Shown: positions 1 to 64,000 of the stretch, piece after piece
How the letters are laid out: each line of letters starts with the position of its first letter
Position numbering within the stretch: position 1 is the stretch's first letter
Program-made: the position numbers and the translations under genes
Assembly (NCBI GenBank): GCA_964617645.1
Contig: CAZTYE010000013.1
Coordinates: 3,956 to 67,955, forward strand
Direction: 5' to 3'
Length of the DNA: 64,000 bases
Origin: an uncultured Ignavibacteria bacterium
Lineage (GTDB): Bacteria; Zixibacteria; MSB-5A5; CAIYYT01
The notes under the pieces: model-generated
What the model was told of the DNA's origin: nothing
What the model saw: only the letters and a program-made list of their open reading frames with translations
Databases searched by the model: none

Positions 1-169
1 CCTTTAACGCCACCAATAGTGAGTTGGAGACAACGGATACCAAGGCGGCAATCGAACTTCGGTTCAACATGATCGATTCGGCTCTACACTCACAATCAAT
101 TACTCAACTCGCGAAGATAACGCAAATTCTCGTCAGGAAACAAGCAGGAAGTGTCGACTTTTATCGACA

Positions 170-556
170 ATGGCGACGATTAAATGTATAATATCCGGCA
201 TGTGTGAGATGCAGACGCACGGCAAGACCCTTCTCTTCGGGACTGTTGAAGAGGTCCGCTGTGCACACAAAGCGCGGCGGCAGGAATCCCTTCCTGCCGT
301 AACTAATGCGGTTAGGAAAGGATTCCTGACCACGCCGATCCTGGCTATCCAAGGCTCTTCGGCAGTCCTCTTCGTAGGGATCATCGCCGTTCTTGTGGGG
401 CTGGCCTTGATGTTCGCGGACAAGATTCCGTTCTTGGGGCGGTTGCCGGGAGACTTCGTCGTCAGGAAGAAGAGCTTCGCGCTATACTTCCCCATTGTTA
501 CCTGCTTGCTGCTGAGCGGGGTGGCTTCGATCGTGTTGTATCTTTTCCGGCGATGA
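170..556 (+). CDS. DUF2905-family small membrane protein (true start probably downstream of 170)
   Basis: C-terminal ~65 aa KIPFLGRLPGDFVVRKKSFALYFPIVTCLLLS..LYLFRR match the GRLPGD...YFP pattern of DUF2905. The stop overlaps the next ATG (ATGA at 553-556). Confidence 0.7.
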   Translation: MATIKCIISGMCEMQTHGKTLLFGTVEEVRCAHKARRQESLPAVTNAVRKGFLTTPILAIQGSSAVLFVGIIAVLVGLALMFADKIPFLGRLPGDFVVRKKSFALYFPIVTCLLLSGVASIVLYLFRR

Positions 557-1050
557 AGGTAAGATCGACTGTCGTGGTCCTGATGACGCTGCAATGGTCG
601 CTGCTTGCGGCGTTTGGCACACTGCTGTTCATCCTTCCGACTCGGTCGTTTTTTCCCGCACAGAGCTGGGTAGGCGCGGGCCTGATAATCCTCGGATTTG
701 TGATGTTTGTGCTCGCGATCATTGCCCATCGGTCGCGCAACCGCGACGTGATGATCCGCACGGTTCCGATTCCTCATGACAAAGCCGAATTAGTTAGCGG
801 CGGGATCTACGGATTCGTTCGGCATCCGATGTACCTTGCGACAGTGCTCGCCGCCATCGGCGCCGCGATCGCGCGAGGTCAGGCTTGGCTGCTCGTATTC
901 ACAGCGGTCATAGCGATACACTTGTACGTCAAGTCGCGCTACGAAGAGCGGTTGCTGCGAGCGCGGTATCCCACTTACCGTGAATACATGAACCGAACCG
1001 GACGAATCATCCCTCGATTCCGACGCGTTCGCCGAAGAAATCGATCTTAA
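553..1050 (+). CDS. Isoprenylcysteine carboxylmethyltransferase (ICMT/PEMT)-family membrane protein
   Basis: Multiple TM segments, GIYGFVRHPMYL motif and C-terminal EERLL..RYPTYREY..RT.R.IP. Confidence 0.85.
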   Translation: MKVRSTVVVLMTLQWSLLAAFGTLLFILPTRSFFPAQSWVGAGLIILGFVMFVLAIIAHRSRNRDVMIRTVPIPHDKAELVSGGIYGFVRHPMYLATVLAAIGAAIARGQAWLLVFTAVIAIHLYVKSRYEERLLRARYPTYREYMNRTGRIIPRFRRVRRRNRS

Positions 1051-1282
1051 CGCGAAAGTCAGTCGTTTTTTGATCGACGCAGCGGGCACCGGTGTACAAG
1101 GAGATTGAAGCGGCGCCGAAGTAATCCGCACCGCGACTGAAAGGGCTTGGTTGACATTGATGTGATTGATTACTTAGCGTCTAAGGGGTTGGCAATGGCA
1201 GGAGTGGAATCTTGCGCACGCTTTCTATGGCATTCTTAGAAACAAGAGATAGGCGGATGCTCTTATCCGCCGGGGAGTTTAT

Positions 1283-4200
1283 ATGAGAAAAGATCGGGGC
1301 GCGATCAGCTATGGCGTACTGTACGGGGTTATCGCCATTTTGAGTTTAGTCGTCGTAATCGGCGTCATCTACTTCAACACCGACCGCGGCGACGTGGTCA
1401 AGGTCGAAATGATTTCGCCGACCAACGAAGTGACACAAGCTACGAATTTCACGGTGGTGTTTTCGCGCGAACTGGCGCCCGATTCGGTCGTGGGACAAAG
1501 TTCCGACGCGGCGCTCATCAGCTTTCAACCGGAGCTTCCGGGCAAGTTCGAGTGGATAGCGCGCGACAAGTTGCGCTTCTATCCGGAAGTGGCGTTGGCG
1601 CCGTCGACGCGCTATACGGCCGAGATCAGCGGGAAGATCGCCGCTGAGCAGGGTTATCGCCTTGGCGGTAACCGCAAGTTCGAGTTCTACACAACGCCGC
1701 TGCGCGTCGAGTCGGCTCAACTCAATTATGAACTTCGCAGCGGCGATGACCAACAAGCGGACTTGATCGCGACTATTGACTTTAACTATCCGGTCGATCC
1801 GCCGGAAATCAAGCGCTTCGTTTCGATTCAGTACGAAGGCGGCCGAGCGCTAAATTACGACGCGCCCGTGCAAGCCGGACGGCAGATTGTGCTTCGTTCG
1901 ACGGGCGTCAGCCGCGCGCCGACGGAGAAACAGCTCCAACTCCGCATTGGCAAGGGCTTGATGTGCATCGGCGGACAAATCGCCTTGGCGGACGATTTTG
2001 TCGCGCCGCTCACTCTGCCGGGGCGAACCGACCTGCGGGTTGAGAGTTTGCTGCCCGAGTCCGGAACCGAGGGCCAGCGCGGCGCGCGCATCGTATTCAA
2101 TTTGCCGATCGACCCGGCGACGGCGGCGAGCTATGTCAGTATCCAGCCGGATACGAAATACAGCCTGCGCGTCGCGCATAATGCGATTTATTTACAGAGC
2201 GATTTCGACCTCAAGCAAACTTATCAAGTGCGTCTCGCGCCGGGGCTGCGCGCGGTCGACGGCGCGACGCTCAAGCGCGAATATCTCGGGACACTCGACT
2301 TGCAGCGCGCGGACATCCCGCCGCAGCTTTCGTTCGTCGGCGACGGCTATTATCTCTCCCGCACCGGGGAGTTCAAAGTCGGACTGGCGACAATCAATGT
2401 TGATCGGGTCGTACTGGAAGCGCAGCAGGTGTTCGCCAACAATCTGTGCTACCTGTTGACCGGAAACGATCTTGCCGAATCGGGACAGTGGCGCGATTGG
2501 GTTTACAATTTCGAAGGCGTTGGCCGGACGGTGAAAGAGTGGGAACTCAAGATTGCCGGCGCGAAAAATCAGGAAACGGTCACGCCGCTCAATGTCCGCG
2601 ATCACTTCAGCGCCGAGCAGCGCGGCGTCTACCGCATCATCGCCCGCGAATACGAGCGGCGCTGGCAATCGGCGACGCGCTGGATCGTCGCGACCGATTT
2701 GGGAATCGTCGCCAAGCGGAGCCAGGGCGAACTCTGGGTGTGGGTCAATTCGCTGGCGACGCTCAAACCGATTGCCGGCGCGCAATTGACGCTGCTCAGC
2801 CGCAACAACCAGAAGTTAGCGGAAGTCAAGACCGACGCCGACGGGATCGCGATTTTCAAGAACTACGCGCCGAAGGAGAGCGGCCTCGATCCGTTTCTGC
2901 TAACGGCGAGCCTCGGCGATGATCTGTCGTTTCTCGAATTGACGCGGCGGCTGATTCCGACGACCGATTTCGATGTTGCCGGCGTACCGCCACTGCGCGG
3001 CGGGTATGAAGCTTTCGTTTACTTCGAGCGCGACATCTATCGACCGGGCGAAACGGTAAATCTCGCGGCCGTCGTTCGCGGCGTCAACGCCGCCACGCCG
3101 ACACCATTTCCGATTCGCTTGCGGGTAACCGCGCCGGACGGAAAAATCATTGTCGAAGAACGGGCCATCTTAAACGAACAAGGCGCCGCTCAGTTTCGCG
3201 TACCGGTCGCCGATTACGCGCTGACCGGCCGCTATGCGGCGGAGATCCTGATCGGCGACAACGATCCGATCGGACGCGGGCTTTTCGCAATCGAGGAGTT
3301 TATTCCCGATCGCATGAAAGTGACACTTTCGACCGCACAGAAATCGATCAACACCGGCCACACGCTGGCGATCAAGATCGACGCCATCACGCTATTCGGA
3401 CCGCCGGCGTCGGGCCGAAGCGTCTCGGGTAAGGTCGAGATCGAAGCGTTCGATTTTGCGCCCGACAAGCATAAGAGCTTTAGTTTTCGTGACGACACCA
3501 AGTCGTTTGCGACTCAGACTCATGAACTCGCGGCGGCGCAACTTGACGACAACGGGAGATTCGAGTATCGCTTCGCCGTTCCATCGCCGCTGGCGCCGCC
3601 ATCGGCGCTGCGCGGTGTATTGTCCGCGACTGTCCTCGAACCCGGCGGGCGCGGTGTCACCGACTACGGTGGCGTTGAGATTCATGCGTATCCCGCTTAC
3701 GTGGGGCTGCGTCCGGCGCAGGCCGGTTATGCCGAGCCGAATTCGCCGACACGATTCGATATTGTCGTCGTCGATCCCGCCGGCGAGCCGGTCGGCGGCC
3801 GTCAAGTCGAAGTTGTTCTGCAGCGTATCTACTGGAACAGTATCATGCGCTTCGACGAATCTCAGTGGCGCTATCGCTGGGTATCGGAACAAGTCGCGCA
3901 GGAAGTCGACCGCTTCACGGTTACCTCGTCCGCAACCAGCGGCGATTTCAGCGTGACGCCGCTTGACTACGGCAAATATCGGGTCATCGCTCGCGATCTC
4001 GCGGGCAGCGGTTCGGCGAGCTACGATTTCTACGCCTCGGGGTGGGGTTACGCGCCGTGGGCGCTCGATAATCCCGACCGCATCGAGATCGATCTCGACA
4101 AGTCAGAATATACCGCCGGCGAAACGGCGGTTGCACAAATTCGCTCGCCGTTCGCGGGAAAGCTCCTGCTCACGATCGAGCGCGATCAAGTTTACTCGCA

Positions 4201-6742
4201 CCAGATCCTGACGCTCAAGGAGAACACGGCGACGATTCGCATCCCGATCAAGCGCGACTGGCAGCCGAACGTTTACGTGTCGGCGCTGCTCATTCGCTCG
4301 ACTGACAAACTGGAACGCGACATGCCGGTGCGGGCGTTTGGAGTTGTGCCGCTTGCGGTGAACACGGAAAGTCAACGGCTGAAAATCAGCATCGACGCGC
4401 CGAACGAAATCCTGCCGCGACGGGAGCTGGCGGTGAACTTCCAAGTCAGCGGCGCGCACGCGGCGCCGTATGTCACGATCGCCGCCGTTGATGAAGGGAT
4501 TTGTCAACTCACCGACTATCAAACTCCCGATCCGCACGGCTTCTTTTTCGCAAAGAGACAGCTTGGAGTTGAATCGTTTGATATTTACAGCCAGATTTTG
4601 CCGGAGGTGATTCTCGGCAAGTCGCCCGCCGGCGATATCGAAGCCAAGCGACGGCGGCAACTATCACCGACCAGCATGACACGCGTTCGGCCGGTGTCGT
4701 ATTGGTCGGGATTGCTCAAGGCGAACGCCGACGGCTCCGGTCGCGTGACGATTCCCGTTCCGCAGTTCAGTGGCCAGTTGCGCGTGATGGTCGCGGCCAT
4801 CGAGGGTAATCGCTTCGGCGCCGCGGATAAAAATATCTTCGTGCGTGAGCCGATTGTCTTGACGCCGACGTTTCCGCGCTTTGTCGGGCCGACTGATGCA
4901 TTCGTCGTTCCGGTCAGCGTTTACAACGGCACCGGCAGCGACGGCCGTTTCGAAGTGCGGCTCAATATTGACGGCGCGGTGTCGCTGACCGGTGATGCGA
5001 CACAACAGGTGGCTGTTGCGGCGGGGCGAGAACTGCCGGTGTTTTTCAGTCTCAGGGCCGGAATGGCGACGGGAGTTGCGAAGTTTACAGTCATGGCGAG
5101 CGGTAACGGAAAGTCGACGCAGCATCAAGAAGAGGTTCCGATTCGCCCGCCGGTGCCGATGGTCACGCTGGCCGGTATGGGATCAGTCAGCGCCGGCGCT
5201 CCGGTAACGATTAGCATGCCGGCAGAATTCGTTGACGGGACGACTGATTTCCGCCTGACAGTCGCGCCGTTTCCGGCGGTGCGGTTCGCGGGGAGTTTGC
5301 AGTATCTGCTGGGCTATCCGCACGGCTGCCTCGAGCAGAAGACCTCAAAGGTGTTTCCGCTGCTCTATTTCGATGATTTGGCGCGCATCGCCGAACCGAA
5401 TCTCTTCCGGAAAAACAGCGTCGATTACTTCGTCGAGGCAGGAATCACGGCGCTTGCGCAGATGCAGCAGAGTTCCGGGGCGTTCGTCTACTGGCCGAGC
5501 GGCGGTTACCAGCACAATTGGAGTTCGGTGTACGCAACGCACTTTCTGGTTGAAGCGCGCCGCGCCGGATATACGGTGCCGGATCGCGTCTTCGACCGCG
5601 CTCTCGATGCACTCGAGCGCTTCGCCAGGCAGTATGACAATGCGAACGAGTCGCGACGAAACCAAGGCGAGCCGTTTGGCGACTACGATGATCCCTCGCC
5701 GCGGCTGCCGACGGCGGTGTACGCCAACTATGTGCTGGCGCTGGCCGGCAAGCCGGATCGATCGGCGTTATCGTACCTGAAAACGACGGCGCTGCCAAAA
5801 CTTCCCAACGATTCCCGCTTTCTTTTGGCGACGGCACTGGCGCTCAGCGGTGATCGGGCTTCTGCTGTGAATCTGCTCCCGACGGCGCTCGCGCCGCGCG
5901 ACACAACCGACCGTTGGCAAAGCGGCGGACACTTCAGTTCACCGGCGCGCACGCAGGCGATTCTGCTCGACGCGTATGCGACCATTGATCCGCAAAGTCC
6001 GATGATTCCGAAACTCGTGGAAAGCATCGTTGCATCCGCCAACAGTCATGGCGCGTGGAGCACGACGCAGGAAAACGCTTTCATCTTGTTGGCGCTGGGA
6101 AAGGTGTTCAAACGCGCGCAAGCGACCGACTATTCCGGCAGCGTGAAGCTTGGCGGTTCGACGCTCGGTGTCTTGTCGGCAAAGTCGCAGGACTTTGGCG
6201 ACAAAGACTGGGGCGGCAAGACCATTGAATTGGCCATTACGGGCAGCGGCACGGCCTACTACTACTGGCGCGCCGACGGGTTGCCGTCGACACTGCGCGT
6301 GGATGAATCGGACAACACTTTGCAAGTCCGACGTCGCTATCTCGATCAGAGCGGCAATGCCATAAACCTTGACGCGCTGAAGCAGGGTGATCTGATCGTT
6401 GCCGAAGTGTCGATTAAGTCCATCGATCAGGACGTACAGAACGTCGCGATTGTCGATCTGCTGCCGTCGGGATTGGAAATCGAAAATCCGCGATTGCAGT
6501 CGCGCGCGGCCATTAAATGGATCGGCGAAAATCTCTATCAGCCGCGCTATCTTGATATCCGCGACGACCGGCTGATTGCTTACGGCGATCTGCGTGGCGG
6601 CCGGCAGGAGAAATTCTATTACGGCATTCGCGTGGTGAGCGAGGGGACGTTTATCCTTCCGCCCGTCACCGCCGAAGCGATGTACGCGCCGATGATTTCG
6701 TCGCGCGCGTCATCGGGACAAATTCGCGTCGGGAGGCCGTAA
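1283..6742 (+). CDS. Bacterial alpha-2-macroglobulin (YfhM-like), N-terminal membrane anchor
   Basis: 1819 aa; RDIYRPGETV MG2 motif; AAVDEGI; intact thioester motif GYPHGCLEQ; WSTTQEN; C-terminal receptor-binding region ending AEAMYAP; adjacent to pbpC. Confidence 0.95.
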   Translation: MRKDRGAISYGVLYGVIAILSLVVVIGVIYFNTDRGDVVKVEMISPTNEVTQATNFTVVFSRELAPDSVVGQSSDAALISFQPELPGKFEWIARDKLRFYPEVALAPSTRYTAEISGKIAAEQGYRLGGNRKFEFYTTPLRVESAQLNYELRSGDDQQADLIATIDFNYPVDPPEIKRFVSIQYEGGRALNYDAPVQAGRQIVLRSTGVSRAPTEKQLQLRIGKGLMCIGGQIALADDFVAPLTLPGRTDLRVESLLPESGTEGQRGARIVFNLPIDPATAASYVSIQPDTKYSLRVAHNAIYLQSDFDLKQTYQVRLAPGLRAVDGATLKREYLGTLDLQRADIPPQLSFVGDGYYLSRTGEFKVGLATINVDRVVLEAQQVFANNLCYLLTGNDLAESGQWRDWVYNFEGVGRTVKEWELKIAGAKNQETVTPLNVRDHFSAEQRGVYRIIAREYERRWQSATRWIVATDLGIVAKRSQGELWVWVNSLATLKPIAGAQLTLLSRNNQKLAEVKTDADGIAIFKNYAPKESGLDPFLLTASLGDDLSFLELTRRLIPTTDFDVAGVPPLRGGYEAFVYFERDIYRPGETVNLAAVVRGVNAATPTPFPIRLRVTAPDGKIIVEERAILNEQGAAQFRVPVADYALTGRYAAEILIGDNDPIGRGLFAIEEFIPDRMKVTLSTAQKSINTGHTLAIKIDAITLFGPPASGRSVSGKVEIEAFDFAPDKHKSFSFRDDTKSFATQTHELAAAQLDDNGRFEYRFAVPSPLAPPSALRGVLSATVLEPGGRGVTDYGGVEIHAYPAYVGLRPAQAGYAEPNSPTRFDIVVVDPAGEPVGGRQVEVVLQRIYWNSIMRFDESQWRYRWVSEQVAQEVDRFTVTSSATSGDFSVTPLDYGKYRVIARDLAGSGSASYDFYASGWGYAPWALDNPDRIEIDLDKSEYTAGETAVAQIRSPFAGKLLLTIERDQVYSHQILTLKENTATIRIPIKRDWQPNVYVSALLIRSTDKLERDMPVRAFGVVPLAVNTESQRLKISIDAPNEILPRRELAVNFQVSGAHAAPYVTIAAVDEGICQLTDYQTPDPHGFFFAKRQLGVESFDIYSQILPEVILGKSPAGDIEAKRRRQLSPTSMTRVRPVSYWSGLLKANADGSGRVTIPVPQFSGQLRVMVAAIEGNRFGAADKNIFVREPIVLTPTFPRFVGPTDAFVVPVSVYNGTGSDGRFEVRLNIDGAVSLTGDATQQVAVAAGRELPVFFSLRAGMATGVAKFTVMASGNGKSTQHQEEVPIRPPVPMVTLAGMGSVSAGAPVTISMPAEFVDGTTDFRLTVAPFPAVRFAGSLQYLLGYPHGCLEQKTSKVFPLLYFDDLARIAEPNLFRKNSVDYFVEAGITALAQMQQSSGAFVYWPSGGYQHNWSSVYATHFLVEARRAGYTVPDRVFDRALDALERFARQYDNANESRRNQGEPFGDYDDPSPRLPTAVYANYVLALAGKPDRSALSYLKTTALPKLPNDSRFLLATALALSGDRASAVNLLPTALAPRDTTDRWQSGGHFSSPARTQAILLDAYATIDPQSPMIPKLVESIVASANSHGAWSTTQENAFILLALGKVFKRAQATDYSGSVKLGGSTLGVLSAKSQDFGDKDWGGKTIELAITGSGTAYYYWRADGLPSTLRVDESDNTLQVRRRYLDQSGNAINLDALKQGDLIVAEVSIKSIDQDVQNVAIVDLLPSGLEIENPRLQSRAAIKWIGENLYQPRYLDIRDDRLIAYGDLRGGRQEKFYYGIRVVSEGTFILPPVTAEAMYAPMISSRASSGQIRVGRP

Positions 6743-6748
6743 TCGCCA

Positions 6749-9073
6749 ATGCTTGATTTGGAACGCATCTGCAAATTGGTGCGAGTGGTTGCGGCGCTTC
6801 TGATCGTTACCGTGTTGTCGTTTATGGGCGCGGATCTGGCGTTTCCGCTGCCGAAAGATCGACTCTATCCGCCGTCATCGCAGCAAATACTCGACAAGGA
6901 CGGGCGGATCCTGCGCGCCTTTCTGGCGCCCGACCAAATGTGGCGGCTGCGGGTGACGAGCGAGCAGACTTCATCACAGCTCAAGCTGGCAGTGTTGGCC
7001 TACGAGGATCGGCATTTCTACGTTCATCCGGGAATCAACCCGGCAGCGCTGCTGCGCGCCGCGTCGGCGAACATTCGCGCCGGACGAATCATCCAAGGCG
7101 GCTCGACAATCACCATGCAGGTGGCACGGCTGATCGAACCAAAAGAGCGCACGGTGGCGAGCAAGCTGATCGAAATGTTCCGGGCGCTGCAGCTTGAGCT
7201 GCACTTGACCAAAGACGAAATCCTCACCTGCTACTTCAATCTGGCGCCTTACGGCGGCAATATCGTCGGTATCGGCGCCGCGGCGCGTTCGTACTTTCAG
7301 AAGGCGCCGGATGCGCTCAGCCTCGGCGAAGCCGCGCTCCTTGCGGCGATACCGAACTCGCCCAACCGCTATCGACCGGATGTGAATCCGGAGGCGGCGG
7401 CGCAAGCGCGCGCCAAGATTCTGCGGATCATGCGTGACCGCGGAGCCATTACCGAGCAACAACGGGAAGAGGCGCAGCAGGAAACGATTCCGCGACGCCG
7501 CTTCGATCTGCCCTTTAGCGCGCCGCATTTCGCAGAGCTAATTCGCGAAGCCTACCCGGACCAGGAGATAGCGGGCACGACGCTGGATTCGCGGGTTCAG
7601 GAACTGGCCGAGCACGCGCTCGACCGCCAACTGGCGCAATTATCGCCGCTCGGAATTCATAGCGGCGCGGTAGTGGTGGTCGACAACCGATCCGGCACGC
7701 TTTTGGCCTTGGTGGGGTCGCAGGAATACTTCGACTCACTGCACTCCGGGCAAGTCAACGGCGCAACAGCGCCGCGTTCGCCGGGCTCGGCGCTCAAGCC
7801 GTTCGTATACGCGCTGGCGCTCGATCGGGGAGTAATATCGTCGCGAACCTTGATCTACGATGTACCCGTCGAATTCGCCGGCTACAAACCGGTGAACTAC
7901 GACGAAACCTTCAACGGCGCCGTGGCCGCCGAAGACGCGCTGATCCGCTCGCTGAACGTGCCGGCAATCAACCTCGCTGCGCAAACCGGCGGGGAGAAGA
8001 TTTTCGAAGAATTGAAGCGCTGCGGCCTGACAACGCTCAATCGCCCCTGGTCGCAATACGGCTTGCCGCTGGTGTTGGGCGGATGCGAAGTCAAGCTGCT
8101 CGAATTGACGAACCTCTACGCCGCGCTGGCGAACAGCGGACGATATCGCAGATTGCGTTTCCTAAAAAGCGACTCGGCAACCGGAGAACATGAACTCGTG
8201 GATACCGCTGCGGCATTCATCGTGAGTGAGATTCTGAGCCGCGTGCGGCGTCCGGAGCTGCCGTCGGCCTGGGAAGCCGCCACAAATGTTCCGAAGGTGG
8301 CGTGGAAGACGGGAACTTCATTGGGCAAGCGCGATGCCTGGTCAATCGGCTACAATCGTGATTATACGATCGGCGTCTGGATCGGCAATTTCAACGGGCG
8401 CGGCCACCCGCAACTGATCGGAGCCGAAGCGGCGGCGCCGGTTCTGTTTGATTTGTTCGAAACACTGGCCACCGGCGCCAGCGCCGGCTGGTTCGAACAG
8501 CCGCCGAATGTCGCGTGTCGACAGGTCTGCGCGTTATCGGGCATGCTTGCAACTGAATTTTGCACCGTCGTCGAGGACGAACCGGCGATTGTCGGGGTTG
8601 CGCCGAATCAACCCTGCTCGATGCACGAGGCCATCATCGTCGACCAAATTACGGGTCAGCGTTTGTGCAAACACTGTCGCGCCGGACATGCGACCCGGGA
8701 GCGAATCGCGGTGCGCTGGCCGACGGCGATTGCCACTTGGATGCAGCGCAACGGACGCGTGATCGACGCGATCCCGGCGCACAATCCGCAGTGCGGCGTG
8801 TTAGCCTCGGGAGACGGGCCGGTGATCGTATCGCCGATCGACGAATCGGATTTTCAACTGCGTCCGGAAGTGGCGCGGCGGTATCAGCGAATCCGGCTCG
8901 ATGCCTCGGTGGCAAACGAGACGCGGACGATTTACTGGTTTCTCAATCAAAAACTGATTTACTCGGGAGCGCCGACGCAGCAGGTATTTTTCGATCCAAC
9001 GCCGGGGAAACACGTGATCGTCTGCATGGACGATCGGGGACGTTCTTCGGAAGTCGAAGTATCGGTGCGGTAG
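6749..9073 (+). CDS. pbpC: Penicillin-binding protein 1C
   Basis: Transglycosylase motifs EDRHF and GGSTITMQVARL; transpeptidase motifs GSALKP, SLN and KTGTS; C-terminal BiPBP_C-like region; canonical pairing with alpha-2-macroglobulin. Confidence 0.93.
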   Translation: MLDLERICKLVRVVAALLIVTVLSFMGADLAFPLPKDRLYPPSSQQILDKDGRILRAFLAPDQMWRLRVTSEQTSSQLKLAVLAYEDRHFYVHPGINPAALLRAASANIRAGRIIQGGSTITMQVARLIEPKERTVASKLIEMFRALQLELHLTKDEILTCYFNLAPYGGNIVGIGAAARSYFQKAPDALSLGEAALLAAIPNSPNRYRPDVNPEAAAQARAKILRIMRDRGAITEQQREEAQQETIPRRRFDLPFSAPHFAELIREAYPDQEIAGTTLDSRVQELAEHALDRQLAQLSPLGIHSGAVVVVDNRSGTLLALVGSQEYFDSLHSGQVNGATAPRSPGSALKPFVYALALDRGVISSRTLIYDVPVEFAGYKPVNYDETFNGAVAAEDALIRSLNVPAINLAAQTGGEKIFEELKRCGLTTLNRPWSQYGLPLVLGGCEVKLLELTNLYAALANSGRYRRLRFLKSDSATGEHELVDTAAAFIVSEILSRVRRPELPSAWEAATNVPKVAWKTGTSLGKRDAWSIGYNRDYTIGVWIGNFNGRGHPQLIGAEAAAPVLFDLFETLATGASAGWFEQPPNVACRQVCALSGMLATEFCTVVEDEPAIVGVAPNQPCSMHEAIIVDQITGQRLCKHCRAGHATRERIAVRWPTAIATWMQRNGRVIDAIPAHNPQCGVLASGDGPVIVSPIDESDFQLRPEVARRYQRIRLDASVANETRTIYWFLNQKLIYSGAPTQQVFFDPTPGKHVIVCMDDRGRSSEVEVSVR

Positions 9074-9091
9074 CCGGGCGGCGTTGTTCGG

Positions 9092-9805
9092 TCAAGCGTT
9101 GGAGTCAAGCTCGCCGCGCGGCGTAAATTTGTAGCCGGCGCCGCGCATCGTGTGGATGTAGCGCGGGTTGGATTGATCCGGTTCAAAGATCTTTCGCAGC
9201 CGCAGAATGAAATTATCGATCGTGCGCGATGACGGGAAAACGTGGTATCCCCAGACGGCGTCGAGCAGCATGTCGCGTGTGACAACTTCGTTGGCGTGTT
9301 CGACGAGAAACTTCATCGTCATGCACTCTTTCTGGGAAAGCTCGACTTCCCCGCCGGTCCCTTTTGCGCGGTAAGTTTTGAAGTCGACCCAGTTGGCGTC
9401 GAAGGCAAAGCGCGATTTGTCAATCGCGATGGTCCCATACCAAACCTGACGGCGAAAGATCGCCGCAACGCGGAGGAGCAATTCCTGCAAGTTGAACGGT
9501 TTGGTAAGGTAGTCGTCGCCGCCGGAGAGAAACCCCTCAATGCGATCCGATTGCCGGTCACGCGCCGTCAAAAAGAGCACCGGTACCCGGCCGCCGGCAT
9601 CGCGGATTTCTTTGCAAACCGTGAGACCATCTTTGCCGGGAATCATGATATCGAGAATCAGCAGATCGAACTGCCCTTTGTGATATGTTTCCAGCGCCAC
9701 AATGCCGTCGCCCGCGACCGCGACCTCGTAGCCTTCGGCTTCAAGGTTGATTTGCAGTCCTTCGGCAATGTGCTCTTCGTCTTCGACGACCAAAATTCGC
9801 TTCAT
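9092..9805 (-). CDS. OmpR/PhoB-family response regulator
   Basis: ILVVEDE...LLILDIMIPGKDG receiver and winged-helix RTIDNFILRLRK...IHTMRGAGYKF. Confidence 0.95.
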   Translation of the reverse strand: MKRILVVEDEEHIAEGLQINLEAEGYEVAVAGDGIVALETYHKGQFDLLILDIMIPGKDGLTVCKEIRDAGGRVPVLFLTARDRQSDRIEGFLSGGDDYLTKPFNLQELLLRVAAIFRRQVWYGTIAIDKSRFAFDANWVDFKTYRAKGTGGEVELSQKECMTMKFLVEHANEVVTRDMLLDAVWGYHVFPSSRTIDNFILRLRKIFEPDQSNPRYIHTMRGAGYKFTPRGELDSNA

Positions 9806-11169
9806 CGGCGCCTCACTAACGGCAGTTTGATAATAAACGTCGTGCCTTTGTCAAGCCCTTCCGAGCGAGCTTCGACTGCGCCTCCGTGTTCCGTGACAAT
9901 TTGCCGGACGAGAAACAGCCCGATGCCGGTGCCTTTCACCGAGCGCGTGCTCTCCTCGCCGGTGCGATAAAAGCGGTCGAAGACTTTCTTGATCTCGTAG
10001 CGTTCGATGCCGATGCCCTGATCGGCGAAGGCGACTTCCACCGCGCGACCGATTCGGCGGGCGGTGATGGTCAGATGACGGCGATGCTCGGGCGAGTATT
10101 TGATGGCATTGTCGACGAGCGCCGTGACGACGCGCCGCAACGCGTGGTAGTCGGTGCGCACCGGCAACTCGGGACCGATCTCGGCGGAGATTTGCATTTG
10201 ATAGCGGTCAAGATGCGGTTGCAGGTCTTCGATATATTCGCGCAGATCGGTCGCCAGATTGGTTTCGACGAGATTGGCATGGTGGCCGCGCGTCCCGATG
10301 CGACCGGCCTCCAGAACATTGTCGACCAGGCCTTCCAGCCGCGCGCAATCATCGAGCATCCGCGGGATGAACCCTTTCACTTTCTCCTGATCGAATTTCC
10401 CGGACGCCATCGTTTCGAGATAAAGTTTGATCGAAGCGAGCGGAATTTTCAGTTCATGCGTAACGGCATGGATGAAGTTCTCCTGTTGCATCTTAAGCTC
10501 TTCCGATTGGCGCAATGTGCGGTAGATCATGAACGCGCCGAAGAGCGTCAACAGCACGAAGAACGAGCCTTCCATCGTAAACATGAAGACACGCCGGCGA
10601 CCGCGCTCCTCGACATCGGCGAGCACCTGCGGCTGGACGGAGAACATCTCCGGCGCGAACCAAGGCGACTCGTAGCGTCCGCGTCGCGCCGCCGCGAATT
10701 GCAGGTCGGCGTTGACGGTTGAGGTGAGTTGTGCCGGATAGGCGGCGTCGAGGAAGACGAGCGCACGATAGCTGGAGCGAACGTCGAGGTAGAATGTCGA
10801 GTCGACCGCGCCGGAAGTGATCAATAAACCGCCCTCAGGATCAAATAGCTGATAGCCAATGACAGCGGGGTCTTCGCGCAGCAGTTCAAAGGCGGCCTCG
10901 AGATGGCGGATGTTGTCGACCGACACGAACGATGCGGCTTCGCGCTCGAGACGGGCATATGAGCGATTAAGAATGGCGGCCGCGAGTTCGGCAGACGCCT
11001 GCGCCTGCCGTTCGTGAAACGCGAGTTGCTCCCTCGAGATCGTGACCTGAAAGTAGATCCACCAGACGATCTGCGCAACGGCGACAACGGCGATGGCGAC
11101 GAAGAGCGCCAGCGCGAGACCGGTGGGTCGGGCCAATTTGCGTTTGATACGATCGATAGCGAACCTCAA
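9802..11169 (-). CDS. Membrane sensor histidine kinase (probable TTG start at 11169)
   Basis: Two TM segments; H-box VTHELKIPL; N-box LVDNAIKYS; G-boxes DQGIGI and GTGIGL. The ORF-track extension to 11280 runs through the REP-like repeat and is likely spurious. Confidence 0.92.
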   Translation of the reverse strand: MRFAIDRIKRKLARPTGLALALFVAIAVVAVAQIVWWIYFQVTISREQLAFHERQAQASAELAAAILNRSYARLEREAASFVSVDNIRHLEAAFELLREDPAVIGYQLFDPEGGLLITSGAVDSTFYLDVRSSYRALVFLDAAYPAQLTSTVNADLQFAAARRGRYESPWFAPEMFSVQPQVLADVEERGRRRVFMFTMEGSFFVLLTLFGAFMIYRTLRQSEELKMQQENFIHAVTHELKIPLASIKLYLETMASGKFDQEKVKGFIPRMLDDCARLEGLVDNVLEAGRIGTRGHHANLVETNLATDLREYIEDLQPHLDRYQMQISAEIGPELPVRTDYHALRRVVTALVDNAIKYSPEHRRHLTITARRIGRAVEVAFADQGIGIERYEIKKVFDRFYRTGEESTRSVKGTGIGLFLVRQIVTEHGGAVEARSEGLDKGTTFIIKLPLVRRR

Positions 11170-11182
11170 TCTTGGACGAATG

Positions 11183-11341
11183 TTGGGTTGGGCGCACTGC
11201 CGTGCGCCTCTACGCGACGTGGCCATGCTTCGGGCGCAAAGTATTGCGCCCCTACCGGCGCAACTTTGGGTTGGGCGCACTGCCGTGCGCCATTACGCAG
11301 CGCAGTCACGCCTCGGGCGCAAAGTATTGCGCCCCGACCGG
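11183..11341. repeat. Two tandem copies (period 83 bp) of a composite REP/BIME-like element, four hairpins in total
   Basis: Copies at 11183-11258 and 11266-11341. Each contains GGCGCACTGCCGTGCGCC and GGGCGCAAAGTATTGCGCCC palindromes. The minus strand reads GTAG/GTCG/GTAA-N-GGCGCA..., the GTAG-type REP signature. Confidence 0.8.
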
Positions 11342-11388
11342 CTCGGGGGATAGATATCCCTTCCGCTTACGCAATATATTATTCCCGA

Positions 11389-12267
11389 TTAGAAACGAAA
11401 GTTGAACTGCAGAAAGAGCGGCGTTTGGCGGTTTGAGTCTGAGGTGACAAAGTCATCGCCGAGCGAGTACATCAGTTCAGCGATCAACCAGCCAACGAGA
11501 GCGCCGGCGGCGACATCGGAAAGATAATGCTGGTGCGCATGGATTCGCGACCACGCGACAAACGACGCCCACGAAAACAGCGCCGTTGGCGGCGCCCAAT
11601 TCCAGTTGCGGAAGTCGCGGCAGTTCAAACGATCGCGCATGACTTGGCGCAACCGCAGATTGAGGTAGGCGGTCGCAAAAAACGCGCTGGAGGCATGGCC
11701 CGATATGAACGATTTGCGGGCATCATCATTGTTGAAGCCTTCCTCGTTTTGAACTTCCGGATGGAAATAGAGCATGGGCCGGGGTCGAGCGAATGCCCAC
11801 TTGAACAAGCCGGTAACGCCTTTGGTGGCGATCAGGCCGCTGCTATATAATAGTATATCCTGCGCGGCGTCTTTTCCGGAACGTTGGGCCGGCCAGCGGA
11901 AATCCGCACCGACCAGAGCGACGCCGCAGAGCGCCGGCGTAATCGCGGATCCGAAAGAGCCATCGATGAAATTCGTCTTGCCCGCGTAGTAGCGACCGCC
12001 GAGCAGTTTCAGCGCCGAACGGTCGAAAAGCACGGGGCCGTTGATCAGCGCTTTCCGCTGGGGCGAGATCGACGGCGTCATTTCGTAGAGGGCGAGCGGA
12101 GCCATTGATGCCGCAAAAACGGCGACAGCTTCGCCGCCGGAAAGATAGTCGCGTTGCGTTGCCGCTCTTCCCGCCGCGGAACTGTCAGCCGCAAAAACGC
12201 TCAGCAGCAGAAGACAAATCAAGAAGACATGCTTGCCCAGAGAGGGGTGACGGCGCCCGCAAATCAA
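11389..12267 (-). CDS. PAP2-superfamily phosphatase with signal-like N-terminus
   Basis: K..FARPRP, SFISGHAS and SRIHAHQHYLSDV..G motifs. The TTG start overlaps the upstream TGA (TTGA). Confidence 0.88.
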   Translation of the reverse strand: MICGRRHPSLGKHVFLICLLLLSVFAADSSAAGRAATQRDYLSGGEAVAVFAASMAPLALYEMTPSISPQRKALINGPVLFDRSALKLLGGRYYAGKTNFIDGSFGSAITPALCGVALVGADFRWPAQRSGKDAAQDILLYSSGLIATKGVTGLFKWAFARPRPMLYFHPEVQNEEGFNNDDARKSFISGHASSAFFATAYLNLRLRQVMRDRLNCRDFRNWNWAPPTALFSWASFVAWSRIHAHQHYLSDVAAGALVGWLIAELMYSLGDDFVTSDSNRQTPLFLQFNFRF

Positions 12268-13964
12268 TGTTCTATCCCGACGATTTCGAACTCGTTACGG
12301 TCCGCATGGTACCAAAGCCAGACGCGCGCCGATTTGCTCCAGCCTCCTTCGGAATGGCGACTCGAAATCTTAAACTCGAGCGGCTTCGGTGCCGCCGTTT
12401 GCGCGCCGATTGTGAAACGTGATTTGATGTTAGCGAGCGCCGAAGCTGCTAAGATCACGCTCGCGCTTGCCGCATCTCCATCGGCGATTGATTTGCCGTC
12501 GTGGCGCAGTGACCAGCGATATTTGTCGGCTCGCGCCGGAGTCCAGCCGTGATCCGCAGCCAAGTCGACGAAAACGATACGAATGCCCTTGGCGTCGGTC
12601 ACGATCTCGAAATCTTCGAGCGGACTCACCTTGGAGAACCAATAGCGGCCAATCTTCTCGCGGCGCGCGATTAGAGTCTGCAACAGATAATCGGCGGCGG
12701 CGGGATCGGAGTATTCGCCGGTTTTGACCAGCGCCGCCAGACGATCATCCGACCACTCCATGACGATCTTCGCGCCCCAGTAGCCGTCACGATCGGTGAG
12801 GTTTTCGAATGCGGAATTCGGGACGATGGGATCGAATTTGTTCGGCGCGAAAATCTCCGACTCGAAGTAGCCGATGGATGCATGCTGAGCCGGTTTGGCG
12901 TCTTCCCAGCCCCATTTTTTGAGTCCGAATGTCAGCCACGAGACGACGACATCGCGCAGGTCAAAGATATTGGCGTAGCCTTGTCTTGGCCCTTTGGGGC
13001 GGTCGCCATTGGCGCCGAAGGTCGAGCCGAAATCGATGAGATAGTGCTTGAGGTAGTTTCGACCGCCATCGTTAACGTATAGATCGAGCGTGTTTTGATC
13101 TTTGGTGTCGTAGTGGTTTACGAATGAAGCGATGACGTAAAGACCCCGAAGTTCGCGTCGATGCTCGTGCGGGCACCAGTCGTTCGGGTCATCTTTGCGG
13201 CGACCGTCGTAAGAGAACGGTCCAACTACCTTGCCGGCGAGGACTTTGGACGCCAATGAACGAATACGGCCGTCCGGTTGATGCGCGACACGAGCAAGAA
13301 TGTCGTCGAGGTCTTGGCGGGTGAACTCGCGCTTGACGCCTTCGCGGTCGGTAAACATCACGCCGGTCTGAATCTGCAGATTCTCCGGCCGCCAATGCAC
13401 AATGGTTTCTTCGGGGACGTTGTATCCGCAGGCATAGAAAAAGCGCGCGCCCATGGCGGCGGCGCCGGTTGCCAGCTCCGGCGCAGACGGCGGGTCGAAT
13501 TTGATTATATACTGCTCGCCGCGGGAATCCTTAATCCAGAAGCCCGGCGTTGCGCCTTGAACCTTGGGACGAAACACGAGCCACGGCTGTGAGGTGTCCG
13601 GGCCGCTGCCGGAGCCGGCGCCGCGCGTGATTTCCGCCGCTGTCATCGGCGATGTGCCGAGTCGATTGGTGAACCACGAAGAGTTGGCGACACCGTCGAA
13701 GCGGGTGATGTTGTAAGATTCTTTGGGCCGACCGACGAGCTTGCGGAAGCTGCGGTCGAGATCAGTGAGTTCTTCCCCCTGACGCCAGAACGTGTTGTCG
13801 ATCGACTGCCAGGCAAGAACCGGATCGACCGCCGCCGGCTGCGCGATGGTGGCGGTGTCGTGTTCGTGAACGCGGTCAGGGCCGGGGCGATAGACGACAT
13901 GATGCCGTGCGCAGCCGATCAGTCCGATTCCGACGGCAATGGTCAAAATCCGCAGAGCGATCAC
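12264..13964 (-). CDS. Lipoprotein with predicted PI3/PI4-kinase/HipA-like fold (probable GTG start at 13964)
   Basis: Lipobox LIG-C; GATPGFWIKDSRGEQYIIKF, PELATGA..GYNVPEETIV, NHYDTKDQN and YLIDFGSTFG line up with the ATP-loop/Lys, catalytic-loop and DFG-like elements of atypical kinases. GTGA overlap with the Omp85 stop. Confidence 0.65.
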   Translation of the reverse strand: MIALRILTIAVGIGLIGCARHHVVYRPGPDRVHEHDTATIAQPAAVDPVLAWQSIDNTFWRQGEELTDLDRSFRKLVGRPKESYNITRFDGVANSSWFTNRLGTSPMTAAEITRGAGSGSGPDTSQPWLVFRPKVQGATPGFWIKDSRGEQYIIKFDPPSAPELATGAAAMGARFFYACGYNVPEETIVHWRPENLQIQTGVMFTDREGVKREFTRQDLDDILARVAHQPDGRIRSLASKVLAGKVVGPFSYDGRRKDDPNDWCPHEHRRELRGLYVIASFVNHYDTKDQNTLDLYVNDGGRNYLKHYLIDFGSTFGANGDRPKGPRQGYANIFDLRDVVVSWLTFGLKKWGWEDAKPAQHASIGYFESEIFAPNKFDPIVPNSAFENLTDRDGYWGAKIVMEWSDDRLAALVKTGEYSDPAAADYLLQTLIARREKIGRYWFSKVSPLEDFEIVTDAKGIRIVFVDLAADHGWTPARADKYRWSLRHDGKSIADGDAASASVILAASALANIKSRFTIGAQTAAPKPLEFKISSRHSEGGWSKSARVWLWYHADRNEFEIVGIEH

Positions 13965-15280
13965 CAGTCGCCGCCCATCTCGAAGTAGACACGCCAACCT
14001 TCATCGGAACGCGCGACTTGCACGCTGAGCGCGACGCCGCTTTCATTCCAGAGCCGCAGGCCGGTCCCGTATCCTTCGTGCCAATTACGGAGAGTGAACT
14101 CGTCGCCGATGGCGGCAAAAACGCGGCCGGCTTCGGCAAAGATGAAGGCATCAATGACGTCCCAAATTGGATAACGGTACTCGAGGACCGCCTGAACGCG
14201 ATCGTAGTCGACATATCTGCTGCTGACGAAGCCGCGCAGGTCGTCGCGGCCACCGAGGCGACTTTTGAGATAAAAGGGGATTGTCGCGAGCTCTTTGTCG
14301 GCATCCACCGATTCGGCGAGCAGTTTCAGCGCCAACACGCGCTTATGATAGAGATTGAGATACTGTGTTAGCTCCAGCGACGCGCGCGTGAACCGGACAT
14401 CTTCGTCTTTCCCGATTCCGTCGGCGACGATCAACTCGACCAACTCGCGACCGCCGGCGGTTGGCTGTCCGCGCTCATTGCGCCAGTCGTGGTCGAAGCT
14501 CAGGCCGCCGGAAAGAACGCGGCTGCGACGGAGATCGGCAGGACGCAGGTCGAATTTCTCCAAGATGTCGTCGAGATCCCCGGTTAAGTCCGGCGTCTTG
14601 CCGCCGTAGATGTTCGTCGCGCGATACGCGGCGATAACGCCAACGGTGATGTTCTGAGCCAGCAGCCAGCGGTTCATGGCTTTGACCTCAAACCACTCCG
14701 TCGTGTACGCGACTTTGTCCGATTCGTGAGTGTCGTTGCCTAATCCGTAGAAATTTTCGCGCGGACGACGGCGATAAGTGATCTCCAAGTCCAGACCGCT
14801 GCGTGACGAAAACAGTTGCGGCGCTCGATAAGACAGGCCGTGCCGGTGATAGCTATGGGTCGAATAGGTGCTGATGATGCGCAAATGTCCCTGCGGCGAG
14901 AACGCCTGCGGCTTCACGAACTCGAAGCCGTAACGCAAACCGGGATTTGTGCCGTAGGAGACGGCGGGAATAATTCCCGACGGTGACTTGAACGAGAAAA
15001 CACGCCGCGCCACGCGATATACGGCCGGATTGCGGTAGATCCCGTGCACGACCGCCCAGTTGAGGCCTTTGCCGACATAGAGCGGGACGCGAAGAACGGT
15101 CTCCGGAGCATCGAGCAGGTAATCGCCAAAGTTCTTGCGGGGCGCTTCGGGCCGTTGGGTCAACGCCGTATCGATGTCGGCTACTGCTGCAGGCTGCGCC
15201 GCCGCGACATTAGTTGCGAGGATGAAGCCGGCCAAGATAAATGTGGCCAAATTCAGTCCGAGATAGATAGTCGACTTCAT
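13961..15280 (-). CDS. Omp85 (BamA/TamA-family) outer-membrane barrel, apparently without POTRA domains (probable ATG at 15280)
   Basis: Signal peptide MKSTIYLGLNLATFILAGFILATNVAAA; LGGRDDLRGF loop-6 motif; FAEAGRVF; GYGTGLR; terminal Trp; only ~440 aa. Confidence 0.85.
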   Translation of the reverse strand: MKSTIYLGLNLATFILAGFILATNVAAAQPAAVADIDTALTQRPEAPRKNFGDYLLDAPETVLRVPLYVGKGLNWAVVHGIYRNPAVYRVARRVFSFKSPSGIIPAVSYGTNPGLRYGFEFVKPQAFSPQGHLRIISTYSTHSYHRHGLSYRAPQLFSSRSGLDLEITYRRRPRENFYGLGNDTHESDKVAYTTEWFEVKAMNRWLLAQNITVGVIAAYRATNIYGGKTPDLTGDLDDILEKFDLRPADLRRSRVLSGGLSFDHDWRNERGQPTAGGRELVELIVADGIGKDEDVRFTRASLELTQYLNLYHKRVLALKLLAESVDADKELATIPFYLKSRLGGRDDLRGFVSSRYVDYDRVQAVLEYRYPIWDVIDAFIFAEAGRVFAAIGDEFTLRNWHEGYGTGLRLWNESGVALSVQVARSDEGWRVYFEMGGDW

Positions 15281-15392
15281 GGTGTGGGGGAATATATTCG
15301 CGGCGTCGACCGGCGTCAAGTATCGGCTCGGAATAAATGGCTGTTGCCGCCGGCTGGTCATGCGGGTATTATTTCCGTAATCGAGTTGAGGT

Positions 15393-18185
15393 ATGGCAGA
15401 GATCAGATTATTACTTGTCGAGCCCGATCCGGAGAGGCGCCGCCGAACGGCACAGCAGTTGCGCCGGCGCGAGTTCCAAGTTACGATGGCGCGATCCGGC
15501 GCGCAGGCGCTCACGCTCAGCCGCGCTTCGGTCTTCGACGCCGTCGTCGCGAATTTGAGCGCCGTCGCCGCTGAAGCGGATCAGGTAATCGAAGGACTTC
15601 GAGCAGCGCTGCCCCAGTCACCGATCTTGCTGCTGACTCCGCGAAAAGCCGAGTCTCGGGCGCTGGCGGCGATTGCGCGCGGCGCCTATCAGTTTCTCTT
15701 TTTGCCGGTCAGCATTGACAACTTGGAATTGACGATCCGGCTGGCGGTCGAACATCAGCGGTTGCGCCGGCGGCTGCAAACGCACTCGCGCGAGCTGGAA
15801 CGGAAGACGGATTCGCTGGAACGCCGCACGGCGGAGCTCTCGCAAGCGCTGAGAGAGTTGGAGGCAAGCCGGGATGAATTGCAGGCGGTGTTCGACAGTT
15901 CGCATAGCCTGCTGCTTTTTGTCGACAACGCCGATTGCATCGTAAGCTGTAATCCGCGCGTACGCGAATACTTCGGTTTGTCGCCGGAAGATGTCGCGCA
16001 CCGGCCGTTTACCGAATTCATCGGCAAGGTCGGCCGCCTGCTCCAAAATCCGGAAAATGCCGAGCGGGCGCTCAGCGACCCGGCATTCTACAAGGCCGAC
16101 CAGATGTCGAATGACGACGCGCACGCGATGTTCCGGCGCGCCTGGGTGGTTGCCGAATCGCAGCGCGTGATCGCGCCCTGGGTCGTCGATGTCACGGCGC
16201 GCGACGGGCACAAGCTGGGGCGCTTTTGGGGATTTTCGGACATCACCGGCGTCAAACAAGCGGACGATCATATCCATGCGGTGATTGAGGCGGCGCCGAT
16301 TCCGCTGATCATTACACGCTTTCCAGAGGGGACGATTCTGTTCGCGAACGAGCGGATGTCGTCGATTGTCGGATTGAAGCCGAAAGATCTCGTCGGGCGA
16401 CGCGCGCCGGAGTTCTACGCCGACCCCAGCGAGCGCGAGAATCTTCTCAAGGAGTTGACGGCGACCGGCCGCGCGCAACAGGAAATGCGCGTGCGCCATG
16501 TTGACGGCAGCGAAATCTGGATGATCTTCATGGTCGCATTGGCGGAGATCAATCGCCAGAAGGTGATCATTGGCGGGCTCTACGACATTTCCGAGCGCAA
16601 GTCGATTGAAGAGCAATTGCGGCGGGAGCGCAACTTCGTGGCGGCGGTGATTAATACGGTCGACGCCCTGATCATCGTCCTCGACACCGAGGGCCGGATC
16701 GTGCAGTTCAACCGCGCCTGCGAGAGCATCAGCGGCTACGAAAGCTTCGAAACGCGGGGGCGTTTCGTTTGGGATTTCCTGTTGCCGCCCGAGGAAGTCG
16801 CGGCGGTGCAGGCGGCATTCGCCGATGTCCGGGCACAAACCCTGAGCGGCACATTTACGAATCACTGGCTGACACGCGACGGACGCAAGCGACTGATCGA
16901 ATGGTCGAACACCGTCCTGAGCGACGCCGACGGCAAAATCGAATATGTGATCGGCACCGGCATCGACGTGACGGAAGAACGAGCGGCGCTCGAGGCACTG
17001 CGAGTTTCGGAAGAACGATTCCGCACGATCGTCGAAAATGCCAACGACATCATCTATCTGCTCGACGACGACGGCGTCTTCCGCTACGTTTCGCCAAATT
17101 GGACGCAGTGGCTCGGACACGAAGTCGCCGAGGTCGTCGGGCAACCTTTCTCGGATTTCGTTCATCCCGATGACCGGCAGCTCTGTCAAGAGTGCTTTAT
17201 TCAGATACTGACGTCGCAGCGTCGTCTAAGCGGGATCGAACACCGCGTTCGACATAAGAACGGCAGCTATCGCTGGCACAACACGAGCGCGTCGCCGTTG
17301 CCGAGCGCAAGCGGTCGATCATCGCAGTATGTCGGGATTTCTCATGACGTCACCGAGCGCAAGAAGACGCAGGACGAACTGGCGGCGGCTTACAAAGACC
17401 TAAAAAGCACGCAGAGCCAATTGGTGCAGTCGGAGAAGATGGCCTCTTTGGGCATGCTGGTGGCGGGGATTGCCCACGAGATCAACACACCGATCGGCGC
17501 GGTGGCGAGCATGCACGATACGCTGGTACGCGCCGTCGACAAATTGACCCGCTCGCTGGACTGCATCGGCGAACAATCCGGCGCCGACACCGAGAGTATC
17601 GCCGAAACGCTGCGACTCATCGAAGACGCCAACCGCGTGATCGTCTCCGGCACCGAGCGCGTGGTGAATATCGTCCGGCGTTTGCGCAGTTTCGCGCGTT
17701 TGGATGAAGCGGAAATCAAGCGCATCGATATCCATGAGGGACTCGAAGACACGTTGACGCTCATCCACCATGAGATCAAACACAACATCAAGCTGGAACG
17801 GCGGTTCGGCGCGGTGCCGCGTCTGGCGTGCTACCCCGGACGATTGAATCAAGTTTTTCTCAATTTGCTGATCAATGCGAAACAGGCGATCGTGGACAAG
17901 GGCACGATCACGATCACGACCGGCACACAGGGCATATTTGCTTTCATCGAATTCGCGGATTCCGGCGTCGGCATCCCGCCGGAAAATCTACAGCGCATCT
18001 TCGATCCGGGATTCACGACGAAAGGCGTCGGGGTCGGCACCGGCTTAGGGCTGTCGATCTGCTATCAAATCGTGCGCGATCATCGCGGAACGATCGAAGT
18101 GGCAAGCGAGGTTGGCGTCGGGACGACGTTTCGCGTGTTGCTGCCGCTGAACCTTGACGAAATCCTCGGAGTGTCGGCGGGTTAG
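15393..18185 (+). CDS. Cytoplasmic hybrid histidine kinase: receiver, coiled coil, four PAS domains, NtrB-like HisKA/HATPase
   Basis: N-terminal LLLVEPD receiver-like domain; four PAS-like repeats; SEKMASLGMLVAGIAHEINTP; NLLINAKQA; FTTKGVGVGTGLGL. Confidence 0.92.
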   Translation: MAEIRLLLVEPDPERRRRTAQQLRRREFQVTMARSGAQALTLSRASVFDAVVANLSAVAAEADQVIEGLRAALPQSPILLLTPRKAESRALAAIARGAYQFLFLPVSIDNLELTIRLAVEHQRLRRRLQTHSRELERKTDSLERRTAELSQALRELEASRDELQAVFDSSHSLLLFVDNADCIVSCNPRVREYFGLSPEDVAHRPFTEFIGKVGRLLQNPENAERALSDPAFYKADQMSNDDAHAMFRRAWVVAESQRVIAPWVVDVTARDGHKLGRFWGFSDITGVKQADDHIHAVIEAAPIPLIITRFPEGTILFANERMSSIVGLKPKDLVGRRAPEFYADPSERENLLKELTATGRAQQEMRVRHVDGSEIWMIFMVALAEINRQKVIIGGLYDISERKSIEEQLRRERNFVAAVINTVDALIIVLDTEGRIVQFNRACESISGYESFETRGRFVWDFLLPPEEVAAVQAAFADVRAQTLSGTFTNHWLTRDGRKRLIEWSNTVLSDADGKIEYVIGTGIDVTEERAALEALRVSEERFRTIVENANDIIYLLDDDGVFRYVSPNWTQWLGHEVAEVVGQPFSDFVHPDDRQLCQECFIQILTSQRRLSGIEHRVRHKNGSYRWHNTSASPLPSASGRSSQYVGISHDVTERKKTQDELAAAYKDLKSTQSQLVQSEKMASLGMLVAGIAHEINTPIGAVASMHDTLVRAVDKLTRSLDCIGEQSGADTESIAETLRLIEDANRVIVSGTERVVNIVRRLRSFARLDEAEIKRIDIHEGLEDTLTLIHHEIKHNIKLERRFGAVPRLACYPGRLNQVFLNLLINAKQAIVDKGTITITTGTQGIFAFIEFADSGVGIPPENLQRIFDPGFTTKGVGVGTGLGLSICYQIVRDHRGTIEVASEVGVGTTFRVLLPLNLDEILGVSAG

Positions 18186-18210
18186 TCGGTTAGCCCGGCG
18201 CAACGCAAGC

Positions 18211-19734
18211 ATGAAGCGATTCCTGCTAAAAACGTTCGATGTCCGGCCCGAAGAGCGTCGCCTGACATCGCTGTTGGCGGTCAACTACGCGTTACTGCTG
18301 GCAACCTTTTACCTGCTTAAACCGGCGCGCGACAGTTTATTCCTCGTCAAACTGACTCCCGACCAACTGCCGCTGGTGTTCATTCTTTCGGCGTTTGCGA
18401 CGCTGCCGGTAGCCGCGCTGTATGCGCGCGCCGCGAGAAGGTTTGGGCCGGTGGCGTTGACGAACGGCACGACGATCTTCCTGATCGTCAACCTGGCGGC
18501 GCTTCGCTATCTGGTGACGGCCGGCGGCGAGTGGGTGTACTACGTGTTTTACGCCTGGGTCGGGATTTACGGGATTCTGGTTACGGCGCAATTCTGGCTT
18601 CTGGCAAACGCGCTCTATGACGCGACGCAGGCTAAGCGTTTGTTTTCGCTGCTCGGCGCGGCCGGAATCGTCGGCGCCTTTCTCGGCGGTGAGTTGACCG
18701 CGTTCTTAGTCGCGCGCCTGCATCTGGGGACGGAGAACTTGCTGTTGGCTACTATGGGACTCCTGACTTTGAGTGTCCTTGCCGTTGGCATGATCGCCCG
18801 CAGCCGCCGACACGAGTTGGCCCGAAGACAAAGCGCGCGCCAAACTCGAGAACCGACCGCATTGCCAATTATTGATGCGGCGCGCACCGTCGCACGATCG
18901 CGCTTGCTGGTGGCCATTGTCGCTTTGATCGCCGTTGCGGTGATGGTATCGACACTCATCGATTATGTCTTTAAAGATATCTGCTATCGGGAATTGGCGG
19001 GCGACAAGCAGAGCCTGACCGCATTTTTTGGCACATTCTATGGCCGCGTCAGCCTGATCGCGCTGGCGATTCAATTGCTGGCGACTTACCCGCTGCTCAG
19101 GCGGTTCGGCGTCGGCGGTGTGTTAGTTTTCATGCCGCTGGCGATTATCGGGGGTGACGCCGCGATCATGCTTACTCCGACGCTCATCGGAGCGATGCTG
19201 CTCAAAGGATCGGAAGGATCGCTGGAATACTCGCTCGATCGCGTCGGCCGTGAACTGCTTTTTCTGCCGGTGCCGATACAGGTCAAGGCGCGGGTCAAGA
19301 TTCTTGTCGATATCTTCGCCGACCGATTCTTCCGCGGCGTGGCGGGAATCATTCTGTTGGTGCTGCTGGCAATCGCGGCGGCGACAACCGAGAACATCGC
19401 GCTGATAATCGGCGGATTGGCGCTAATCTGGGTGACGATCGGATTTTGGGTTCGCCGCGAATACATTGACTCGTTTCGCCACGCCATGGAGCGGCGCGAA
19501 ATCGATCTTGAAGACCAACGATTGCGGATCGATGATGATGCCACGCTACAAACTCTCGTCGTTTCCCTTGCGAGCCTGAACGAACGCCAAGTCAGTTATG
19601 CGCTTGAGTTGCTCAAATCCGCGCGCAAGCCGGCGCTCGTCGCGGAAGTCGGTCCGCTGCTGAAACATCGCTCGCCGGAAGTTCGGCGCAGGGCGCTCGA
19701 ACTGCTTCAGGAGTATCATGAACTGGTTGGCTGA
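18211..19734 (+). CDS. Npt1/Npt2 (ATP/ADP translocase-like) MFS transporter with the start of a HEAT-repeat region; 5' part of a split gene
   Basis: YLLKPARDSLF, QFWLLANALYD..QAKRLF, EYSLDRVGRELLFLP and K..VDIFADR motifs; about 12 TM segments; HEAT-like tail LLKHRSPEVRRRALELL. Confidence 0.8.
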   Translation: MKRFLLKTFDVRPEERRLTSLLAVNYALLLATFYLLKPARDSLFLVKLTPDQLPLVFILSAFATLPVAALYARAARRFGPVALTNGTTIFLIVNLAALRYLVTAGGEWVYYVFYAWVGIYGILVTAQFWLLANALYDATQAKRLFSLLGAAGIVGAFLGGELTAFLVARLHLGTENLLLATMGLLTLSVLAVGMIARSRRHELARRQSARQTREPTALPIIDAARTVARSRLLVAIVALIAVAVMVSTLIDYVFKDICYRELAGDKQSLTAFFGTFYGRVSLIALAIQLLATYPLLRRFGVGGVLVFMPLAIIGGDAAIMLTPTLIGAMLLKGSEGSLEYSLDRVGRELLFLPVPIQVKARVKILVDIFADRFFRGVAGIILLVLLAIAAATTENIALIIGGLALIWVTIGFWVRREYIDSFRHAMERREIDLEDQRLRIDDDATLQTLVVSLASLNERQVSYALELLKSARKPALVAEVGPLLKHRSPEVRRRALELLQEYHELVG

Positions 19735-20974
19735 CATCAATGCGCTGCTCGACGACCCCGACCTCGGCGTGCGGCGCGAAGCGCTCCACCTTCTGTATCT
19801 CCGCGCGGGCAGCGAACGGATGCGGTTTGTGGAGGAGCAACTGAATCACTTTGACCCTCGACGGCAGACCGCCATGCTGGCGTGTATGGCCCGGCATCGG
19901 CTACCGGAATCCGAGAAGCTGCTCGACGAAGAGCGCCTCGAGACTTTCCTGGTGCGGCAGGATGCTGACGCCGAGGCCGGTCGCATCGAGGTGGCGCGAG
20001 TCATGGGCGTGCTCAGCGCCGAGCACTATCGTATTTTCCTCGCGCAACTGCTGGCGGATTCGTCGGTCAACGTCGTGCACGCCGCGATCGCGGCGGTTGG
20101 ACATCGTCGCGATGCCGATTTTATTCCCACGCTTTACGACTTTCTCGCCAGTCCCCGGTCACGGAATGCCGCCAAGGAGGCGCTCGCCGAGTTCGGTACG
20201 CCGATTCTGCCGTTTTTGCGGGACGGACTGTTGTCGGCGCAAACGGCGCCGCGTCTGCGCGAACAAATTCCCAGCGTGATTTATCGCATCGTCGCGCCGG
20301 AGTCCGTGGCGCTACTCGTTGACTGCGCCGCCCAATTACCGCCGCCGCTACGCTGGCGCACAATCCGGGCCTTGAACAAGCTGCTGTCGACATCGAGTCG
20401 GCTGAAATTTCCCGCAACACGAATCGACAAGTTGATAGTTGCCGAATGCGAAGAGCTGTTTCGATACATCGAGATGTTGGCGATCCTTGCCGAAGGCGCC
20501 GACACGGAGGCGAATCGGCTCCTGATTCGGGCAATCGCCGAACGCAAGCGGCTCGGACGCGAGATGGCTTTCCGCCTGCTCGGGCTGCGTTTTGACCGGG
20601 TAGCAATCTACAACGCCTATCTCCGCATCAGCGACCCGCGTCACGACGCGCGCGCCGGAGCGCTGGAGTATCTGAGCAACGTCTTGCCCGCTCAGTATCG
20701 GTCGCAGCTTCTTGCCGTGATTGAGGAACATGCGCCGCAGGAGGCCTTGCGCCGCGCATCATTGTACTACGACCGCCGGATCCGGGACCGGGAGGCGCTG
20801 GTCGAGACGCTGCTCACGGGCCGTGATGACTGGCTCAAGGCCTGCGCGGTCAATACGCTCACGGCAACAGAGACGAGGGCGACAGTCGACCGGGTACGCA
20901 CATTGTGCCAGGATCGCGACGCCGTCGTACGGGAAACGGCGCTTGCCGTCACCGCGGAAAATGGCTATCAATAG
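19718..20974 (+). CDS. HEAT-repeat protein, probably the 3' continuation of the Npt-HEAT gene
   Basis: LLDDPDLGVRREAL, LLADSSVNVVHAAI and D.DAVVRETA HEAT repeats; overlaps the upstream ORF by 17 nt in the +1 frame. Confidence 0.75.
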   Translation: MNWLADINALLDDPDLGVRREALHLLYLRAGSERMRFVEEQLNHFDPRRQTAMLACMARHRLPESEKLLDEERLETFLVRQDADAEAGRIEVARVMGVLSAEHYRIFLAQLLADSSVNVVHAAIAAVGHRRDADFIPTLYDFLASPRSRNAAKEALAEFGTPILPFLRDGLLSAQTAPRLREQIPSVIYRIVAPESVALLVDCAAQLPPPLRWRTIRALNKLLSTSSRLKFPATRIDKLIVAECEELFRYIEMLAILAEGADTEANRLLIRAIAERKRLGREMAFRLLGLRFDRVAIYNAYLRISDPRHDARAGALEYLSNVLPAQYRSQLLAVIEEHAPQEALRRASLYYDRRIRDREALVETLLTGRDDWLKACAVNTLTATETRATVDRVRTLCQDRDAVVRETALAVTAENGYQ

Positions 20975-21007
20975 TTGCGCCCGGCGGGTACGCGGAGCAG
21001 AACGCAA

Positions 21008-21451
21008 GTGCTGACGACGATCGAAAAAGTGATACGACTTCAGGATGTCGACATCTTCGCCAACGTCGCCAGCGGCGATTTGGCTTACGTCGCGGCAATC
21101 GCGGAGGAAGTCAATATCGCCGCCGGAGCGCAGATTTTCGCGGTGGGTGACGCCGCCGATGCGATGTATCTGGTGCTTGAGGGCCGAGTGCGGTTGCATC
21201 GTGACGGCGAAGAGATCGCGCTGGCCGATGCCGGTGTCGCGTTCGGCACCTGGTCTTTGTTCGACGAAGAGCAGCGCGTCGTCGGCGCGACAGCGGTAAT
21301 CGAAAGCCGGCTGTTGTGCATCACGCGCGAAGCGTTCGTCGATATTCTCGCCGATCACGGGGAACTGGCGCAAGCAATATTACGTACACTGTCACGACGG
21401 CTGCGGAACATCGTTGAGCGCGTTCACTGGGATCGTCCCGCCGGAAATTAA
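21008..21451 (+). CDS. Stand-alone cyclic-nucleotide-binding (Crp-like cNMP) domain protein
   Basis: GTG start MLTTIEKVI.LQ.VDIF; GDAADAMYLVLEGRV; FGTWSLFDEEQR..GA.A. Confidence 0.85.
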   Translation: MLTTIEKVIRLQDVDIFANVASGDLAYVAAIAEEVNIAAGAQIFAVGDAADAMYLVLEGRVRLHRDGEEIALADAGVAFGTWSLFDEEQRVVGATAVIESRLLCITREAFVDILADHGELAQAILRTLSRRLRNIVERVHWDRPAGN

Positions 21452-21479
21452 CTCTTGCGACACTCGCGGCAAGGAATCG

Positions 21480-22703
21480 ATGGAAATCGCCCGAGACAAT
21501 AATGCGGCAGCGCGCAGCGCGACGGTGATGATCGTCGACGACGAAGAAATCGTCCTGTCGAGCTTGCGGGCAATGCTGCAGCTTGACACCGATTATCGCG
21601 TGTTGACTTATCGCTCGCCGGTCGAGGCGCTGGCATTCTTGCAGCGCCAGCCGGTAGACATCGTGATTTGCGATTTTCTGATGCCGGAAATGAACGGATT
21701 GCAGTTTCTCGGGCAACTAAAGAAGCTCTATCCGAACGTGCCGCGCATCCTGCTCACCGGTTATGCCGACAAAGGCAACGCGATACTGGCCATCAATGAG
21801 ATCGGGCTGTACCAATACATCGAAAAGCCGTGGGATAACCATCACATCAAACTCGTGCTGCGCAACGGTCTGGCGACCAAAACGCTGGAAGACACTTTGC
21901 AACTCAAGCTGCGCGAGCTTGACGAAGTGTTGCGTTCACGCGACTTGATCGCTTCCCGCGAAGAGTCACTCCGGCAGGAGATGGATTTGGCGCGCCAGGT
22001 GCAGCAGAATCTGCTGCCGAAACCGATGAGCGCACGCACCGACTTGACGGTAGCCGCCAATTATCTGCCGGCACTGGAGATCGGGGGCGATTTTTATGAT
22101 TGGCGCTGGATGGATGAGCATCGCTTGGCGGTATTGGTTGCCGACGCTACCGGGCACGGCGTGCAGGCGGCGTTATCAACGGCACTGCTCAAATTCGCTT
22201 TTGTGTCGCTGATTGACTCCGGTCGCGTTCTGCCGGAAATCGTGCGCGGCATGCACGAAATCCTCGATCGCGGGTTGCCGCCGAACACCTTCGTCGCCGC
22301 GGCTCTGGCGATCATCGATACGAATTCACGACGGGCCGAAATCGTCAATGCCGGACTCCCGCATCCGTTGATTTACCGGCGGAAAGCCGATTGCGTCGAA
22401 CGCGTGCCGATCAGCGGCCTGTTCCTCGGGCTTGATCTTCCCGGGCATTTCAGCCCCGGCGAACCGGCGACGGTAACTCTTGGCGCCGGCGACCGACTTC
22501 TGTTATATTCAGACGGGCTGGCCGAGATCAGCGACGATCAGGGCCGGCTCTTTGGCGACGGTCCGCTGTCGGACGCCATCGCGCAACATTGCAGTCATCA
22601 GCTAAACGAGATGATCGAACGGCTGCCCGAAGTTGCCGCCCGCTTCGGCAGCTCACCGCATGAAGCCGACGACATCACACTTGTCGGCGTCGAAACGCTC
22701 TAA
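21480..22703 (+). CDS. Receiver domain fused to PP2C/SpoIIE (RsbU-like) phosphatase
   Basis: MIVDDEE and ICDFLMP receiver; IGGDFYD, VADATGHG, LYSDGL and DDITL PP2C motifs. Confidence 0.92.
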   Translation: MEIARDNNAAARSATVMIVDDEEIVLSSLRAMLQLDTDYRVLTYRSPVEALAFLQRQPVDIVICDFLMPEMNGLQFLGQLKKLYPNVPRILLTGYADKGNAILAINEIGLYQYIEKPWDNHHIKLVLRNGLATKTLEDTLQLKLRELDEVLRSRDLIASREESLRQEMDLARQVQQNLLPKPMSARTDLTVAANYLPALEIGGDFYDWRWMDEHRLAVLVADATGHGVQAALSTALLKFAFVSLIDSGRVLPEIVRGMHEILDRGLPPNTFVAAALAIIDTNSRRAEIVNAGLPHPLIYRRKADCVERVPISGLFLGLDLPGHFSPGEPATVTLGAGDRLLLYSDGLAEISDDQGRLFGDGPLSDAIAQHCSHQLNEMIERLPEVAARFGSSPHEADDITLVGVETL

Positions 22704-22721
22704 GAAGGAGAATCGCTGATC

Positions 22722-23222
22722 GTGGCAGATAAAAAGCAAGCGCCGAACGCCGAGCGCACGGAGGTAATCGTACTGGTGGACGATGAGGAAATGGTCCTCT
22801 CCAGTTTGTCGTCCTTTCTCCGCCTCGAAACCAACTACGTCGTCAAAACGTTCGTTTCCGCCAATCAGGCACTGGATTTCGTAAAGAACAACGAAGTCGA
22901 TCTTGTGCTGTCTGACTATTTAATGCCCGAGATGGATGGAATCACGTTTTTGGCGCGCGTGCGCGATTTGCATCCACAGGTTCCCCGGATTATTCTCACC
23001 GGATATGCCGACAAAGAGAATGCGATCAAGGCGATCAATGAAGTGGGGTTATTCCAGTATCTCGAGAAGCCGTGGGACAACGACGATATCTTGATTGTGC
23101 TGCGCAACGGTCTGGAGCGCAACAAGCTGATGAAGAAGTTGCAGGAGAAGATCGACGAGATCAATCGAGCCTATGGCGAGCTGCAATTGCTGCAGAAGGA
23201 AATCGTCAAAGCATTTGTGTAA
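22722..23222 (+). CDS. Response regulator (receiver plus coiled coil, no output domain)
   Basis: LVDDEE, LSDYLMPEMDG and EKPW; closely similar to the receiver of the upstream gene. Confidence 0.9.
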   Translation: MADKKQAPNAERTEVIVLVDDEEMVLSSLSSFLRLETNYVVKTFVSANQALDFVKNNEVDLVLSDYLMPEMDGITFLARVRDLHPQVPRIILTGYADKENAIKAINEVGLFQYLEKPWDNDDILIVLRNGLERNKLMKKLQEKIDEINRAYGELQLLQKEIVKAFV

Positions 23223-23508
23223 TTCTCTTTCATAATTTTATAAACGATTGAGCCGTTCGCCGGTATCCATTCTGCCTATCCTGCGATGTGTCAGCGCACT
23301 CCTGTACCTTTTATCTACAAAGGAGTTAGGGTCGCAACCTAAAGTGTCACACTAATCAAGCATCCGCGTGGTTTTCTCCGCCATTCAAAGATTATTTTGA
23401 ACCTAATAAAGCCTTAACCATTCCCGGTACCTTCCCCAGAAACTCGTAAGGGCGAGTTTCGAGAGCAAGTAAGGCAAGGACTAACACAGTTAGGGAAGGA
23501 AACGGGAA

Positions 23509-26451
23509 ATGAGAAAGTTCGAGACGAACCAGCGATCTCGATCGCACGCCAGACGGTGGGTTGTTGCCGTCATCTATATTCTGATCTTGGGGCCGGCTTT
23601 AGAGACGGTATCAGCCCAGAATGTCCAGACTGGGCGCATCATCGGGAAGATCGTACAGAAAGAAACCGGTGAGGCCCTCATCGGTGCGGTCGTGACCGTC
23701 GAGAACACAAAACTCGGAGCGCAGTCCGACCTTGATGGAAACTACATCATCAACAACGTTCCGGTCGGTACGTACCGTCTGATCGCGCAGTCGGTTGGAT
23801 TCACGCGGATCATTGTTGAGAACGCCGCTGTCACCGCCGGTCAAGCCATGAAGATGGACTTCGCCATGCAATCGGAGGCGATTGTCGGTGACGAAGTCGT
23901 CGTCGAAGCGTCGCGTCTCAAAGACTCCGAATCCTCACTGCTCAGCTTGCGGCAGCAGGCGCCCGCCGCGCAGGATGCGATCAGCTCCGAGGCGATCTCA
24001 CGCGCCGGAGCCGGAGATGCTGCGGCGGCAATGACCCGAATTACAGGGGCATCGGTGGAAAGCGGCAAGTACGCGGTGATTCGCGGACTCTCCGGCCGCT
24101 ATTCGAGCACATCTCTGAACGGCTCTCAGCTTCCATCGACTGATCCGGATCGTCCGGCGGTGCAAATGGACTTAATGCCGACGGGGTTGCTCGACAATAT
24201 CGTCGTGCAGAAGACTTTCACGCCCGACCAGCCGGGTAATTTTTCCGGCGGTGCGGTCAATCTCAATACGAAGGACCTGCCAGAGAAGCTGAGCGTGAAG
24301 CTTTCCAGTTCGGTGTCTTACAATGATAACGTGACGTGGCGCGACGACGTCATCAGTCACAATGGTGCTTCGTCCGAAAAGTTTGGATACGACAACGGAT
24401 TTCGCGATCCGCCGGCGATCATCGCGGACTCTTCTTTCCGGGTGCCGGGCTACTCGACGGTCCGGACAAGTCCCGAAGGCGCCCGCTATCTCGATCAGGC
24501 CGCCAAGTCGCTGAGCCGCGACTTCAGTTTCAACAAGAGGTCGATTCCGCTCAATCAGGGCTATTCCCTTTCGTTCGGCAATCTCTATCAAATGTTTGAC
24601 CGCCCGCTCGGCGTGATCGGGTCGCTGACATACAATCGCAGCTACTCGTACACTCCGGACGGCGTATACCGGCGCTTCGAGACCAACGCTCAGGACGGAA
24701 AGCTGCTGGGTCTGGGGATCTTTCAGGACTACGCCGATGAAAAGGCGTCGGAAGAGGTTCTCTGGGGTGGACTATTCTCAGCCAATTTTGCGCCAAGCTC
24801 GAATCACAAGCTGCGCTTTACTTTCAATCGCAACCAACACGGCGAGAAGGTTTCCCGCCGTCTCGAGGGCCAGTACCGCACGTACACGGAATCAGAGTCG
24901 CAACTCTTGCGCAGCTACGCCTGGCAGTACACCGAGCGCTCGATGCAGGCGTTTCAGTACGGCGGCGATCACTCGTTGAACTTACCGGCTCTCAATCGTA
25001 CGCGCTTGGAATGGAATGCCAGCTTTAGCACCAACCAACAGGACGATCCGGATCTCCGCTACTGGACGGATATTGCCAATTACGATGACACCGGCGCGTT
25101 CGTCGACGCCGGCATCGTGACCGGATTTCCATTCCCGACGCACTACTTCCGCTATCTGACCGAGAAAAATCGCGAACTCAAAGCGGACTGGTCGATTCCG
25201 CTCTCCCGGAGCGGCAGTTCGGTCAAGATTGGCTCGGCGCTAATCGAAAAGTCGCGCAATCAGGACAACTGGATGCTGCGCCTGAATCCGACGCAATCGC
25301 CGCAGTTTTTCTCGAGTTACAACGGCGATCCGGCGAGCATTTTAGTCGATGACAAGCTGGGCATCGTTGACTCGACATTCGATTCGTTCAGCAACAAGTG
25401 GACTTATCGCTTCGGCATCGTGCCCGAAAATCTTTCACGCAAAACCGACACTTACAGGGGTGAGCAGAATGTTGCCGCCCTCTACGGAATGTTCGATTGG
25501 AAGTTGTCTTCCAAGTTTGACGTGATTGCCGGCGCCCGCTGGGAAGAAACCGATCAGTGGGTCGAATCGTTAGATTCATCCTCACGGGATTTCCGGGGCG
25601 CCTATGAGGTTTCCGATTGGTTGCCGTCGGTAAACTTGGTCTACCATGCGTTGCCCAACATGAATTTGCGGGGCGCTTTCAGCATCACGACCGCGCGCCC
25701 GACGATTCGCGAGATGGCGCCGTTCTACAGCTTCGAATTCCTGACCGGCAACAACAACATCGGCAATCCGCGTTTGACCCGCACGCTGATTCGCAATTAT
25801 GACTTGCGTTGGGAGTGGTTCACGCGACCGGGTGAAGTAATCGCGGTGAGCGGGTTCTTCAAGAACTTCACCGATCCGATCGAGCGGTTCAATATCTCGG
25901 ATAACAGCGACGTGAGCTTTCTGAATGTGCCCAAGGCGCAGGTTTACGGCGCGGAAATTGAATTCCGTCGCCGCCTCGACCATACCGGCATCGGACTACT
26001 CAAGCACTTTCAAATCGGCGGCAACCTGACGCTGGTGCAGTCGGAAGTTGATATCGACCCCACCGAACTGGCCTACCGCGTTGGTCGCGGCCTGCTCGAT
26101 TCGACCGAAACGAAACGCGCCTTTGGCGGTCAATCTCCCTACGTCGTCAACTTCGAGATCATCTACTCCAGTCCGAGCCGTTCGACAGAGATCGCGCTGC
26201 TCTACAATGTTTACGGCGATCGCTTGGCGGAGGTCGGTTACCGCGCGCCCGATGTTTACGAGCAGGAGCGCCACGTTTTGGATCTGACGTTGTCGCGGTC
26301 GTTGCTGGGCCTTCTGACCGCGAAGTTGACGGCCAAGAATCTGCTTAACGAAGATCGCTTCATGACGCAAGAAGCGGGCGGCACGCAGTACACCCGTTCG
26401 CTGGTGCGTGAAGGGCGATCGTTCTCACTGGGGCTGAGCTACTCGCTGTAA
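23509..26451 (+). CDS. TonB-dependent receptor with N-terminal carboxypeptidase-regulatory-like domain
   Basis: Signal peptide; GRIIGKIV..ETGEALIGA; plug motifs IRGLSGRYS and KTFTPDQPGNFSGG..NL.TK; terminal GRSFSLGLSYSL. Confidence 0.92.
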   Translation: MRKFETNQRSRSHARRWVVAVIYILILGPALETVSAQNVQTGRIIGKIVQKETGEALIGAVVTVENTKLGAQSDLDGNYIINNVPVGTYRLIAQSVGFTRIIVENAAVTAGQAMKMDFAMQSEAIVGDEVVVEASRLKDSESSLLSLRQQAPAAQDAISSEAISRAGAGDAAAAMTRITGASVESGKYAVIRGLSGRYSSTSLNGSQLPSTDPDRPAVQMDLMPTGLLDNIVVQKTFTPDQPGNFSGGAVNLNTKDLPEKLSVKLSSSVSYNDNVTWRDDVISHNGASSEKFGYDNGFRDPPAIIADSSFRVPGYSTVRTSPEGARYLDQAAKSLSRDFSFNKRSIPLNQGYSLSFGNLYQMFDRPLGVIGSLTYNRSYSYTPDGVYRRFETNAQDGKLLGLGIFQDYADEKASEEVLWGGLFSANFAPSSNHKLRFTFNRNQHGEKVSRRLEGQYRTYTESESQLLRSYAWQYTERSMQAFQYGGDHSLNLPALNRTRLEWNASFSTNQQDDPDLRYWTDIANYDDTGAFVDAGIVTGFPFPTHYFRYLTEKNRELKADWSIPLSRSGSSVKIGSALIEKSRNQDNWMLRLNPTQSPQFFSSYNGDPASILVDDKLGIVDSTFDSFSNKWTYRFGIVPENLSRKTDTYRGEQNVAALYGMFDWKLSSKFDVIAGARWEETDQWVESLDSSSRDFRGAYEVSDWLPSVNLVYHALPNMNLRGAFSITTARPTIREMAPFYSFEFLTGNNNIGNPRLTRTLIRNYDLRWEWFTRPGEVIAVSGFFKNFTDPIERFNISDNSDVSFLNVPKAQVYGAEIEFRRRLDHTGIGLLKHFQIGGNLTLVQSEVDIDPTELAYRVGRGLLDSTETKRAFGGQSPYVVNFEIIYSSPSRSTEIALLYNVYGDRLAEVGYRAPDVYEQERHVLDLTLSRSLLGLLTAKLTAKNLLNEDRFMTQEAGGTQYTRSLVREGRSFSLGLSYSL

Positions 26452-26700
26452 CGGCGGGCGCCGAACAGAACCAGAGGAACACAGAGATGTTGATGACAGC
26501 AGAAACAAGATTCCATCGACTGGTTGAACGTTTATCATACATCGTAGCACGTTTTCGTCTTCCTGGATTCCGAACTTGCTTCGCTGAGCAGCTCGGCAAG
26601 AACATGGTGCCTCGGGCATCACACGTACTTAACCCATCTACTTTCCTACAGGCAAACAACCAAACCCAAAACATGCACCGATCCTTTAAGGAGGTAACCA

Positions 26701-29700
26701 GTGCAGCGTAAGTCTCTACTGTCTCTTCTGGTGTTGTTGATGATTTCGACCGCGGCGGCGTTCGGCCAGTGTCTGAGCGAGCCGGGGCGTACTTTGGTAT
26801 TCGTGCCCGTCGGCGACATCGCAGTCAACACGCTTTGGACGAACAACAATGTCTATGTGCTGCAGGGCCCGACTTATGTCGTCAGCGGCGTCACGCTGAC
26901 GATCGAGCCGGGAACTGTGATTAAGGGCATCACCGGCCTGCCGCCGGGTTCCGTCGCGGCGCTCGTTGTCGAACGCGGTGGCAAGATTATCGCGGACGGC
27001 ACCGCCGCGCAGCCGATCATCTGGACGGCCTGCACCGACGATGTCAGTAACCCGAACGATCTTGGCCGTTCCGACCGCGGACTCTGGGGATCGCTGATCA
27101 TTCTGGGTCGCGCGCCGATCAACGGCACCGTGACTCCGCCGGAAATCTGTCCGACGGCATTGATTGAAGGATTGCCGCCGTCAGCCAAGCACACCTACGG
27201 CGGATGCGATCCGACCGACAATTCCGGCATCATTCGCTACAATCAGTTCAAGCACGGCGGCTCGATCATCGGCGCCGCGAACGAAATCAACGGGCTGACT
27301 CTCGGCGGCGTCGGCTCCGGCACGACCATCGAGTACGTCGAAGTGTTCGCGAACCTCGACGACGGATTTGAGTGGTTCGGCGGCAACGTCAACTGCAAAT
27401 ACCTCGTCTCGGCTTTCAATGACGACGATGACTTTGACTGGGACCAGGGTTACCATGGCAAGCTTCAGTTCCTGTTCGCGATTAAGGATTCGACGAACGG
27501 CGACCGGCTGTTTGAGTCCGACGGTGACGACGGCAACGCCGACACGGATCCAACGGCTCGCCCGGTCGTCTATAATGTGACGTCGATTGGTCGCGGCCAG
27601 CTTCCGAGCTCACCGTCAAATGCCAATGCGGCATTCCACTTCAAGGAGAATTCCGGCGGTCATATTCGTAATGCGATCGTGGTCGACTGGCCACGTAACG
27701 GCGTCTTTATGGAAGACCAGTCTTCCCCGTCGTTCAGCTTGACCTATCCGGACTGCGCGATCTTGACGCAAAAAGACGTGGAATACCGCAGTCGCTGCTG
27801 GACAGGATCGTACAATACGAACTTCTCGCCGGCGGCACCGGCCTACGCGAACCCGATTTTCGCAGGCGGCGCGGGCATCGGTTCCGACTTGACCATGTAC
27901 GGCGTGATCTTCTGGAACATTGGCCGCAACGCCAAGCTGCTTCCGAACGAACTCACTGCCGGTCAATCGTGGACCGAGAAGCGTCTCTTCACCGACTATC
28001 CGGCTTTGGCCGTCAGTTTGACGGGTCAAAGCTGGCGCAATGTGATCGATAACCCGCTGCTCTACGGCACAGACTTCGCGCGCTGCCGTTTTGCGGGCCA
28101 AAACGCGCTTGATCCGCGCCCGGCGCCGAATTCACCGGCGTTCACCGAAGCCCGTACCGATGCTCCGGCGGAAGATGCGTTCTTCTCGTCGGCGCCGTAT
28201 GCGGGCGCGTTTGACGCGACCAATAACTGGTTGTGTGGCTGGACGAATATTGACGATCAGAATTATCTTCGTCCGTGCGCGCCGCGTGTGACTACTTGCC
28301 TTGATGAAACCGGCAAGACGACGATTTCGGTTCCGGCGGGAGACATCAATAGAAACGTCAATTGGACGAACGAGAACATCTACGTGCTTCAGGGGCCGGT
28401 TTACGTTACCGACTCCGCGCGCATCACGATCGAGCAGGGCACGATTATCAAAGGCGTAACCGGCCTGCCGCCGGGTTCGGTGGCGACGCTTACGATCGAG
28501 CGCAATGCGCAGATTTATGCTCTCGGCGATAGCTGTTGCCCGATCGTGTTCACGGCGCAAACCGACAACGTGAATAATGCGAATGATCTGACCCGGTCGG
28601 ATCGCGGTCTCTGGGGTTCGCTGATCGTGCTCGGCAACGCGCCGATCAACGGCACTGTGACGCCACCCAATCTTTGCGCGACCAATTTCATTGAAGGTTT
28701 GACACCGTCGCCGAAGACCGAGTACGGCGGTTGCGACGCGTTCGATAACTCCGGCGTGATTAAGTGGATTCAGCTTAAGCACGGAGGCTCGATTATTGGC
28801 GCCGCGAACGAGATAAATGGTCTCACGTTGGGTGGAGTTGGTTCCGGAACCGAAGTGCACCATGTCGAAGTGTTCGCGAATCTTGACGACGGTTACGAGT
28901 GGTTCGGCGGCACGGTAAACTGTCGGTATCTGGTTTCGGCTTTCAATGATGACGACGATTTCGACTGGGACCAGGGTTACAGCGGCAAGCTGCAGTTTCT
29001 GTTCTCGATCAAGGACTCGACCAACGGCGACCGCGCCTTCGAGTCTGACGGCGACGACGGCAACGTCGACACCGAGCCGTACTCCCGTCCGATTGTCTAC
29101 AACGTGACATCTTTTGGTCGCGGCGAGGTGTTCGCTACGGCGCCGTCAAACGAAGACGCCGCGCTGAAGTTCAAAGAGAATTCCGGCGGTCACATCCGCA
29201 ATTCGATTTTCTACGAGTGGCCGCGCGGCGGCGTCGATATCGAAGACCAATCGAGCCCGTCGTTCAGCTTGGCCGCGATTCCCGATTGCGCGGTGCTGAC
29301 GCAGATCGATTGCGAATATCATAGCCGCTGCGAGACCGCTACGTTCACTAACCCGAACTGGGTTGGTGGCTATAGCAACACCAATGCGGCGTACGCGAAT
29401 AGCAATCTCTCGATCTACGGCACGTTGTGGTGCGCGATCAACGCGGCCGCGATCACCCCGAGTATCGTCGCACGCAGCCAGAGCTATACGGAACAGCGTC
29501 TCTTCACCGACTACCCGAGCATCGGCGGTTCGCTTGCCGGTGTGGCCGGTGGCAAGTGGGACAATCGCATAAGCGATCCGGTGTTCAAAGGCAACAAGCG
29601 CAATCTTAGCCGTTTCGCAGGCAACAACGCGCTCGATCCGCGCCCGGCGGCCGGAGAAGCAGCGTTTACGCTTCCGATCAAGGACGCCCCGGCGGAAGAT

Positions 29701-30030
29701 TCGTGGTTCTACTCGGCTCCCTATGCTGGCGCCTTCAATGCCACCAATAATTGGATGCTTTGCTGGACCGCGCTTTGGCAGGCCGACTACCTCAACGAGA
29801 ACGCGCCAGCGGCGTGCAGTGGGAAGTGCGGAGATGTCGACGGCAACGGCGCGTGGAGTATCGCGGATGCGGTATACATGATCAATTACATCTTTGCCGG
29901 CGGATCGGCGCCTTGCTCGACGCGCAATGGTGATGCCGACGGCAACGGCGCCTTGAGCATAGCCGACGCCGTCTATCTGATCAATTACATCTTCGCGGGC
30001 GGCTCGGCTCCGGCGTGCCCCTGCGTCTAA
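26701..30030 (+). CDS. Secreted protein with two tandem ~509-aa beta-helix-like domains and a C-terminal dockerin-like module
   Basis: Signal peptide; two near-identical units (GLPPGSVA.L...RGLWGSLI.LG.APING...EINGLTLGGVGSGT...DDG.EWFGG.V...DDDFDWDQGY); GGCCTGCCGCCGGGTTC recurs at 26935 and 28462; paired GD.DGNGA.SIADAVY.INYIF.GG motifs. Confidence 0.8.
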   Translation: MQRKSLLSLLVLLMISTAAAFGQCLSEPGRTLVFVPVGDIAVNTLWTNNNVYVLQGPTYVVSGVTLTIEPGTVIKGITGLPPGSVAALVVERGGKIIADGTAAQPIIWTACTDDVSNPNDLGRSDRGLWGSLIILGRAPINGTVTPPEICPTALIEGLPPSAKHTYGGCDPTDNSGIIRYNQFKHGGSIIGAANEINGLTLGGVGSGTTIEYVEVFANLDDGFEWFGGNVNCKYLVSAFNDDDDFDWDQGYHGKLQFLFAIKDSTNGDRLFESDGDDGNADTDPTARPVVYNVTSIGRGQLPSSPSNANAAFHFKENSGGHIRNAIVVDWPRNGVFMEDQSSPSFSLTYPDCAILTQKDVEYRSRCWTGSYNTNFSPAAPAYANPIFAGGAGIGSDLTMYGVIFWNIGRNAKLLPNELTAGQSWTEKRLFTDYPALAVSLTGQSWRNVIDNPLLYGTDFARCRFAGQNALDPRPAPNSPAFTEARTDAPAEDAFFSSAPYAGAFDATNNWLCGWTNIDDQNYLRPCAPRVTTCLDETGKTTISVPAGDINRNVNWTNENIYVLQGPVYVTDSARITIEQGTIIKGVTGLPPGSVATLTIERNAQIYALGDSCCPIVFTAQTDNVNNANDLTRSDRGLWGSLIVLGNAPINGTVTPPNLCATNFIEGLTPSPKTEYGGCDAFDNSGVIKWIQLKHGGSIIGAANEINGLTLGGVGSGTEVHHVEVFANLDDGYEWFGGTVNCRYLVSAFNDDDDFDWDQGYSGKLQFLFSIKDSTNGDRAFESDGDDGNVDTEPYSRPIVYNVTSFGRGEVFATAPSNEDAALKFKENSGGHIRNSIFYEWPRGGVDIEDQSSPSFSLAAIPDCAVLTQIDCEYHSRCETATFTNPNWVGGYSNTNAAYANSNLSIYGTLWCAINAAAITPSIVARSQSYTEQRLFTDYPSIGGSLAGVAGGKWDNRISDPVFKGNKRNLSRFAGNNALDPRPAAGEAAFTLPIKDAPAEDSWFYSAPYAGAFNATNNWMLCWTALWQADYLNENAPAACSGKCGDVDGNGAWSIADAVYMINYIFAGGSAPCSTRNGDADGNGALSIADAVYLINYIFAGGSAPACPCV

Positions 30031-30062
30031 ACAAGCCCCTTACTTGTTAGTCCGAAAGCAAG

Positions 30063-30088
30063 CGACGGTTCTCCGGAACCGTCGTTTT
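30063..30088 (+). terminator. Intrinsic terminator
   Basis: CGACGGTTC-TCCG-GAACCGTCG perfect 9-bp stem followed by TTTT. Confidence 0.8.
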
Positions 30089-30137
30089 GCCTTGGTGTTG
30101 GGTCGTTGCCGCCGAACACCAAAAATGCCCGCGAGAT

Positions 30138-30155
30138 TTGCGTAAAATTTCACAA
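30138..30155. promoter_or_regulatory. Rex-type operator (2 mismatches)
   Basis: TTGCGTAAAATTTCACAA versus consensus TTGTGAA-N4-TTCACAA. Confidence 0.5.
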
Positions 30156-30208
30156 AGATTATCCGATATTTTTCAATAGTAAGATGGGAGTTTTTGTCAT
30201 GTTTGTGC

Positions 30209-30237
30209 TTGACAAGGCTGCGCCCGTTGATTAATTA
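30209..30237 (+). promoter_or_regulatory. Sigma70-type promoter of the HybAB-like operon
   Basis: TTGACA (30209-30214), 17-nt spacer, TAATTA, in an AT-rich intergenic region. Confidence 0.5.
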
Positions 30238-30268
30238 TGCTCCGAGAGATGTTTACGTGCGTCGGTGA

Positions 30269-30286
30269 TTGTGAAAAAAATCACAA
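30269..30286. promoter_or_regulatory. Rex-type operator (1 mismatch; also fits CRP-type TGTGA-N6-TCACA)
   Basis: TTGTGAAAAAAATCACAA between the promoter and the start codon. Confidence 0.7.
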
Positions 30287-30319
30287 TTAAACTACCGGCG
30301 CGCTCCAAATAGACGAGGA

Positions 30320-31228
30320 TTGCCGATGACGAATACTCGACGAGAATTGTTCAAATGGGCAGCCGTCGGCGCGGTAACCGCTGTTGCCGGGCGAGCCGAG
30401 GCCAAGGAAGAGGAATTCCCTCTCGATTGCGCGCAAACGTACGGCGTACTGGTTGATACGGTCGTCTGTATCGGCTGTCGCAAGTGCGAGTGGGCGTGCA
30501 ACAACGAGCACAAACTCTCGAATACCGATCTCAAGACATTTGAAGATCGCACGGTTTTCCGAAAGCATCGCCGGCCGACGGACCAGTCGTATACGGTGGT
30601 CAATGAGTTCCGCAATCCGGCCACTCAAAAGCCGTACACGATGAAGGTCCAGTGCATGCACTGCAACCACCCGGCCTGCGTGTCCGCCTGTATCGTCGGC
30701 GCCTTGACCAAGAGCAATTCCGGCTCGGTGGATTATGATGCCTGGAAATGTATCGGCTGCCGGTATTGCATGGTAGCCTGCCCGTTTCAAGTGCCGGCAT
30801 ACGAGTACAGCGAGGCATTCAAGCCGCGGGTGATGAAATGCACCTTCTGCGCCCACCGCTTGGCCGAAGGCAAAAAGCCGGCGTGTGTGGGCATCTGCCC
30901 CAATGAGGCGTTGACGTTCGGGACCCGGCAGGAATTAATCGAAATCGCCAAAGAGCGGATCAAGATCAAGCCGGATGTTTACTATGACCATGTCTACGGC
31001 GAAACGGAGGTCGGCGGCACCAGCTGGATGTACCTGGCGCCGGTCGAGTTCAAGCACACCGAGCTGCCGACTTTGGGCGAGAAGCCGATTCCCAAGCTAA
31101 CCGAGACGATTCAACACGGCATATTCAAGTCGTTCGTTCCGCCGCTGGCACTTTACGGCTTATTGGGGCTGGTCATGTACTCGCTGCGCGAGAAGGATGA
31201 GAAGGAGTCGCACAATGAGCACGCATGA
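30320..31228 (+). CDS. Tat-exported 4Fe-4S dicluster protein (HybA/HmcB-like)
   Basis: Twin-arginine TRRELFK; Cys clusters CIGCRKCEWAC, CMHCNHPACVSAC, CIGCRYCMVACP and KCTFC...PACVGICP; EVGGTSWMYL; C-terminal TM anchor. Confidence 0.9.
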   Translation: MPMTNTRRELFKWAAVGAVTAVAGRAEAKEEEFPLDCAQTYGVLVDTVVCIGCRKCEWACNNEHKLSNTDLKTFEDRTVFRKHRRPTDQSYTVVNEFRNPATQKPYTMKVQCMHCNHPACVSACIVGALTKSNSGSVDYDAWKCIGCRYCMVACPFQVPAYEYSEAFKPRVMKCTFCAHRLAEGKKPACVGICPNEALTFGTRQELIEIAKERIKIKPDVYYDHVYGETEVGGTSWMYLAPVEFKHTELPTLGEKPIPKLTETIQHGIFKSFVPPLALYGLLGLVMYSLREKDEKESHNEHA

Positions 31229-32468
31229 AATTCCGGCCCCGATTCAGCGCGTTCCGTTTTTCACCAAGGGCACGATTATCCTCTCGATCTTGGCCGGACT
31301 CGGGATTTCCGCCTACATCTATAGATTGCTGTTCGGACTGGAAGCCGCGACCAACCTCGACGATCAATTCCCGTGGGGCATCTGGATTGCGATTGATGTC
31401 GCTTCGGGTGTGGCGCTGGCGGCCGGCGGATTTACCAGCGCGGCACTCGCCGACATTTTTCACAAAGACAAATACCACGTGATCACGCGGCCGGCGCTTT
31501 TGACGGCGATGCTGGGATACACGTTTGTCGTGATCGGCCTGCTTGCGGATCTGGGACGCTATTATAATGTGTGGCACCCGATGCTTCCGAGCATGTGGCA
31601 AGGCAATTCGGTGCTGTTCGAAGTCGGCATGTGCGTGATGGTTTATCTGACCGTGCTGTATGTCGAGTTCCTGCCGATCGTGGCGGAGCGATTTATCGGT
31701 CGTGTCAAACTCCCCGGAATATTGCGCGTTTTCAATAGTCTGGTCGACGGCTGGCTGCGAGTCTGCAAGCAGTTCCTCGGGCGATTCCTGTCGCTGTTCA
31801 TCATTGCCGGTGTGGTGCTCTCGTGTTTGCATCAGTCGTCGCTGGGAACGTTGATGGTGATCGCGCCGACAAAAATGCATCCCCTCTGGTGGTCGCCGAT
31901 CTCACCGCTGATGTTCCTGTTGTCGGCGATTGCCGTCGGTTTTCCGATGGTGATTTTTGAATCACTGGTGGCGTCGCGCTCGTTCAAACTCAAGCCGGAG
32001 ATTCCGGTGCTTTCGTCGATCGCGGCCTACACGCCGATTCTTCTGGGGGTCTACCTCGCCGTGAAGATAGGCGATTTGACGATGCGCGATGCGTGGCCGT
32101 TCCTGTTCGAGGGTTCGCTGCAGTCGTTCATGTTCATGATCGAAATCGGCCTGGGCGTGATCGCGCCGCTGTTGATGCTCGCCAATCGCAAGCTGCGACA
32201 AACGGCGAAGGGGCTGTTCATCTCGGCGTCGCTGGTGATCTTTGGCGTGCTGCTCAATCGCATCAATGTCTTTCTTGTCGCCTACGAACCGCTGTATCCG
32301 CAAACGACATACTTCCCTTCGGTGTTCGAGATCATGGTGACGGTCGGACTGGTCTGCGCATTGGTGCTGGTGTATCGGTTCCTGGTGCTCCATTTCCCGG
32401 TGATTGCGCAACCGGCTCATGAAGTGAAGGCCGACAATCCGTCGCCGGCAATCGTAAAGACGGCTTAG
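31215..32468 (+). CDS. NrfD/PsrC-family membrane subunit (HybB/HmcC-like)
   Basis: TNLDDQFPWGIWIAIDV..GVALAAGGF, DLGRYYN.WHP, SVLFEV..C and LHQSSLG; about 10 TM segments. Confidence 0.9.
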   Translation: MSTHEIPAPIQRVPFFTKGTIILSILAGLGISAYIYRLLFGLEAATNLDDQFPWGIWIAIDVASGVALAAGGFTSAALADIFHKDKYHVITRPALLTAMLGYTFVVIGLLADLGRYYNVWHPMLPSMWQGNSVLFEVGMCVMVYLTVLYVEFLPIVAERFIGRVKLPGILRVFNSLVDGWLRVCKQFLGRFLSLFIIAGVVLSCLHQSSLGTLMVIAPTKMHPLWWSPISPLMFLLSAIAVGFPMVIFESLVASRSFKLKPEIPVLSSIAAYTPILLGVYLAVKIGDLTMRDAWPFLFEGSLQSFMFMIEIGLGVIAPLLMLANRKLRQTAKGLFISASLVIFGVLLNRINVFLVAYEPLYPQTTYFPSVFEIMVTVGLVCALVLVYRFLVLHFPVIAQPAHEVKADNPSPAIVKTA

Positions 32469-32483
32469 GTGGAGGTGGATGAA

Positions 32484-33602
32484 GTGAAGAAATATACATC
32501 GATTGCATTCAATGTCCTCGTAGCGTTGTTGCTCAGCGGATCGATATTCGCGCAGAGTAAGCCGAAGGCGGTCAATTGCAGCGAGTGCCATACGTGCCCG
32601 TCCCCGACAGTGGCGAACCCGTGTTTGAAAGCTTGTCCACGAGCGCAGGCGGTTCACCAAGCAACCAAGCACGAAGTCGCCGATGCGCCGGACTCGATGC
32701 TGCTCGGCGACATCGCGGATTTGTATCAACCGGTGCATTTCAATCACAAGCTGCATGCGTCGATGGCGCAAATGGGCGGTGACTGCGCGACGTGCCATCA
32801 CTTCAGCCCACCGGGAAGAATCCCGCCCTGCAAGGAGTGCCATAGCCCGTCCGGTGAATCGAGCGATCTGCGCAAGCCGAACCTCAAAGGCGCCTATCAC
32901 CGCCAGTGCCTGGCCTGTCACCGCGAATGGAGCCATGAAACGCAGTGCGTGCTTTGTCATATTCCTTCGGAAGGCGGCGCGATTGCGCAGTCGGCCAAGG
33001 ATCCGACGGATATCATCGGCACACCGCACCCGAAAATCGTCGCGCCGGATAAGCGGCTGTACACGACGCCGTACAAGCCGGGACCGATGGTGACTTTTTA
33101 TCATGAAGAACACATTCAGCTTTTCAATCTGCGCTGCGTCGATTGTCACAAGCAGGAGAACTGCGGCTCGTGTCATGACATGAAGCGCGAAGTGAAAATC
33201 GCCAAGACGCAGGAAGAAGTGCACGCGATCTGCAACGATTGCCACAACAAGGACGCCTGCGCCAAGTGCCACGACACCAAGGAACGTTCGGCGTTTTCGC
33301 ATGCCGACACCGGTTGGCCGCTCAGTCGTTTCCATCAGAAGCTTGAGTGCCGCGCGTGTCATCCGACGGGCAAGAAGATTGCGCGCTTGAACAATAACTG
33401 CTCCGGTTGTCACGGCGGTTGGAACCAGGCGAATTTCAAGCATGCAATTGTCGGTTTGCAGCTTGACGAAGTGCATATCGAGCTGGAGTGCAGCGACTGT
33501 CACGAAAACAAGAATTTCGCGGCGACGCCGAAGTGCGACGGTTGTCATGATGACGGCCGCACGCACAAGGATGCGCCGCCGGGCGAATTGATCCGCAAGT
33601 AG
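32484..33602 (+). CDS. Multiheme cytochrome c, cytochrome c3-like, 13 CxxCH
   Basis: Signal peptide; 13 CxxCH counted; c3-type V.F.H..H and AYHRQCLACH; GGAGG RBS before GTG at 32484. Confidence 0.9.
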   Translation: MKKYTSIAFNVLVALLLSGSIFAQSKPKAVNCSECHTCPSPTVANPCLKACPRAQAVHQATKHEVADAPDSMLLGDIADLYQPVHFNHKLHASMAQMGGDCATCHHFSPPGRIPPCKECHSPSGESSDLRKPNLKGAYHRQCLACHREWSHETQCVLCHIPSEGGAIAQSAKDPTDIIGTPHPKIVAPDKRLYTTPYKPGPMVTFYHEEHIQLFNLRCVDCHKQENCGSCHDMKREVKIAKTQEEVHAICNDCHNKDACAKCHDTKERSAFSHADTGWPLSRFHQKLECRACHPTGKKIARLNNNCSGCHGGWNQANFKHAIVGLQLDEVHIELECSDCHENKNFAATPKCDGCHDDGRTHKDAPPGELIRK

Positions 33603-33628
33603 TAACTGACGATAACGACGCGAGTACG

Positions 33629-33666
33629 AGCCGCCGGGGATTGACTTTTCCGGCGGCTGCTTTTTT
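33629..33666 (+). terminator. Intrinsic terminator
   Basis: AGCCGCCGG...CCGGCGGCT stem followed by GCTTTTTT. Confidence 0.8.
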
Positions 33667-33777
33667 GTAAACCAAAATCGGCAGGGGGAAGTGATTCACA
33701 CGATTTTTCGAAATAGCGATTGACAAATCGACGATAGTGACGTCATATTGTTAAGGTCAATCTTGGAGAGGAAAACT

Positions 33778-36015
33778 ATGCGGGCGATACGAATTGTCGC
33801 TGTGACTCTGGCGTTGAGCCTTCTGGCAATCGCGCCGGGGAGTTTGGCCATCGAATTCGAGCACGTGGCGTCGATTCATTTGGGGAGTCGGTATCAGAAG
33901 ATCGTCGAGCGAGACGGCTACTGGTACTTGGCGGGCGAATGGGGGCTGGAATGCTGGCGGTTCAATGAGCAAGGGGAGTTTATCCGGCTGTCAGAGGTTG
34001 CTACCCCGGGCATCGCGCAGTGGGTGGCTTTGGAAGGCGACTACGCTTATGTCGCCGACGGCTGGGAGGGGCTCACGATAGTGGATGTTTCGGACCCGAA
34101 CAATCTGCGGTTTGTTAGCAACACACAACCGAGTGGATTCGATGGTGCAGACTACGCTGATGAAGTCTCCTACGTCTGTGTGAGCAATGGAACGGCTTAC
34201 TTAAGTGGTAGACATGGGGTCATCGCGGTCGATGTGTCGAACCAAGTACTGCCGATCCCAGCGATTAGGTTGTCCTATCCAGATCCTGATGCCGATTTGA
34301 TAAGCACAACGGGGATGACGCTGCGATTGGGACAGCACCTTTGGGTTGCTCGTGCCGATGCGCCATTTCACGGTGACACAACCTTTTTCGGCATCTATCA
34401 ATATGATCTCGCAAACCCTAACTACCCCACCTATGTTGGCTACTATCCGACCGCATTCTACTCCCCGAGATTCTTAGCGGTTCAGGATTCGGTACTGTAC
34501 GTAGCAGGCAATTGGGCTTTGCATTCGTACCGCTTGCTGCCAAACGGTGGGCTCGCTGCGCTTGATTCGCTAATTGATCTGCTCTTCATGATCAGCGACC
34601 CGCAGGACATTGCCATGGAAGACGGCACTCTCTATCTTGCCGGCCGGGGGAGCCCCACGACCGGTGGAATCGCCGTAGTTGACATTCTTGACCCCGCAAA
34701 CCTGGCGATCCGAGAAATAAGTCGGCAGATGAAGAAATTCAATTGTCTTGCGAGTAATGGCTCAGAGGTGGTAGCCGGCAGATGGGATAACGATCTGCTG
34801 ATCCTCAATCGAGGAATCGACGGCTTCTTGGATTCGACGCAGTTTATCGAGACGTCATCGCAAGCCCGCGACTTGGTCCAATCCGACGACTTCCTCTACG
34901 TCGCGGATAAAGAGAAAGGCGTTTTGTGCTTCGACCTGTCGACTCCGACCATTCCTCAGCAATGTGAAACACTCAACTTAACTTCTCCAGTTTGTATCGA
35001 TTACATGGGTACACGCCTTCTCGTCGGCCACGAAACATCGTCATACCTCAAAGTCTACGATTGTTCAGAACCGTCAAACCCGAAGATCGTTGACTCATTG
35101 CTGCTCGAAACGGGCACTACGCCGTCGGCGCTGACCCATCGAGATAGCGTCTTGAGAATCTGTTCCGGAAGACTGCACACGGTCGTCAGTTCCGAGGGTG
35201 AGTATAAACAGCTCAATCCGGTATCGGCGCTTCAAGCGGTCGCAGTTGCAACAAACTCCGAATTTGTCGCTACACCTCGTTCACTTTTTGCGATCCAGCC
35301 CGATGTGAGCATCAGTCACGTCGCCGACTTTGGGAACGTAGGTTATCCAGTCACCGGGATTGCGCTCTGCGATAGCCTGATTTATACGGCGGATTGGTTC
35401 CAAGGACTGGGAGTGTTCCGTGTCAACGGCAGTTCGAACGTGGAATTCGTTTCGAGGTGGGACACTGTTTCGAGCTCCGGTTATCCGGGCAGCGCGAACG
35501 ACGTTTGCATCTTCAGCGATAGCCTTTTGCTTCTTGCGCATGGCGAACTTGGGATCGAGATCATTGACGTTGCAGATCACACTAATCCGCGGCACACGGG
35601 CCGCCTGCCGACTTCGGCCTACGCGCAAGCGTTATCGCTCGGCCCAGAGTATCTTTGCGTCGGCGACTTGTTGGGTGTAGAGGTGTTTTCACACGACGGT
35701 CTCATCGCTGTCGATGATGCGGAGGATCCGCTCCCCAGAGAATTCAAACTGCATCAGAATTACCCAAATCCATTCAACTCTTCCACGGTATTGAGTTTCG
35801 ATGTCTTTAGCGCGGCGGAGATAGAGCTTGAAATCTATAACACTTCGGGGCAAGCAGTGGGCCGGCTCGCTTCTGCGCCATACCGCCCAGGCAGCTATGA
35901 AGCGCAATGGAATGGGACCGACGGGCACGGAAAGGAGGTGGCCAGTGGTGTATACTATGCACGTTTGAGATCAAATCATCAGTTACAGACAGTAAAGCTC
36001 ATCATAGTTCGTTAG
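33778..36015 (+). CDS. LVIVD-repeat beta-propeller protein with C-terminal T9SS type A/FlgD-Ig sorting domain
   Basis: Signal peptide; repeats such as YAYVADGWEGLTIVDVSDP and LYVADKEKGVLCFDLSTP; tail FKLHQNYPNPFNSST...WNGTD..G..VASGVYYARL. Confidence 0.85.
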   Translation: MRAIRIVAVTLALSLLAIAPGSLAIEFEHVASIHLGSRYQKIVERDGYWYLAGEWGLECWRFNEQGEFIRLSEVATPGIAQWVALEGDYAYVADGWEGLTIVDVSDPNNLRFVSNTQPSGFDGADYADEVSYVCVSNGTAYLSGRHGVIAVDVSNQVLPIPAIRLSYPDPDADLISTTGMTLRLGQHLWVARADAPFHGDTTFFGIYQYDLANPNYPTYVGYYPTAFYSPRFLAVQDSVLYVAGNWALHSYRLLPNGGLAALDSLIDLLFMISDPQDIAMEDGTLYLAGRGSPTTGGIAVVDILDPANLAIREISRQMKKFNCLASNGSEVVAGRWDNDLLILNRGIDGFLDSTQFIETSSQARDLVQSDDFLYVADKEKGVLCFDLSTPTIPQQCETLNLTSPVCIDYMGTRLLVGHETSSYLKVYDCSEPSNPKIVDSLLLETGTTPSALTHRDSVLRICSGRLHTVVSSEGEYKQLNPVSALQAVAVATNSEFVATPRSLFAIQPDVSISHVADFGNVGYPVTGIALCDSLIYTADWFQGLGVFRVNGSSNVEFVSRWDTVSSSGYPGSANDVCIFSDSLLLLAHGELGIEIIDVADHTNPRHTGRLPTSAYAQALSLGPEYLCVGDLLGVEVFSHDGLIAVDDAEDPLPREFKLHQNYPNPFNSSTVLSFDVFSAAEIELEIYNTSGQAVGRLASAPYRPGSYEAQWNGTDGHGKEVASGVYYARLRSNHQLQTVKLIIVR

Positions 36016-36026
36016 GGGAGGTCACT

Positions 36027-37696
36027 ATGTGGTGCCTAACTCGTGGCATCGGCTTGGTCTTGGCAGCATTGACGCCGGTGTTGAGCAGTGATGCTTCAGC
36101 CCAGACTGAGTCAAAACTGCTGCAAGGCAGAGCTTCTGTGTTATTCACGTTCGTTCCAGTAGTTCAAAGCGGGGCAAACAGCATAAGCGTCGGCGAGCCC
36201 TCGATCGATTCTCTGCTGCAAAAGTTTGGCGTACAGGATATGCGCGCGGTATTCGCGCGACCGGGTGATCCGAAACACCTTGCCGTTTATCAGCGTCTTG
36301 GCATGGATCGAGTTTTTGAAATTCGATTCGACTCAATGAATACAGTGACTTCAGTCGTTGAGGAGTTCGCCCTGAACCAACTGGTCGAGTTCGTGGAAGC
36401 GGTGGGAATTGTTGACGCCTACGACATATCACCGGGAGATGAGAATTTCGCCGATCAATGGTATCACTCGCAGCCGAATGATGTGGACCTGGACTCGCCG
36501 GGTGCATGGGCGTTCGATACGACAATGATTCTGACGAAAATCGCCGTGATTGACGCGGGGATAGACTCGCTGCATCCGGAATTGCGTCCGAATCTCTGGA
36601 AGAACCAAGGAGAATTCATTGGCAATCCGCCATTGCCAACGCAGGACGGGCTGGACAATGACGGAAACGGCTATGTCGACGACATATTTGGGTGGGATAC
36701 AGGGGAGCTTGACGGTGATCCTGTACCGGGTTATCGTCGACTGGGCCAAGACTGCAGCCGGATTGACTGGTTTCACGCGCATGGATCGCGGATCGTTGGT
36801 CCGCTGATGTCGGTCGACAACAACTTCTTGGATATAATTGATCAGAATATTGTGGGTGTCATCTGGCACGGTTCGATCATAAACGTGAAGTGCCTATCGG
36901 ACGCCGGTGCGGCCAGCGCCAATACATTAGCTGCGGGAATCCAATACGCTGCCGATGCCGGAGCGGAGATAGCGAGTATAAGCCGCGGCTATATTGGCTC
37001 GATAGGAACGCTTGGAATGGCTGTTAACTACGCCGACGCGCTCGGCGTTGTCATGGTCGCCGCTGTCTCATACGACACGTCCGCCGAAGGTTATCCGGCA
37101 GGCGACATTCCTTGATCAGCGTCGGCGCGATAAGCCCGAACGGAGCCATAGCGTTTGATCACATCGCATTTGACACTTCTGCAGTCGTGGCGCCTGGATC
37201 TGAAATACTGACAACAGAGGCCCCGGTTGATGTGTGCTTCGAGACCACACACACGGTGCGCGCTGGAACATCGTACGCTACTCCGATGGTCGCCGGTGTG
37301 GCTGGCATAGCGATGGGGCGACGTTGGATGCTGACGAATTCTCGGCCAACGGCGCACGACATTCGTCAGGTCATTTGGAATGCTATTGACGATCAGACTC
37401 ACCCAACGGATCCGCACGGCTTCGATCCGCTTTATGGTCGCGGCCGAGTGAACTTCGAGAAGGCGATCTACGCGGTCAGTCGGGGCGATGTCGACGACAA
37501 TGGCTCTTTGTCAATTGCGGATGCCGTCTACCTAAACAACTGGATTTGGGCGGGCGGTCCGGCTCCGAAGCCGAAGATCGGGGTCGGCGATTGCGATTGC
37601 AGCAGCAACGTGTCGATGAGCGATGTCGTCTATCTTGCCAATTACATCTTCTCCGGCGGACCGCCGCCGAAGATTTGCTTCAATTTCAATTATTAG
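36027..37696 (+). pseudogene. S8 subtilisin-family protease with C-terminal dockerin-like module, frameshifted at ~37111
   Basis: IAVIDAGID (Asp) and HGSRIVG (His) lie in frame 1, which stops at 37115; GTSYATPMVAG (Ser) and the dockerin lie in 37112-37696. One extra base after ATTCC restores YPAGDIPLISVGA. Confidence 0.8.
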
Positions 37697-37906
37697 GAAC
37701 TCATTCACGAGTGCCGGGGCCGATGCACGTCTGTTTGTAGCGGCCCCGGTTCTGAATTGAGTTAGGGGGACAAAGCGCTGTCACCACTACGTTCTGTTCC
37801 GAAACAGGGATTGCCGGATGATCGCCGCAATTACCCGCCACGAAAATGTTCGCGCTGGCTTATCAAGTGGGTAAGCGCTACGGCACTTGGCGTCGATAAA
37901 GAATAG

Positions 37907-38746
37907 GTGATTACACGCATCAAAATCGGGTTGTTGACGCTGCTGGCGGGAATCGCGTTTTACTACTTTGGTCGGGGCTTGCCGGATGGGAGGGCGGATT
38001 TCGAGAAGGGGCATCCGCATGAAGAGGTCAATTGCGAGTTGTGCCACAAGTTCGACGGCAACATGCGCGGCTTTGGCGTGAGCGTGGCGCGCAACGCGAT
38101 GTGCCTGACTTGTCACACGACGGCCAAGCTTCATGATGTCAAACTGCGTTCGTTCCACGCGGCGACGACACCCAATTGCAACGAGTGCCACAGTTTTCAC
38201 GCGCCGAGCCGGGTGATTGCCAACGGCGACACGACGACGATGGCGATCGTGGCTGGCCTCGACGAGATTTGCGCGGACTGTCACAACAATCCGGGTCGGC
38301 CGGTGGTGTCGGTCGGTCATGAGGCGGCGGCGCGATTAATTCACGGATCGCTCGATCCGGCCTGGGTGGCGCAGCCGTCGCAATACTGTATGGCGTGTCA
38401 CGACGCGGACGCCGCACCGCGTGGTGATGCCAATACCGGGCAGGTGACGCCGAGGATCCACACGGTCGGCGGCCACGCGATTGGAATTCCATTGATTCCC
38501 GGCTTTCAGCGGGCGGGTGCGGACAATAAGATCCGCGATCAGATACCCGAGTTCGTCCGTACGATCAACGGAAATATCGAGTGCCTGACCTGCCATTCAC
38601 TGAGTTCGGGCAGCGCGTTCCTGCTGGTGACCGGGCACCAGAACGACTTGTGTAACGGCTGCCACAATGTCGATCCGAACATTCCAGAAACAAGGCCACC
38701 GGTCTTCACTCAGCGTTCAGCGAACGGCGACCGGGTGCGTCCGTAA
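37907..38746 (+). CDS. Multiheme cytochrome c, 7 CxxCH, N-terminal membrane anchor or signal
   Basis: CELCH, CLTCH, CNECH, CADCH, CMACH, CLTCH, CNGCH; the last pair has the doubled-CXXCH pattern. Confidence 0.85.
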   Translation: MITRIKIGLLTLLAGIAFYYFGRGLPDGRADFEKGHPHEEVNCELCHKFDGNMRGFGVSVARNAMCLTCHTTAKLHDVKLRSFHAATTPNCNECHSFHAPSRVIANGDTTTMAIVAGLDEICADCHNNPGRPVVSVGHEAAARLIHGSLDPAWVAQPSQYCMACHDADAAPRGDANTGQVTPRIHTVGGHAIGIPLIPGFQRAGADNKIRDQIPEFVRTINGNIECLTCHSLSSGSAFLLVTGHQNDLCNGCHNVDPNIPETRPPVFTQRSANGDRVRP

Positions 38747-38892
38747 AAACGACCACGATATCGACCTTTTCGATAGATTTTAATGTAGACCTTACTGGTC
38801 GATTCTGCATTTTGTAACCCACTGTCGGGCTGTCAGATAGTTTTCTCAAGATAGTAGACATTAACTTTCTTCAGGGGAATCGAAAATATCCC

Positions 38893-38928
38893 TTGACAAG
38901 CAGACTAATCTTGTTACCTTTTTCACAA
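38893..38928 (+). promoter_or_regulatory. Sigma70 promoter with extended -10 overlapped by a Rex-type operator
   Basis: TTGACA (38893-38898), 16-nt spacer with TG, TACCTT; operator TTGTTACCTTTTTCACAA at 38911-38928. Confidence 0.7.
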
Positions 38929-38969
38929 TCTTAGACGCGCCGCTTAGAGCTATGGCGTTGTGAGGCAAT

Positions 38970-39494
38970 ATGAAACGGATAATGACCGTACTTGTGATAG
39001 GGGCAATCTTCTGGGCGGCTACCGAATCCTTCGCCGGCGAAATTTCCAAAGACAGCACTTTTAGATCCGACACACTGACGGCGCCGCTTCCGGGCTGGAA
39101 AGTCGGAATCGACTCGACCAATATCAAGGATACAACCTCGTTTTTTGTTATCGAGACCCGACACAAGGTTTTCGGGAATTTCCGGCAGGTCGACACGGTC
39201 AGGTTTGGAAGGCAATTCGAGTTGGGTGAAGGCGAAGAAGTGGCGGTGGTGATGGCCTTCAATCCGCACTTGGCGATTTCGACGAAGGGCACGGCGATTG
39301 CGTTTTCGGACACGCTCTGGAATCCGGCGGCGCGAGTGCGCGTTCTCGACAAGAGCGGAAAGGTCATCCAAGAAGGCTGGGCGTTTCACTACACCGACGC
39401 GCCGCACTACCCGCGCAACCACCTGTTTGGATTTCGATTGCTGGCCTACAAAGTAGACTCACAGTTTATCATTCCCCCGGTTGAGAAGAAGTAG
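38970..39494 (+). CDS. Secreted hypothetical protein, possibly ResB-subdomain/DUF2155-like
   Basis: Signal peptide; FNP...NPAARVRV...EGWAF segment recalls a periplasmic region of ResB-type proteins (by memory, not aligned); first gene after the promoter. Confidence 0.55.
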   Translation: MKRIMTVLVIGAIFWAATESFAGEISKDSTFRSDTLTAPLPGWKVGIDSTNIKDTTSFFVIETRHKVFGNFRQVDTVRFGRQFELGEGEEVAVVMAFNPHLAISTKGTAIAFSDTLWNPAARVRVLDKSGKVIQEGWAFHYTDAPHYPRNHLFGFRLLAYKVDSQFIIPPVEKK

Positions 39495-39509
39495 TTATCG
39501 GAGGCCTTC

Positions 39510-42500
39510 GTGCGACACGGACGATGCTTTGGGATCATTGCACACATCATTTTGGGGGTCGGCGCTTTTCTGGCATTTTCATCGTCCGCTCAGGCGGTCA
39601 AGACTTGCTACGATTGCCACCAGAATCTTAAAGCGGCCTTCGAAGCAAAAAAGGTCGTTCACAAGCCGGTAAAGGACAACGACTGCGAGTCGTGTCACAA
39701 ACGTCATGGGTTCGCCAATACTCTAATTCTCGTCGACAATAGTTCGGAACTGTGTTTCACATGCCATGCGGACTTGAAAGAGAAATTCGCGGTTGGGACG
39801 AAGCACGCGCCGATGGAAGTCGGCAAATGCTGGGATTGCCACGAACCGCACGCCGCCGACAAGAAGGGGCTGCTTCGCAATTACGAAGGCGTGATCGACG
39901 ATCCCGGCTCCTGCCTGGCGTGCCACGGCAAGGAACTGGAATCGGCGCTTGACGGAACAGTTCCCCATCCGCCGTTTACGAAACTGGATTGCGCGGCCTG
40001 TCATGATCCACATAACAGCGAGCACGCGGGATTGCTCAAGAAGGACGTCAGTGCGCTTTGCGCCGATTGCCACGATCCGAAGGACAAGAAGACGCTGGCG
40101 GCACATGAAGGCAAAGCGATCGCCGGCTTGGAGTGCGCCGAATGTCACAGCGGCCATTCGACGAACAGCGCGGGGCTGATGTCAGGAAATTCGCATGCGC
40201 CTTTTTCCGAAGGACAATGCGATGTTTGTCATGCGCCGGTGACCGATCCGGCGGCGATTCAGTTCACCGATGGCAAGAAACCGGGAGAACTTTGCGGCGA
40301 ATGCCACAGCGAACAGGTCGACGCAACGGCGTTGGCGATTCCGCATGCCGCGGTGGAGAAGGTCAACTGCGATGCCTGCCACCAGCCGCATTCATCGCGG
40401 CACGGCAAGCTACTGAAGGAAAATCAGGCCAACTTGTGCGGCGAATGCCATGACGATCTTCTGACCGGCGACAAGATGGTTGCGCACGCGCCGGCGATTC
40501 TCGGAGACTGCTCCGGCTGTCATGAAGTTCACGGCTCGAATAAGGAGCATCTGCTCGCCGCAACGGATTCGAGTCTTTGCCTGGGATGCCATGGCGAATT
40601 CGCAGTAAAGCGGGATTCCGCCGAAGTCGTGCATCCCGCGATCGCCGACTGCAATGGTTGTCACGCTCCGCACGAGGGCCACACACAGGCGATCTTGCGC
40701 ACTTCACCGGAAGACGCCTGCCGCAAATGCCATGAACCGTCGGGCGCGGATCGCGCGGCAGAGTCGGTCCACCCGCCGTATCTCAGATCGGATTGCAGCG
40801 CTTGTCATAATTCCCACTTCGGCGACGAGGCGCATCTCGTTAAGGCCGGTGGGAACAAACTTTGCGTCAATTGCCATCCGGAAATCGGGAATCGAACAAC
40901 ATTGGCGGTTCAGCACGCGCCGGCGCAGGAAGATTGCCAAACCTGCCACAGGCCCCACACCGCCGGAAGTGATTTTCTCTTGGCAGCGCCCGAGGGTGAG
41001 TTGTGCGGCCAGTGCCACGACCGGGCCGATTTTAATGGCAACAAGACTTTCGTGCATACGCCGGTACTGAAGGGCGATTGCAGCGGTTGCCACAATCCGC
41101 ACGGCTCGATGAAGGAACATCTGGTCGCCGGTCGTGCGGTGCGGATGTATGTCAACGGGATTCCGATCAGTAAAACACCGGCCCTGGGTGACAAGATCGC
41201 CGACCTTTGCTTCACCTGCCACGATGACCTGAAAGAGAAATTCCGCCAAGGCGTACCGCATACGCCGGTCGAAAGCGGCGATTGCCAGGTATGCCATGAT
41301 CCGCACGGCGGCGATGTCTACGGCATGCTAAAGGACGAGCCGGCCAAGGTTTGCGGGACATGCCATACGATCGACGCGGATTTGGCGACGAAACATGAAA
41401 ACTACGATCTGACGGCCGCGAACTGCCTTGATTGTCACAATCCGCACACGGCTCCGGAAAAGGGACTGATGCGGGCGAACTTGCATCCGCCGTTCGCCGA
41501 AAAGTCTTGTGACGGCTGCCATGAGCGCGGTGCGGACGGCAAGGTTGTCATGGCGGGACCGGAAGCCGAGGTTTGCGGCACTTGTCACGAGGATTTGCTG
41601 GGCCTCGCGAGCAAGAAGTCGCAGCATGGGCCGTTTGCCGCCGGCGAATGCACGGCCTGCCATAGTCCTCATGCGGGCGACGACAAGAAGTTTCTGCTTC
41701 GCGCCGGTAATGATCTGTGCACTAACTGCCACTCCGACATTCATGAACTGGTGAATCAGCCGGTGCAGCACCGCCCGTTTGCGGATGGCGCCTGCGTTGA
41801 CTGCCACGGACCGCATGCGACGGACAATCCGGTATTGACGGTCAAGGCGAAGGAAGGATTCTGCACGAGTTGTCACGAAGACATCAAGAAGGAGCTGGCT
41901 TCCGGCGAAGTCCACGCGCCGACAAAGACCGGCGATTGCACCCAATGCCATCTGCCCCACGCCGGCGCCGCACCAATGCTTCTGGCGAAAGACAAACAAG
42001 CACTCTGCTCGGGATGTCATGATTACACTTCGGTGGCCGTGAAAACAGCGCATGGCGGGTTCGACATTTCCGGCGCCGACTGCCAGAATTGCCATGTCGC
42101 GCACGCCACGAAGCGCGGTGTCAAGGGGCTGCTGCTGCCGAACGCGCACGAGCCGTTCCGCAGCGGCACGTGCGACCAGTGCCACGCCGGGCAAGCGCCT
42201 CTACCGCTGGTTGCCGAGACCAAGGAGTTGTGTCTGACCTGCCACGACGACTTTGCAAAGCAACTTGCGCAGGCCGTGGTGCATGCGCCGATCCTGAGCG
42301 GTGATTGCACCGGTTGTCACGGCCCGCACGTCGGCTTCGGTAAGTCACTTCAGGTTCGCGAAGGATTCAAGGCCTGTGTCACCTGTCACGACTCGCGTGA
42401 GTTTTCCGGCAGCGTCAAACATCCGGTGGCGTTCGAAGATTGCGGCAACTGTCATGATCCGCATGCGGCGCCGAATAAGGGACTTCTAAATACGACGGAT

Positions 42501-42704
42501 ATACAAGGCTTGTGTCTCGGCTGTCATGAAGACGCCAAGAAGTCGCATTTTCATCCGATGGGCGATAGTGTCATTGATCCGCGCACCAAGACGCCGGTGA
42601 ACTGCGTCAGTTGCCACTCGGCACACTCATCCGACTGGCCATCGATGCTGGTTGCCGATAAAAACCGCAAGTTGTGTGTACTGTGCCACGACGTCAGCCA
42701 CTAA
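39510..42704 (+). CDS. Very large periplasmic multiheme cytochrome c, 42 CxxCH
   Basis: Sec signal ending AQA; 42 CxxCH counted, mostly as H.P...CxxCH.PH....LL......CxxCH paired repeats. Confidence 0.93.
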   Translation: MRHGRCFGIIAHIILGVGAFLAFSSSAQAVKTCYDCHQNLKAAFEAKKVVHKPVKDNDCESCHKRHGFANTLILVDNSSELCFTCHADLKEKFAVGTKHAPMEVGKCWDCHEPHAADKKGLLRNYEGVIDDPGSCLACHGKELESALDGTVPHPPFTKLDCAACHDPHNSEHAGLLKKDVSALCADCHDPKDKKTLAAHEGKAIAGLECAECHSGHSTNSAGLMSGNSHAPFSEGQCDVCHAPVTDPAAIQFTDGKKPGELCGECHSEQVDATALAIPHAAVEKVNCDACHQPHSSRHGKLLKENQANLCGECHDDLLTGDKMVAHAPAILGDCSGCHEVHGSNKEHLLAATDSSLCLGCHGEFAVKRDSAEVVHPAIADCNGCHAPHEGHTQAILRTSPEDACRKCHEPSGADRAAESVHPPYLRSDCSACHNSHFGDEAHLVKAGGNKLCVNCHPEIGNRTTLAVQHAPAQEDCQTCHRPHTAGSDFLLAAPEGELCGQCHDRADFNGNKTFVHTPVLKGDCSGCHNPHGSMKEHLVAGRAVRMYVNGIPISKTPALGDKIADLCFTCHDDLKEKFRQGVPHTPVESGDCQVCHDPHGGDVYGMLKDEPAKVCGTCHTIDADLATKHENYDLTAANCLDCHNPHTAPEKGLMRANLHPPFAEKSCDGCHERGADGKVVMAGPEAEVCGTCHEDLLGLASKKSQHGPFAAGECTACHSPHAGDDKKFLLRAGNDLCTNCHSDIHELVNQPVQHRPFADGACVDCHGPHATDNPVLTVKAKEGFCTSCHEDIKKELASGEVHAPTKTGDCTQCHLPHAGAAPMLLAKDKQALCSGCHDYTSVAVKTAHGGFDISGADCQNCHVAHATKRGVKGLLLPNAHEPFRSGTCDQCHAGQAPLPLVAETKELCLTCHDDFAKQLAQAVVHAPILSGDCTGCHGPHVGFGKSLQVREGFKACVTCHDSREFSGSVKHPVAFEDCGNCHDPHAAPNKGLLNTTDIQGLCLGCHEDAKKSHFHPMGDSVIDPRTKTPVNCVSCHSAHSSDWPSMLVADKNRKLCVLCHDVSH

Positions 42705-42723
42705 ATGGACTGAGGGAACTCTG

Positions 42724-43611
42724 ATGATCAGGCACCGACTCTATGCTCCGATTCTTGCCGCGACGATCTTGTTCACTGCCGCATATGCGACGGCGTTGCA
42801 GCTCTACAAGAGCATCAAAGTACTCGACGGTGAGCGGCAATTGGTCAAGCCGACGCAGGTGGTTACGTCGCCCTCCGGCGCCCGCTATGCGGTTGTCGAC
42901 CAGTTTGCCAACCGAATTTATGTCTTCGACATTCCCGATCAACTGGTCTGGGAAGTCGGCACGCTGACGCCGCTGGTGCTGCCGACGTCGGCGTGTTTTG
43001 ACGGCGAAGACGCATTATTGTTCGCGGTGCAAAATCGCAATCAGGTTTATCGAACCCGCAGCGACGAACCGGACAAGTACGACAGCGTAACGACAATCAA
43101 GGACGGCGGAATCCGCAATATCGACGCCATCCGCCGGACGCCGGAGAACCAATATATCGTGCTTGATCGCAAGAATGGACGAGTCGCGCAATTCGATCAC
43201 AAGTGGCGATTCGTGCGCGTAGTCGCCGATCAGGGCCAGGGTCGAGGCAAGCTGTGGGCGCCGGTTGAAGTGGCGGTTTTGCTCGGCGGTGGTTTGGCAA
43301 TTTCGGATGCCGCGAATATGCCGCTGCAGATATTCTCCAGCCAGGGGAAATTCCTCAACTCTGCCGGCTGGAATAATCCGACGCAAGACCGTCAATGGAA
43401 GGGCGGCGCTGTCACGGTGGGATTGGACGAAACGATTTGGGTTGCCGATATGAGTGCGCGCCGGTGGCGGCGTTTCGACCGCGCCGGAGTGGAAGTCAGC
43501 AGTGAGAGCTTCACCCTGCCGCCGATGCATCCGCTGAGCGCGGCATTCACCGCCGATGGCCGGTTAATCGTGGTGGATGAGTTAGGGTCGCTGCACATCT
43601 TCGAACCATAA
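42724..43611 (+). CDS. NHL-repeat beta-propeller protein
   Basis: Signal peptide; repeats PTQVVTSPSG..YAVVD, GKLWAPVEVAV..GG.L.ISD, VTVGLDETIWVAD. Confidence 0.75.
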   Translation: MIRHRLYAPILAATILFTAAYATALQLYKSIKVLDGERQLVKPTQVVTSPSGARYAVVDQFANRIYVFDIPDQLVWEVGTLTPLVLPTSACFDGEDALLFAVQNRNQVYRTRSDEPDKYDSVTTIKDGGIRNIDAIRRTPENQYIVLDRKNGRVAQFDHKWRFVRVVADQGQGRGKLWAPVEVAVLLGGGLAISDAANMPLQIFSSQGKFLNSAGWNNPTQDRQWKGGAVTVGLDETIWVADMSARRWRRFDRAGVEVSSESFTLPPMHPLSAAFTADGRLIVVDELGSLHIFEP

Positions 43612-43625
43612 TTACTGAGGATCTT

Positions 43626-44579
43626 GTGAAACGCATCGCGTCGTTGCTGATCGGAATCACTCTCTGGCCGCTCGTTAACGTGGTCGCGGGCGAATGGCAC
43701 ACCGAGGGCAACCTGCGCTGCGCGGATTGCCATCTATCGCATGCTTCGGGCGAAGAGATCGGCGCCTATGAGGGGCCCTACCTGATCCTGCTCAAGAAAG
43801 ACTCGATCAACGAATTGTGCCTGTCTTGCCACGACGGCAGCGATCTGGCCGCGCCAGATGTGCTGACGCCGGTTGAGATGTACGCCGCGACGAGCGCCGG
43901 CGAGAGCACTGCGGGGCATCTGCAACTTCCCAGCTATGATCACGCTGGCGGGCACAATCTGGGTCTGATCGCGCCGACGCCGCTGCAGTCCGCCGGCAGC
44001 GCCATAGAACTCAGTTGCATCAGTTGTCACGCGGCGCACGGCAATGCCAATTACCGCAATCTGTCGGAAGATCCGGCACGCATCGGCAGCAATCTTTCCG
44101 TTGTTGACGGCATTCAAGTGTTCACCGATCAGAAGCCGTCGCGGCCGCCAAATTCGGTGTCAACGATTGCGGCTTATCAGCGCGACAATGTCGGTTACGT
44201 TTCCGGCCTCGACGAGTGGTGCACATCCTGTCACAATCAGTTGGAGAATAACGCACCGGCTTCAAGTCCTGCGCATTTTGCGGGTCACCCGTCCGGCGTG
44301 GCGCTCAATCAGTTTGTCAGCGAGTATCATGCGGATCCGCAACATTGGATCGGCGGAAGTGGCGAGGGATTTACGCTCGATGGGATTAGCCGGTTGCCGA
44401 TCCTGTCGCCGAGCGCGACGAGTTTCATCGCCGCCCGCACGCCGCAGACATCCGATCGCGTGAGTTGTATCAGTTGCCACCGCGGACACGGCGGCGATCG
44501 GCGAAAGAATCTCCGGTGGCCGGCGGTTGAAGGCGGCGCCACCGCGATGGCCGGATGCCAACAGTGCCATAACAAGTAG
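43626..44579 (+). CDS. OmcS-like hexaheme cytochrome c (paralog 1)
   Basis: 6 CxxCH; mature WHTEGNLRCADCHLSH; GGHNL, YRNL, GLDEWCTSCH and VSCISCHRGH in OmcS order. Confidence 0.75.
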   Translation: MKRIASLLIGITLWPLVNVVAGEWHTEGNLRCADCHLSHASGEEIGAYEGPYLILLKKDSINELCLSCHDGSDLAAPDVLTPVEMYAATSAGESTAGHLQLPSYDHAGGHNLGLIAPTPLQSAGSAIELSCISCHAAHGNANYRNLSEDPARIGSNLSVVDGIQVFTDQKPSRPPNSVSTIAAYQRDNVGYVSGLDEWCTSCHNQLENNAPASSPAHFAGHPSGVALNQFVSEYHADPQHWIGGSGEGFTLDGISRLPILSPSATSFIAARTPQTSDRVSCISCHRGHGGDRRKNLRWPAVEGGATAMAGCQQCHNK

Positions 44580-44586
44580 TGAGCAG

Positions 44587-45681
44587 ATGATGAGTCAGCG
44601 CACAACAGGTGTGAGTTTAGGAGTAGCGTCGCTGTTAATCGCGGGGGCAGCGTTGCTGCTCGCCGATGGCGGCCGGTTCCGCAATTCACCACACGGCTCT
44701 GCCGAAAGCGGCGTGTGGCGAACCGGAGATTATCCTCGCGGAAGCTGCCTGCAATGTCATGGCGCGCACCAAGGAGGCACGCCGGAACCGTTCGGACTAT
44801 TCCAGCCCAATAGCAATGAACTCTGCCTCGGCGCCTCGATGGGCGGCTGCCATGCCGATCAACCGAGCGGTGCGACGGCGGGCTATCCGGCGCAAGAGAC
44901 GGACCGGATGCCGATCGGATCGAGCGACGCCGGTTATTTCGAGTTCAATTCCGGCGGCACACGGATTCCCGGAGTCAGTAATCATGTCCGCTGGCCGGGT
45001 CGTCAGGTTTGGAAGGATCTCGCGTATTCACCGCATAATACCGACCCCGATATGCCGCTTAAGGATTTCTTCGGCGACGGCGACTGCGGAAATTGCCACA
45101 ACATACACGGTGGCGCGGGATCGCACGATTTACTTGATACGACCTACAGCAGCATCGTAGGTTCGCAATTCGGCGCGTGGCCGGACAACTACGAATTGTG
45201 TTTCTCCTGCCACTCGCAATTCGGCCCGGTCGGGATGAACGAAAGCGGCAAACGCATTCGCGACTACTACGACCGCTCGATTAATCCGAGCAACCGCGCG
45301 GGCCATGGTATCGGCGACGGCGGCGGATACGTGCCGTCCGGCGCGCGGCTGTCGTGCTCGGATTGCCACAATCCGCATGGATCGCGTGGGAGTCAAGCAG
45401 GGGGTCCGAACGCGTTCTTGCTCAGCGATCAGCGCCCGGGCTGGCACGGACTCACCGATATTCGCAACGACAACGCTCAGGTTCGCCGATTTTGCTTCGG
45501 TTGCCATGTATCCTCCGATAACCAAGCGGGGGGAACTATCCATGGACTCAATCTGGAGCGGCTTCCCGACGAAGTCGCGGCGCATGAATTCATGGGCACG
45601 ACACATTGCTACGACTGTCACGGACGCGACTATTCGACGTCGAACGGCTTCAATGTTCATAACCCAGCGGAGGGTGAATAA
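44587..45681 (+). CDS. Multiheme cytochrome c, 6 CxxCH plus one CX7CH
   Basis: CLQCH, CLGASMGGCH, CGNCH, CFSCH, CSDCH, CFGCH, CYDCH; hydrophobic N-terminus. Confidence 0.85.
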   Translation: MMSQRTTGVSLGVASLLIAGAALLLADGGRFRNSPHGSAESGVWRTGDYPRGSCLQCHGAHQGGTPEPFGLFQPNSNELCLGASMGGCHADQPSGATAGYPAQETDRMPIGSSDAGYFEFNSGGTRIPGVSNHVRWPGRQVWKDLAYSPHNTDPDMPLKDFFGDGDCGNCHNIHGGAGSHDLLDTTYSSIVGSQFGAWPDNYELCFSCHSQFGPVGMNESGKRIRDYYDRSINPSNRAGHGIGDGGGYVPSGARLSCSDCHNPHGSRGSQAGGPNAFLLSDQRPGWHGLTDIRNDNAQVRRFCFGCHVSSDNQAGGTIHGLNLERLPDEVAAHEFMGTTHCYDCHGRDYSTSNGFNVHNPAEGE

Positions 45682-47381
45682 TGTTGCGGGTCGTATTGGT
45701 GCCGGCGCTTCTGACCATTCTGGCCTGCGACGTTGACGCCGATCGGCTGTACGGGAATCTCAATTTGCTGGGAGAGCACTCGCGACAAGCCGGGGCCGTT
45801 GCTTTCAGCGACAACTCCTCGCAGGCAACGCTCACGCTTAACTACGAAGACGCTCTTTTCGTAAAAAACCGAATGCGGCTCGGACTTCAGGTTTCGCGAC
45901 GCGACTATCCGAATTCGCCGCAGCGGGACCTGAGGCCGATTTTTACGCTCGACCTCAAGAGCTACGGTTATGCACTGAATCTGAGCTACTCCCCGTACCG
46001 GCGGCTGACGACAGACGCGATCGGCGCGAGCACGTACTATTTGTATTCGCGTGATTGGCGCTCCAACCTGGCCCTCAACTACGATCGCTACCCGCCCGTG
46101 AACATCACCTACAACCGGACGCGAAAATTCGACCGCCAGACCCAGCGCCGCTTCGATAGCTCCGGCGAGACGTTTTTGATCGACACCCGCCACGCGGTCG
46201 GTGGCGTTGCGGTGCGCGGGTCTTATGGCCGGGTAACGAGCGAGAATTTTCTGATCGGCGGCTCGAATTCGGTTTCGGAAAACGTCGCGGCGGCAGCGAC
46301 TCTAACCAAGAATTACGACGGCATCGGCTACCTGAACGCGCTCTATTCGTACTATGCCTCGGAGATCGACCGCCGGTCGTTGGCGGTGCGCAATCGCACG
46401 GAGTTTTCGGCGCACACGATCAACGCCCTGTTGTCTTCCGACCGGTTTTATGGACTGACCGCGACGACTACCTATTCCGGGCGCTGGGCGGAGTCACAAA
46501 CGAGCACAATTCGCGCCCAAAACGACAATCACAACGCTACGGCGCAGTTGTCGTTCCTGCCCCTATCGTATTTATCGTTCGATGTCGCGAAATCGTACCA
46601 AACCACCGAAGAAGGCGGCCCGCGGCAAACGGTAGAATTCGTCAGCATCTCCGGCTCCGCATCGCGTTATCTGCGGCAAGGCGTCGACACGCGGTTGGGC
46701 GCCACCCGGACGTTTTTCCAGAAATCAAACAAGTCGCTGGAGAGCGGCGAGGGCGGTTCGGGAGCTTATAATTACGACAACATCTATGCTTCAGTCGGAC
46801 TGACGCCGCTGAATTATGTCCGTACCTATTTCGACGTCTCGGTAGCGCACGATTCAAAGCCGATCTTGAAAACCCAGCGGTATCAGGTCTTTCGTTCTTT
46901 GAATGCGCAGCTTCAACTCAGCCGCCGCATCGAGAGCCGCATCGGCTTTACCGCGGTTTATCAGGGCGCGAACTTGAATTTTGACCAGAGTATCTCGCGA
47001 AACTACAACCTCGGGCTGACGTGGATTCCAACCGGCAATCTTAGCCTGAACGCAAACTACATTCGGACGGAAAGCGCGACCGACATCGCGCTGAGCACCG
47101 ATTCGTGGAACGGCTACGCGTCGTACTCATTCCGGCGCGCTTTCACGCTATTCGTCAACGGCGTTTGGCAGGAACAAAAGACGTCGGCGATATCGCCGGC
47201 GCTGCTACCGTCGGAAGTCAATCGCACTTCGCGGCCGCGGTCGATCAATAGCCAGATTCTGATTTACCTGACGCCGTCAATTACACTCACCGGCGGATAC
47301 TTGTACTCCCTGGTTGAAGTGCTGGGCGGATCGTACACCTTGATCGAGTCCTATCAGTTATCCTTGAATTTTCGGATTTAG
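45681..47381 (+). CDS. Outer-membrane beta-barrel protein (porin of a porin-cytochrome or secretion system)
   Basis: Signal-like N-terminus; alternating amphipathic strands rich in Y/S/T/N; terminal strand SYQLSLNFRI; TAATG coupling to the upstream cytochrome. Confidence 0.7.
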   Translation: MLRVVLVPALLTILACDVDADRLYGNLNLLGEHSRQAGAVAFSDNSSQATLTLNYEDALFVKNRMRLGLQVSRRDYPNSPQRDLRPIFTLDLKSYGYALNLSYSPYRRLTTDAIGASTYYLYSRDWRSNLALNYDRYPPVNITYNRTRKFDRQTQRRFDSSGETFLIDTRHAVGGVAVRGSYGRVTSENFLIGGSNSVSENVAAAATLTKNYDGIGYLNALYSYYASEIDRRSLAVRNRTEFSAHTINALLSSDRFYGLTATTTYSGRWAESQTSTIRAQNDNHNATAQLSFLPLSYLSFDVAKSYQTTEEGGPRQTVEFVSISGSASRYLRQGVDTRLGATRTFFQKSNKSLESGEGGSGAYNYDNIYASVGLTPLNYVRTYFDVSVAHDSKPILKTQRYQVFRSLNAQLQLSRRIESRIGFTAVYQGANLNFDQSISRNYNLGLTWIPTGNLSLNANYIRTESATDIALSTDSWNGYASYSFRRAFTLFVNGVWQEQKTSAISPALLPSEVNRTSRPRSINSQILIYLTPSITLTGGYLYSLVEVLGGSYTLIESYQLSLNFRI

Positions 47382-47396
47382 CAACGGATAAGAGTT

Positions 47397-47981
47397 ATGA
47401 AATCACTGACCCGAATCACACTGCTTTTGACTTTGCTGCCGCTGCTGTCTTGCGGCAGTTATCGGGCGTACACCAATCCCGAAGCCGACTTTGGGTTCTA
47501 CGAGCGCGTCGGTGTCATCCCCTTCGCCAATCTTACCAACGACCGCAATGCGTCGGAGAAGGTGACTTCGGCGTTCGTGATCGAGCTCCTCATCGGGGAC
47601 GCGCTGGAAGTGGCGCCGATGGGCGACGTCTACAAGGCGGCGCGCGCGGTACTTAAAGACGAAAAGACGAATCTGCCCGATCAGTTGACGGGCGAGGAAG
47701 CGCGCGCCCTCGGCGAAGCGGCGCAAGTCCAGGCGCTCTTTGTCGGCGCGGTCCGCGATTACGGCATGGTGCGCTCGGGACAAGAGGAGTTTCCGCTGGT
47801 GTCGGTCAGCGTGCGCTTGATCGACTGCGGCACCGGCAAGGTGGTTTGGACGCACGAAGTGACGCGCAAGGGTGGGCCGAAATTCCCGATCTTCTCGTTC
47901 GGCGAGACGCATACGCTCGGTGACATGACCGCCAAGGTTTGCCGCGAGGTGGCACGAGATTTCCTCGGTAAGGTGCGATAG
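47397..47981 (+). CDS. Lipoprotein, DUF799/GNA1162 (CsgG/PelC/TolB_N-like fold)
   Basis: Lipobox LLS-C; RVGVIPFANLT...ALGEAAQVQALFVGAVRDYG...VSVSVRLID..TGKVVW. Confidence 0.7.
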   Translation: MKSLTRITLLLTLLPLLSCGSYRAYTNPEADFGFYERVGVIPFANLTNDRNASEKVTSAFVIELLIGDALEVAPMGDVYKAARAVLKDEKTNLPDQLTGEEARALGEAAQVQALFVGAVRDYGMVRSGQEEFPLVSVSVRLIDCGTGKVVWTHEVTRKGGPKFPIFSFGETHTLGDMTAKVCREVARDFLGKVR

Positions 47982-47983
47982 CC

Positions 47984-48568
47984 ATGCGTTCGGCGGCGAT
48001 TTTTGTTGTGGTAGCGGTTGTGGCGCTCGCGATGTTGGCCTGCAGCCCGGGAATGGTCAGCAAGCGCTCGGCACGAATCGAGCTGCCGCAGAAGCCCCGC
48101 GTGGCGGTGCTTCCCTTCGAGAATTATTCCGGTGAGGAAGGCGCCGCGACGCGCATTACGGATTACTTCGTTACGCTGATGACGGCCAGCCCGGACTTTG
48201 AACTGATCGAATTCGGCAGTTCATACGAGGCGATGCGCCGACTGCGGATCCGCTCATCGAATTCGATGTCGAGCGAGCAAATCGACAGCCTGGCGGCGAT
48301 TCTGGGCGCCGACGTGCTGTTTTCAGGCACGGTGGTAGAATACAATACTGTCGACAACTCGTATCTCGGCAAAGTCCCGCGCGTGGCGTTCAACGCACGT
48401 GCCCTGGCGACGCGCGAACGGCGCACAGTTTGGTCGGCGGCGGTTAGCGGCCGCGGCGACAAAGGCGAGTTTCTTTTCGGAATTGGCGTAATTCGATCCG
48501 CGGAGAAGCTGTCGGAAAAGCTGGTTGAAGCGGCGGTAAGAGAGTTCGCGGATGAAATTCGCAATTGA
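47984..48568 (+). CDS. Lipoprotein, second DUF799/CsgG/PelC-like paralog
   Basis: Lipobox MLA-C; RVAVLPFENYS...LGADVLFSGTVVEY...VAFNARAL....RTVWSA. Confidence 0.7.
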   Translation: MRSAAIFVVVAVVALAMLACSPGMVSKRSARIELPQKPRVAVLPFENYSGEEGAATRITDYFVTLMTASPDFELIEFGSSYEAMRRLRIRSSNSMSSEQIDSLAAILGADVLFSGTVVEYNTVDNSYLGKVPRVAFNARALATRERRTVWSAAVSGRGDKGEFLFGIGVIRSAEKLSEKLVEAAVREFADEIRN

Positions 48569-49532
48569 TCGCCGGCTGCTACTGCTCGCTATTCTGGTGG
48601 GAGTTACTCTCAGCAGTGTCGCGGTCCTTGCCGAACACCCGGCGCAGCGGATTTCGATAGCCGCGATCGGCGATCAAGACGCCACCGGCAAACAATTGCG
48701 CTCGCCGGTGTCGATTCACTTTGATCGCTACGGCAACGAGGTGTTTGTCGTCGACCCGGGCGGAAAAAAGGTGGTGATCTTCGACCCCGACCTCAACCCC
48801 CGCTTCGAGTTCCAGCATCGGGTGCCGTCGCTTCAGGGCGGACAACTCGAGCCGGGAGAACCCAAGCGTCTCGTGACCAATCGGCACGGCGAGATTCTCC
48901 TGATCGATAATGTCGCGGATTTCATCGACATCCTTGACTTCCGCGGCAGACCCGTTGATCGCATTTATCCCAATCGGCTCCTGGGCGACACGACGCTCAA
49001 AATTCGGGCAGACCTGATCGCTACGGATGAACGGGACAATGTTTATGTATCGATCGACGGAGACCTTCAGGCGGTGCTGGTGCTTGACGGCAATTTGCGG
49101 CTCAAGCGCCGCTTCGGGCAGAAAGGCGACCGGCCGGAAGACTTCAATACAGTAGTTGGGCTTTACGCCAGCGAGGGCAAAATCTACATCGCCGATGTAT
49201 ATGGCGAACCGGCAATTAAGGTCTACGACACCCTCGGTACTTACCTGTTTGGGTTTGCCCGCCATGAGATCGACCCCGGTGATCTTTCGATGGCGCAAGG
49301 CATTGCGGTGCACCGCGACACAGCCGGAATCCAGACGATTTGGGTCACCGATGCTCTGCGGCAAGTCATAAAAGTCTACTCAGACAGTGGAGTTTACATC
49401 GCGACCGTCGGTGGCTTTGGCGAAAAGCCAGGAGAGTTTATGTATCCTTCCGGAATCGCGGTGTCGGAGACCGGCTCGTTCTATATTGTGGAGCGTGGAT
49501 CGGCCCGAATTCAGCGTTTCGACTACCGCTAA
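48552..49532 (+). CDS. NHL-repeat beta-propeller protein
   Basis: LRSPVSIHFD..GNEVFVVD; FGQKGDRPEDF; GGFGEKPGEFMYPSGIAVSETGSFYIVERGSARIQRF. Confidence 0.85.
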   Translation: MKFAIDRRLLLLAILVGVTLSSVAVLAEHPAQRISIAAIGDQDATGKQLRSPVSIHFDRYGNEVFVVDPGGKKVVIFDPDLNPRFEFQHRVPSLQGGQLEPGEPKRLVTNRHGEILLIDNVADFIDILDFRGRPVDRIYPNRLLGDTTLKIRADLIATDERDNVYVSIDGDLQAVLVLDGNLRLKRRFGQKGDRPEDFNTVVGLYASEGKIYIADVYGEPAIKVYDTLGTYLFGFARHEIDPGDLSMAQGIAVHRDTAGIQTIWVTDALRQVIKVYSDSGVYIATVGGFGEKPGEFMYPSGIAVSETGSFYIVERGSARIQRFDYR

Positions 49533-49604
49533 GTTAATGCCACTAACTTACTAAGCATTGCACGAAAATTGACCGCGAAAATCGATTTGGTACGAAGAAT
49601 TTCC

Positions 49605-49640
49605 TTGACAAACAATACGAGATTGCTATCTTTTTCACAA
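49605..49640 (+). promoter_or_regulatory. Sigma70 promoter with extended -10 overlapped by a Rex-type operator
   Basis: TTGACA (49605-49610), 16-nt spacer with TG, TATCTT; operator TTGCTATCTTTTTCACAA at 49623-49640; aligns without gaps to 38891-38930. Confidence 0.7.
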
Positions 49641-49717
49641 ACTTTTGAAGCGCTGAAAGCCTTCATATAAGGAACGAGCCGAATGCACCTGCGAAGAGCC
49701 AAATCGACAAACAGGAT

Positions 49718-49735
49718 TTGTGAAGTTTTTCACAA
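49718..49735. promoter_or_regulatory. Perfect Rex-type operator
   Basis: TTGTGAA-GTTT-TTCACAA. Confidence 0.8.
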
Positions 49736-49952
49736 TCACGACAGTCTTTGGGGACAATCGGCCGAGTTAAAGATCGCCAGAACTCAGCCTCTATTTACAT
49801 CTGATCAAAGTCAAATTAGCTCGAATGAACAATTGATGAAAGGAGTGATGCCAGATCACCGACGCGGATCGCGAGAATCTGCGATCACAAAAGACGGGCT
49901 GAACGTTCACAAGTACTTTCACCTTAATTCAACCACTAAGGTAGGTTCTACA

Positions 49953-51032
49953 ATGAAGAAGCTCACCTTGCTTGCTTTTGCCATGGTGTTCGCGCTTGTT
50001 GTCGCGGCGATGGCGGGCGACTATCATTCCGGCGCGAATCTGAATTGCGCGGAATGTCATGTGATGCACTATAGCCAGACCCATGGCTACAACAGCAATG
50101 GCGGCGGGATCACCGTCGACCTGGGCAACGCAGGCCCGTATCATTACTTGCTGCGCAACGAAATCAACGATCTCTGCCTGACTTGCCACGATGGCCAAAC
50201 ATTCGCGCCGGACGTTTTTGAAGTCGGTACTGGCGCTCCGGCAAACGGCCGTCTCGCCGGCGCTCTGAATCGTGATAACGTTTCGCCGTACTTTGATGCT
50301 ACCGGCCACACCCTCGGCTCGACCGACGATGCCCCGGGTGGCACTTGGGACAATCCGGACGGCCTTAACTGCACGAACTGCCACACCCAGCACGGCCGCG
50401 GCGGCTCGTGGGGTGGCGTGTCGTACAGCCTTTATCGCAATGCGAACATCTTCATCAACGGCACCCCGACAACCCCGCTGATGACCTATGCCATCGGGAC
50501 CAATGATCTCACTCGCGACATCTTTGAGCGTTCGGCGACTTACGGCGGCACGCACTATGACTTGCTGAACGTCGACTACAATGAGCCGGATCCGACGCAG
50601 TCTGGATACGGTCGTTTCTGCGGCCAGTGCCACACCAATTTCCATGGAACCGTTGGTTCCGCGGAGATCGGCGGCACGGGTACGCCGGCCAGCGAATTCC
50701 TGCGTCACCCCACCGCCGGCGCCAATATTGGAGCGCTTGGTGGCGGGCACTCAAGCCTGACCCGCAAGTATGACGACATGCTCTATCGTCTCAAGGTCAT
50801 GAGCCCGACCGGTAACTGGGGAACGTGGGGCGTTGCGTTCGGCGGAACCTCGACGGTCTCCAATGCTCCGACCGATCATACACCGTCTTGCATGACCTGC
50901 CACAAGGCGCACGGCACGACCCGCGCCTTTGGTCTGATCTGGGCCACGGGCACGACTCCGTACGGTGAAAACGGCGACGGCACCCGCTACGATCAGCAGT
51001 GCGGCCAGTGTCACGCGCAGGTCGCCTTCTAA
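49953..51032 (+). CDS. OmcS-like hexaheme cytochrome c, likely the major subunit (paralog 2)
   Basis: ATG at 49953 after AAGGTAGGT; signal peptide; YHSGANLNCAECHVMH; 6 CxxCH; APGG...LNCTNCH..HG, FCGQCHTNFH, RHP and SCMTCHKAHG; own promoter and terminator. Confidence 0.8.
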   Translation: MKKLTLLAFAMVFALVVAAMAGDYHSGANLNCAECHVMHYSQTHGYNSNGGGITVDLGNAGPYHYLLRNEINDLCLTCHDGQTFAPDVFEVGTGAPANGRLAGALNRDNVSPYFDATGHTLGSTDDAPGGTWDNPDGLNCTNCHTQHGRGGSWGGVSYSLYRNANIFINGTPTTPLMTYAIGTNDLTRDIFERSATYGGTHYDLLNVDYNEPDPTQSGYGRFCGQCHTNFHGTVGSAEIGGTGTPASEFLRHPTAGANIGALGGGHSSLTRKYDDMLYRLKVMSPTGNWGTWGVAFGGTSTVSNAPTDHTPSCMTCHKAHGTTRAFGLIWATGTTPYGENGDGTRYDQQCGQCHAQVAF

Positions 51033-51067
51033 TTCAGAAGTCACGCCTGTTCATAGTCTGCAATTGA

Positions 51068-51091
51068 GAAGAGGAGCTTCGGCTCCTCTTC
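51068..51091 (+). terminator. Strong hairpin (terminator or RNA stabiliser) after the major OmcS-like gene
   Basis: GAAGAGGAGC-TTCG-GCTCCTCTTC, 10-bp stem with UUCG loop; the U-tract is weak. Confidence 0.7.
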
Positions 51092-51122
51092 CGTTCTTGC
51101 TAATGCTAATCGGGAGCATTCA

Positions 51123-52250
51123 ATGAAGCCGAATTCTTCAATTACTACTTTCCTCATGTTATTTGCTCTTACCTGCTGCTCAAGCTCATTCGCCTTCGAT
51201 CCCAATGATGCGGCGGCAAACCTTCAGTACATTCATCCCGGAGCGACGATCAAGACGCCCGCGGCGGCATTCAAAGCCACCGGTCAAATGGACGTTCCGA
51301 CATTTCATAGCGGTACGACTCTGTATTGCTCGCAGTGCCATGTCATGCACGCCAGTCAACAACATGCGCATGAAGGCGTGGGCGCAATCGATCCCTTCGG
51401 CCCCTACCCACGCACGTTCGACCCATCGCCGAAGCTGCTCAAAGCTCCGGATCCTGTTGCGCTCTGTTTGACCTGCCATGACAATGTGCCCGGCGTCCCG
51501 GATGTCGTCGGAGCAGACGTCAACGGCCTCGTTGAGCGTTCAGCGGGCTTGTTCGAGCTACCCGGCGAGCCAAACCCCAGAGGACACAAGCTCGACTACG
51601 GTCTTGATACGGATCCGGGGTTTGGTCTTTGCATGAGATGCCATTTTGGAGGAACGTTTGAGGATGCGGCAGTCTCCTGTATCGACTGTCACAATCCACA
51701 CGGAAACGGTCGAGCGAGAAACCTTCAATGGGCGTCATACCCCGGCGGCGAGCCGCAGTTTGGATTGTACAACTCCGTCAATAGCGGTTTGGCCAAGTAC
51801 GAACGCGGCAACGTGGCGTATGGTACAGACAACTCAGATTTGGCACGCGAAGTCACGAACATGTGCAATGACTGCCACCATGTGTTCACCGGTCAGTATT
51901 ACAACGACCCGGACGCGGATGGTATTCACAACCTGCACCCGAGTTACGACTCGGAACGGTCAAATCCGAATAATATAGCGCAGGGCAACTCGGAAGGCAC
52001 GACCAGCAGCCAGCATTGGATCGACGGCACGGGAACCGGCTATCAGGCTACGCCGCGGGTCAACTTCGTCAACTACCCGGCTACCGACTTCGCATCGGCG
52101 TCGACCGTGAATGCCGGCAGCAACGGAGTATTCTGCCTATCGTGTCACAAGGCTCACGGCGGGACAAGCTCGTTTGCTTTGCTATGGGATCCTGTTGGCA
52201 GTTTTAATGGAGAAGGATGCGATCAGTGCCATCTCAAGATGGGCGAATGA
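51123..52250 (+). CDS. OmcS-like cytochrome c with N-terminal extension and a seventh CxxCH (paralog 3)
   Basis: Signal peptide, ~35-aa extension, then FHSGTTLYCSQCHVMH; CSQCH, CLTCH, CMRCH, CIDCH, CNDCH, CLSCH, CDQCH. Confidence 0.75.
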   Translation: MKPNSSITTFLMLFALTCCSSSFAFDPNDAAANLQYIHPGATIKTPAAAFKATGQMDVPTFHSGTTLYCSQCHVMHASQQHAHEGVGAIDPFGPYPRTFDPSPKLLKAPDPVALCLTCHDNVPGVPDVVGADVNGLVERSAGLFELPGEPNPRGHKLDYGLDTDPGFGLCMRCHFGGTFEDAAVSCIDCHNPHGNGRARNLQWASYPGGEPQFGLYNSVNSGLAKYERGNVAYGTDNSDLAREVTNMCNDCHHVFTGQYYNDPDADGIHNLHPSYDSERSNPNNIAQGNSEGTTSSQHWIDGTGTGYQATPRVNFVNYPATDFASASTVNAGSNGVFCLSCHKAHGGTSSFALLWDPVGSFNGEGCDQCHLKMGE

Positions 52251-52292
52251 CGGCGCCCGGTGGCAGGCGCTTCGGTTCTTGAAGCTATCATG

Positions 52293-52718
52293 CTAAGCCA
52301 GAAGCGTGCTGATAATTCCTTCGACTTGACCGGCAAGTAGTTTCCACGACATCTTCGTGTAGATGCAACTGAAGGTGTAACCGCGACCATTGAGGATCAG
52401 ATAGGTAAATTGATTGAAGGTGATCGATTCATCGGCGGCAACAGACTTGTAGACCCACTCCCAGGCGCGGACACCGCTGGGCAGGGTCTTCACCTCGTTC
52501 TTTAGTGTCTCGACCATACCCATGGGGCTGGCGGTCGTAAGCTGGATGCGCTGCCGGGCGAATGATTCGAGGGTTTCCCCGGTGGCGACCGCCGGATCGA
52601 TCACCAGCCGCAGCATGTGCTTGATACCGTGCGATTCGGGTCCGGAGTAGACAAAGATCGATTGGTCGCTCCAACCGGCGGGGAGACTAAGTCGAAATTG
52701 ATGATTGTTCGAACTCAT
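52293..52718 (-). CDS. DcrB/DUF1795-like (PsbP-fold) protein
   Basis: FRLSLPAGWSDQSIFVY...LESFARQRI...GRGYTFSC pattern; last gene of the PAAR cassette. Confidence 0.65.
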   Translation of the reverse strand: MSSNNHQFRLSLPAGWSDQSIFVYSGPESHGIKHMLRLVIDPAVATGETLESFARQRIQLTTASPMGMVETLKNEVKTLPSGVRAWEWVYKSVAADESITFNQFTYLILNGRGYTFSCIYTKMSWKLLAGQVEGIISTLLA

Positions 52719-52737
52719 ATTCGTGTCCTCTCATCCG

Positions 52738-53955
52738 TTAGCGCACGCAGAAGATTCCATTGGGTCCGCCGACGTAGATTCGACCGGAGGCATCAACGAT
52801 CGGCCGACAAGTCAAACGCGAGCGCAACGGGCGGTTGCGCAACATCTGACCGTCGGGTCCGACAAGAGTCAGATTCGAATCGACAGCAAGCAGTGACAAT
52901 CCGCCGTCAAGCACGGTCAGGAGCGGCGAACCTGCCGCCGGAACGCTGAAATTCCACTTCTTTAGACCATTGTGAAAGTGAAGCAACTCCCTGCCCCAGA
53001 CCAACCAGACGTTTCCACCGGGCGACGACGCCGGCGGCTGGTTCAGTGTTTGCTCGCCTTCGAGGCGGAATGTCCATATGTCATTGCCCTCAAGGCCAAG
53101 CGCTCGCAGGCGTAGGCCATCGTCATCTTTGTCGACGACGAGGATTTGGTTTTCGGCGTTGATCGAGAAGGAGCGCAGTTCACCGGTTTTGATTTCGCGG
53201 CCGCGATCGTAGCCCGCGACATCCGCCGGAATTACATCGAGCAGCGAGTCCGATCCGAGCACGACTGTGCCAAAATCGGGAGAAGTACAGACACCGCGCC
53301 CCACGCCTTGGCGTTGAAACACGAAGATCACTTCTTCAGTCTTGGGAAGGGCGCGACCATAGCAGATCGTTCCGGGAATATTCGCGGCGTGCGATCCGTG
53401 GCCGGGAATCGGGCTGGCGGTGTAGGCGTAGCGCAGTTCCGGTCCGGCGGATGTTGCCCAGTGCAACCGGGTTCGTTCGCCGAGATAGGGCAAATGAATA
53501 ACCTCACTTCGCTTCCCGGCGAGACTTACCCACTGGGCCAGCCCCGACGGTTCGACAACAAGAACTCCCGCTGAGTCGATTTGAAAATCGACGAAGGGCA
53601 TTATTTCGGTTTTCAGTACTTCGCTGCCGTCGGCGGCACGCAAAATCTGAATGAAGTCCGCATACCGAACCACGAGGAGGTCTCCGGCCAAAGCCAGATT
53701 CAACGGTACGCCAAGCGTCGGGATGGTCTTGTCGGCGGTCGGCCAAATCTGTTCGCCAAGAAGCCGGGTCGACGCCGGTATGAAGCTGGAACTTTGCAGA
53801 TCACCGAAAGGATGCGGATTGATGAACTCGGCGTTAGACATGGTCGCCTTCCCGGTCTCCGGCTGTGATTGCGGCGCCGGCGCCTGCCCGCATGCCGAGC
53901 AGATCAATAGTAGCAGCGGCGCAATGATTCTGGAGAAAAAGCACTTCTTCCGCAT
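52738..53955 (-). CDS. Lipoprotein with PQQ-like beta-propeller; candidate immunity protein
   Basis: Lipobox ICSA-C; propeller-like repeats PPASSPGGNVW, KWNFSVP and RPIVDASGRIYVG. Confidence 0.6.
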   Translation of the reverse strand: MRKKCFFSRIIAPLLLLICSACGQAPAPQSQPETGKATMSNAEFINPHPFGDLQSSSFIPASTRLLGEQIWPTADKTIPTLGVPLNLALAGDLLVVRYADFIQILRAADGSEVLKTEIMPFVDFQIDSAGVLVVEPSGLAQWVSLAGKRSEVIHLPYLGERTRLHWATSAGPELRYAYTASPIPGHGSHAANIPGTICYGRALPKTEEVIFVFQRQGVGRGVCTSPDFGTVVLGSDSLLDVIPADVAGYDRGREIKTGELRSFSINAENQILVVDKDDDGLRLRALGLEGNDIWTFRLEGEQTLNQPPASSPGGNVWLVWGRELLHFHNGLKKWNFSVPAAGSPLLTVLDGGLSLLAVDSNLTLVGPDGQMLRNRPLRSRLTCRPIVDASGRIYVGGPNGIFCVR

Positions 53956-54002
53956 GATTGACCACGAGAGTCCTTTCCGTTTCGGCGTCCATCATCTCCG
54001 GC

Positions 54003-57000
54003 TCACACAATTCTTTCCATCGTGAAGTTGTCGCCGGTTTGCGCGTTGACCCAATCACGAATATAGTCCAGAGCGACCAGATGATCCTGTCCGGAAGCGA
54101 TGTGAAGCAGATATTCCTGAATCTGGGTCATCGTGGCGTTCCGATGAATGCGCAGCTTATCGGCGCCAATGAGCGGCGAATGGAACGTGATTCTTGAGTT
54201 GGTTCCGCTTGGCTGCGAGCGACGAAACTGGGTGCGATAGTTGTTCAAGTCGTCATTGTCGCCGTCGGCTTTGAATCCCGGCACAAAGTGAATGAAGATG
54301 CGTTGAATGCCGCGCGTGCCGCCGATCAAACGGTACTTGCCGCTGCGATCAAGCCAGGCGGCCTGAACCCGGGAGAGGATCGTCGCTTTCTCGCCTTCGG
54401 TCCAATTGCCGTCATCGTCGTCCCACTCGACTTCCATGAGCACGCCAATTGTCAGTACGGCTTGATACTCGAGATCATTCTGATTGAGATGAAAGCCGCG
54501 CCGCGAAGACAAGTCGGGGCCGACATGAAATAGACTGAGCCGGAGTTGTTTGTGGTCGACGCCGGGAATGTTGAAGTGCGCGTCGATGGCCATCGGCCGC
54601 GTCAGGTGCGTCGGCACCTGATGACTTCCCAGAGTCAGGCGACGCGAGTTATCCGGCTGAATCGTAAACACGCCGCGATGGTAAGTGAGATCAACGCCGC
54701 CGCGCACGAGGCGGGCATTGAATCGGCGCCCCGCCGGATGAAACGCCGCGATAGTTCCGGCGGCGATTTCCGCATTGAGCTTATAGAGGTAGTACCACAA
54801 CTGGTGTAACCGCGGGGCGACATTGCCTTTCATCATCGAAGTCTTGTTGGCCTGCATCGAGTAGCATTCGAAGTCGCGGCGATAGCTGCCGAAGATGTGC
54901 CGTTGCGTGCCGCCGCCGGCAATCGGCTCGACGATCGCGAATTCGCGATAAAAATACTCGTCCGCATTGCCGATGGCGTGGCCGATCTCGTGTGCCAGCG
55001 TGAAAACGCCAATGGTATCGCCCAGTTCGGTGACCGTGGCGCCGACATCGCCGATGGTGCCGACGTCGTGATACGCCGAACGGTTCATGCGGAAAAACGA
55101 GTAGGTTCTTCCCCACTTGCGTCGTTGATGCTGATAGGCGGCGCCATAGGGGAATCCCGGCGCTTGATCGGCGCAGACGACGGCAAGAAAAATCGACTTG
55201 CCGCCGAGGGCATTCGCGCGCGCCGTGCTGACCGCGGCATTGTTGGTGATCGGTTCGGCGTCAACGTCGGGGTCCCAGTCAATATTATTGGGCGTGTTCG
55301 CGTCGCTGATGACAAAAGTCTCGCGCTCATCGAAGAAGAAGAAGAGATGGACACGCTCCGATACCGTATCCGGCGACGTTTCATCGAAGAAGAACTCTTT
55401 CAGATTCCAGCGATCCATGGCGTTGTACATGCCTTCATCGACGAATTTTAGTACGTCGCCGCCGGTAGGCTTGGGATCGACGTCCGCCGTGCCGGCGGGG
55501 CGCGTGTCGCGCAGGAAAGAAATCGAAATATACGGAATCAAGTAGGAGACCGGGTTTTCGGCGTCAAGTTCAAGGTGATGAAAGTAGTGCAGCTCATAGT
55601 CGCCCGAGAAAGAAAACTCCTGGTTGACTGCGTCTCCGCCCATAACCCACATCCGATGATAGTCGGCATCGGAACGAATCGCCGCGCGCGCGCCGACGAC
55701 GAACAGCTTCTCCTGCCAACCCGGTTCTTCGACGGTTCGCTTGTGGCCGACGGGATAGAAACCGTCACGGAAGTGCACGAGGCGAGTTAGGTTTTGGTAT
55801 TCCATTTGTTCGACGAAGAGATTGCGGTAGACGGTATTCCCGCCGATAGTCTCGCGCCGGAACGGAATGCGCGCGGTCTTTTGATCGCTGAAGTCGCGAC
55901 AATAAAGGGCCAGATGATGGTTCGGCTTGCTGTAAAGCAACTTCGCCCGCGACTTCTCGGCCAGTTCCTTGTTGACGGGCGGCAGGCTGTGATCGCTGTC
56001 TTTGATATCCTGCGTGCCGCCGACGGCATCGAGAAGGACGATGTCGTCGAAACTGAACACCATCGGCGAGTCGGCATTGGACGCTTCCCCGCCAAACGGT
56101 TTCATCTGCAGCTCGCCGTCGATCATGTCTCTGAACCGCATACCGGAATCGTGATCGTGATCAAAGCGCGTCCAATAGTTGATCGACGACCACTTCGCCG
56201 GCAGATCGTAGTAGCGCTTCTGCTCGGTCAGCGGCATGCCCATCACCGTTTGCGCCGTTGCGTCGGCGATCTGCGCATCCTCACTGTCGACCGGCACGAA
56301 GAGCCACTTGTTCGGCATCTCGATCTCAAAGTGGATCGACGTGCGCGCCGCGTCGTCTTGAATCTTGAGTTGGTAAACGCCATCACGATAGCGTTTGCGC
56401 ACCGCCGAAATTGGTCCGTTCTGGTCATAGACCTTGATGTCAAGCCCGTCGGGAACGGCTTTCACCGTTTCCGATAACCTGTCGAAGTAAACAAACTTGA
56501 GGTGGTAGGCGATTGCCGTTAGGTCGGCAGGATCGATATGCACGGGAATAAAGTGCAGGCTGTGCCAGATCGGACATTCCGCCGGCGTATGAACGCTCGT
56601 TGTTCGCGTGGGACAATTGATTTCCGGCGCTTGATTTTGGTTGAAGAATAGCAGTTCGACGCGGCGGTTTAACTGCGAGCGATAGTTGTCGCGGCCAACG
56701 TTGTCGAGAGGAAACGACTCACCACACGCCACGAATTTCTTCTCGTCATTCACCCAGCCGACCAGGGCACGATACCAGCCCATTTCGTCACGGGCGACAC
56801 CGAGCACGCGCGCGAGTTCGTCGATGTAGAGATCGAATACGGCGCGCCACATTTCGATCGGCCACTTGTGCTGGCCGTGGTTGACGATTTGCGCCATGAC
56901 ATTGCCGGGAATCTGCTCGGAGCCGGCCGGGGCCAATCCGGCCAGCACCCAGAGGTTGTATTTTTCGATGAAGGCGTTTGTCGCATTGCGCGTGTTGTCG

Positions 57001-57536
57001 CCCCATTTGTCGTCAACACCAAGAGGATCACAATCCCAGCCCATGCGCGAATTGGCAAAGGTGAGAATTTGCTGATAGTCTTCGATCCGATGACGACCGG
57101 CGCTGAGAGCGGCCCATTCCTCGCGATTGCCTTCGATCAAGAGCTGGACACCCTGTGCCCGTAGCGCCGACAACTCGAAGTTCATTTGCGCGGCGCCGGA
57201 GGTATCGGTGTGGCCGGCAATCAGGAGCCGCTTCTCCCGGTCAAACTCGAATTGCCGATAAGCCAACGCCAGAGCGGCCAAACCCGAGGCTTGCTCCTGT
57301 TCCTGTTGCGTTTGAGCATCGGTAGCATCATCACCGACGCCTTGCGTGGAAGATCGCCCCTCCGGGCGCTCGGGCATCATGACGGCGCTGTCGAGATGGA
57401 ATAACACATCTTCCATCTCGAGGATTTGGACTTCGATCTGCTCGTGAGTGTAGGTCGTCGGCGTTCCGGTCATGGTGCCGTAACGCGCCAGCCAATCGGA
57501 AAAAGTCCCGGTGATATCGTTAGTTTCGTCAGCCAC
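54003..57536 (-). CDS. OmpA-like peptidoglycan-binding domain plus metzincin-type zinc peptidase; candidate secreted effector
   Basis: LLIAGHTDTSG...NFELSALRAQGV and NRRVELLF (OmpA_C-like, with an insertion); LAHEIGHAIGNADEY (HExxHxxGxxD) followed by SMM; no signal peptide. Confidence 0.65.
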   Translation of the reverse strand: MADETNDITGTFSDWLARYGTMTGTPTTYTHEQIEVQILEMEDVLFHLDSAVMMPERPEGRSSTQGVGDDATDAQTQQEQEQASGLAALALAYRQFEFDREKRLLIAGHTDTSGAAQMNFELSALRAQGVQLLIEGNREEWAALSAGRHRIEDYQQILTFANSRMGWDCDPLGVDDKWGDNTRNATNAFIEKYNLWVLAGLAPAGSEQIPGNVMAQIVNHGQHKWPIEMWRAVFDLYIDELARVLGVARDEMGWYRALVGWVNDEKKFVACGESFPLDNVGRDNYRSQLNRRVELLFFNQNQAPEINCPTRTTSVHTPAECPIWHSLHFIPVHIDPADLTAIAYHLKFVYFDRLSETVKAVPDGLDIKVYDQNGPISAVRKRYRDGVYQLKIQDDAARTSIHFEIEMPNKWLFVPVDSEDAQIADATAQTVMGMPLTEQKRYYDLPAKWSSINYWTRFDHDHDSGMRFRDMIDGELQMKPFGGEASNADSPMVFSFDDIVLLDAVGGTQDIKDSDHSLPPVNKELAEKSRAKLLYSKPNHHLALYCRDFSDQKTARIPFRRETIGGNTVYRNLFVEQMEYQNLTRLVHFRDGFYPVGHKRTVEEPGWQEKLFVVGARAAIRSDADYHRMWVMGGDAVNQEFSFSGDYELHYFHHLELDAENPVSYLIPYISISFLRDTRPAGTADVDPKPTGGDVLKFVDEGMYNAMDRWNLKEFFFDETSPDTVSERVHLFFFFDERETFVISDANTPNNIDWDPDVDAEPITNNAAVSTARANALGGKSIFLAVVCADQAPGFPYGAAYQHQRRKWGRTYSFFRMNRSAYHDVGTIGDVGATVTELGDTIGVFTLAHEIGHAIGNADEYFYREFAIVEPIAGGGTQRHIFGSYRRDFECYSMQANKTSMMKGNVAPRLHQLWYYLYKLNAEIAAGTIAAFHPAGRRFNARLVRGGVDLTYHRGVFTIQPDNSRRLTLGSHQVPTHLTRPMAIDAHFNIPGVDHKQLRLSLFHVGPDLSSRRGFHLNQNDLEYQAVLTIGVLMEVEWDDDDGNWTEGEKATILSRVQAAWLDRSGKYRLIGGTRGIQRIFIHFVPGFKADGDNDDLNNYRTQFRRSQPSGTNSRITFHSPLIGADKLRIHRNATMTQIQEYLLHIASGQDHLVALDYIRDWVNAQTGDNFTMERIV

Positions 57537-57547
57537 GGATCAGCATC

Positions 57548-58660
57548 CTACTGCTTCCACTGTTCATCCTTGAGATCGAAATAGACGCGCACCCGGCCCG
57601 CCGGAACGTCGGTCTCTTTGGCATAGCCGGAACCGTCCAAGTTGCCGGATTTGATTTCGCCATTGGGGAGAAATAGCTGGTACTTCCGATTAGGGATGGC
57701 GTTGCCCTGCTTGTCTTTGAGGTAGATTTCGACGTCGTCGACCACGGTGAGCATATTCGAACGCTTATTGAAATTGTCCGCTTCGACCGTGAAATAATAG
57801 CTCGGCGACGAGTAACGCTTGAGCGCTTCCTTTTGCTCAATGATCTCGACCATGCGTTCATCAATCTCGATCTTCCACTCGCCTTGAATCTTGTCTCCGG
57901 ACACGTCGGTCTCGATAATCTTGAGCTGACGATTGGAGAAGTTCGGGTCATGCATCCAGATTTCGATGCGGGCTTTCGTTCCGGCGGCGATTCCCGCGGT
58001 GTCGATATTCATTTTGACGGTTTCGCCGACTTTCGCCCGACTCTTCTCCCAAAGGGCGCTGACAATGCCAAAGACTGAAATCTCGTAGGCTCCGGGTTCG
58101 ACGTTTTGCAGAGAGATACCACCGGCGGTCAGGCCGGAGCTTTCGTTCCCCTTGGGGTCTTTCATCTTGTACTTTGAGTCCGTGATCGGGAAATTCGCAT
58201 TGTCAACTATCTTAACGTTGAGATAATGGCTGTCGTCCTGATCGCTGGAGCTTCCGCCTCCCGACTGGGCGGCGCCAATCTCCGTACCGCTGCTCTTGTT
58301 GGCCGAGCCGTCAACGTCTTTGCCTTCGCCCGATCCTTGTCCCGGCATGGCGGAGACGGCTCCTTCACCGATCAAAACGGTCGGGCAGCCCTTCGCGATT
58401 GTATCCGGCGGTCCGACGCAGACACACATATCGCCCATTCGCGCGGCCGGCATATTTCCGATCAGAACGCCCATCGAGCCTTTGGAAATTGGCCCGCCGA
58501 CGTGCGGAATCGGCGGTGTCCCCGGGGTCTGCATCGGACAAGTGTGCATGTCACCCATGCGCGCCGCCGGTTGGCCTCCGATGAGAACCATAGGAAAGCC
58601 CATGACGATCGAGCCGCCGTGTACGGTCATGTCACCTTGTCGCGCTGCCGGTTGTCCCAT
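57548..58660 (-). CDS. PAAR-domain spike-tip protein with C-terminal transthyretin-like extensions
   Basis: Three PAARxGD motifs with HTCP, H.GG.I and CVCVGPPD metal ligands; Gly/Ser linker; two D..G.PI.N..Y.L..P.G..SG-type repeats. Confidence 0.88.
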   Translation of the reverse strand: MGQPAARQGDMTVHGGSIVMGFPMVLIGGQPAARMGDMHTCPMQTPGTPPIPHVGGPISKGSMGVLIGNMPAARMGDMCVCVGPPDTIAKGCPTVLIGEGAVSAMPGQGSGEGKDVDGSANKSSGTEIGAAQSGGGSSSDQDDSHYLNVKIVDNANFPITDSKYKMKDPKGNESSGLTAGGISLQNVEPGAYEISVFGIVSALWEKSRAKVGETVKMNIDTAGIAAGTKARIEIWMHDPNFSNRQLKIIETDVSGDKIQGEWKIEIDERMVEIIEQKEALKRYSSPSYYFTVEADNFNKRSNMLTVVDDVEIYLKDKQGNAIPNRKYQLFLPNGEIKSGNLDGSGYAKETDVPAGRVRVYFDLKDEQWKQ

Positions 58661-58751
58661 AGTGGCCAGTCCTCATTGAAGTCTTACACGCTAACTGTCG
58701 GAATCGACCGGTCAGCGTTCGCAAGAATCGGGTAATCAAGTTGTGGCGGGA

Positions 58752-58780
58752 AATTTACCGGAAGTGCGCAGCGGAGTCAA
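58752..58780 (-). promoter_or_regulatory. Sigma70-type promoter of the PAAR cassette
   Basis: Minus strand TTGACT-N17-TAAATT, about 90 nt upstream of the PAAR ATG. Confidence 0.55.
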
Positions 58781-58797
58781 TAATCAAACCGCAGTGG

Positions 58798-59430
58798 CTA
58801 CGGTTTGTACTTTTCAAGATTGGCGCCGCAAAGCGGGCAACTGCGGCGATCTTTCTGCTGCAGCCACTCATGGCCGGATCGGCAGCGCAGAATCGCCGTG
58901 TCGGGATCGATATAGTTGGTGTCCCAATCGGCAAGTACGGTGAATTTAAGATTGCCCTCGCTGATCCGCAGCGCCAGAGTCAGCGGGTCGATCTTCTTGA
59001 CCATGTCGCCTTCGCAATCGAGACGAACCTCGAATTCTTCCTGGTGCACCTGCTTCTCGATCTTGCGCAGGTTATTGCGTTCGACCACCCTGGATTCGAG
59101 CAGGGCGATATTGTCGTGCTTGATCCCCATAAAGCGCAAAGAGCTTTCGGTTGTGATGCTATCAACGGTGAGCCGCCATTGAGCCATGACGATGTTGGGG
59201 CGGGCGGTCATTTCGACGCCGCCCTCGTAGCGCTTGCCAATGACAATCCGCTCAGCGGCTTCGCCGACATGAACGAATCCCAAGAACGAAAATCCGACGG
59301 CAATGATTGCGGCAATGGTCTTACGCACGAAGTTCACCAACACTTCCTTGACGGGCGCCTCCCTATACCATTGTCGGTCTAACGTGGTCGACATCGCTGC
59401 AATATAGCAAAGTTCGAACGAATCGCGCAT
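58798..59430 (-). CDS. Hypothetical exported protein with a C-terminal zinc-ribbon-like motif (start uncertain)
   Basis: Hydrophobic segment TIAAIIAVGFSFLGF; tail CRSGHEW...CPLCG. Confidence 0.55.
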   Translation of the reverse strand: MRDSFELCYIAAMSTTLDRQWYREAPVKEVLVNFVRKTIAAIIAVGFSFLGFVHVGEAAERIVIGKRYEGGVEMTARPNIVMAQWRLTVDSITTESSLRFMGIKHDNIALLESRVVERNNLRKIEKQVHQEEFEVRLDCEGDMVKKIDPLTLALRISEGNLKFTVLADWDTNYIDPDTAILRCRSGHEWLQQKDRRSCPLCGANLEKYKP

Positions 59431-59703
59431 GCCCTGAACAGGAGAGGTTTGGACTTACACAGAATCTCCGATTTGTGCGCAGGCACCACTGCTTAGGCGC
59501 GCAATGCAGGATTGAAGCGGGAAGGCGTCATAAGAATGCACCAGACATTTCCGAACGTCAGCCAATAAATCGCGACGAGTCGGACGCCGGCCGATGCTTT
59601 TGAGAGGAACCGAACAGCGTCGATTGGCCAGCGACCTAAGAGTATTGGCGCCGCCCGATAGTTTTCGCAAAAATCGTCGCTGTTCAGAAAAGGTGTCCGG
59701 TTT

Positions 59704-59751
59704 TGAAACATGTTTCATTGTTGTAATTGCCTGAACAACAACAGATTACAA
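59704..59751. promoter_or_regulatory. Palindromic operator-like sequences in a divergent intergenic region
   Basis: Perfect 14-bp palindrome TGAAACATGTTTCA (59704-59717) and TTGTAAT...ATTACAA inverted repeat (59721-59751). Confidence 0.4.
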
Positions 59752-59875
59752 ATATGCGCCTCGATTGTACGCTCAGAAGTCAGAATTGGCAACGACCTTG
59801 CAATTACTCACCGCAGTTATGAATCGCTGGATATCAACAGGGCACTCCACAGAAGGTGCCGGTAAGGAGGAAAGC

Positions 59876-60109
59876 GTGAAGAAGGTGAGAAGCTCAAAGT
59901 GGTACCGCGTCGTCTTGGCGGCGATGCTGGTCGCGGCGGTAATGATGTTCGTTGGCTGTTCGAGCAACAAGATCGCTGACAATAATGATGACAAACTGCT
60001 GATCGAAGAGAACGACGAGTTTGCCCGTCCGCCGGCAACTTCCGGTAGCGCCGATGTCGCTCCGGCGCCGGGTGGCGACGATGTAAGCGGCAAGCCGTCC
60101 GAGAAGTAG
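59876..60109 (+). CDS. Small acidic lipoprotein (77 aa)
   Basis: AAGGAGG RBS, GTG start, basic N-region, lipobox FVG-C, low-complexity tail. Confidence 0.7.
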   Translation: MKKVRSSKWYRVVLAAMLVAAVMMFVGCSSNKIADNNDDKLLIEENDEFARPPATSGSADVAPAPGGDDVSGKPSEK

Positions 60110-60201
60110 AATCCGTTTCCGCGGCCGGCATCAGCAAGGTTGCCGGCCGCCCGTTTCGCTTGTTCGTTGACTTCCCTGAGCAGGAGGTTATCAGAGTAGT
60201 A

Positions 60202-60238
60202 CACAAGGCTCCGGTGGATCGTCGGAGCCTTGTGCTTT
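60202..60238. terminator. Hairpin terminator between convergent genes
   Basis: CACAAGGCTCCG...CGGAGCCTTGTG, perfect 12-bp stem followed by CTTT. Confidence 0.7.
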
Positions 60239-60323
60239 CATCGCTCTTCGGTTCGCAAGCTGGTAACAGGTTTCCTCAAGCCCACTATGCCGGTGGGACA
60301 CAGAGCTAACCTTCTGAACGAAA

Positions 60324-61283
60324 TCAGCGGGAGATTAGGCGCGCGGCAAGCGGATGGCTGCGGTCGTTGAAACCAATCGCCTTAGCTTCGCGGATATCGT
60401 GGGCCAGAGCTACTGAAGGGCGGGCATCAGCCAGTCCGAAACCGTTGCCGGAGAGAATATCGCGATAGACGACCGTATGTAAGTCGGTAAAGCCCTCCGA
60501 AAATTCGATTTCCGAGCCGTCGATGGTGATTGACCGAAAGGTGCGCTGCCCTTTGGTGGCGACTTCAGCCGGCAAGTCGTTCTTGTCGATCGACAAAAAC
60601 CAGCGGACGATCGCATTCTTAAGCTCGATGAATCCCGCCGCCTTCCAATTAGAAGCGTGATGCACTTCAGATTTTTGCACATCCCCGAATAGCCAGATGA
60701 GCAGGTCAAAGAAGTGAATGCCGATGTTCGTCACTAACCCGCCCGACCGGTCGATCTGACCTTTCCATGATACCAAGTACCAGCCGCCGCGAGATGTGAT
60801 ATAAGTCAGATCGATCTGGCGTTTGCGGTCGGCAGGAGTCTTCATGATCTCCGCCTTGAGCGCAACCAATGATGGGTGGACGCGAAGCTGAAGCACAGTG
60901 AAGACCCGATTTCCCGTCTCCTGCTCGATCTCTTGTAGCGCGTCGATGTTCCAAGGGTTGAGTACGACCGGTTTCTCGCAGATGGCGTCGGCGCCGACGC
61001 GCAGCGCGAAGCGCACATGGGCGTCATGAAGATAATTCGGCGAGCAAATCGTCACCCAGTCGACGCGCTTGTCATCGCCCGAGCGCCGCAGTTTTTCGAC
61101 ATGGCGGTCGAAGCGTTCGAACTCCGTGAAGAACTTGCAATCGTCGAAGTAACTGTCGAGGATGCCGACGGAATCGCTGGGGTCAACCGCCGCGACAAGG
61201 CGATTGCCGGTATCTTTGATGGCACGAAGATGGCGCGGGGCAATATAGCCGCCGACGCCGGTCATGGCAAAGTTCAGGGGCAT
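60324..61283 (-). CDS. wbpB: Gfo/Idh/MocA oxidoreductase, UDP-GlcNAcA 3-dehydrogenase (WbpB/WlbA-like)
   Basis: GVGGYIAPRHL.AIKDTG, DSVGILDSYF, SPNYLHDAH, ICEKP, TNIGIHFFD and EFSEGFTDLH. Confidence 0.85.
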   Translation of the reverse strand: MPLNFAMTGVGGYIAPRHLRAIKDTGNRLVAAVDPSDSVGILDSYFDDCKFFTEFERFDRHVEKLRRSGDDKRVDWVTICSPNYLHDAHVRFALRVGADAICEKPVVLNPWNIDALQEIEQETGNRVFTVLQLRVHPSLVALKAEIMKTPADRKRQIDLTYITSRGGWYLVSWKGQIDRSGGLVTNIGIHFFDLLIWLFGDVQKSEVHHASNWKAAGFIELKNAIVRWFLSIDKNDLPAEVATKGQRTFRSITIDGSEIEFSEGFTDLHTVVYRDILSGNGFGLADARPSVALAHDIREAKAIGFNDRSHPLAARLISR

Positions 61284-61354
61284 GAACAGAAGCCTCGGTG
61301 CGAAACGAACCCGATCATCGGCATAATCATATCAAAATCTCCGCGGCGGTCAAT

Positions 61355-62590
61355 CTAATACTCCATCCAGTTGCGTTCGACGTTGGCGATGATGCCAATG
61401 AGCATCCAACTGACGAGAAGCGACGAACCGCCGTAACTGACGAATGGCAGCGGTACGCCGGCCACCGGCAGAATGCCGACCACCATACCGATATTGACGA
61501 ACATCTGAAAGGCGAGCGCCGCCGTGGCGCCGACGACAATCAGTTGCATAAAGTCCGAACGCGCCTTCATGGCGGTCATCACGCCGCGCGCAAAAAGAAA
61601 CGCGAACAGGCCGATGATTATCATCGCCCCCAGCATGCCGAATTCCTCCGCGCCGACCGAGAAGATGAAATCGGTGTGCCGCAGCGGCAAATAGTCGAGC
61701 TTGTTCTGGCTCCCCGACATGTAGCCCTTGCCCAACAGTCCGCCCGAGCCGATTGCGACCTTCGATTGAATAATCTGATAACCGGCGCCCAGCGGATCTT
61801 GTCCGGGATCGAGGAAGATCTTGATGCGCATCTGCTGGTAGTCATGCAATTGGTTCCAGGCGATCGAACTCCCGGCGCCGACGATGAGATTCAGCGTTAC
61901 CAGCAGGATAGTAAACGCCGGCGAACGGCGGACAATGATGATCGCCGCGACAATCAAGAGCGCGAAAAATACGATCCACGCCCACATGCTCGAGGAGGCG
62001 ATCATGCTGATCAGCGGCGTGAAAAACAACAAGAGGTACCGCGCCGGTAATCCGGCCCAGAACATCATAGCCGAGAACACGACAGTGAAGATCATCGCCG
62101 ATCCGAGGTCGGGCTGACGCAGCACCAAGAATGTGATGAAGCCGCACATCAAGCAGGCGGTGATAATCTTGCGCAGACTCGATATCGGGCGGCGGCTGTA
62201 ACTCAAATAGCGGGCGAGCGCAAAAATGAAGGCGACCTTGGCGACTTCGGAAGGTTGGAAACTGAAGAAACCGAGATGATACCAGCGCGTCGCGCCGAAC
62301 ATTGATGCGCCGGCGACGATCAAACCCAAGAGCAGGACACAGGCGACGGCGTAATAGACATAGGCGAACGCCTCATGGAATCGCAGCGGGATTTTCATCG
62401 CCGCGACAAAAATGACGATCCCGAGGAACAGCCAAATGACCTGCTTGATCCAGTCATCGGCTAAGCGCGGGTCGCTGGCGACATGATTGGCCGAGTACAC
62501 CAGCACGACGGAGATCACCGTCAACAGCAGGGCGGCCAAAAAGATGGTGAGGCTGCCTCTATTGAATAGATCGAGGCTGATATTCTTCAA
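61355..62590 (-). CDS. rodA: Rod shape-determining protein RodA (probable TTG start at 62590)
   Basis: GATRW..LG.FSFQPSE.AK, QPDLGSA, AGYQIIQSK.AIGSGG, HTDFIF and LPFVSYGGSS; directly downstream of mrdA. Confidence 0.93.
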   Translation of the reverse strand: MKNISLDLFNRGSLTIFLAALLLTVISVVLVYSANHVASDPRLADDWIKQVIWLFLGIVIFVAAMKIPLRFHEAFAYVYYAVACVLLLGLIVAGASMFGATRWYHLGFFSFQPSEVAKVAFIFALARYLSYSRRPISSLRKIITACLMCGFITFLVLRQPDLGSAMIFTVVFSAMMFWAGLPARYLLLFFTPLISMIASSSMWAWIVFFALLIVAAIIIVRRSPAFTILLVTLNLIVGAGSSIAWNQLHDYQQMRIKIFLDPGQDPLGAGYQIIQSKVAIGSGGLLGKGYMSGSQNKLDYLPLRHTDFIFSVGAEEFGMLGAMIIIGLFAFLFARGVMTAMKARSDFMQLIVVGATAALAFQMFVNIGMVVGILPVAGVPLPFVSYGGSSLLVSWMLIGIIANVERNWMEY

Positions 62591-64000
62591 AGTAAACCAA
62601 ATCCTCGAAACGGGCCGGCGCCGGCGGCGCCAAGAATCCACGCTTCTGTAACTGGCGAACGAATACTTCCCGGACAATCGGAGCCGCCGCAACGGAACCA
62701 TGACCAGCCTGCTCGACGATTACGCATCCGCAGATAACCGGATCATCGTAAGGCACGAAGCCGCAAAACCAGGCATGCTCGTTGCCGTGGGGATTTTGCG
62801 CCGTTCCGGTCTTGCCGCCCATCGGAATTCCGGGGATTCGCGTGCGCGTCGCCGTCCCGGCGCCGCCTTCAACGACCCGGCGGGCGCCTTCGCGGATAAT
62901 CGCCAGTGTGCGCTGCGAGAACGGAAGCTGGCGCACGACCTCCGGTTGGGTCATTGTGATTTCGCCATTCGGCGACTTGATATAGCGGGTCAGATGAGGC
63001 TTCATCACGATCCCGTTGTTCGCGACGCCGGCGTAGAATTGCGCCAAACCCAACGGCGTGGTGAGCACTTCCCCCTGACCGATCCCCAGGTTAAGGAGCA
63101 CAGCCTTTGTCCACCCGCTCTTGCCGAAGACGCGGTTGTACCACGCTTCATCGGGAAACGAACTGGGTTTTTCGGCGGGAATGTCGATACCGGTGACTTC
63201 GCCGAAACCGCAAGCATGCGCATATTTGCTAAAATTGTCGAGGCCGAGCTTCAGGCCAACCTGATAGAAATAGGTGTCGCAAGAGACCTCAATGGCGCCA
63301 TAGACATCCTGGCTGCCGTGACCGGATTTCTTGTGGCACTTGAAAAAGCGATTGCCAAACTGGAAGCCGCCATAGCACGGGCGAAAGTGCGAATGGGGTT
63401 CGATAAGGCCCAGCTCGAGCGCTGCGCCCGCCGTGACGAGCTTCCAGGTCGATCCCGGCGGGTAGAGACCGCGAATCGTGCGATCGAGCAGCGGTTTGCG
63501 CTCGTCGGTTGACAGCCTCTGATATTCGTCACGCGGCACGAAACCGGAAAAGAGGTTGGCGTCGTAATTGGGCTTTGATACCATTGCGAGGACCTCGCCG
63601 GTCTTGGGGTCGAGGAAAACCCCGGCTCCGGCGAGCGAGTCAGCGAACAGCGAATCGCAGAGCAATTGCAGGTCGAGATCGAGAGAAAGCCCCAGTTCGC
63701 TTCCGGGTACCGGATCTTTGTTCGGGCGCGACTCGAGCGCACCGAGAATACGTCCCGATGCCGTGACCTCCAGATAGTCGACGCCATCGATGCCGCGCAA
63801 CGGCTGATCATAGGTCTTCTCGACGCCGGCGCGACCGATCATCGATCCGATACGATATTGCAGCTTGGTCTCGGCCTCGTTGACTTCACCGGTGTAGCCG
63901 AGAAGATGCGCTGCGACCTGACCGTAGGGATAGACTCGAGCGTGATCGAGCTGGTACATGACGCCGGGAAAGAGTTCGTTGGACTCCTCAATCACGCAAA
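62559..64000 (-). CDS. mrdA: Penicillin-binding protein 2, 5'-truncated by the window edge
   Basis: RVYPYG, YPPGSTWK, SCD.YFY and GKTGTAQNPHG..HAWF; upstream of rodA. Confidence 0.93.
   Translation of the reverse strand, partial: CVIEESNELFPGVMYQLDHARVYPYGQVAAHLLGYTGEVNEAETKLQYRIGSMIGRAGVEKTYDQPLRGIDGVDYLEVTASGRILGALESRPNKDPVPGSELGLSLDLDLQLLCDSLFADSLAGAGVFLDPKTGEVLAMVSKPNYDANLFSGFVPRDEYQRLSTDERKPLLDRTIRGLYPPGSTWKLVTAGAALELGLIEPHSHFRPCYGGFQFGNRFFKCHKKSGHGSQDVYGAIEVSCDTYFYQVGLKLGLDNFSKYAHACGFGEVTGIDIPAEKPSSFPDEAWYNRVFGKSGWTKAVLLNLGIGQGEVLTTPLGLAQFYAGVANNGIVMKPHLTRYIKSPNGEITMTQPEVVRQLPFSQRTLAIIREGARRVVEGGAGTATRTRIPGIPMGGKTGTAQNPHGNEHAWFCGFVPYDDPVICGCVIVEQAGHGSVAAAPIVREVFVRQLQKRGFLAPPAPARFEDLVYFEEYQPRSIQ

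Follow-up and report, generated by a model that had tools for sequence, protein, structure and literature searches.

Barrel proteins of the Omp85 superfamily that lack POTRA domains have been grouped as the noNterm class (Heinz and Lithgow 2014, PMC4104836), to which no function has been assigned in any organism. In Leptospira, genes for POTRA-less paralogues are followed immediately by lipoprotein genes whose products are DUF1566 or Big-domain proteins, at least one of which has been suggested to be surface-exposed, and a role in lipoprotein translocation has been discussed (PMC11358297). Two-partner secretion likewise places an Omp85-superfamily barrel beside a dedicated exported partner, although TpsB carries two POTRA domains and TpsA carries a TPS domain. 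Among kinases of atypical fold, the Fam20 family (PDB 4kqb, 5wrr) works outside the cytosol in the secretory pathway and depends on ATP brought into that compartment by an exchanger, while CtkA of Helicobacter pylori (PDB 3akk), which belongs with HipT (PDB 7ab4) to the HipA-type kinases, is secreted. Finally, NTT-HEAT and NTT-HEAT-cNBD nucleotide-transporter fusions have been described in free-living bacteria, where a small gene for a cyclic-nucleotide-binding protein follows, but their function was reported as unknown (Major et al. 2017, PMC5381601).

Here we examined a window of 64,000 nucleotides from an uncultured bacterium of the Zixibacteria, in which a preliminary description had noted three overlapping genes and proposed a kinase/phosphatase pair acting outside the cytoplasm with its own Omp85 as transporter or platform. 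The observation proved correct. On the minus strand, a gene for a POTRA-less Omp85 barrel (13961-15280) ends with GGC GAC TGG TGA, the stop lying at 13961-13963, and is overlapped by a GTG at 13964-13962 (GTGA). This GTG opens the lipoprotein gene (12264-13964) with MIALRILTIAVGIGLIGC, a lipoprotein signal with a lipobox Cys18, and an independent gene caller gives the same length of 566 amino acids. The lipoprotein gene in turn ends with GAA CAT TGA at 12264-12266, and a TTG at 12267-12265 overlaps this stop (TTGA) and opens the gene for a membrane PAP2 phosphatase of 292 amino acids (11389-12267).

The barrel protein has 439 amino acids when read from the ATG at 15280, whereas the gene caller used an alternative ATG at 15361 to give 466 amino acids. 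Homologues of 416-432 amino acids favor the shorter form. Pfam model PF01103 matches at 3.3e-11 (43.7 bits against a cut-off of 24), and NF047779 (Omp85_fam) scores 4.8e-18 but remains below its cut-off. The AlphaFold model contains a 16-strand barrel at residues 102-437, and Foldseek finds the TamA and BamA barrels as its best structural matches (TamA, E 6e-16, TMt 0.73). The (V/L)RG(F/Y) motif characteristic of loop 6 is present as DDLRGF, with R349 and G350 invariant in 20 homologues. In agreement with the preliminary description, no POTRA domain was found: residues 27-100 are modelled only as a low-confidence helix between the signal peptide and the barrel, without a beta-alpha-alpha-beta-beta unit, and TIGR03303 (BamA) scores 26 bits against a cut-off of 297. 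The protein therefore fits the noNterm class, but its partner is kinase-like, unlike the Leptospira lipoproteins. Neither the paired POTRA domains of TpsB nor any Pfam domain in the partner, including the TPS domain of TpsA, was detected.

The lipoprotein matches no Pfam, NCBIfam or PDB sequence. Among 54 family members scanned against Pfam, none hit any kinase family, including Fam20, HipA, PI3/PI4-kinase, CotH, APH and Kdo/WaaP, even at E values up to 10, and a profile built from the family found nothing among PDB sequences. However, its AlphaFold model (pLDDT 88, pTM 0.89) indicates a bilobal kinase-like fold followed by a C-terminal FN3-like beta-sandwich (about residues 449-566). Foldseek matches are dominated by Fam20, CtkA, HipT/HipA, Rio2, alpha-kinase and PI4KII, with probability about 1, and also include IRE1. 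Fam20 gives the best matches (E 4e-5, probability 1.0), although global TM-scores are low (0.27-0.37) and the bacterial protein differs in being a lipoprotein with an extra N-terminal region, a family-specific Arg/Asp/His motif and the C-terminal domain. The best core superposition is with CtkA (TMt 0.50-0.54), with which it shares the order of Gly-loop, Lys, catalytic loop and Mg-binding Asp. The catalytic loop nevertheless reads D-x-[KR]-x-x-N, whereas that of HipA reads D-x-H-x-K-N, and there is no toxin-antitoxin context.

All of the kinase-like motifs noted in the preliminary description are present, namely GATPGFWIKD (137-146), IIKF (152-156, including Lys155), NHYDTKDQN (283-291) and IDFG (310-313), and they are conserved far beyond chance at positions that fit the predicted strands. 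In 84 family members from 80 genomic loci, down to 35% identity, G137 is kept in 84, K155 in 83, D286 in 83, N291 in 84 and D311 in 83. A family-specific invariant patch of Arg, Asp and His residues (R256, D259, D262, H266, R269, R270, R273 and H307) is also kept. By contrast, the glutamate that had been described as conserved, E163 at the alphaC position expected to pair with the beta3 Lys, is only moderately conserved, being kept in 57 of 84 members. Several atypical kinases lack this pair. Of 244 full-length relatives, 237 have an N-terminal hydrophobic signal, which is followed by a Cys in 184, and the lipobox Cys18 (LIGC) is invariant in 54 close homologues. The family comprises more than 2800 clusters at 50% identity.

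The PAP2 protein matches PF01569 at 6.3e-23, has several hydrophobic segments and carries all three catalytic motifs, KX6RP at 156-164, SGH at 189-191 and SRX5HX3D at 240-251. In these respects it resembles the membrane phosphatases PgpB, BcrC, LpxE/LpxF and LpxT. However, it matches no NCBIfam equivalog (the best is SepP at E 0.026), and no characterised PAP2 protein is paired with a kinase-like lipoprotein.

Examination of gene neighborhoods revealed that the conserved unit is not the trio. Across the 80 loci, which come from about nine phyla, an Omp85 gene lies directly upstream of the kinase-like gene on the same strand in 76. The pair is tandemly duplicated as a unit in three loci (L017, L034 and L048), where both copies keep the catalytic residues. 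PAP2 genes are adjacent to the pair in only 18 loci and in two different gene orders, downstream of the kinase-like gene in Zixibacteria and upstream of Omp85 in Nitrospirota. In 15 other loci a metallophosphoesterase takes this place, and elsewhere nothing does. The replaceable phosphoesterases carry signal peptides. Of the three conditions that had been set beforehand as able to overturn the earlier proposal, a non-kinase predicted fold and unconserved Lys/Asp residues were not observed, whereas conserved linkage holds for the Omp85-lipoprotein pair but not for all three genes.

The most informative partner, absent from the preliminary description, lies 3 kb away in the window itself, at 18154-21451 on the plus strand, and bears directly on how a kinase could get ATP outside the cytoplasm. 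The first gene (18154-19734; gene-caller start 18211, 507 amino acids) encodes a TLC/NTT-family nucleotide-transporter domain protein that matches PF03219 at 8.7e-14 (51.6 bits against a cut-off of 21). Its relatives are named Npt1/Npt2 nucleotide transporter or ATP/ADP translocase/HEAT. The second (19718-20974) encodes a HEAT-repeat protein (HEAT_2, 1.3e-14) corresponding to the C-terminal half of the usual ∼920-amino-acid NTT-HEAT fusion, and a profile built from the HEAT halves of fused relatives matches it at 3e-125. The fusion is split in two in this clade, as is also seen in loci L003 and L004 and in entries P0291-P0302. The third (20975-21451) encodes a small cyclic-nucleotide-binding protein (PF00027, 1.5e-15), found in the same position in 17 loci and in L081, L083, L085 and L086. 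This pairing with NTT-HEAT is the one described by Major et al. (PMC5381601), although the parts of that study that we read mention no link to an Omp85 or to a kinase-like lipoprotein.

Transporter genes of this type, with PF03219 scores of 27-76 bits in other loci, lie within 6 kb of the kinase-like gene in 55 of 80 loci, or in 37 of the 48 loci with full flanks, and are often immediately downstream on the same strand. They occur as a short form and as an NTT-HEAT form followed by the cyclic-nucleotide-binding protein. In one Zixibacteria genome (L083), independent gene calls and precomputed Pfam annotations show a single operon of Omp85, kinase-like protein, unknown protein, TLC-HEAT, cyclic-nucleotide-binding protein and PAP2. 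Searching from the transporter side, we found that the NTT-HEAT gene of the cultured bacterium Fodinibius roseus is followed by Omp85 and the kinase-like gene. However, two of the three NTT-HEAT loci sampled in this way have no Omp85 or kinase-like gene within 10 kb, and 25 of the 80 loci show no TLC gene within 6 kb of the kinase-like gene.

Our analyses establish a widely conserved module, predicted to act in the cell envelope, whose core is a POTRA-less Omp85 barrel and a translationally coupled lipoprotein of a previously undescribed kinase-like family with strictly conserved nucleotide-binding and catalytic residues, linked in most genomes to one or two TLC/NTT-family transporters and in about 40% of loci to a phosphoesterase with an export signal. 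What these parts do, including any phosphotransfer, ATP transport or docking, is inferred from sequence and predicted structure alone. The interpretation offered in the preliminary description is only partly supported, because the predicted kinase-like fold, the export signal and the linkage to Omp85 hold, while the trio does not. Consistent with the view expressed there, our literature searches found no characterised system of this composition.

We tentatively favor a mechanism in which the inner-membrane NTT runs in the direction that the gradients of a free-living cell favor, with cytoplasmic ATP going out and ADP, with phosphate, coming in. Characterised NTTs are ATP/ADP(+Pi) exchangers whose direction follows the gradients. 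The lipoprotein would be anchored in the outer membrane and docked to its own barrel, and would use this ATP to phosphorylate an as yet unidentified envelope substrate (lipid, glycan or protein) at or passing through the barrel. The PAP2 protein or metallophosphoesterase would remove the phosphate again or recycle it, and the HEAT, cyclic-nucleotide-binding and two-component genes would set the activity from the cytoplasm. Such a system would be the bacterial counterpart of Golgi Fam20 kinases fed by a lumenal ATP/ADP exchanger. However, the periplasm is generally held to lack ATP, which would also leak through porins, and all characterised NTTs work as importers. Moreover, the TLC proteins are distant from characterised exchangers (43-68 bits against the TIGR00769 cut-off of 387, with 43 bits for the window protein), and NTT relatives carry other cargo such as NAD and SAM, so that ATP is an assumption. 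The alphaC Glu of the lipoprotein is kept in only 57 of 84 members, and kinase-like folds also perform AMPylation, glutamylation or binding alone. The strongest form of this view, that some free-living diderm bacteria keep a dedicated ATP supply outside the cytoplasmic membrane for a catalytically active kinase docked to the barrel, is doubtful on present evidence but not excluded. If true, it would be the first ATP-dependent enzyme system of the periplasm or outer membrane, and would explain both the NTT genes of free-living bacteria and one class of orphan Omp85 proteins.

Other possibilities exist, each of which we consider less likely. Since all characterised NTTs import nucleotides, as in Chlamydia and Rickettsia (PMC5381601), the module could instead be a scavenging route for nucleotides or phosphate, wherein the barrel is the outer-membrane passage, the lipoprotein captures or processes external nucleotides and the phosphoesterase trims phosphates. 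Indeed, both phosphoesterase superfamilies include periplasmic nucleotidases and acid phosphatases, the metallophosphoesterases here weakly resemble cyclic-nucleotide phosphodiesterases, and every linked part is nucleotide-related, namely the NTT, the cyclic-nucleotide-binding protein and a secreted protein with weak RelA/SpoT similarity. However, Omp85 barrels are not known to act as solute channels, a binding protein would not need a strictly conserved catalytic Asp, Asn and DFG-Asp, and a kinase outside the cell makes no energetic sense for uptake. Somewhat less likely still, the barrel may translocate its lipoprotein to the cell surface to serve as an ecto-kinase that uses environmental ATP on external or neighboring-cell substrates, with the transporter linkage being regulatory or incidental. 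The Leptospira precedent (PMC11358297), the secreted CtkA and the co-duplication of the pair are compatible with this view, but the TLC linkage spans about nine phyla, varied gene orders and single operons and is hard to dismiss, the barrel has neither of the two POTRA domains of two-partner translocators, and the free-living habit of the host bacteria makes reliable external ATP doubtful.

It is also possible, though unlikely, that the kinase-like protein is an ATP-driven switch or an AMPylase-like nucleotide-transferring enzyme that takes the place of the missing POTRA domains and powers or gates transport or assembly by the barrel. The barrel lacks periplasmic domains but has a conserved N-terminal segment, the pairing is one-to-one and co-duplicated, a linked ATP supply would give the outer membrane an energy source, and a kinase with a paired phosphatase amounts to net ATP hydrolysis. 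Against this, the D-x-[KR]-x-x-N loop and DFG-type Asp are the classical phosphotransfer set, and no kinase-fold motor acting at an outer membrane is known. Least likely is the narrower proposal of the preliminary description, here taken as an obligate kinase/PAP2 pair cycling phosphate on a membrane lipid, for example a polyprenyl phosphate or lipid A, with Omp85 as the platform. The coupling and intact active site of PAP2, its adjacency to the pair in two independent gene orders and the action of membrane PAP2 enzymes on lipid phosphates at the outer face of the inner membrane agree with such a role. However, PAP2 is absent from 62 of 80 loci, and the soluble-type metallophosphoesterase with an export signal that occurs in 15 loci would not be expected to work on a membrane-embedded lipid.

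Downstream of PAP2 on the minus strand lie a histidine kinase gene (9802-11280, with a likely start near 11226; HisKA and HATPase_c) and an OmpR-type response regulator gene (9092-9805; Response_reg and Trans_reg_C) whose start overlaps the end of the kinase gene. In the closest loci (L001-L004 and L026) the histidine kinase gene is found in the same position and the response regulator gene is conserved. A receiver-PAS-histidine kinase hybrid, identified with Pfam, is encoded on the plus strand (15393-18185), divergent from the Omp85 gene, which it separates from the transporter gene, and the same arrangement occurs in L001-L004, L026 and L081.

Three consecutive ORFs are present on the minus strand. 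The first extends from an ATG at 15280 to a TGA at 13961-13963 (439 aa). A GTG at 13964 shares its last two bases with this stop codon (GTGA) and opens a 566-aa ORF that begins MIALRILTIAVGIGLIGC, a lipoprotein signal peptide with a lipobox cysteine; the public gene call for the same sequence is also 566 aa. This ORF ends in a TGA at 12264-12266, which overlaps a TTG at 12267 (TTGA) that opens a 292-aa ORF ending at 11389. Pfam assigns the first ORF to Omp85 (PF01103, 3e-11) and the third to PAP2 (PF01569, 6e-23). The sequence motifs that the preliminary description noted in the middle protein are all present, namely GATPGFWIKD (137-146), IIKF (152-156), NHYDTKDQN (283-291) and IDFG (310-313). 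The coupled gene trio reported there is thus confirmed.

Sequence comparisons failed to place the middle protein in any described family. No hit was obtained with Pfam, with NCBIfam, or with single-sequence and profile searches of PDB sequences, and a Pfam scan of 54 members at E values up to 10 returned no kinase or other family. The protein nevertheless belongs to a large group. More than 3900 proteins match in a collection clustered at 90% identity, and among the 120 best listed every source name is “hypothetical protein” and none has a Pfam domain. At 50% identity, 2808 clusters match at E ≤ 0.001.

An AlphaFold model built from 54 homologues is confident (pLDDT 88, pTM 0.89), and a Foldseek comparison of this model with the PDB returns almost only atypical kinases. 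These include Fam20 from C. elegans and human (E 4e-5), CtkA from H. pylori (TM 0.50-0.54 normalised to the target), HipT and HipA, Rio2, an alpha-kinase, IRE1 and PI4KII-alpha. The last ~110 residues match FN3/cytokine-receptor beta-sandwiches. Since none of the 54 members scanned matches a Pfam kinase family and a profile of the family hits no PDB sequence, the protein represents a new family of the kinase-like superfamily rather than a member of Fam20, HipA or PI4K.

The residues that define an active kinase are nearly invariant. Among 84 family members from 80 genomic loci, down to 35% identity, G137 is kept in 84, K155 in 83, D286 in 83, N291 in 84 and D311 in 83. Position 288 is Lys or Arg in 80 members, giving the pattern D-x-[KR]-x-x-N, and 129 representatives at 50% identity tell the same story. 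However, the glutamate that had been described as conserved (E163) is kept in only 57 of 84. The family also carries its own invariant charged patch between the N-lobe and the catalytic loop (R256, D259, D262, H266, R269, R270, R273 and H307), which we read, by inference only, as a site for an anionic substrate.

Of 244 full-length relatives, 184 have a hydrophobic N-terminal stretch followed by Cys and 53 more have a hydrophobic N-terminus, while the remaining 7 mostly look like truncated gene calls. The family is exported. We also looked for a conserved disulfide as a sign of an oxidising compartment, but C179 and C264 are Cys only in the Zixibacteria clade and are hydrophobic residues elsewhere, and this comparison is therefore uninformative.

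The AlphaFold model of the Omp85 protein (20 sequences, pLDDT 81) has 16 strands from residue 102 to 437, with only a low-confidence helix between the signal peptide and the barrel. Its best structural matches are the barrels of TamA and BamA (TMt 0.73), and the RGF motif is invariant. The preliminary description was therefore right to call this protein POTRA-less, and it falls in the “noNterm” class of Heinz and Lithgow, for which no function is known (PMC4104836). In Leptospira, noNterm Omp85 genes are likewise followed by lipoprotein genes (PMC11358297). The PAP2 protein has intact KX6RP, SGH and SRX5HX3D motifs and several hydrophobic segments.

A promoter and terminator scan found no minus-strand terminator in the spacer between the PAP2 and histidine kinase genes. 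A sigma-70-like site (TTGACG, 17-nt spacer, TATATT; 10/12 match) at 15291-15319 on the minus strand ends 10 nt before the Omp85 ATG at 15280, which would imply a very short or absent leader. However, the scan found 4 sites against 1.8 expected, and this evidence is weak and may reflect chance. A scan of the whole window with Rfam found no RNA family.

To determine which parts of this arrangement are conserved, we scanned one genome per species and found at least 589 loci, of which the best 80 were retained. These come from Zixibacteria-like MAGs (the closest relatives, 57-64% identity), Latescibacterota, Krumholzibacteria/Eisenbacteria, Acidobacteriota, Gemmatimonadota, Nitrospirota, Cytophagia-labelled MAGs, KSB1/Calditrichota and Planctomycetota. 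Neighbouring genes were identified with iterated HMMs on six-frame ORFs. An Omp85 of this type lies directly upstream on the same strand in 76 of the 80 loci, and one of the exceptions is cut at the contig end. In Latescibacterota and KSB1 genomes the barrel-kinase pair is duplicated as a unit, with the pair twice in tandem in L017, L034 and L048 and two kinase-like genes in L051, and all copies keep the catalytic residues. We considered whether one copy in such duplicates might be a pseudokinase, as in the Fam20A/Fam20C pair, but this was ruled out because both copies keep the K, D, N and D residues.

In contrast, PAP2 is found in only 18 of the 80 loci and was rejected as an obligatory third partner. 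It lies downstream of the kinase-like gene in Zixibacteria and upstream of the Omp85 gene in Nitrospirota. In the Nitrospirota loci (L035, L036, L038, L039 and L052) it is on the same strand in four of the five and on the opposite strand in L036, and in most of them a ~290-aa lipoprotein-like protein without a Pfam family follows the kinase-like gene. Fifteen loci carry a calcineurin-like metallophosphoesterase with a signal peptide (PF00149), and one locus (L015) has both enzymes, such that 32 of 80 loci have one or the other. The core is thus the barrel-kinase pair, and the phosphatase is a frequent but exchangeable accessory.

Clustering of all neighbouring ORFs gave one further large cluster, present in 51 loci, which Pfam identifies as the TLC ATP/ADP transporter family (PF03219). 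It occurs in two forms, a short form of ~445 aa and a ~920-aa form that is fused to HEAT repeats and followed by a small cyclic-nucleotide-binding protein. With dedicated HMMs, TLC or its HEAT half lies within 6 kb of the kinase-like gene in 55 of 80 loci, or in 37 of the 48 loci with full flanks. The transporter is present in every phylum group sampled, and in about 19 loci it is immediately downstream on the same strand.

The window itself carries this set on the plus strand, with TLC at 18154-19734, HEAT at 19718-20974 and the cNMP-binding gene at 20975-21451. The set is divergent from the Omp85 operon and separated from it by a receiver-PAS-histidine kinase gene, a layout shared by the closest loci. 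Although the NTT-HEAT protein is a single ~920-aa protein in most relatives, here it is split into a TLC gene and a HEAT gene that overlap by 17 nt in different frames. The same split (TLC part ~506 aa) is seen in the closest relatives (proteins P0291-P0302, loci L003 and L004), and therefore appears to be a real gene fission in this clade rather than a sequencing error.

Independent gene calls with precomputed Pfam assignments confirm the link. In one Zixibacteria genome (locus L083), six genes encoding Omp85, the kinase-like protein, a 427-aa unknown protein, TLC-HEAT, the cNMP-binding protein and PAP2 form a single co-directional string with gaps of 70 nt or less. In another (L081), genes for Omp85, the kinase-like protein, the unknown protein and PAP2 face a convergent TLC-HEAT/cNMP pair. 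The unknown protein, which has a signal peptide, 410-427 aa and no Pfam family, lies between the kinase-like gene and PAP2 or TLC in some Zixibacteria (L083:11675-12958, L081:11756-13027, L005:4158-5438, L006:7699-8970, L009:7714-8949 and L013:1340-2569). It gives only weak hints of a fold of the RelA/SpoT pyrophosphokinase type (Pfam E 0.008 in one of six members, and PDB YwaC at E 0.029 over the catalytic domain). If real, this would be a second ATP-using fold predicted outside the cytoplasm, although no homologue was found in the window.

We also began from the transporter side, where only one of three sampled NTT-HEAT loci carries the pair. A contig (L084:10001-16289) that encodes a protein identical to the NTT-HEAT of the cultured bacterium Fodinibius roseus has NTT-HEAT followed by an Omp85 (HMM E 2e-82) and a kinase-like gene (7e-180) on one strand, so that a cultured organism has the module. 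A patatin-Omp85 (PlpD-like) gene lies divergently upstream at 7304-9511. The two other NTT-HEAT-cNMP loci (L085:9093-19043 and L086:9102-19270) sit among two-component genes, with no barrel or kinase-like gene within 10 kb. These represent a second conserved context with the same gene order in two unrelated genomes: a HATPase protein, NTT-HEAT, the cNMP-binding protein, a receiver, an unknown protein of ~455 aa, an unknown protein of 146 aa, a HAMP-PAS kinase and a receiver-kinase. Not every NTT-HEAT, therefore, belongs to this module.

The interpretation in the preliminary description, an extracytoplasmic kinase/phosphatase pair with its own Omp85, is only partly supported by these data. The predicted fold, the export and the Omp85 linkage hold, but the trio is not the conserved unit, and the link to the transporter had been missed. 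Each part belongs to a recognised superfamily. The barrel is a noNterm Omp85, the phosphatase is a PAP2, the lipoprotein has a predicted kinase-like fold although its family is new, and the transporter is an NTT-HEAT-cNBD of the kind catalogued by Major et al. 2017, who reported its function in free-living bacteria as unknown (PMC5381601). Full-text literature searches found nothing that links an Omp85 with a kinase-like lipoprotein, nothing that describes a periplasmic or extracytoplasmic kinase system, and no later functional work on NTT-HEAT. As a system, we could find no described counterpart, and we regard its composition as new in kind, whereas its mechanism is a hypothesis.

What the analysis establishes is an exported protein with a predicted kinase fold and intact catalytic residues, a dedicated barrel, and frequent linkage to nucleotide-transporter homologues and exported phosphoesterases. 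That the protein catalyses phosphotransfer, and that the transporter provides its nucleotide, are inferences from sequence and predicted structure alone. Characterised NTTs exchange ATP for ADP plus phosphate, with the direction set by the gradients, which in a free-living cell would mean ATP out and ADP/Pi in. A kinase together with a phosphatase in the periplasm would regenerate exactly ADP and Pi. In this view the lipoprotein would sit on the inner face of the outer membrane, a placement that is itself assumed, docked to its barrel. It would phosphorylate something at or passing through the barrel, and PAP2 or the metallophosphoesterase would reverse this. The HEAT and cNMP-binding parts and the flanking two-component genes would regulate the system from the cytoplasm. 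The nearest working analogy is that of Golgi Fam20 kinases supplied by a lumenal ATP/ADP exchanger.

We hold this model, the most likely of those considered, only tentatively, as somewhat less likely than not. The TLC proteins are distant from characterised exchangers (43-68 bits against a curated cut-off of 387), and a quarter to a third of loci show no TLC nearby. Other possibilities exist, including nucleotide scavenging in which the NTT acts as an importer, surface display of an ecto-kinase by a two-partner-like mechanism, and a kinase-fold ATP switch that powers or gates the barrel. The narrower cycle of a lipid kinase and PAP2 also remains among the alternatives.

If the model is true, it would overturn a working assumption of envelope biology. 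The periplasm and outer membrane are assumed to have no ATP, so every known process there is powered indirectly, through TonB, through Lpt and Lol bridges, or by folding energy. A conserved module that joins an exported protein with a predicted, catalytically intact kinase fold, a dedicated outer-membrane barrel and ATP/ADP-translocase-type transporters points to direct nucleotide-dependent chemistry outside the cytoplasm. The module occurs in several large environmental phyla, namely Zixibacteria, Acidobacteriota, Gemmatimonadota, Nitrospirota, Latescibacterota and Balneolota. It would also give testable functions to two orphan families, the NTT-HEAT-cNBD transporters of free-living bacteria and the POTRA-less Omp85 proteins, and it adds a large family to the kinase-like superfamily. 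Its presence in cultured Fodinibius roseus makes experiments feasible.

Directly after the cNMP-binding gene in the window, at 21414-23222 on the plus strand, are genes for a receiver-PP2C (SpoIIE) phosphatase and a single-domain receiver, suggesting a partner-switching or phosphorelay layer next to the transporter. Further along the same strand, at 23509-30030, a TonB-dependent receptor with a carboxypeptidase-regulatory-like N-domain is followed by a 1109-aa protein whose only Pfam hit is a C-terminal dockerin type I domain.

Follow-up and report, generated by a model that had tools for sequence, protein, structure and literature searches.

Organization of the locus

The analysed window, a stretch of 64,000 nucleotides, holds three groups of genes for quinol oxidation and cytochrome-based electron transfer. 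These genes, together with the predicted promoters and operators that precede them, are as follows.

30138-30155, no strand assigned: putative auxiliary upstream operator TTGCGTAAAATTTCACAA, 2 mismatches, 19.5 bits
30209-30238, + strand: predicted sigma-70-type promoter of the quinone-module operon, TTGACA-N18-AATTAT
30269-30286, no strand assigned: putative main operator TTGTGAAAAAAATCACAA, 1 mismatch, 29.1 bits
30326-33602, + strand: quinone-interacting module of three genes, from Pfam hits
30326-31228, + strand: Tat-signal 4Fe-4S (FeS) protein, from Pfam
31197-32468, + strand: NrfD-type membrane subunit, from Pfam
32469-33602, + strand: cytochrome c with 13 CXXCH motifs, from the motif count
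38893-38928, + strand: predicted composite promoter/operator, TTGACA-N16-TACCTT with TTGTTACCTTTTTCACAA (38911-38928, 13.5 bits)
38970-49532, + strand: eleven tightly packed genes, from Pfam and motif counts
49605-49640, + strand: predicted composite promoter/operator, TTGACA-N16-TATCTT with a TG extension and TTGCTATCTTTTTCACAA (49623-49640, 11.4 bits)
49718-49735, no strand assigned: putative perfect operator TTGTGAAGTTTTTCACAA, 0 mismatches, 30.1 bits
49953-52250, + strand: two multihaem cytochrome genes, from CXXCH counts
49953-51032, + strand: cytochrome with 6 CXXCH motifs
51123-52250, + strand: cytochrome with 7 CXXCH motifs

Homologs of the NrfD subunit at 70-81% identity carry the label Zixibacteria, and the window belongs to a Zixibacteria-like genome of the FCB group. 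The cluster at 38970-49532 includes a 174-aa protein, a cytochrome with 42 CXXCH motifs, two six-haem cytochromes, two NHL propellers, two lipoproteins, and a 566-aa protein that gave no Pfam hit and is guessed to be an outer-membrane barrel. The entire cluster is syntenic in five metagenome loci (L081, L086, L117, L134, and L141). An outward electron path drawn from these parts would be made up of the module for quinol oxidation, the giant cytochrome of the periplasm together with putative components of the outer membrane, and the OmcS-like cytochromes.

Likeness to OmcS was found at two genes. The cytochrome at 43626, with six CXXCH motifs, matches OmcS weakly (E = 8e-6), and a profile of 14 orthologs of the 49953 gene has OmcS (PDB 6EF8) as its sole significant match (E = 6e-10, approximately 190 residues). 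Single-sequence PDB searches with the 49953 and 51123 proteins returned no match, so that OmcS was reached by the ortholog profile only, and the homology of the 49953 and 43626 proteins to OmcS is distant. The name of nanowire cluster given to this region in the first-pass annotation draws weak support from the distant homology and the six haem motifs, and is best used tentatively.

Putative operator sites in the window

Five Rex-type operators had been proposed in the first-pass annotation, all in intergenic DNA before respiratory operons and the one at 49718 perfect. A mismatch scan against the consensus TTGTGAANNNNTTCACAA confirmed all five in place, with no mismatch at 49718-49735, one at 30269-30286, two each at 30138-30155 and 38911-38928, and three at 49623-49640. 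The sites at 49718 and 30269 are near-perfect palindromes and that at 30138 is a good match, while 38911 and 49623 are better described as composites of a promoter and a half-operator. The intergenic position also holds for 5/5 sites; the apparent open reading frame over 49718 (ATG 49683) was rejected as an unconserved in-frame extension, as ortholog alignments place the start of the cytochrome gene at the signal peptide, with ATG 49953 as start codon.

The sites exceed what random AT-rich intergenic DNA would supply. In the 2,958 nt of intergenic DNA, five sites with at most 3 mismatches were observed against 0.17 expected, and four with at most 2 mismatches against 0.0175, where the expectation comes from a first-order Markov model fitted to the window's own AT-rich intergenic DNA; the observed counts were equalled in 0 of 2000 simulations under this model. 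When the 64-kb window was scored with a weight matrix derived from 39 orthologous sites of other genomes and none of the window, the five highest-scoring positions were the five sites, with 30.1 (49718), 29.1 (30269), 19.5 (30138), 13.5 (38911), and 11.4 bits (49623), and the sixth-best position scored 6.2 bits. In random 64-kb sequences, the maximum under the same matrix averaged 10.0 bits and never exceeded 17.3. Since the scores of 38911 and 49623 lie within these random maxima, both sites are individually marginal, and they are credible because of their position and conservation rather than their score. Chance similarity would draw on the AT-richness of the intergenic DNA (41-55% GC) and on the two weakest sites being unremarkable individually, but given the simulations and the retention of the sites in position across dozens of genomes, the probability of this explanation is negligible. 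Two kinds of further hits were discarded: one with 3 mismatches at 37693, which lies at the end of a coding region, scores 2.7 bits, and is probably due to chance, and 4-mismatch hits in coding DNA, several of which are CXXCH codons in which TGY-CAC-AA mimics TCACAA.

Conservation of the motif and its placement

Before the FeS gene, a site with at most 2 mismatches is present 36-81 nt upstream of the start in 41 other genomes, and a locus labelled Calditrichota (L049) has the operator at the same place. No such site was found at the 19 most distant orthologs of the FeS gene (L061 and L063-L080). The aligned upstream regions share the order of -35 TTGACA, -10, operator, and ribosome-binding site, with the -35 TTGACA kept in 15/15 aligned orthologous regions. 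A canonical promoter could be called upstream of the operator in 27/40 loci, and in all 27 the distance from the -10 to the first base of the operator is approximately 30 nt, the most frequent value, or approximately 60 nt; L040, L046, and L055 have another geometry, with the site upstream of the -35. Relative to the transcription start predicted near 30245 in the window, the 30269 operator would occupy approximately +25 to +42, and 40 nt separate it from the start codon. The placement of the operator downstream of a sigma-70-type promoter points to the geometry of a repressor. The auxiliary site at 30138 precedes the main operator by 131 bp and the -35 by approximately 54 bp; a second site at an offset of approximately 131-142 bp is also present in L001, L002, L004, L011, and L020, and it has decayed in L003, L006, L008, and L009.

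A similar retention is observed before the cytochrome pair. The perfect operator at 49718 would lie at approximately +80 of a leader of approximately 310 nt, 95 bp downstream of the composite site, and at distances of 88-241 nt before the orthologous cytochrome gene, ten loci (L081, L082, L084, L085, L091, L094, L103, L117, L134, and L138) have strong sites. The 1.4 kb upstream of orthologs of the 49953 gene contain 0.42 sites/kb against 0.011/kb elsewhere, an enrichment of approximately 38-fold, and the site is present in 20/38 loci with enough sequence upstream of this ortholog. A layout of promoter followed by operator also precedes NHL-cytochrome pairs in L054 and L020. As to other explanations of long leaders, an Rfam search at gathering thresholds found no family anywhere in the window, which argues against a riboswitch, and a tRNA search of the window found none.

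Across 40 orthologous sites, positions T2-A7 and T12-A17 are nearly invariant, giving the core TGTGAA-W4-TTCACA; A7 is present in 39/40 sites and T12 in 36/40, so that both are conserved like the pentamers, whereas the centre (positions 8-11) is mostly A/T and positions 1 and 18 are weak. In the approximately 20 kb sampled per genome, on which the content of the regulon elsewhere rests, the motif also precedes hbd and acetate/butyrate kinase genes (L011 and L020), acetyl-CoA hydrolase/transferase (L035 and L043), hemA (L024), and further cytochromes (L057 and L134). The genes that bear the motif elsewhere are thus enriched in NAD(H)-linked, fermentative, and respiratory functions.

Because related genomes keep the sites in place, the shared switch is real, and on this comparative evidence the five sites are assigned to a genuine shared repressor regulon. 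The joining of the quinone-interacting module and the cytochrome cluster in one regulon, as first suggested for the window, is in this way upheld by the site before the FeS-NrfD-cytochrome module in 41 genomes, by the enrichment before the 49953-gene orthologs, and by the recurrence of the 38911 site nearly base for base in L147.

The composite sites

In both weaker sites, a canonical right half-site is joined to the extended -10 element of a promoter with TTGACA-N16. At 38911-38928, TTGTTACCTTTTTCACAA spans approximately -16 to +2 and the TTG of its left half doubles as the TG of the extended -10; at 49623-49640, TTGCTATCTTTTTCACAA likewise spans approximately -16 to +2. The transcription starts are predicted near 38927 and 49639, respectively. 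In L147, the sole available ortholog for the 38911 site, TTGACT-N-TTGTTACCATTTTCACAA stands ahead of the orthologous gene pair and keeps 17/18 bases of the site. The cassette TTGACA-N-TATCTTTTTCACAA precedes the orthologous gene of the 49623 site in L083, L088/L089, L117, L134, and L141. The weak sites read TTGTTAC, TTGTTAT, and TTGTTAA in their left halves.

It may be proposed that only 30138, 30269, and 49718 are operators and that 38911 and 49623 are paralogous copies of a promoter cassette (TTGACA-N16-TAYCTTTTTCACAA), in which the conserved TTTCACAA is an initiation-region or sigma-related feature rather than a repressor site. The 38911 cassette and 49593-49644 form a 52-nt paralogous direct repeat (family D19) with 71% identity, as such copies would, and their scores of 13.5 and 11.4 bits are inside the range of random maxima. 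Moreover, L117, L134, and L141 keep TATCTTTTTCACAA with a left half that is not Rex-like, and since these loci keep the right half only, 38911 and 49623 could be promoter features. However, the block that is conserved coincides exactly with the canonical right half-site TTCACAA and lies over +1, and the left half is TTGTTA or TTGCTA in the window, L083, L147, L088, and L042, which resembles the clostridial Rex half-site TTGTTAA (PMC5367854). In addition, the cassette is found only before cytochrome and quinone-module genes that carry full operators elsewhere, and the promoters of the FeS operon are without this block after the -10. The restriction of the operators to three sites is therefore rather doubtful, though it is the most serious of the alternatives, and repressor binding at the two composite sites is suggested by their position and conservation.

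Identity of the regulator

The motif matches the Rex box TTGTGAAW4TTCACAA (PMC2883068; PMC6391272), the hbd operon is a classical Rex target, and the TTGTTA half-site variant is known from clostridial Rex boxes (PMC5367854). The regulator is probably Rex. No rex gene was found by tblastn (E <= 0.1) either in the window or in related loci totalling 1.9 Mb; the search, with B. subtilis Rex (2VT2), Calditrichota P0197, and others as queries, covered the window and 157 loci, as did that for CRP and FNR. Among the matches listed in protein searches there was no Rex labelled Zixibacteria, and with T. maritima Rex and Calditrichota Rex as queries the matches listed were Thermotogae and Calditrichota neighbours alone. 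Among FCB phyla, Calditrichota, Krumholzibacteria, and Latescibacterota have annotated Rex proteins, and representative and cluster searches also returned Rex in Chloroflexota and Margulisiibacteriota. No autoregulatory box was found at the rex locus of Calditrichota (gyrB-gyrA-rex). As rex was not found in the window and loci and, within the FCB group, was seen among the matches listed only in sister phyla, the identity of the regulator is one that we infer.

A regulator of the CRP/FNR family, binding sites of the TGTGA-N6-TCACA type like CRP, HcpR, and SdrP, could instead respond to a ligand such as a cyclic nucleotide, oxygen, or NO, and act on the respiratory operons as an activator or repressor. 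Its pentamers and spacing are contained in the motif, so this feature cannot discriminate between the two families. FNR-type regulons likewise combine genes for anaerobic respiration, fermentation, and hemA, which would suit this regulator as well, and the sites of L040, L046, and L055 just upstream of the -35 are roughly in the position of a class I activator. Several observations make it unlikely nonetheless. A7 and T12 show the same degree of conservation as the pentamers. The site of the main group is downstream of a TTGACA/-10 promoter and not at -41.5 or -61.5, and placement at -41.5 would push the transcription start past the conserved ribosome-binding site. The promoters also have full -35 boxes, unlike activator-dependent promoters. 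E. coli CRP and FNR gave no tblastn hit (E <= 0.1), no such gene was found in the window or loci, and the sole cNMP-binding protein of the window (20975-21451) is without a DNA-binding domain. The first-pass preference for Rex over CRP/FNR thus stands in part: it is favoured by the near-invariant A7 and T12, by operators on or downstream of consensus sigma-70-type promoters, by the co-membership of hbd, ack/buk, CoA-transferase, and hemA genes, and by the TTGTTA variant, but the core itself is shared by both families.

Another family could also be considered, such as an ArsR/SmtB-type protein or a factor that converged on a Rex-like box. In some lineages an ArsR/SmtB candidate is the first gene of the FeS-NrfD operon: a gene for a protein of 113-119 aa separates the site from the FeS gene in L040, L046, L053, and L055, and the gene is also present in L038, a layout that is classical for autoregulation. 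Against this, a different inverted repeat, AGTTnCGAAAnAAnGAAACT, is conserved in those loci between the -10 and the start of arsR and is more likely to be the operator of ArsR; L038 carries arsR without a Rex-like site, and no such gene is present in the window or in most operator-bearing loci. This explanation is accordingly improbable, well behind that of CRP/FNR, and Rex is retained as the candidate regulator.

Proposed mechanism and its implications

Rex is a dimer that sits on DNA in its NAD+-bound form and leaves it when the NADH/NAD+ ratio rises. The best explanation of the locus, held with somewhat more confidence than doubt, is a single Rex-type repressor regulon over three transcription units: the FeS-NrfD-cytochrome quinol module (30326-33602), the eleven-gene cluster (38970-49532), and the cytochrome pair (49953-52250). 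Each unit would have a strong sigma-70-type promoter, and one dimeric repressor would co-control all three by sitting on the -10/+1 region (38911 and 49623) or 25-95 nt downstream in the leader (30269 and 49718), with 30138 as a further upstream auxiliary site, and thereby blocking initiation or elongation. If the regulator is a Rex ortholog, a rise in NADH/NAD+ would release it from DNA, and excess reducing power would switch on quinol oxidation and outward electron transfer; in sister genomes, NADH-consuming fermentation genes would be switched on together with electron export. NADH is the signal suggested by this assignment. Extended to Zixibacteria and apparently neighbouring FCB lineages, the claim that an NADH-sensing Rex gates the whole outward electron path along with butyrate-type fermentation is an even bet.

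To our knowledge, little is known about how uncultured bacteria of sediment and groundwater decide to express costly multihaem cytochrome machinery. In the genomes compared here, one conserved operator ties a quinol module, a cytochrome cluster with a 42-haem-motif protein, and OmcS-like genes to fermentation genes. If the proposed mechanism is true, extracellular electron transfer would act as a redox overflow valve, with the choice made in transcription, and OmcS-family genes outside Geobacter would have here their first defined transcriptional switch. The rule to be tested is that expression tracks the NADH/NAD+ balance rather than, or besides, the presence of an acceptor. The sites also yield a precise weight matrix for mining regulons in Zixibacteria genomes, allow prediction of which cytochrome clusters work together, and provide compact promoter-operator cassettes that are testable in a heterologous host. 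Should the regulator not be Rex, a conserved regulon of this size under another factor would be at least as interesting.

Relation to known systems

Gram-positive Rex, as in S. coelicolor, S. avermitilis, S. aureus, and B. subtilis, uses the same 18-bp box, TTGTGAA-W4-TTCACAA (PMC2883068; PMC6391272; PMC5355995), and represses respiratory and NADH-linked genes and occasionally haem synthesis (PMC6391272), as predicted here. The two differ in host, which here is an uncultured Gram-negative phylum of the FCB group, and in targets, which are cytochrome bd, NADH dehydrogenase, or fermentative dehydrogenases in the Gram-positive systems and an NrfD quinol module with multihaem/OmcS-like clusters in the window. 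Clostridial Rex (C. acetobutylicum and C. pasteurianum) targets crt-bcd-etf-hbd (PMC5367854), to which the hbd-ack/buk genes of L011 and L020 correspond, whereas the dominant half-site here is TTGTGAA rather than TTGTTAA and genes for solvent production are not among the targets. In Anaerosomatales, an Fe(III)-reducing actinobacterium has a Rex-type gene within a cluster of multihaem cytochromes, and Rex is thereby connected, as is proposed here, with cytochromes that have a presumed role in extracellular electron transfer (PMC9686372). That link is one of gene adjacency only, in a Gram-positive organism and without operators described, whereas here the operators are defined and conserved and the regulator gene is unlinked.

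CRP/FNR sites share with the present motif palindromic pentamers at the same spacing and respiratory targets, and CooA of this family uses TGTCR-N6-YGACR (PMC6085454). In contrast, the half-site here has 6-7 conserved bases (TGTGAA), and the sites are on or downstream of consensus promoters.

In Geobacter, omcS-type genes are regulated via long leaders and riboswitches. A long leader is common to both, since approximately 310 nt precede the six-haem OmcS-related gene of the window; its conserved element differs in that, with no Rfam match, it is predicted to be a protein-binding palindrome.

Palindromes upstream of three respiratory operons

The genes concerned fall into three operons on a gene map built from the ORF list and Pfam, which leaves 2,958 nt of intergenic DNA.

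Operons and products
Unit A promoter, 30209-30238: TTGACA-N18-AATTAT
Unit A, 30326-33602: Tat-signal 4Fe-4S protein, NrfD-type membrane subunit and cytochrome with 13 CXXCH motifs
Unit B, 38970-49532: eleven tightly spaced genes, with an unknown protein, a 1064-aa cytochrome with 42 CXXCH motifs, two NHL propellers, two six-haem cytochromes, two lipoproteins and a 566-aa protein without a Pfam match (at a guess, an outer-membrane barrel)
Unit C, 49953-52250: two cytochromes with 6 and 7 CXXCH motifs

The first-pass annotation had placed five Rex-type operators in this region, and a mismatch search located all five exactly where it had put them. Compared with TTGTGAANNNNTTCACAA, the site at 49718 has no mismatch, that at 30269 has one, those at 30138 and 38911 have two each, and that at 49623 has three. 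All are intergenic, inside the gaps 30031-30325, 38747-38969 and 49533-49952, and a sixth match, with three mismatches (37693), lies at the end of a coding region. An ORF from ATG 49683 that covers 49718 was rejected by orthologue alignment as an unconserved in-frame extension; the same alignment sets the true start of the cytochrome gene at ATG 49953, at the signal peptide MKKLT....

Chance was modelled with the first-order composition of the intergenic DNA itself. Five intergenic sites with at most three mismatches were observed against 0.17 expected, and four with at most two against 0.0175, counts reached in none of 2000 simulations. Since the simulated counts fall far below those observed, the motif is commoner than in random AT-rich intergenic DNA, the background that the first-pass annotation had named as its test. 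By a weight matrix made from orthologous sites of other genomes, the five sites are the top five positions of the whole window (49718, 30.1 bits; 30269, 29.1; 30138, 19.5; 38911, 13.5; 49623, 11.4), and the sixth position scores 6.2 bits. Maxima in random sequence average 10.0 bits and reach 17.3, so that the values for 38911 and 49623 overlap them.

A single perfect half-site, TTGTGAA, sits at 43624-43641 on the GTG start of the six-haem cytochrome gene 43626; with its other half missing (-0.6 bits), it is probably due to chance. Several four-mismatch matches occur inside cytochrome genes because haem-motif codons mimic the right half-site, as in coding DNA at 38032, 38269 and 39683: C-x-x-C-H followed by N or K (TGY CAC AA) yields TGTCACAA or TGCCACAA strings (repeat family D14).

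Conservation ahead of the quinone-interacting module

Among 80 NrfD loci from other genomes, one genome per species, 41 carry a site with at most two mismatches 36-81 nt ahead of the FeS gene start, and four more have a three-mismatch site in the same place. One operator at the orthologous position belongs to a locus labelled Calditrichota (L049). No site was found in the 19 most distant NrfD orthologues (L061, L063-L080), which are labelled Planctomycetota, Hydrogenedentota, Eisenbacteria, Myxococcota and similar. Fifteen aligned upstream regions show TTGACA, a -10-like TAnnAT, the palindrome, and GAGGTGA with the start codon in a fixed order. Where a canonical promoter could be called (27 loci), the operator begins most often about 30 nt past the -10, or else about 60 nt past it; in the window, the 30269 operator lies at about +25 to +42 of the start predicted from the promoter. 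The second site, 30138, is 131 bp upstream of 30269 and has a partner at a similar offset in five loci (L001, L002, L004, L011, L020), decayed in other close relatives; it is regarded as an auxiliary site.

In five loci, the first gene of the FeS-NrfD operon encodes an ArsR-family protein, and a minor alternative is that this protein binds the palindrome.

ArsR-family genes (locus coordinates)
L038, 240-563
L040, 2188-2541
L046, 8682-9041
L053, 8720-9061
L055, 3138-3491

However, four of these loci (L040, L046, L053, L055) have a conserved inverted repeat of their own, AGTTnCGAAAnAAnGAAACT, between the -10 and the arsR start, and L038 has arsR without any Rex-like site. The Rex-like site itself is placed upstream of the -35 in L040, L046 and L055 and between the -35 and -10 in L053. 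Given the separate repeat, the site-free locus and the site placement, ArsR probably adds another input in these lineages and is not the protein that binds the palindrome.

Putative composite promoters of the cytochrome operons

The sites at 38911 and 49623 both overlie an extended -10 (TGnTAYCTT) 16 nt after TTGACA, spanning about -16 to +2. Each belongs to a 52-nt direct repeat (38881-38932 and 49593-49644; 71% identity; family D19; CGAARAATWTCCCTTGACAA...TTGYTAYCTTTTTCACAAWCTT), and the two predicted cytochrome-cluster promoters are, judged by this repeat, paralogous cassettes. The pattern TTGAC(A/T)-N-TAYnWTTTTCACAA has 12 copies in about 1.9 Mb of window plus fetched loci; all 11 copies with an identified neighbour gene precede cytochrome or quinone-module genes, and the twelfth is in L045. 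Eight other loci have the window's 52-nt cassette ahead of cytochrome genes. The cassettes of L117, L134 and L141 are canonical in their right half (TTCACAA) only. Because of such half-conserved cassettes and scores that overlap random maxima, 38911 and 49623 are described as putative promoter/half-operator composites, and position and conservation suggest that they are bound.

Only L147 extends to the start of unit B; its version of the unknown protein has 53% identity, and the locus reads TTGACT-N-TTGTTACCATTTTCACAA in place of the window's TTGACA-N-TTGTTACCTTTTTCACAA. For unit C, metagenomes were scanned with the 49953 protein as anchor, which yielded 77 loci. In these, the 1.4 kb ahead of the orthologue holds 0.42 sites with at most two mismatches per kb, against 0.011 per kb elsewhere in the same loci, and 20 of the 38 loci with enough upstream sequence carry one before that gene. 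Strong sites lie 129-241 nt upstream of the closest orthologues (L081, L082, L084, L085, L117, L134), and the orthologous NHL-cytochrome pairs of L054 and L020 repeat the window's arrangement of weak upstream site, TTGAC-type promoter and strong palindrome.

A leader of about 310 nt (49641-49952) precedes the OmcS-like cytochrome gene, and those of orthologues are similarly long, about 130-330 nt. It has no Rfam family match and holds an in-frame ATG (49849) with a strong AAGGAG ribosome-binding site, where the coding sequence is not conserved.

Nature of the regulator

In 40 orthologous sites, T2 G3 T4 G5 A6 A7 and T12 T13 C14 A15 C16 A17 are nearly invariant (A7 in 39, T12 in 36), A and T dominate the centre, and conservation is weak at positions 1 and 18; these sites were chosen with a two-mismatch filter, and the mismatches fell on positions 1 and 18, not 7 and 12. 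The motif equals the published Rex box, TTGTGAAW4TTCACAA (PMC2883068) or TTGTGAANNNNTTCACAA (PMC6391272), and the TTGTTA left halves of the weak sites resemble the clostridial Rex variant TTGTTAANNNNTTAACAA (PMC5367854).

The sites either overlap promoters that have a full -35 box or follow them, a geometry that argues for a repressor. It argues against class I or class II activation by a CRP/FNR-type protein; a -41.5 placement would push the transcription start past the conserved ribosome-binding site. The window encodes neither rex nor a CRP/FNR-type regulator, and tblastn with B. subtilis Rex (PDB 2VT2), Calditrichota and Thermotoga Rex, and E. coli CRP and FNR gave no match in the fetched loci. 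Rex is annotated in the FCB phyla Calditrichota, Krumholzibacteria and Latescibacterota, with no Zixibacteria-labelled Rex among the matches listed; the Calditrichota protein and B. subtilis Rex can be aligned over their full length. In Calditrichota (L158-L160), rex is directly downstream of gyrB-gyrA with no Rex box ahead of it, and this synteny could help find rex in related phyla.

Regulon content and proposed mechanism

In Zixibacteria-like genomes, the palindrome also precedes hbd plus acetate/butyrate kinase (L011, 10711; L020, 13333), acetyl-CoA hydrolase/transferase (L035, 17935; L043, 17799) and hemA (L024, 7077). Further copies stand ahead of more cytochromes (L057), a cytochrome c/cytochrome b fusion (L134) and TetR-family genes (L048, L062). 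Among textbook Rex targets is the hbd operon (PMC5367854); in certain taxa, Rex also targets haem synthesis (PMC6391272). The Zixibacterium RBG-1 is thought to regenerate NAD+ by butyrate-type fermentation (PMC3903129).

The first-pass annotation's single regulon is well supported, as the three operons share a conserved palindrome that matches the Rex consensus and is placed to block transcription from strong promoters, and elsewhere the regulon includes NADH-linked fermentation genes. That the shared regulon is real is very probable, and it likely acts by repression; Rex is the favoured, less secure, identification of the protein. Established Rex behaviour is to occupy sites at low NADH/NAD+ and leave them as NADH accumulates (PMC5355995, PMC2883068). 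A Rex dimer would accordingly sit on these sites at low NADH/NAD+ and depart as NADH builds up, and its release would lift repression from quinol oxidation, the outward cytochrome chain and NADH-consuming fermentation alike. Speculatively, the pairs 49623/49718 (95 bp) and 30138/30269 (131 bp) may cooperate.

As a kind, this regulon is not new: Rex regulons are familiar, with predictions across many phyla. What appears new is the host phylum, the target set (an NrfD-type quinol module with very large and OmcS-like cytochromes) and the depth of the footprint. A literature search returned no paper linking Zixibacteria and Rex; the nearest report places a Rex-type gene within a multihaem cluster in an actinobacterium that reduces Fe(III), and describes no operators (PMC9686372).

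Cytochromes, host lineage and other genes

For a profile built from 14 orthologues of the 49953 protein, OmcS (6EF8) was the sole significant match among solved structures (E = 6e-10), and the 43626 protein by itself matches OmcS (E = 8e-6). These matches are distant; therefore, the earlier label "nanowire cluster" stands for distant homology and not for a demonstrated filament property.

The closest NrfD relatives (70-81% identity) are labelled Candidatus Zixiibacteriota, and some automated submissions label NrfD relatives GN15 or "Ignavibacteria". Type IX secretion tails support an FCB-group origin of the window, which also encodes a CarboxypepD-type TonB receptor.

The stretch 1283-9073 encodes a bacterial alpha-2-macroglobulin (1819 aa) and, immediately after it, a PBP1C-type penicillin-binding protein, a known paired arrangement. 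The signalling cluster at 15393-23222 comprises a PAS-rich hybrid histidine kinase, an ATP/ADP-translocase-like transporter, a HEAT-repeat protein, a stand-alone cNMP-binding protein without a DNA-binding domain, a receiver-PP2C phosphatase and a single-domain receiver. An S8 subtilase at 35907-37696 is split into two overlapping frames (35907-37115 and 37112-37696), which may reflect a frameshift or sequencing error; its C-terminal repeats, dockerin-like by eye, also end the 1109-aa protein at 26701-30030. On the minus strand, at 54003-58660, a PAAR-motif protein (370 aa) adjoins a 1177-aa protein without a Pfam match.

Follow-up and report, generated by a model that had tools for sequence, protein, structure and literature searches.

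A three-gene FeS–NrfD–13-heme cytochrome module as a likely Rex-controlled link between the menaquinone pool and periplasmic multi-heme cytochromes

The closest characterised relatives of the locus described here are membrane modules in which an NrfD-like subunit is combined with an iron-sulfur protein. In NhcABCD of Desulfovibrio desulfuricans, a multi-heme c3-type cytochrome is joined to a four-[4Fe-4S] protein and a 10-TMH NrfD-like subunit, and there are no catalytic or cytoplasmic subunits (PMC8076601). Quinone-interacting members of the NrfD/PsrC superfamily have an acidic residue or His in TMH2, a Ser at the quinone pocket and an Arg in TMH8; in HybB, D109, S129 and R329 are the quinone and proton-gate residues (PMC8076601). 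The Cbc4 complex (CbcS-CbcT-CbcU) and its counterparts in Melioribacter roseus and MBNT15 have been proposed to function as quinol:periplasmic-cytochrome oxidoreductases for extracellular electron transfer (bioRxiv 10.1101/2025.04.14.648717; PMC13591261; PMC9386147). The concept that underlies the present analysis is already published, for Nhc and Hmc (PMC8076601), for Geobacter Cbc4 (bioRxiv 10.1101/2025.04.14.648717) and for MBNT15 and Melioribacter (PMC9386147). Judged from its sequence, the three-gene module analysed here would be a widespread variant of this known respiratory "gate" that connects the menaquinone pool and periplasmic multi-heme cytochromes.

Positions 30326-33602 of the 64-kb window (the whole stretch of DNA that was analysed) make up a single operon encoding a Tat-exported four-[4Fe-4S] protein, an NrfD-type subunit and a 13-CxxCH cytochrome (hereafter cyt13). 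Neighbouring genes overlap or abut, with one promoter and one terminator. The features of the locus are the following.

30138..30155, no strand assigned: weaker Rex-type box, TTGCGTAAAATTTCACAA, 12/14 matches, upstream of the -35 element
30209..30238, + strand: putative sigma-70-like promoter, TTGACA-18-AATTAT, 10/12 by consensus match only
30269..30286, no strand assigned: Rex-type operator, TTGTGAAAAAAATCACAA, 13/14 matches, about 40 nt ahead of the start codon
30326..31228, + strand: tetra-[4Fe-4S] ferredoxin-like subunit (HmcB/HybA-like), Tat-exported, with a C-terminal TM anchor
31215..32468, + strand: NrfD-family 10-TMH quinone-interacting subunit of a HybB-sister clade, overlapping the FeS gene by 14 nt
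32469..33602, + strand: secreted 13-heme c3-type cytochrome, likely start GTG 32484 after GGAGGTG
33629..33668, + strand: intrinsic terminator-like hairpin (33629-33658; 12 bp stem, 8 G-C) followed by a T-run, ending the operon

The elements listed in the initial annotation, namely the Tat FeS protein, the NrfD subunit, the 13-CxxCH cytochrome and the terminator, are all in place, and, as it held, no [NiFe] or molybdopterin catalytic gene lies within the operon or its flanks. Its description of a HybAB/HmcBC-like module in which a cytochrome replaces the catalytic subunit agrees with the composition.

The FeS reading frame (30320-31228) is also open from TTG 30320, the likely true start being ATG 30326 after GAGGA. 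The protein has a twin-arginine motif in MTNTRRELFK, 16 Cys residues that make up four [4Fe-4S] groups, and a single TM helix at the C terminus. Its best match is HmcB (NF045715; 329.3 bits, below the cut-off of 420), and it scores 246.9 bits against HybA (NF008134), below the cut-off of 263; it is 33% identical to E. coli HybA over the full length, and both have a Tat signal and a C-terminal anchor. The NrfD reading frame (31197-32468) likely starts at ATG 31215 and is also open from ATG 31197. With 84.1 bits against Pfam NrfD (PF03916; cut-off 25.8) and about 10 hydrophobic helices, its product belongs to the NrfD/PsrC superfamily, whose members have 8-10 TMH arranged as two four-helix bundles plus additional helices, and its D118, S138 and R355 align with D109, S129 and R329 of HybB, the pattern of a quinone-interacting subunit. 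The best NCBIfam match is HybB (NF008133; 342 bits, below the cut-off of 450), HmcC (NF045714) scores 286.5 bits, below the cut-off of 550, and a PDB sequence search with this subunit gave no match at E <= 0.01.

The two subunits resemble the two-subunit quinone module of E. coli hydrogenase 2, the membrane protein being 35% identical to HybB over the full length with the three key residues conserved. The module differs from hydrogenase 2 in that HybO and HybC are missing, a multi-heme cytochrome replaces the hydrogenase dimer, and the membrane subunit falls in a clade apart from true HybB. The NrfD tree was built from unnamed representatives marked according to their fusion state, with E. coli HybB and NCBIfam scores as points of reference. 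The clade of the window subunit (SH-aLRT 97) mixes solo, FeS-fused and cytochrome-fused forms and includes no hydrogenase-type members among those sampled, and E. coli HybB belongs to a separate, sister clade (SH-aLRT 99) whose sampled members score 475 and 451 bits, above the HybB cut-off. True HmcC (at least 550 bits) was absent from the 10 proteins sampled out of the nearest 150 NrfD representatives. Of the phylogenetic comparisons proposed in the initial annotation, the one with HybB was run, and it yielded a sister relationship rather than membership in HybB proper.

These results bear on the reading of the module as the HybA/HybB membrane arm for a [NiFe] hydrogenase or formate dehydrogenase of the periplasm whose genes lie elsewhere in the genome, to which the HybB and HybA matches (342 and 247 bits) would point. 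Both scores, however, lie under the curated cut-offs, true HybB-clade proteins stand apart at 451-475 bits, and translational coupling and shared conservation tie the cytochrome gene to the FeS-NrfD module. In the genome, complete at 100% by software estimate, the [NiFe] large subunits number only two; their contexts are of the Hdr/Mvh and group-3 types, and their small subunits are devoid of a twin-arginine signal. A Tat-exported group-1 [NiFe] hydrogenase (HybO/HybC) was not found in this genome. Molybdopterin (PF00384) matches in the genome are confined to NuoG and a NuoEF-linked cytoplasmic protein, and no periplasmic molybdoenzyme was found there. The genome-wide search that had been suggested as a check thus uncovered no partner hydrogenase or formate dehydrogenase, and we regard this reading as largely refuted and very improbable.

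Cyt13 contains exactly 13 CxxCH motifs, all of them invariant across 67 homologues, together with 14 additional invariant His residues; these suffice for bis-His ligation, which is probably the state of all 13 hemes. Matches to the C-terminal domain of HmcA (1h29, 1gws; E ~1e-18) and to the C-terminal c3 domain of the nine-heme cytochrome (19hc; E 8.5e-14) cover residues 68-164. Against the full-length models, cyt13 scores 46.7 bits for HmcA (cut-off 400), with one domain covered, and 34 bits for nine-heme NhcA (NF045784; cut-off 640), where the C-terminal c3 domain alone matches. The AlphaFold2 model of cyt13 is poor (pLDDT 62, pTM 0.33).

Judged on composition, the module has the architecture of Nhc, and cyt13 shares a C-terminal c3-like domain with the nine-heme cytochrome. 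It differs from Nhc in the number of hemes (13 versus 9 in NhcA), in gene order (FeS-NrfD-cytochrome, without an NhcD-like fourth gene), in the placement of its NrfD subunit in the HybB-sister clade, and in its host, which lacks a periplasmic hydrogenase or type I c3 feeding system. The likeness to Hmc (HmcABCDEF of Desulfovibrio vulgaris) consists in the HmcB and HmcC matches and the last domain of HmcA in cyt13. However, none of the three scores reaches its equivalog cut-off (420, 550, 400), cyt13 has 13 hemes and HmcA 16, and the three-gene operon lacks HmcD, HmcE (cytochrome b) and HmcF (cytoplasmic FeS), so that it is not an Hmc complex proper and has no cytoplasmic outlet. The module is not Qrc either, given 94.9 bits for QrcD (cut-off 570), 61.4 for QrcC (400) and 19.2 for QrcA (180); no gene for a molybdopterin-like QrcB accompanies it.

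By described architecture, Cbc4 of Geobacter sulfurreducens and the Melioribacter and MBNT15 complexes likewise combine a membrane subunit, a four-[4Fe-4S] protein and a c-type cytochrome, but CbcS is a membrane-anchored NapC/NirT-type tetraheme protein, whereas cyt13 is a secreted 13-heme c3-type cytochrome with no PF03264 (NapC/NirT) match, which sets the module apart from Cbc4. CbcL, ImcH and CymA would occupy the same position in the proposed pathway, between the menaquinone pool and periplasmic cytochromes; in CbcL, however, a multi-heme c domain is joined to a cytochrome b of the FdnI/HydC type, and ImcH and CymA are both of the NapC/NirT type. The quinone involved is taken to be menaquinone because the genome carries a complete menFDHBCE cluster (MenB is 76% identical to that of E. 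coli) and the futalosine pathway is absent from it. The module is one route among several, since two CbcL-like proteins and an inner-membrane cytochrome of the NapC/NrfH-like kind are encoded in the same genome; these CbcL/ImcH/CymA-type proteins are encoded separately (C3:346518-351145 and C2:424395-425912), and further candidate quinol oxidases are a second FeS/NrfD/8-heme module and ACIII. The proposal that the module is an entry route unlike CymA, ImcH or CbcL therefore holds for the architecture but not for a sole or demonstrably separate entry.

The association of the three genes is strongly conserved. Of 80 related loci, most of them from Zixibacteria, 74 have FeS, NrfD and cyt13 in identical order, and five of the remaining six end at contig ends. 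Cyt13 is present in 52 of 121 genomes, about 43% of the sampled high-quality Zixibacteria, and the module extends to several other phyla (scattered Acidobacteriota, Calditrichota and others). Its neighbours in other genomes, RBG-1 among them, include CbcL-like 11/19-heme proteins and an MtrAB-like cluster. "Rosetta-stone" fusions occur as well: among the 125 non-fragments of the 150 nearest NrfD representatives, 46 are NrfD-multi-heme fusions and four are FeS-NrfD fusions. P0123 and P0134 are NrfD-13-heme fusions in which an extra TM helix replaces the signal-peptide position. Counted as fusions were gene-called proteins in which a TM helix serves as linker; reading frames of the 637-771-aa "13-heme" class at loci L014, L042, L058, L059 and L061 were excluded. 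The one at L014 was rejected as a fusion, its frame differing from that of the NrfD gene and running upstream across it, and those at the other four loci were assumed to be non-fusions by likeness to L014.

Within the 64-kb window, TTGTGAAnnnnTTCACAA is matched at 12 or more of 14 positions only at 30138, 30269, 38911 and 49718, the box at 38911 lying upstream of the 42-heme operon and that at 49718 upstream of a hexaheme gene. Among 70 related loci, 49 have a Rex box (at least 12/14) within 300 nt upstream, compared with a background of 0.0066 per window, the conserved equivalent in these 49 loci lying at -45 to -75. The operon is a predicted member of the Rex regulon, as a TTGTGAAnnnnTTCACAA-type operator lies in its promoter region and the genome encodes Rex (PF06971, 72 bits, C8:77230). 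A CRP-type reading of the palindrome (TGTGA-N6-TCACA) was given up in favour of Rex, because the extended consensus, the operons that carry the site and the existence of a rex gene fit Rex better. Genome-wide, 17 sites match at 13 or more of 14 positions, ahead of nuo, an hdr-hydrogenase, sucC, an MtrA-like operon and others. Boxes do occur, as first noticed, at both the module and the nanowire cluster, but the operator is not specific to the cluster, being a predicted Rex site of energy-metabolism operons across the genome. Since Rex would also govern nuo and hydrogenases here, it fails to fix the direction of electron flow.

The link to the neighbouring 42-heme/osc cluster required a separate line of evidence. 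The 4-6 kb adjacency of module and cluster is unique to the source genome: in genomes of the same genus, some 32 kb separate the module from the 42-heme gene, the two lie on opposite strands and the split cytochrome pair is a different one, and in other families module and 42-heme gene are unlinked. In the closest relatives, no cyt42, cyt7 or OmcS-like match lies within 8 kb of the module. The local order appears to have been rearranged in the source genome, because the genes downstream of the module in relatives are homologues of window positions 6749-9073 and 1283-6742. Synteny was ruled out as support for the link, the adjacency being missing in the closest relatives, and co-occurrence was therefore taken as the test instead. 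Cyt13 and 42-heme-like proteins are found together in 39 of the 121 genomes (OR 15.8, p = 5e-11; one genome per genus, OR 16, p = 5e-7), and 16 of 18 osc-barrel genomes carry cyt13 (OR 14.9), all values being uncorrected for kinship; 13 of the 52 cyt13-positive genomes have no 42-heme-like protein. The tie to the 42-heme protein suggested in the initial annotation is backed by this co-occurrence but not by conserved adjacency.

A general quinol:cytochrome c oxidoreductase (NrfBCD/ACIII-like), whose electrons would go to soluble reductases of the periplasm or to small cytochromes, with no particular tie to the 42-heme protein or osc, could account for part of this picture, the adjacency being an accident of rearrangement. 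Along with the rearranged gene order in the window, such a role is consistent with the stand-alone position of the module among housekeeping genes in most genomes, with the occurrence of other multi-heme genes within 8 kb in only about 9 of 52 long loci, and with the wider spread of cyt13 (52 of 121 genomes) than of the osc barrel (18). We nevertheless consider it unlikely, given the strong co-occurrence with 42-heme-like proteins and the osc barrel (OR about 15), the restriction of Rex boxes within the window to the module operon and the osc promoters, and the failure to find canonical NrfA (CxxCK) among the multi-heme ORFs of the genome that were inspected.

The reading that we favour, and hold to be fairly probable, is that the module is an Hmc/Nhc-type menaquinone-pool:periplasmic-cytochrome oxidoreductase, most likely a Rex-controlled outflow gate into the multi-heme network. 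Given the observed composition, conservation, fusions, quinone-site residues, Rex box and osc co-occurrence, its mechanism may be pictured as follows. The three gene products would form one membrane complex, in which the NrfD-type subunit would provide the quinone site and the proton path, with the Tat-exported four-[4Fe-4S] protein on its periplasmic face. Cyt13 would dock via its c3-like domain, the homologue of the last domain of HmcA and NhcA, and exchange electrons with other periplasmic multi-heme cytochromes as presumed partners. Because the Rex operator would govern transcription, the complex would be made as NADH/NAD+ rises. Menaquinol would then be oxidised and electrons passed outward to the periplasmic and outer multi-heme network, which in the source genome may include the neighbouring 42-heme osc/OmcS-like cluster, the module acting as one of parallel inner-membrane gates.

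We agree with the initial annotation that sequence cannot give the direction of electron flow; outflow is somewhat favoured over inflow. In the inverse direction, the module would be an electrogenic cytochrome c:menaquinone reductase, with electrons from Fe(II), a cathode-like mineral or a syntrophic partner entering via osc/OmcS-like wires and the 42-heme protein, and the quinol being oxidised by ACIII-aa3 or another reductase. The Hyd-2, Nhc, Hmc and Qrc modules, the closest characterised relatives, are indeed described as quinone reductases, opposite to the outflow favoured here (PMC8076601); proton-path residues are conserved in the NrfD subunit; the genome carries ACIII and an aa3 oxidase; and in RBG-1 the module lies inside an MtrAB-like cluster read by the authors as more likely Fe(II)-oxidising (PMC3903129). 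Yet genes released from Rex repression typically serve NADH reoxidation and electron disposal, electrons from Fe(II)/Fe(III) couples would have to move uphill to reduce menaquinone (about -74 mV), and in Geobacter it is with the reduction of Fe(III) oxides that OmcS/osc clusters are associated; inflow is a serious competitor but rather doubtful.

Beyond the favoured assignment of the module as an outflow gate, a bolder generalization can be put forward only tentatively: outside Geobacter, OmcS/osc-type wire pathways might have the FeS-NrfD-13-heme module as their dedicated, Rex-gated gate to the menaquinone pool. If so, it would take the place in Zixibacteria, scattered Acidobacteriota, Calditrichota and others that ImcH, CbcL and CbcBA have in Geobacter, and, given Rex gating and a proton-coupled HybB-like subunit, electron export would be switched by NADH/NAD+ and coupled to, or driven by, the proton motive force. 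Among genomic markers of extracellular electron transfer, inner-membrane quinone oxidoreductases are regarded as the best (PMC12977616). The accepted marker set of CymA, ImcH, CbcL and CbcBA derives from two model genera. If the module is a menaquinol:cytochrome gate, its natural NrfD-cytochrome and FeS-NrfD fusions would be ready-made constructs for biochemistry, a new marker of wide use would become available for uncultured sediment bacteria that deliver electrons to minerals or take electrons from them, and this electron exchange would be tied to a simple redox sensor.

The module at 30320-33602 of the window has the three-gene organization and the terminator described in the initial annotation. 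Its genes lie in the same direction and overlap or abut:

FeS protein, first gene: ORF from TTG 30320; likelier start ATG 30326, preceded by GAGGA
NrfD subunit, second gene: Pfam NrfD (84 bits), about 10 hydrophobic helices
13-heme cytochrome (cyt13), third gene, 32469-33602: exactly 13 CxxCH, signal-like helix at the N-terminus
Terminator, 33629-33668: 12-pair hairpin followed by a T-run, end of the operon

The FeS protein begins with a twin-arginine signal (MTNTRRELFK), contains four ferredoxin-type groups formed by 16 cysteines and ends in a single hydrophobic helix; it matches Fer4_11, and its PDB matches are the formate dehydrogenase-N beta subunit and PsrB/NrfC. The operon and its immediate surroundings lack [NiFe] and molybdopterin genes. 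A hydrogenase or formate dehydrogenase partner encoded elsewhere, which would contradict the proposed function, was not found in the genome (26 contigs, 100% complete by tool estimate). The genome has two [NiFe] large subunit genes, one preceded by Hdr/Mvh-like and NuoF/G-like genes and the other by cNMP-binding and FAD/NAD-type genes, and neither of the two [NiFe] small subunits carries a twin-arginine signal; the sole molybdopterin-family matches are NuoG and a 1253-aa protein encoded after NuoE/F-like genes.

Directly upstream of the module (23509-30030) are genes for a TonB-dependent receptor that includes a CarboxypepD_reg domain and for a secreted, internally duplicated 1109-aa protein with a terminal dockerin-like domain, which keep synteny with the module in the closest relatives (58-79% identity). 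Between the module and the neighboring 42-heme/OmcS-like cytochrome genes (osc cluster), a subtilase (Peptidase_S8) at 35907-37696 is broken into two ORFs that overlap (35907-37115 and 37112-37696); it has probably undergone a frameshift or become a pseudogene.

Neither the FeS protein nor the membrane subunit reaches the cut-off of any named family in NCBIfam. The FeS protein is nearest to HmcB (329 bits, cut-off 420), followed by HybA (247, cut-off 263), and the NrfD subunit to HybB (342, cut-off 450), followed by HmcC (286, cut-off 550), with QrcD far behind at 95 bits. The NrfD subunit is 35% identical to Escherichia coli HybB over the full length and retains HybB D109, S129 and R329 as D118, S138 and R355, positions that represent quinone-site and proton-gate residues (NrfD review, PMC8076601). 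An exhaustive HMMER search yielded 2516 relatives of this subunit. In the maximum-likelihood tree, the window's NrfD subunit belongs to an 18-member clade (SH-aLRT 97) that includes solo, FeS-fused and cytochrome-fused forms, and the sister clade consists almost throughout of cytochrome fusions. E. coli HybB resides in a separate 12-member clade (99), with two sampled members over the HybB cut-off (475 and 451 bits). The phylogeny that had been proposed as a check thus makes the subunit a sister to HybB, rather than a member of the HybB or HmcC families, in a tree built from E. coli HybB and unnamed representatives labeled by fusion state.

Among the nearest 150 NrfD representatives, fusions with multi-heme domains (3-15 hemes) account for 46 of the 125 non-fragments, and fusions with the FeS protein for 4. 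In the relatives P0123 and P0134, NrfD is joined to a 13-heme domain that shares the N-terminal CxxCHxC...PC...C signature of cyt13, and the former signal peptide becomes an eleventh helix, the topology required of a real fusion. Together, the NrfD-cytochrome and FeS fusions provide Rosetta-stone evidence that the cytochrome acts on the NrfD/FeS module. In four other relatives (P0125, P0132, P0135 and P0138; about 1065-1096 aa), a HybB-like NrfD is combined with a c3-like docking domain and a large 12-14-heme domain that, judging from motifs, presumably resembles octaheme tetrathionate-reductase-type cytochromes. These fusions suggest that the module works with a variety of periplasmic heme enzymes.

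More than 1300 homologs of the cytochrome were retrieved at E ≤ 1e-5; they are typically 370-400 aa long and 50-66% identical. All 13 heme motifs are invariant in 67 cyt13 sequences, along with 14 further histidines, a pattern consistent with 13 bis-His hemes. Over residues 68-164, cyt13 matches the final c3-like domain of HmcA (16 hemes) and of NhcA (nine hemes); outside this region, the matches are generic c3/c7 only. Three extra invariant cysteines, C43, C52 and C56, follow heme motif 1 (CxxCHxCxxPTxxxPCLxxCP) and are retained even in the NrfD-cytochrome fusions; they might form a disulfide, a metal site or a thioether. The public protein collection includes this gene solely as a 301-aa product starting from Met77 (P0001), a version that loses the signal peptide and two hemes; the homologs span the full 372-377 aa.

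A locus scan with one genome per species yielded 80 loci, 74 of which contain the FeS, NrfD and cyt13 genes in one order; of the other six, five are truncated by contig ends and one (L067) lacks the module. The locus records are mostly from Zixibacteria, some labeled Ignavibacteria, and the few remaining titles name Acidobacteria/Holophagae, Deferrimicrobium, Myxococcota, Eisenbacteria and Calditrichia. Within the window's phylum, cyt13 is present, one per genome, in 52 of 121 sampled high-quality genomes and 35 of the 80 genera sampled. In the RBG-1 Zixibacteria genome and other loci, cyt13 is paired with a different NrfD lineage (34-37% identity), which indicates that modules have been exchanged.

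Elsewhere, the recurrent neighbors of the module encode 11-heme and 17/19-heme proteins, both of them fusions with an FdnI/HydC-type cytochrome b (the CbcL architecture), an MtrA-like decaheme cytochrome with a porin, and a NapC/NrfH-like cytochrome. The window's genome encodes counterparts on other contigs:

C3:346518-351145: CbcL-type tandem of 11-heme (674 aa) and 17-heme (868 aa) proteins, both ending in an FdnI/HydC-type cytochrome b domain
C2:424395-429912: NapC/NrfH-like 6-heme membrane cytochrome, MtrA-like decaheme, weak MtrB/PioB-like barrel and another 6-heme protein

Homologs of the C3 pair directly adjoin the module in RBG-1, Acidobacteria and other loci, and the 11-heme CbcL-type protein is represented in 100 of the 121 sampled genomes of the phylum. 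In RBG-1, the CbcL-type, MtrA-like/porin and NapC/NrfH-like genes all form one cluster with the module, discussed by Castelle et al. as Mtr-like and possibly Fe(II)-oxidizing (PMC3903129). A second cytochrome-FeS-NrfD module, at C3:218131-220857, consists of an anchored 8-heme protein, a TtrB/DsrO/NrfC-like FeS protein and an NrfD/DsrP-like membrane subunit of a different class from the window's. At C6:182892-188518, adjacent ORFs (593 and 1282 aa) contain 20 and 52 CxxCH, the latter more hemes than in the window's 42-heme protein. A small tetraheme protein is encoded at C1:241793-242341.

The Rex regulon responds to NADH/NAD+. The window contains four sites with at least 12/14 matches to the extended Rex consensus TTGTGAAnnnnTTCACAA, at 30138, 30269 (13/14), 38911 (42-heme operon) and 49718 (14/14; hexaheme gene), and no others. 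Identification of this palindrome as a CRP site was dropped because the extended consensus, the rex gene encoded in the genome at C8:77230 and the target operons all fit Rex. Genome-wide, there are 17 sites at ≥13/14, and 17 exact cores compared to 1-3 in Markov simulations. Nearly all lie in promoter regions, including those of nuo, an hdr-hydrogenase operon, sucC, an oxidoreductase and the MtrA-like decaheme operon, where a 13/14 box is located 23 nt upstream of the C2 decaheme gene. The operator that the initial annotation considered common to the module and the nanowire cluster is thus real at both, but belongs to a global redox regulator with targets across the genome. A new point is that the Rex box is conserved at the module: a box of ≥12/14 lies no more than 300 nt ahead of the FeS gene in 49 of 70 related loci, usually at a distance of 45-75 nt from the start codon, against a background of 0.0066 per equal-sized window. 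This conservation suggests that the module has long been part of the Rex regulon.

The proposed tie to the 42-heme protein finds support in co-occurrence but not in synteny. With 42-heme-like proteins called at E ≤ 1e-40 in the 121 genomes, 39 encode both this protein and cyt13, 13 cyt13 alone, 11 the 42-heme-like protein alone and 58 neither (OR 15.8, p = 5e-11; with one genome per genus, OR 16, p = 5e-7; both uncorrected for phylogeny). The osc-type outer-membrane barrel (window 45681-47381) was detected in 18 genomes, 16 of which encode cyt13 (OR 14.9, p = 3e-5, likewise uncorrected). The CbcL-like protein, the control, is present in 100/121 genomes and yields no genus-level association. 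In the closest relatives, no homologs of the 42-heme, 7-heme (window 37907-38746) or hexaheme genes lie within 8 kb of the module, which is followed by inverted homologs of window 6749-9073 and 1283-6742. A split OscI/J-like cytochrome pair lies about 32-33 kb from the module, on the opposite strand, in seven same-genus genomes, and in other families, the module and 42-heme-like genes are on separate contigs or hundreds of kb apart. The osc cluster came to lie beside the module by a rearrangement, probably an inversion. For the 42-heme fused gene as for the osc-type barrel (37907-49532), the best matches come from other families of the phylum (49-53% and 33-39% identity); the same-genus genomes lack the barrel and have the split cytochrome pair in its place. 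Horizontal transfer may account for the window's osc cluster, by acquisition or by replacement.

CISM-type FeS/NrfD modules in which a multi-heme cytochrome replaces the catalytic subunit are an established category, exemplified by NhcABCD and Hmc in sulfate reducers (PMC8076601) and Cbc4/CbcSTU in Geobacter (bioRxiv 10.1101/2025.04.14.648717; PMC13591261). The present module scores below the cut-off of each named family and is distinguished by the 13-heme cytochrome, the HybB-sister membrane subunit, the conserved Rex box and the lack of a fourth subunit.

The quinone is menaquinone, since the men cluster of this genome is complete and futalosine genes are absent. The evidence best supports a complex of three subunits in which the NrfD subunit would bind menaquinol or menaquinone, the four [4Fe-4S] clusters would relay electrons, in either direction, between this subunit and the chain formed by 13 low-spin hemes, and cyt13 would exchange electrons with a periplasmic multi-heme network. 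We agree with the initial annotation that the direction cannot be read from sequence: the literature presents the characterized relatives as quinone reductases (PMC8076601), and nuo is likewise a predicted Rex target in this genome. Similar modules in Melioribacter and MBNT15 have been proposed to function as quinol:acceptor reductases in iron reduction (PMC9386147). Here, we slightly favor outflow, that is, quinol oxidation, over inflow because the module is predicted to be Rex-controlled and tracks osc/OmcS-like clusters.
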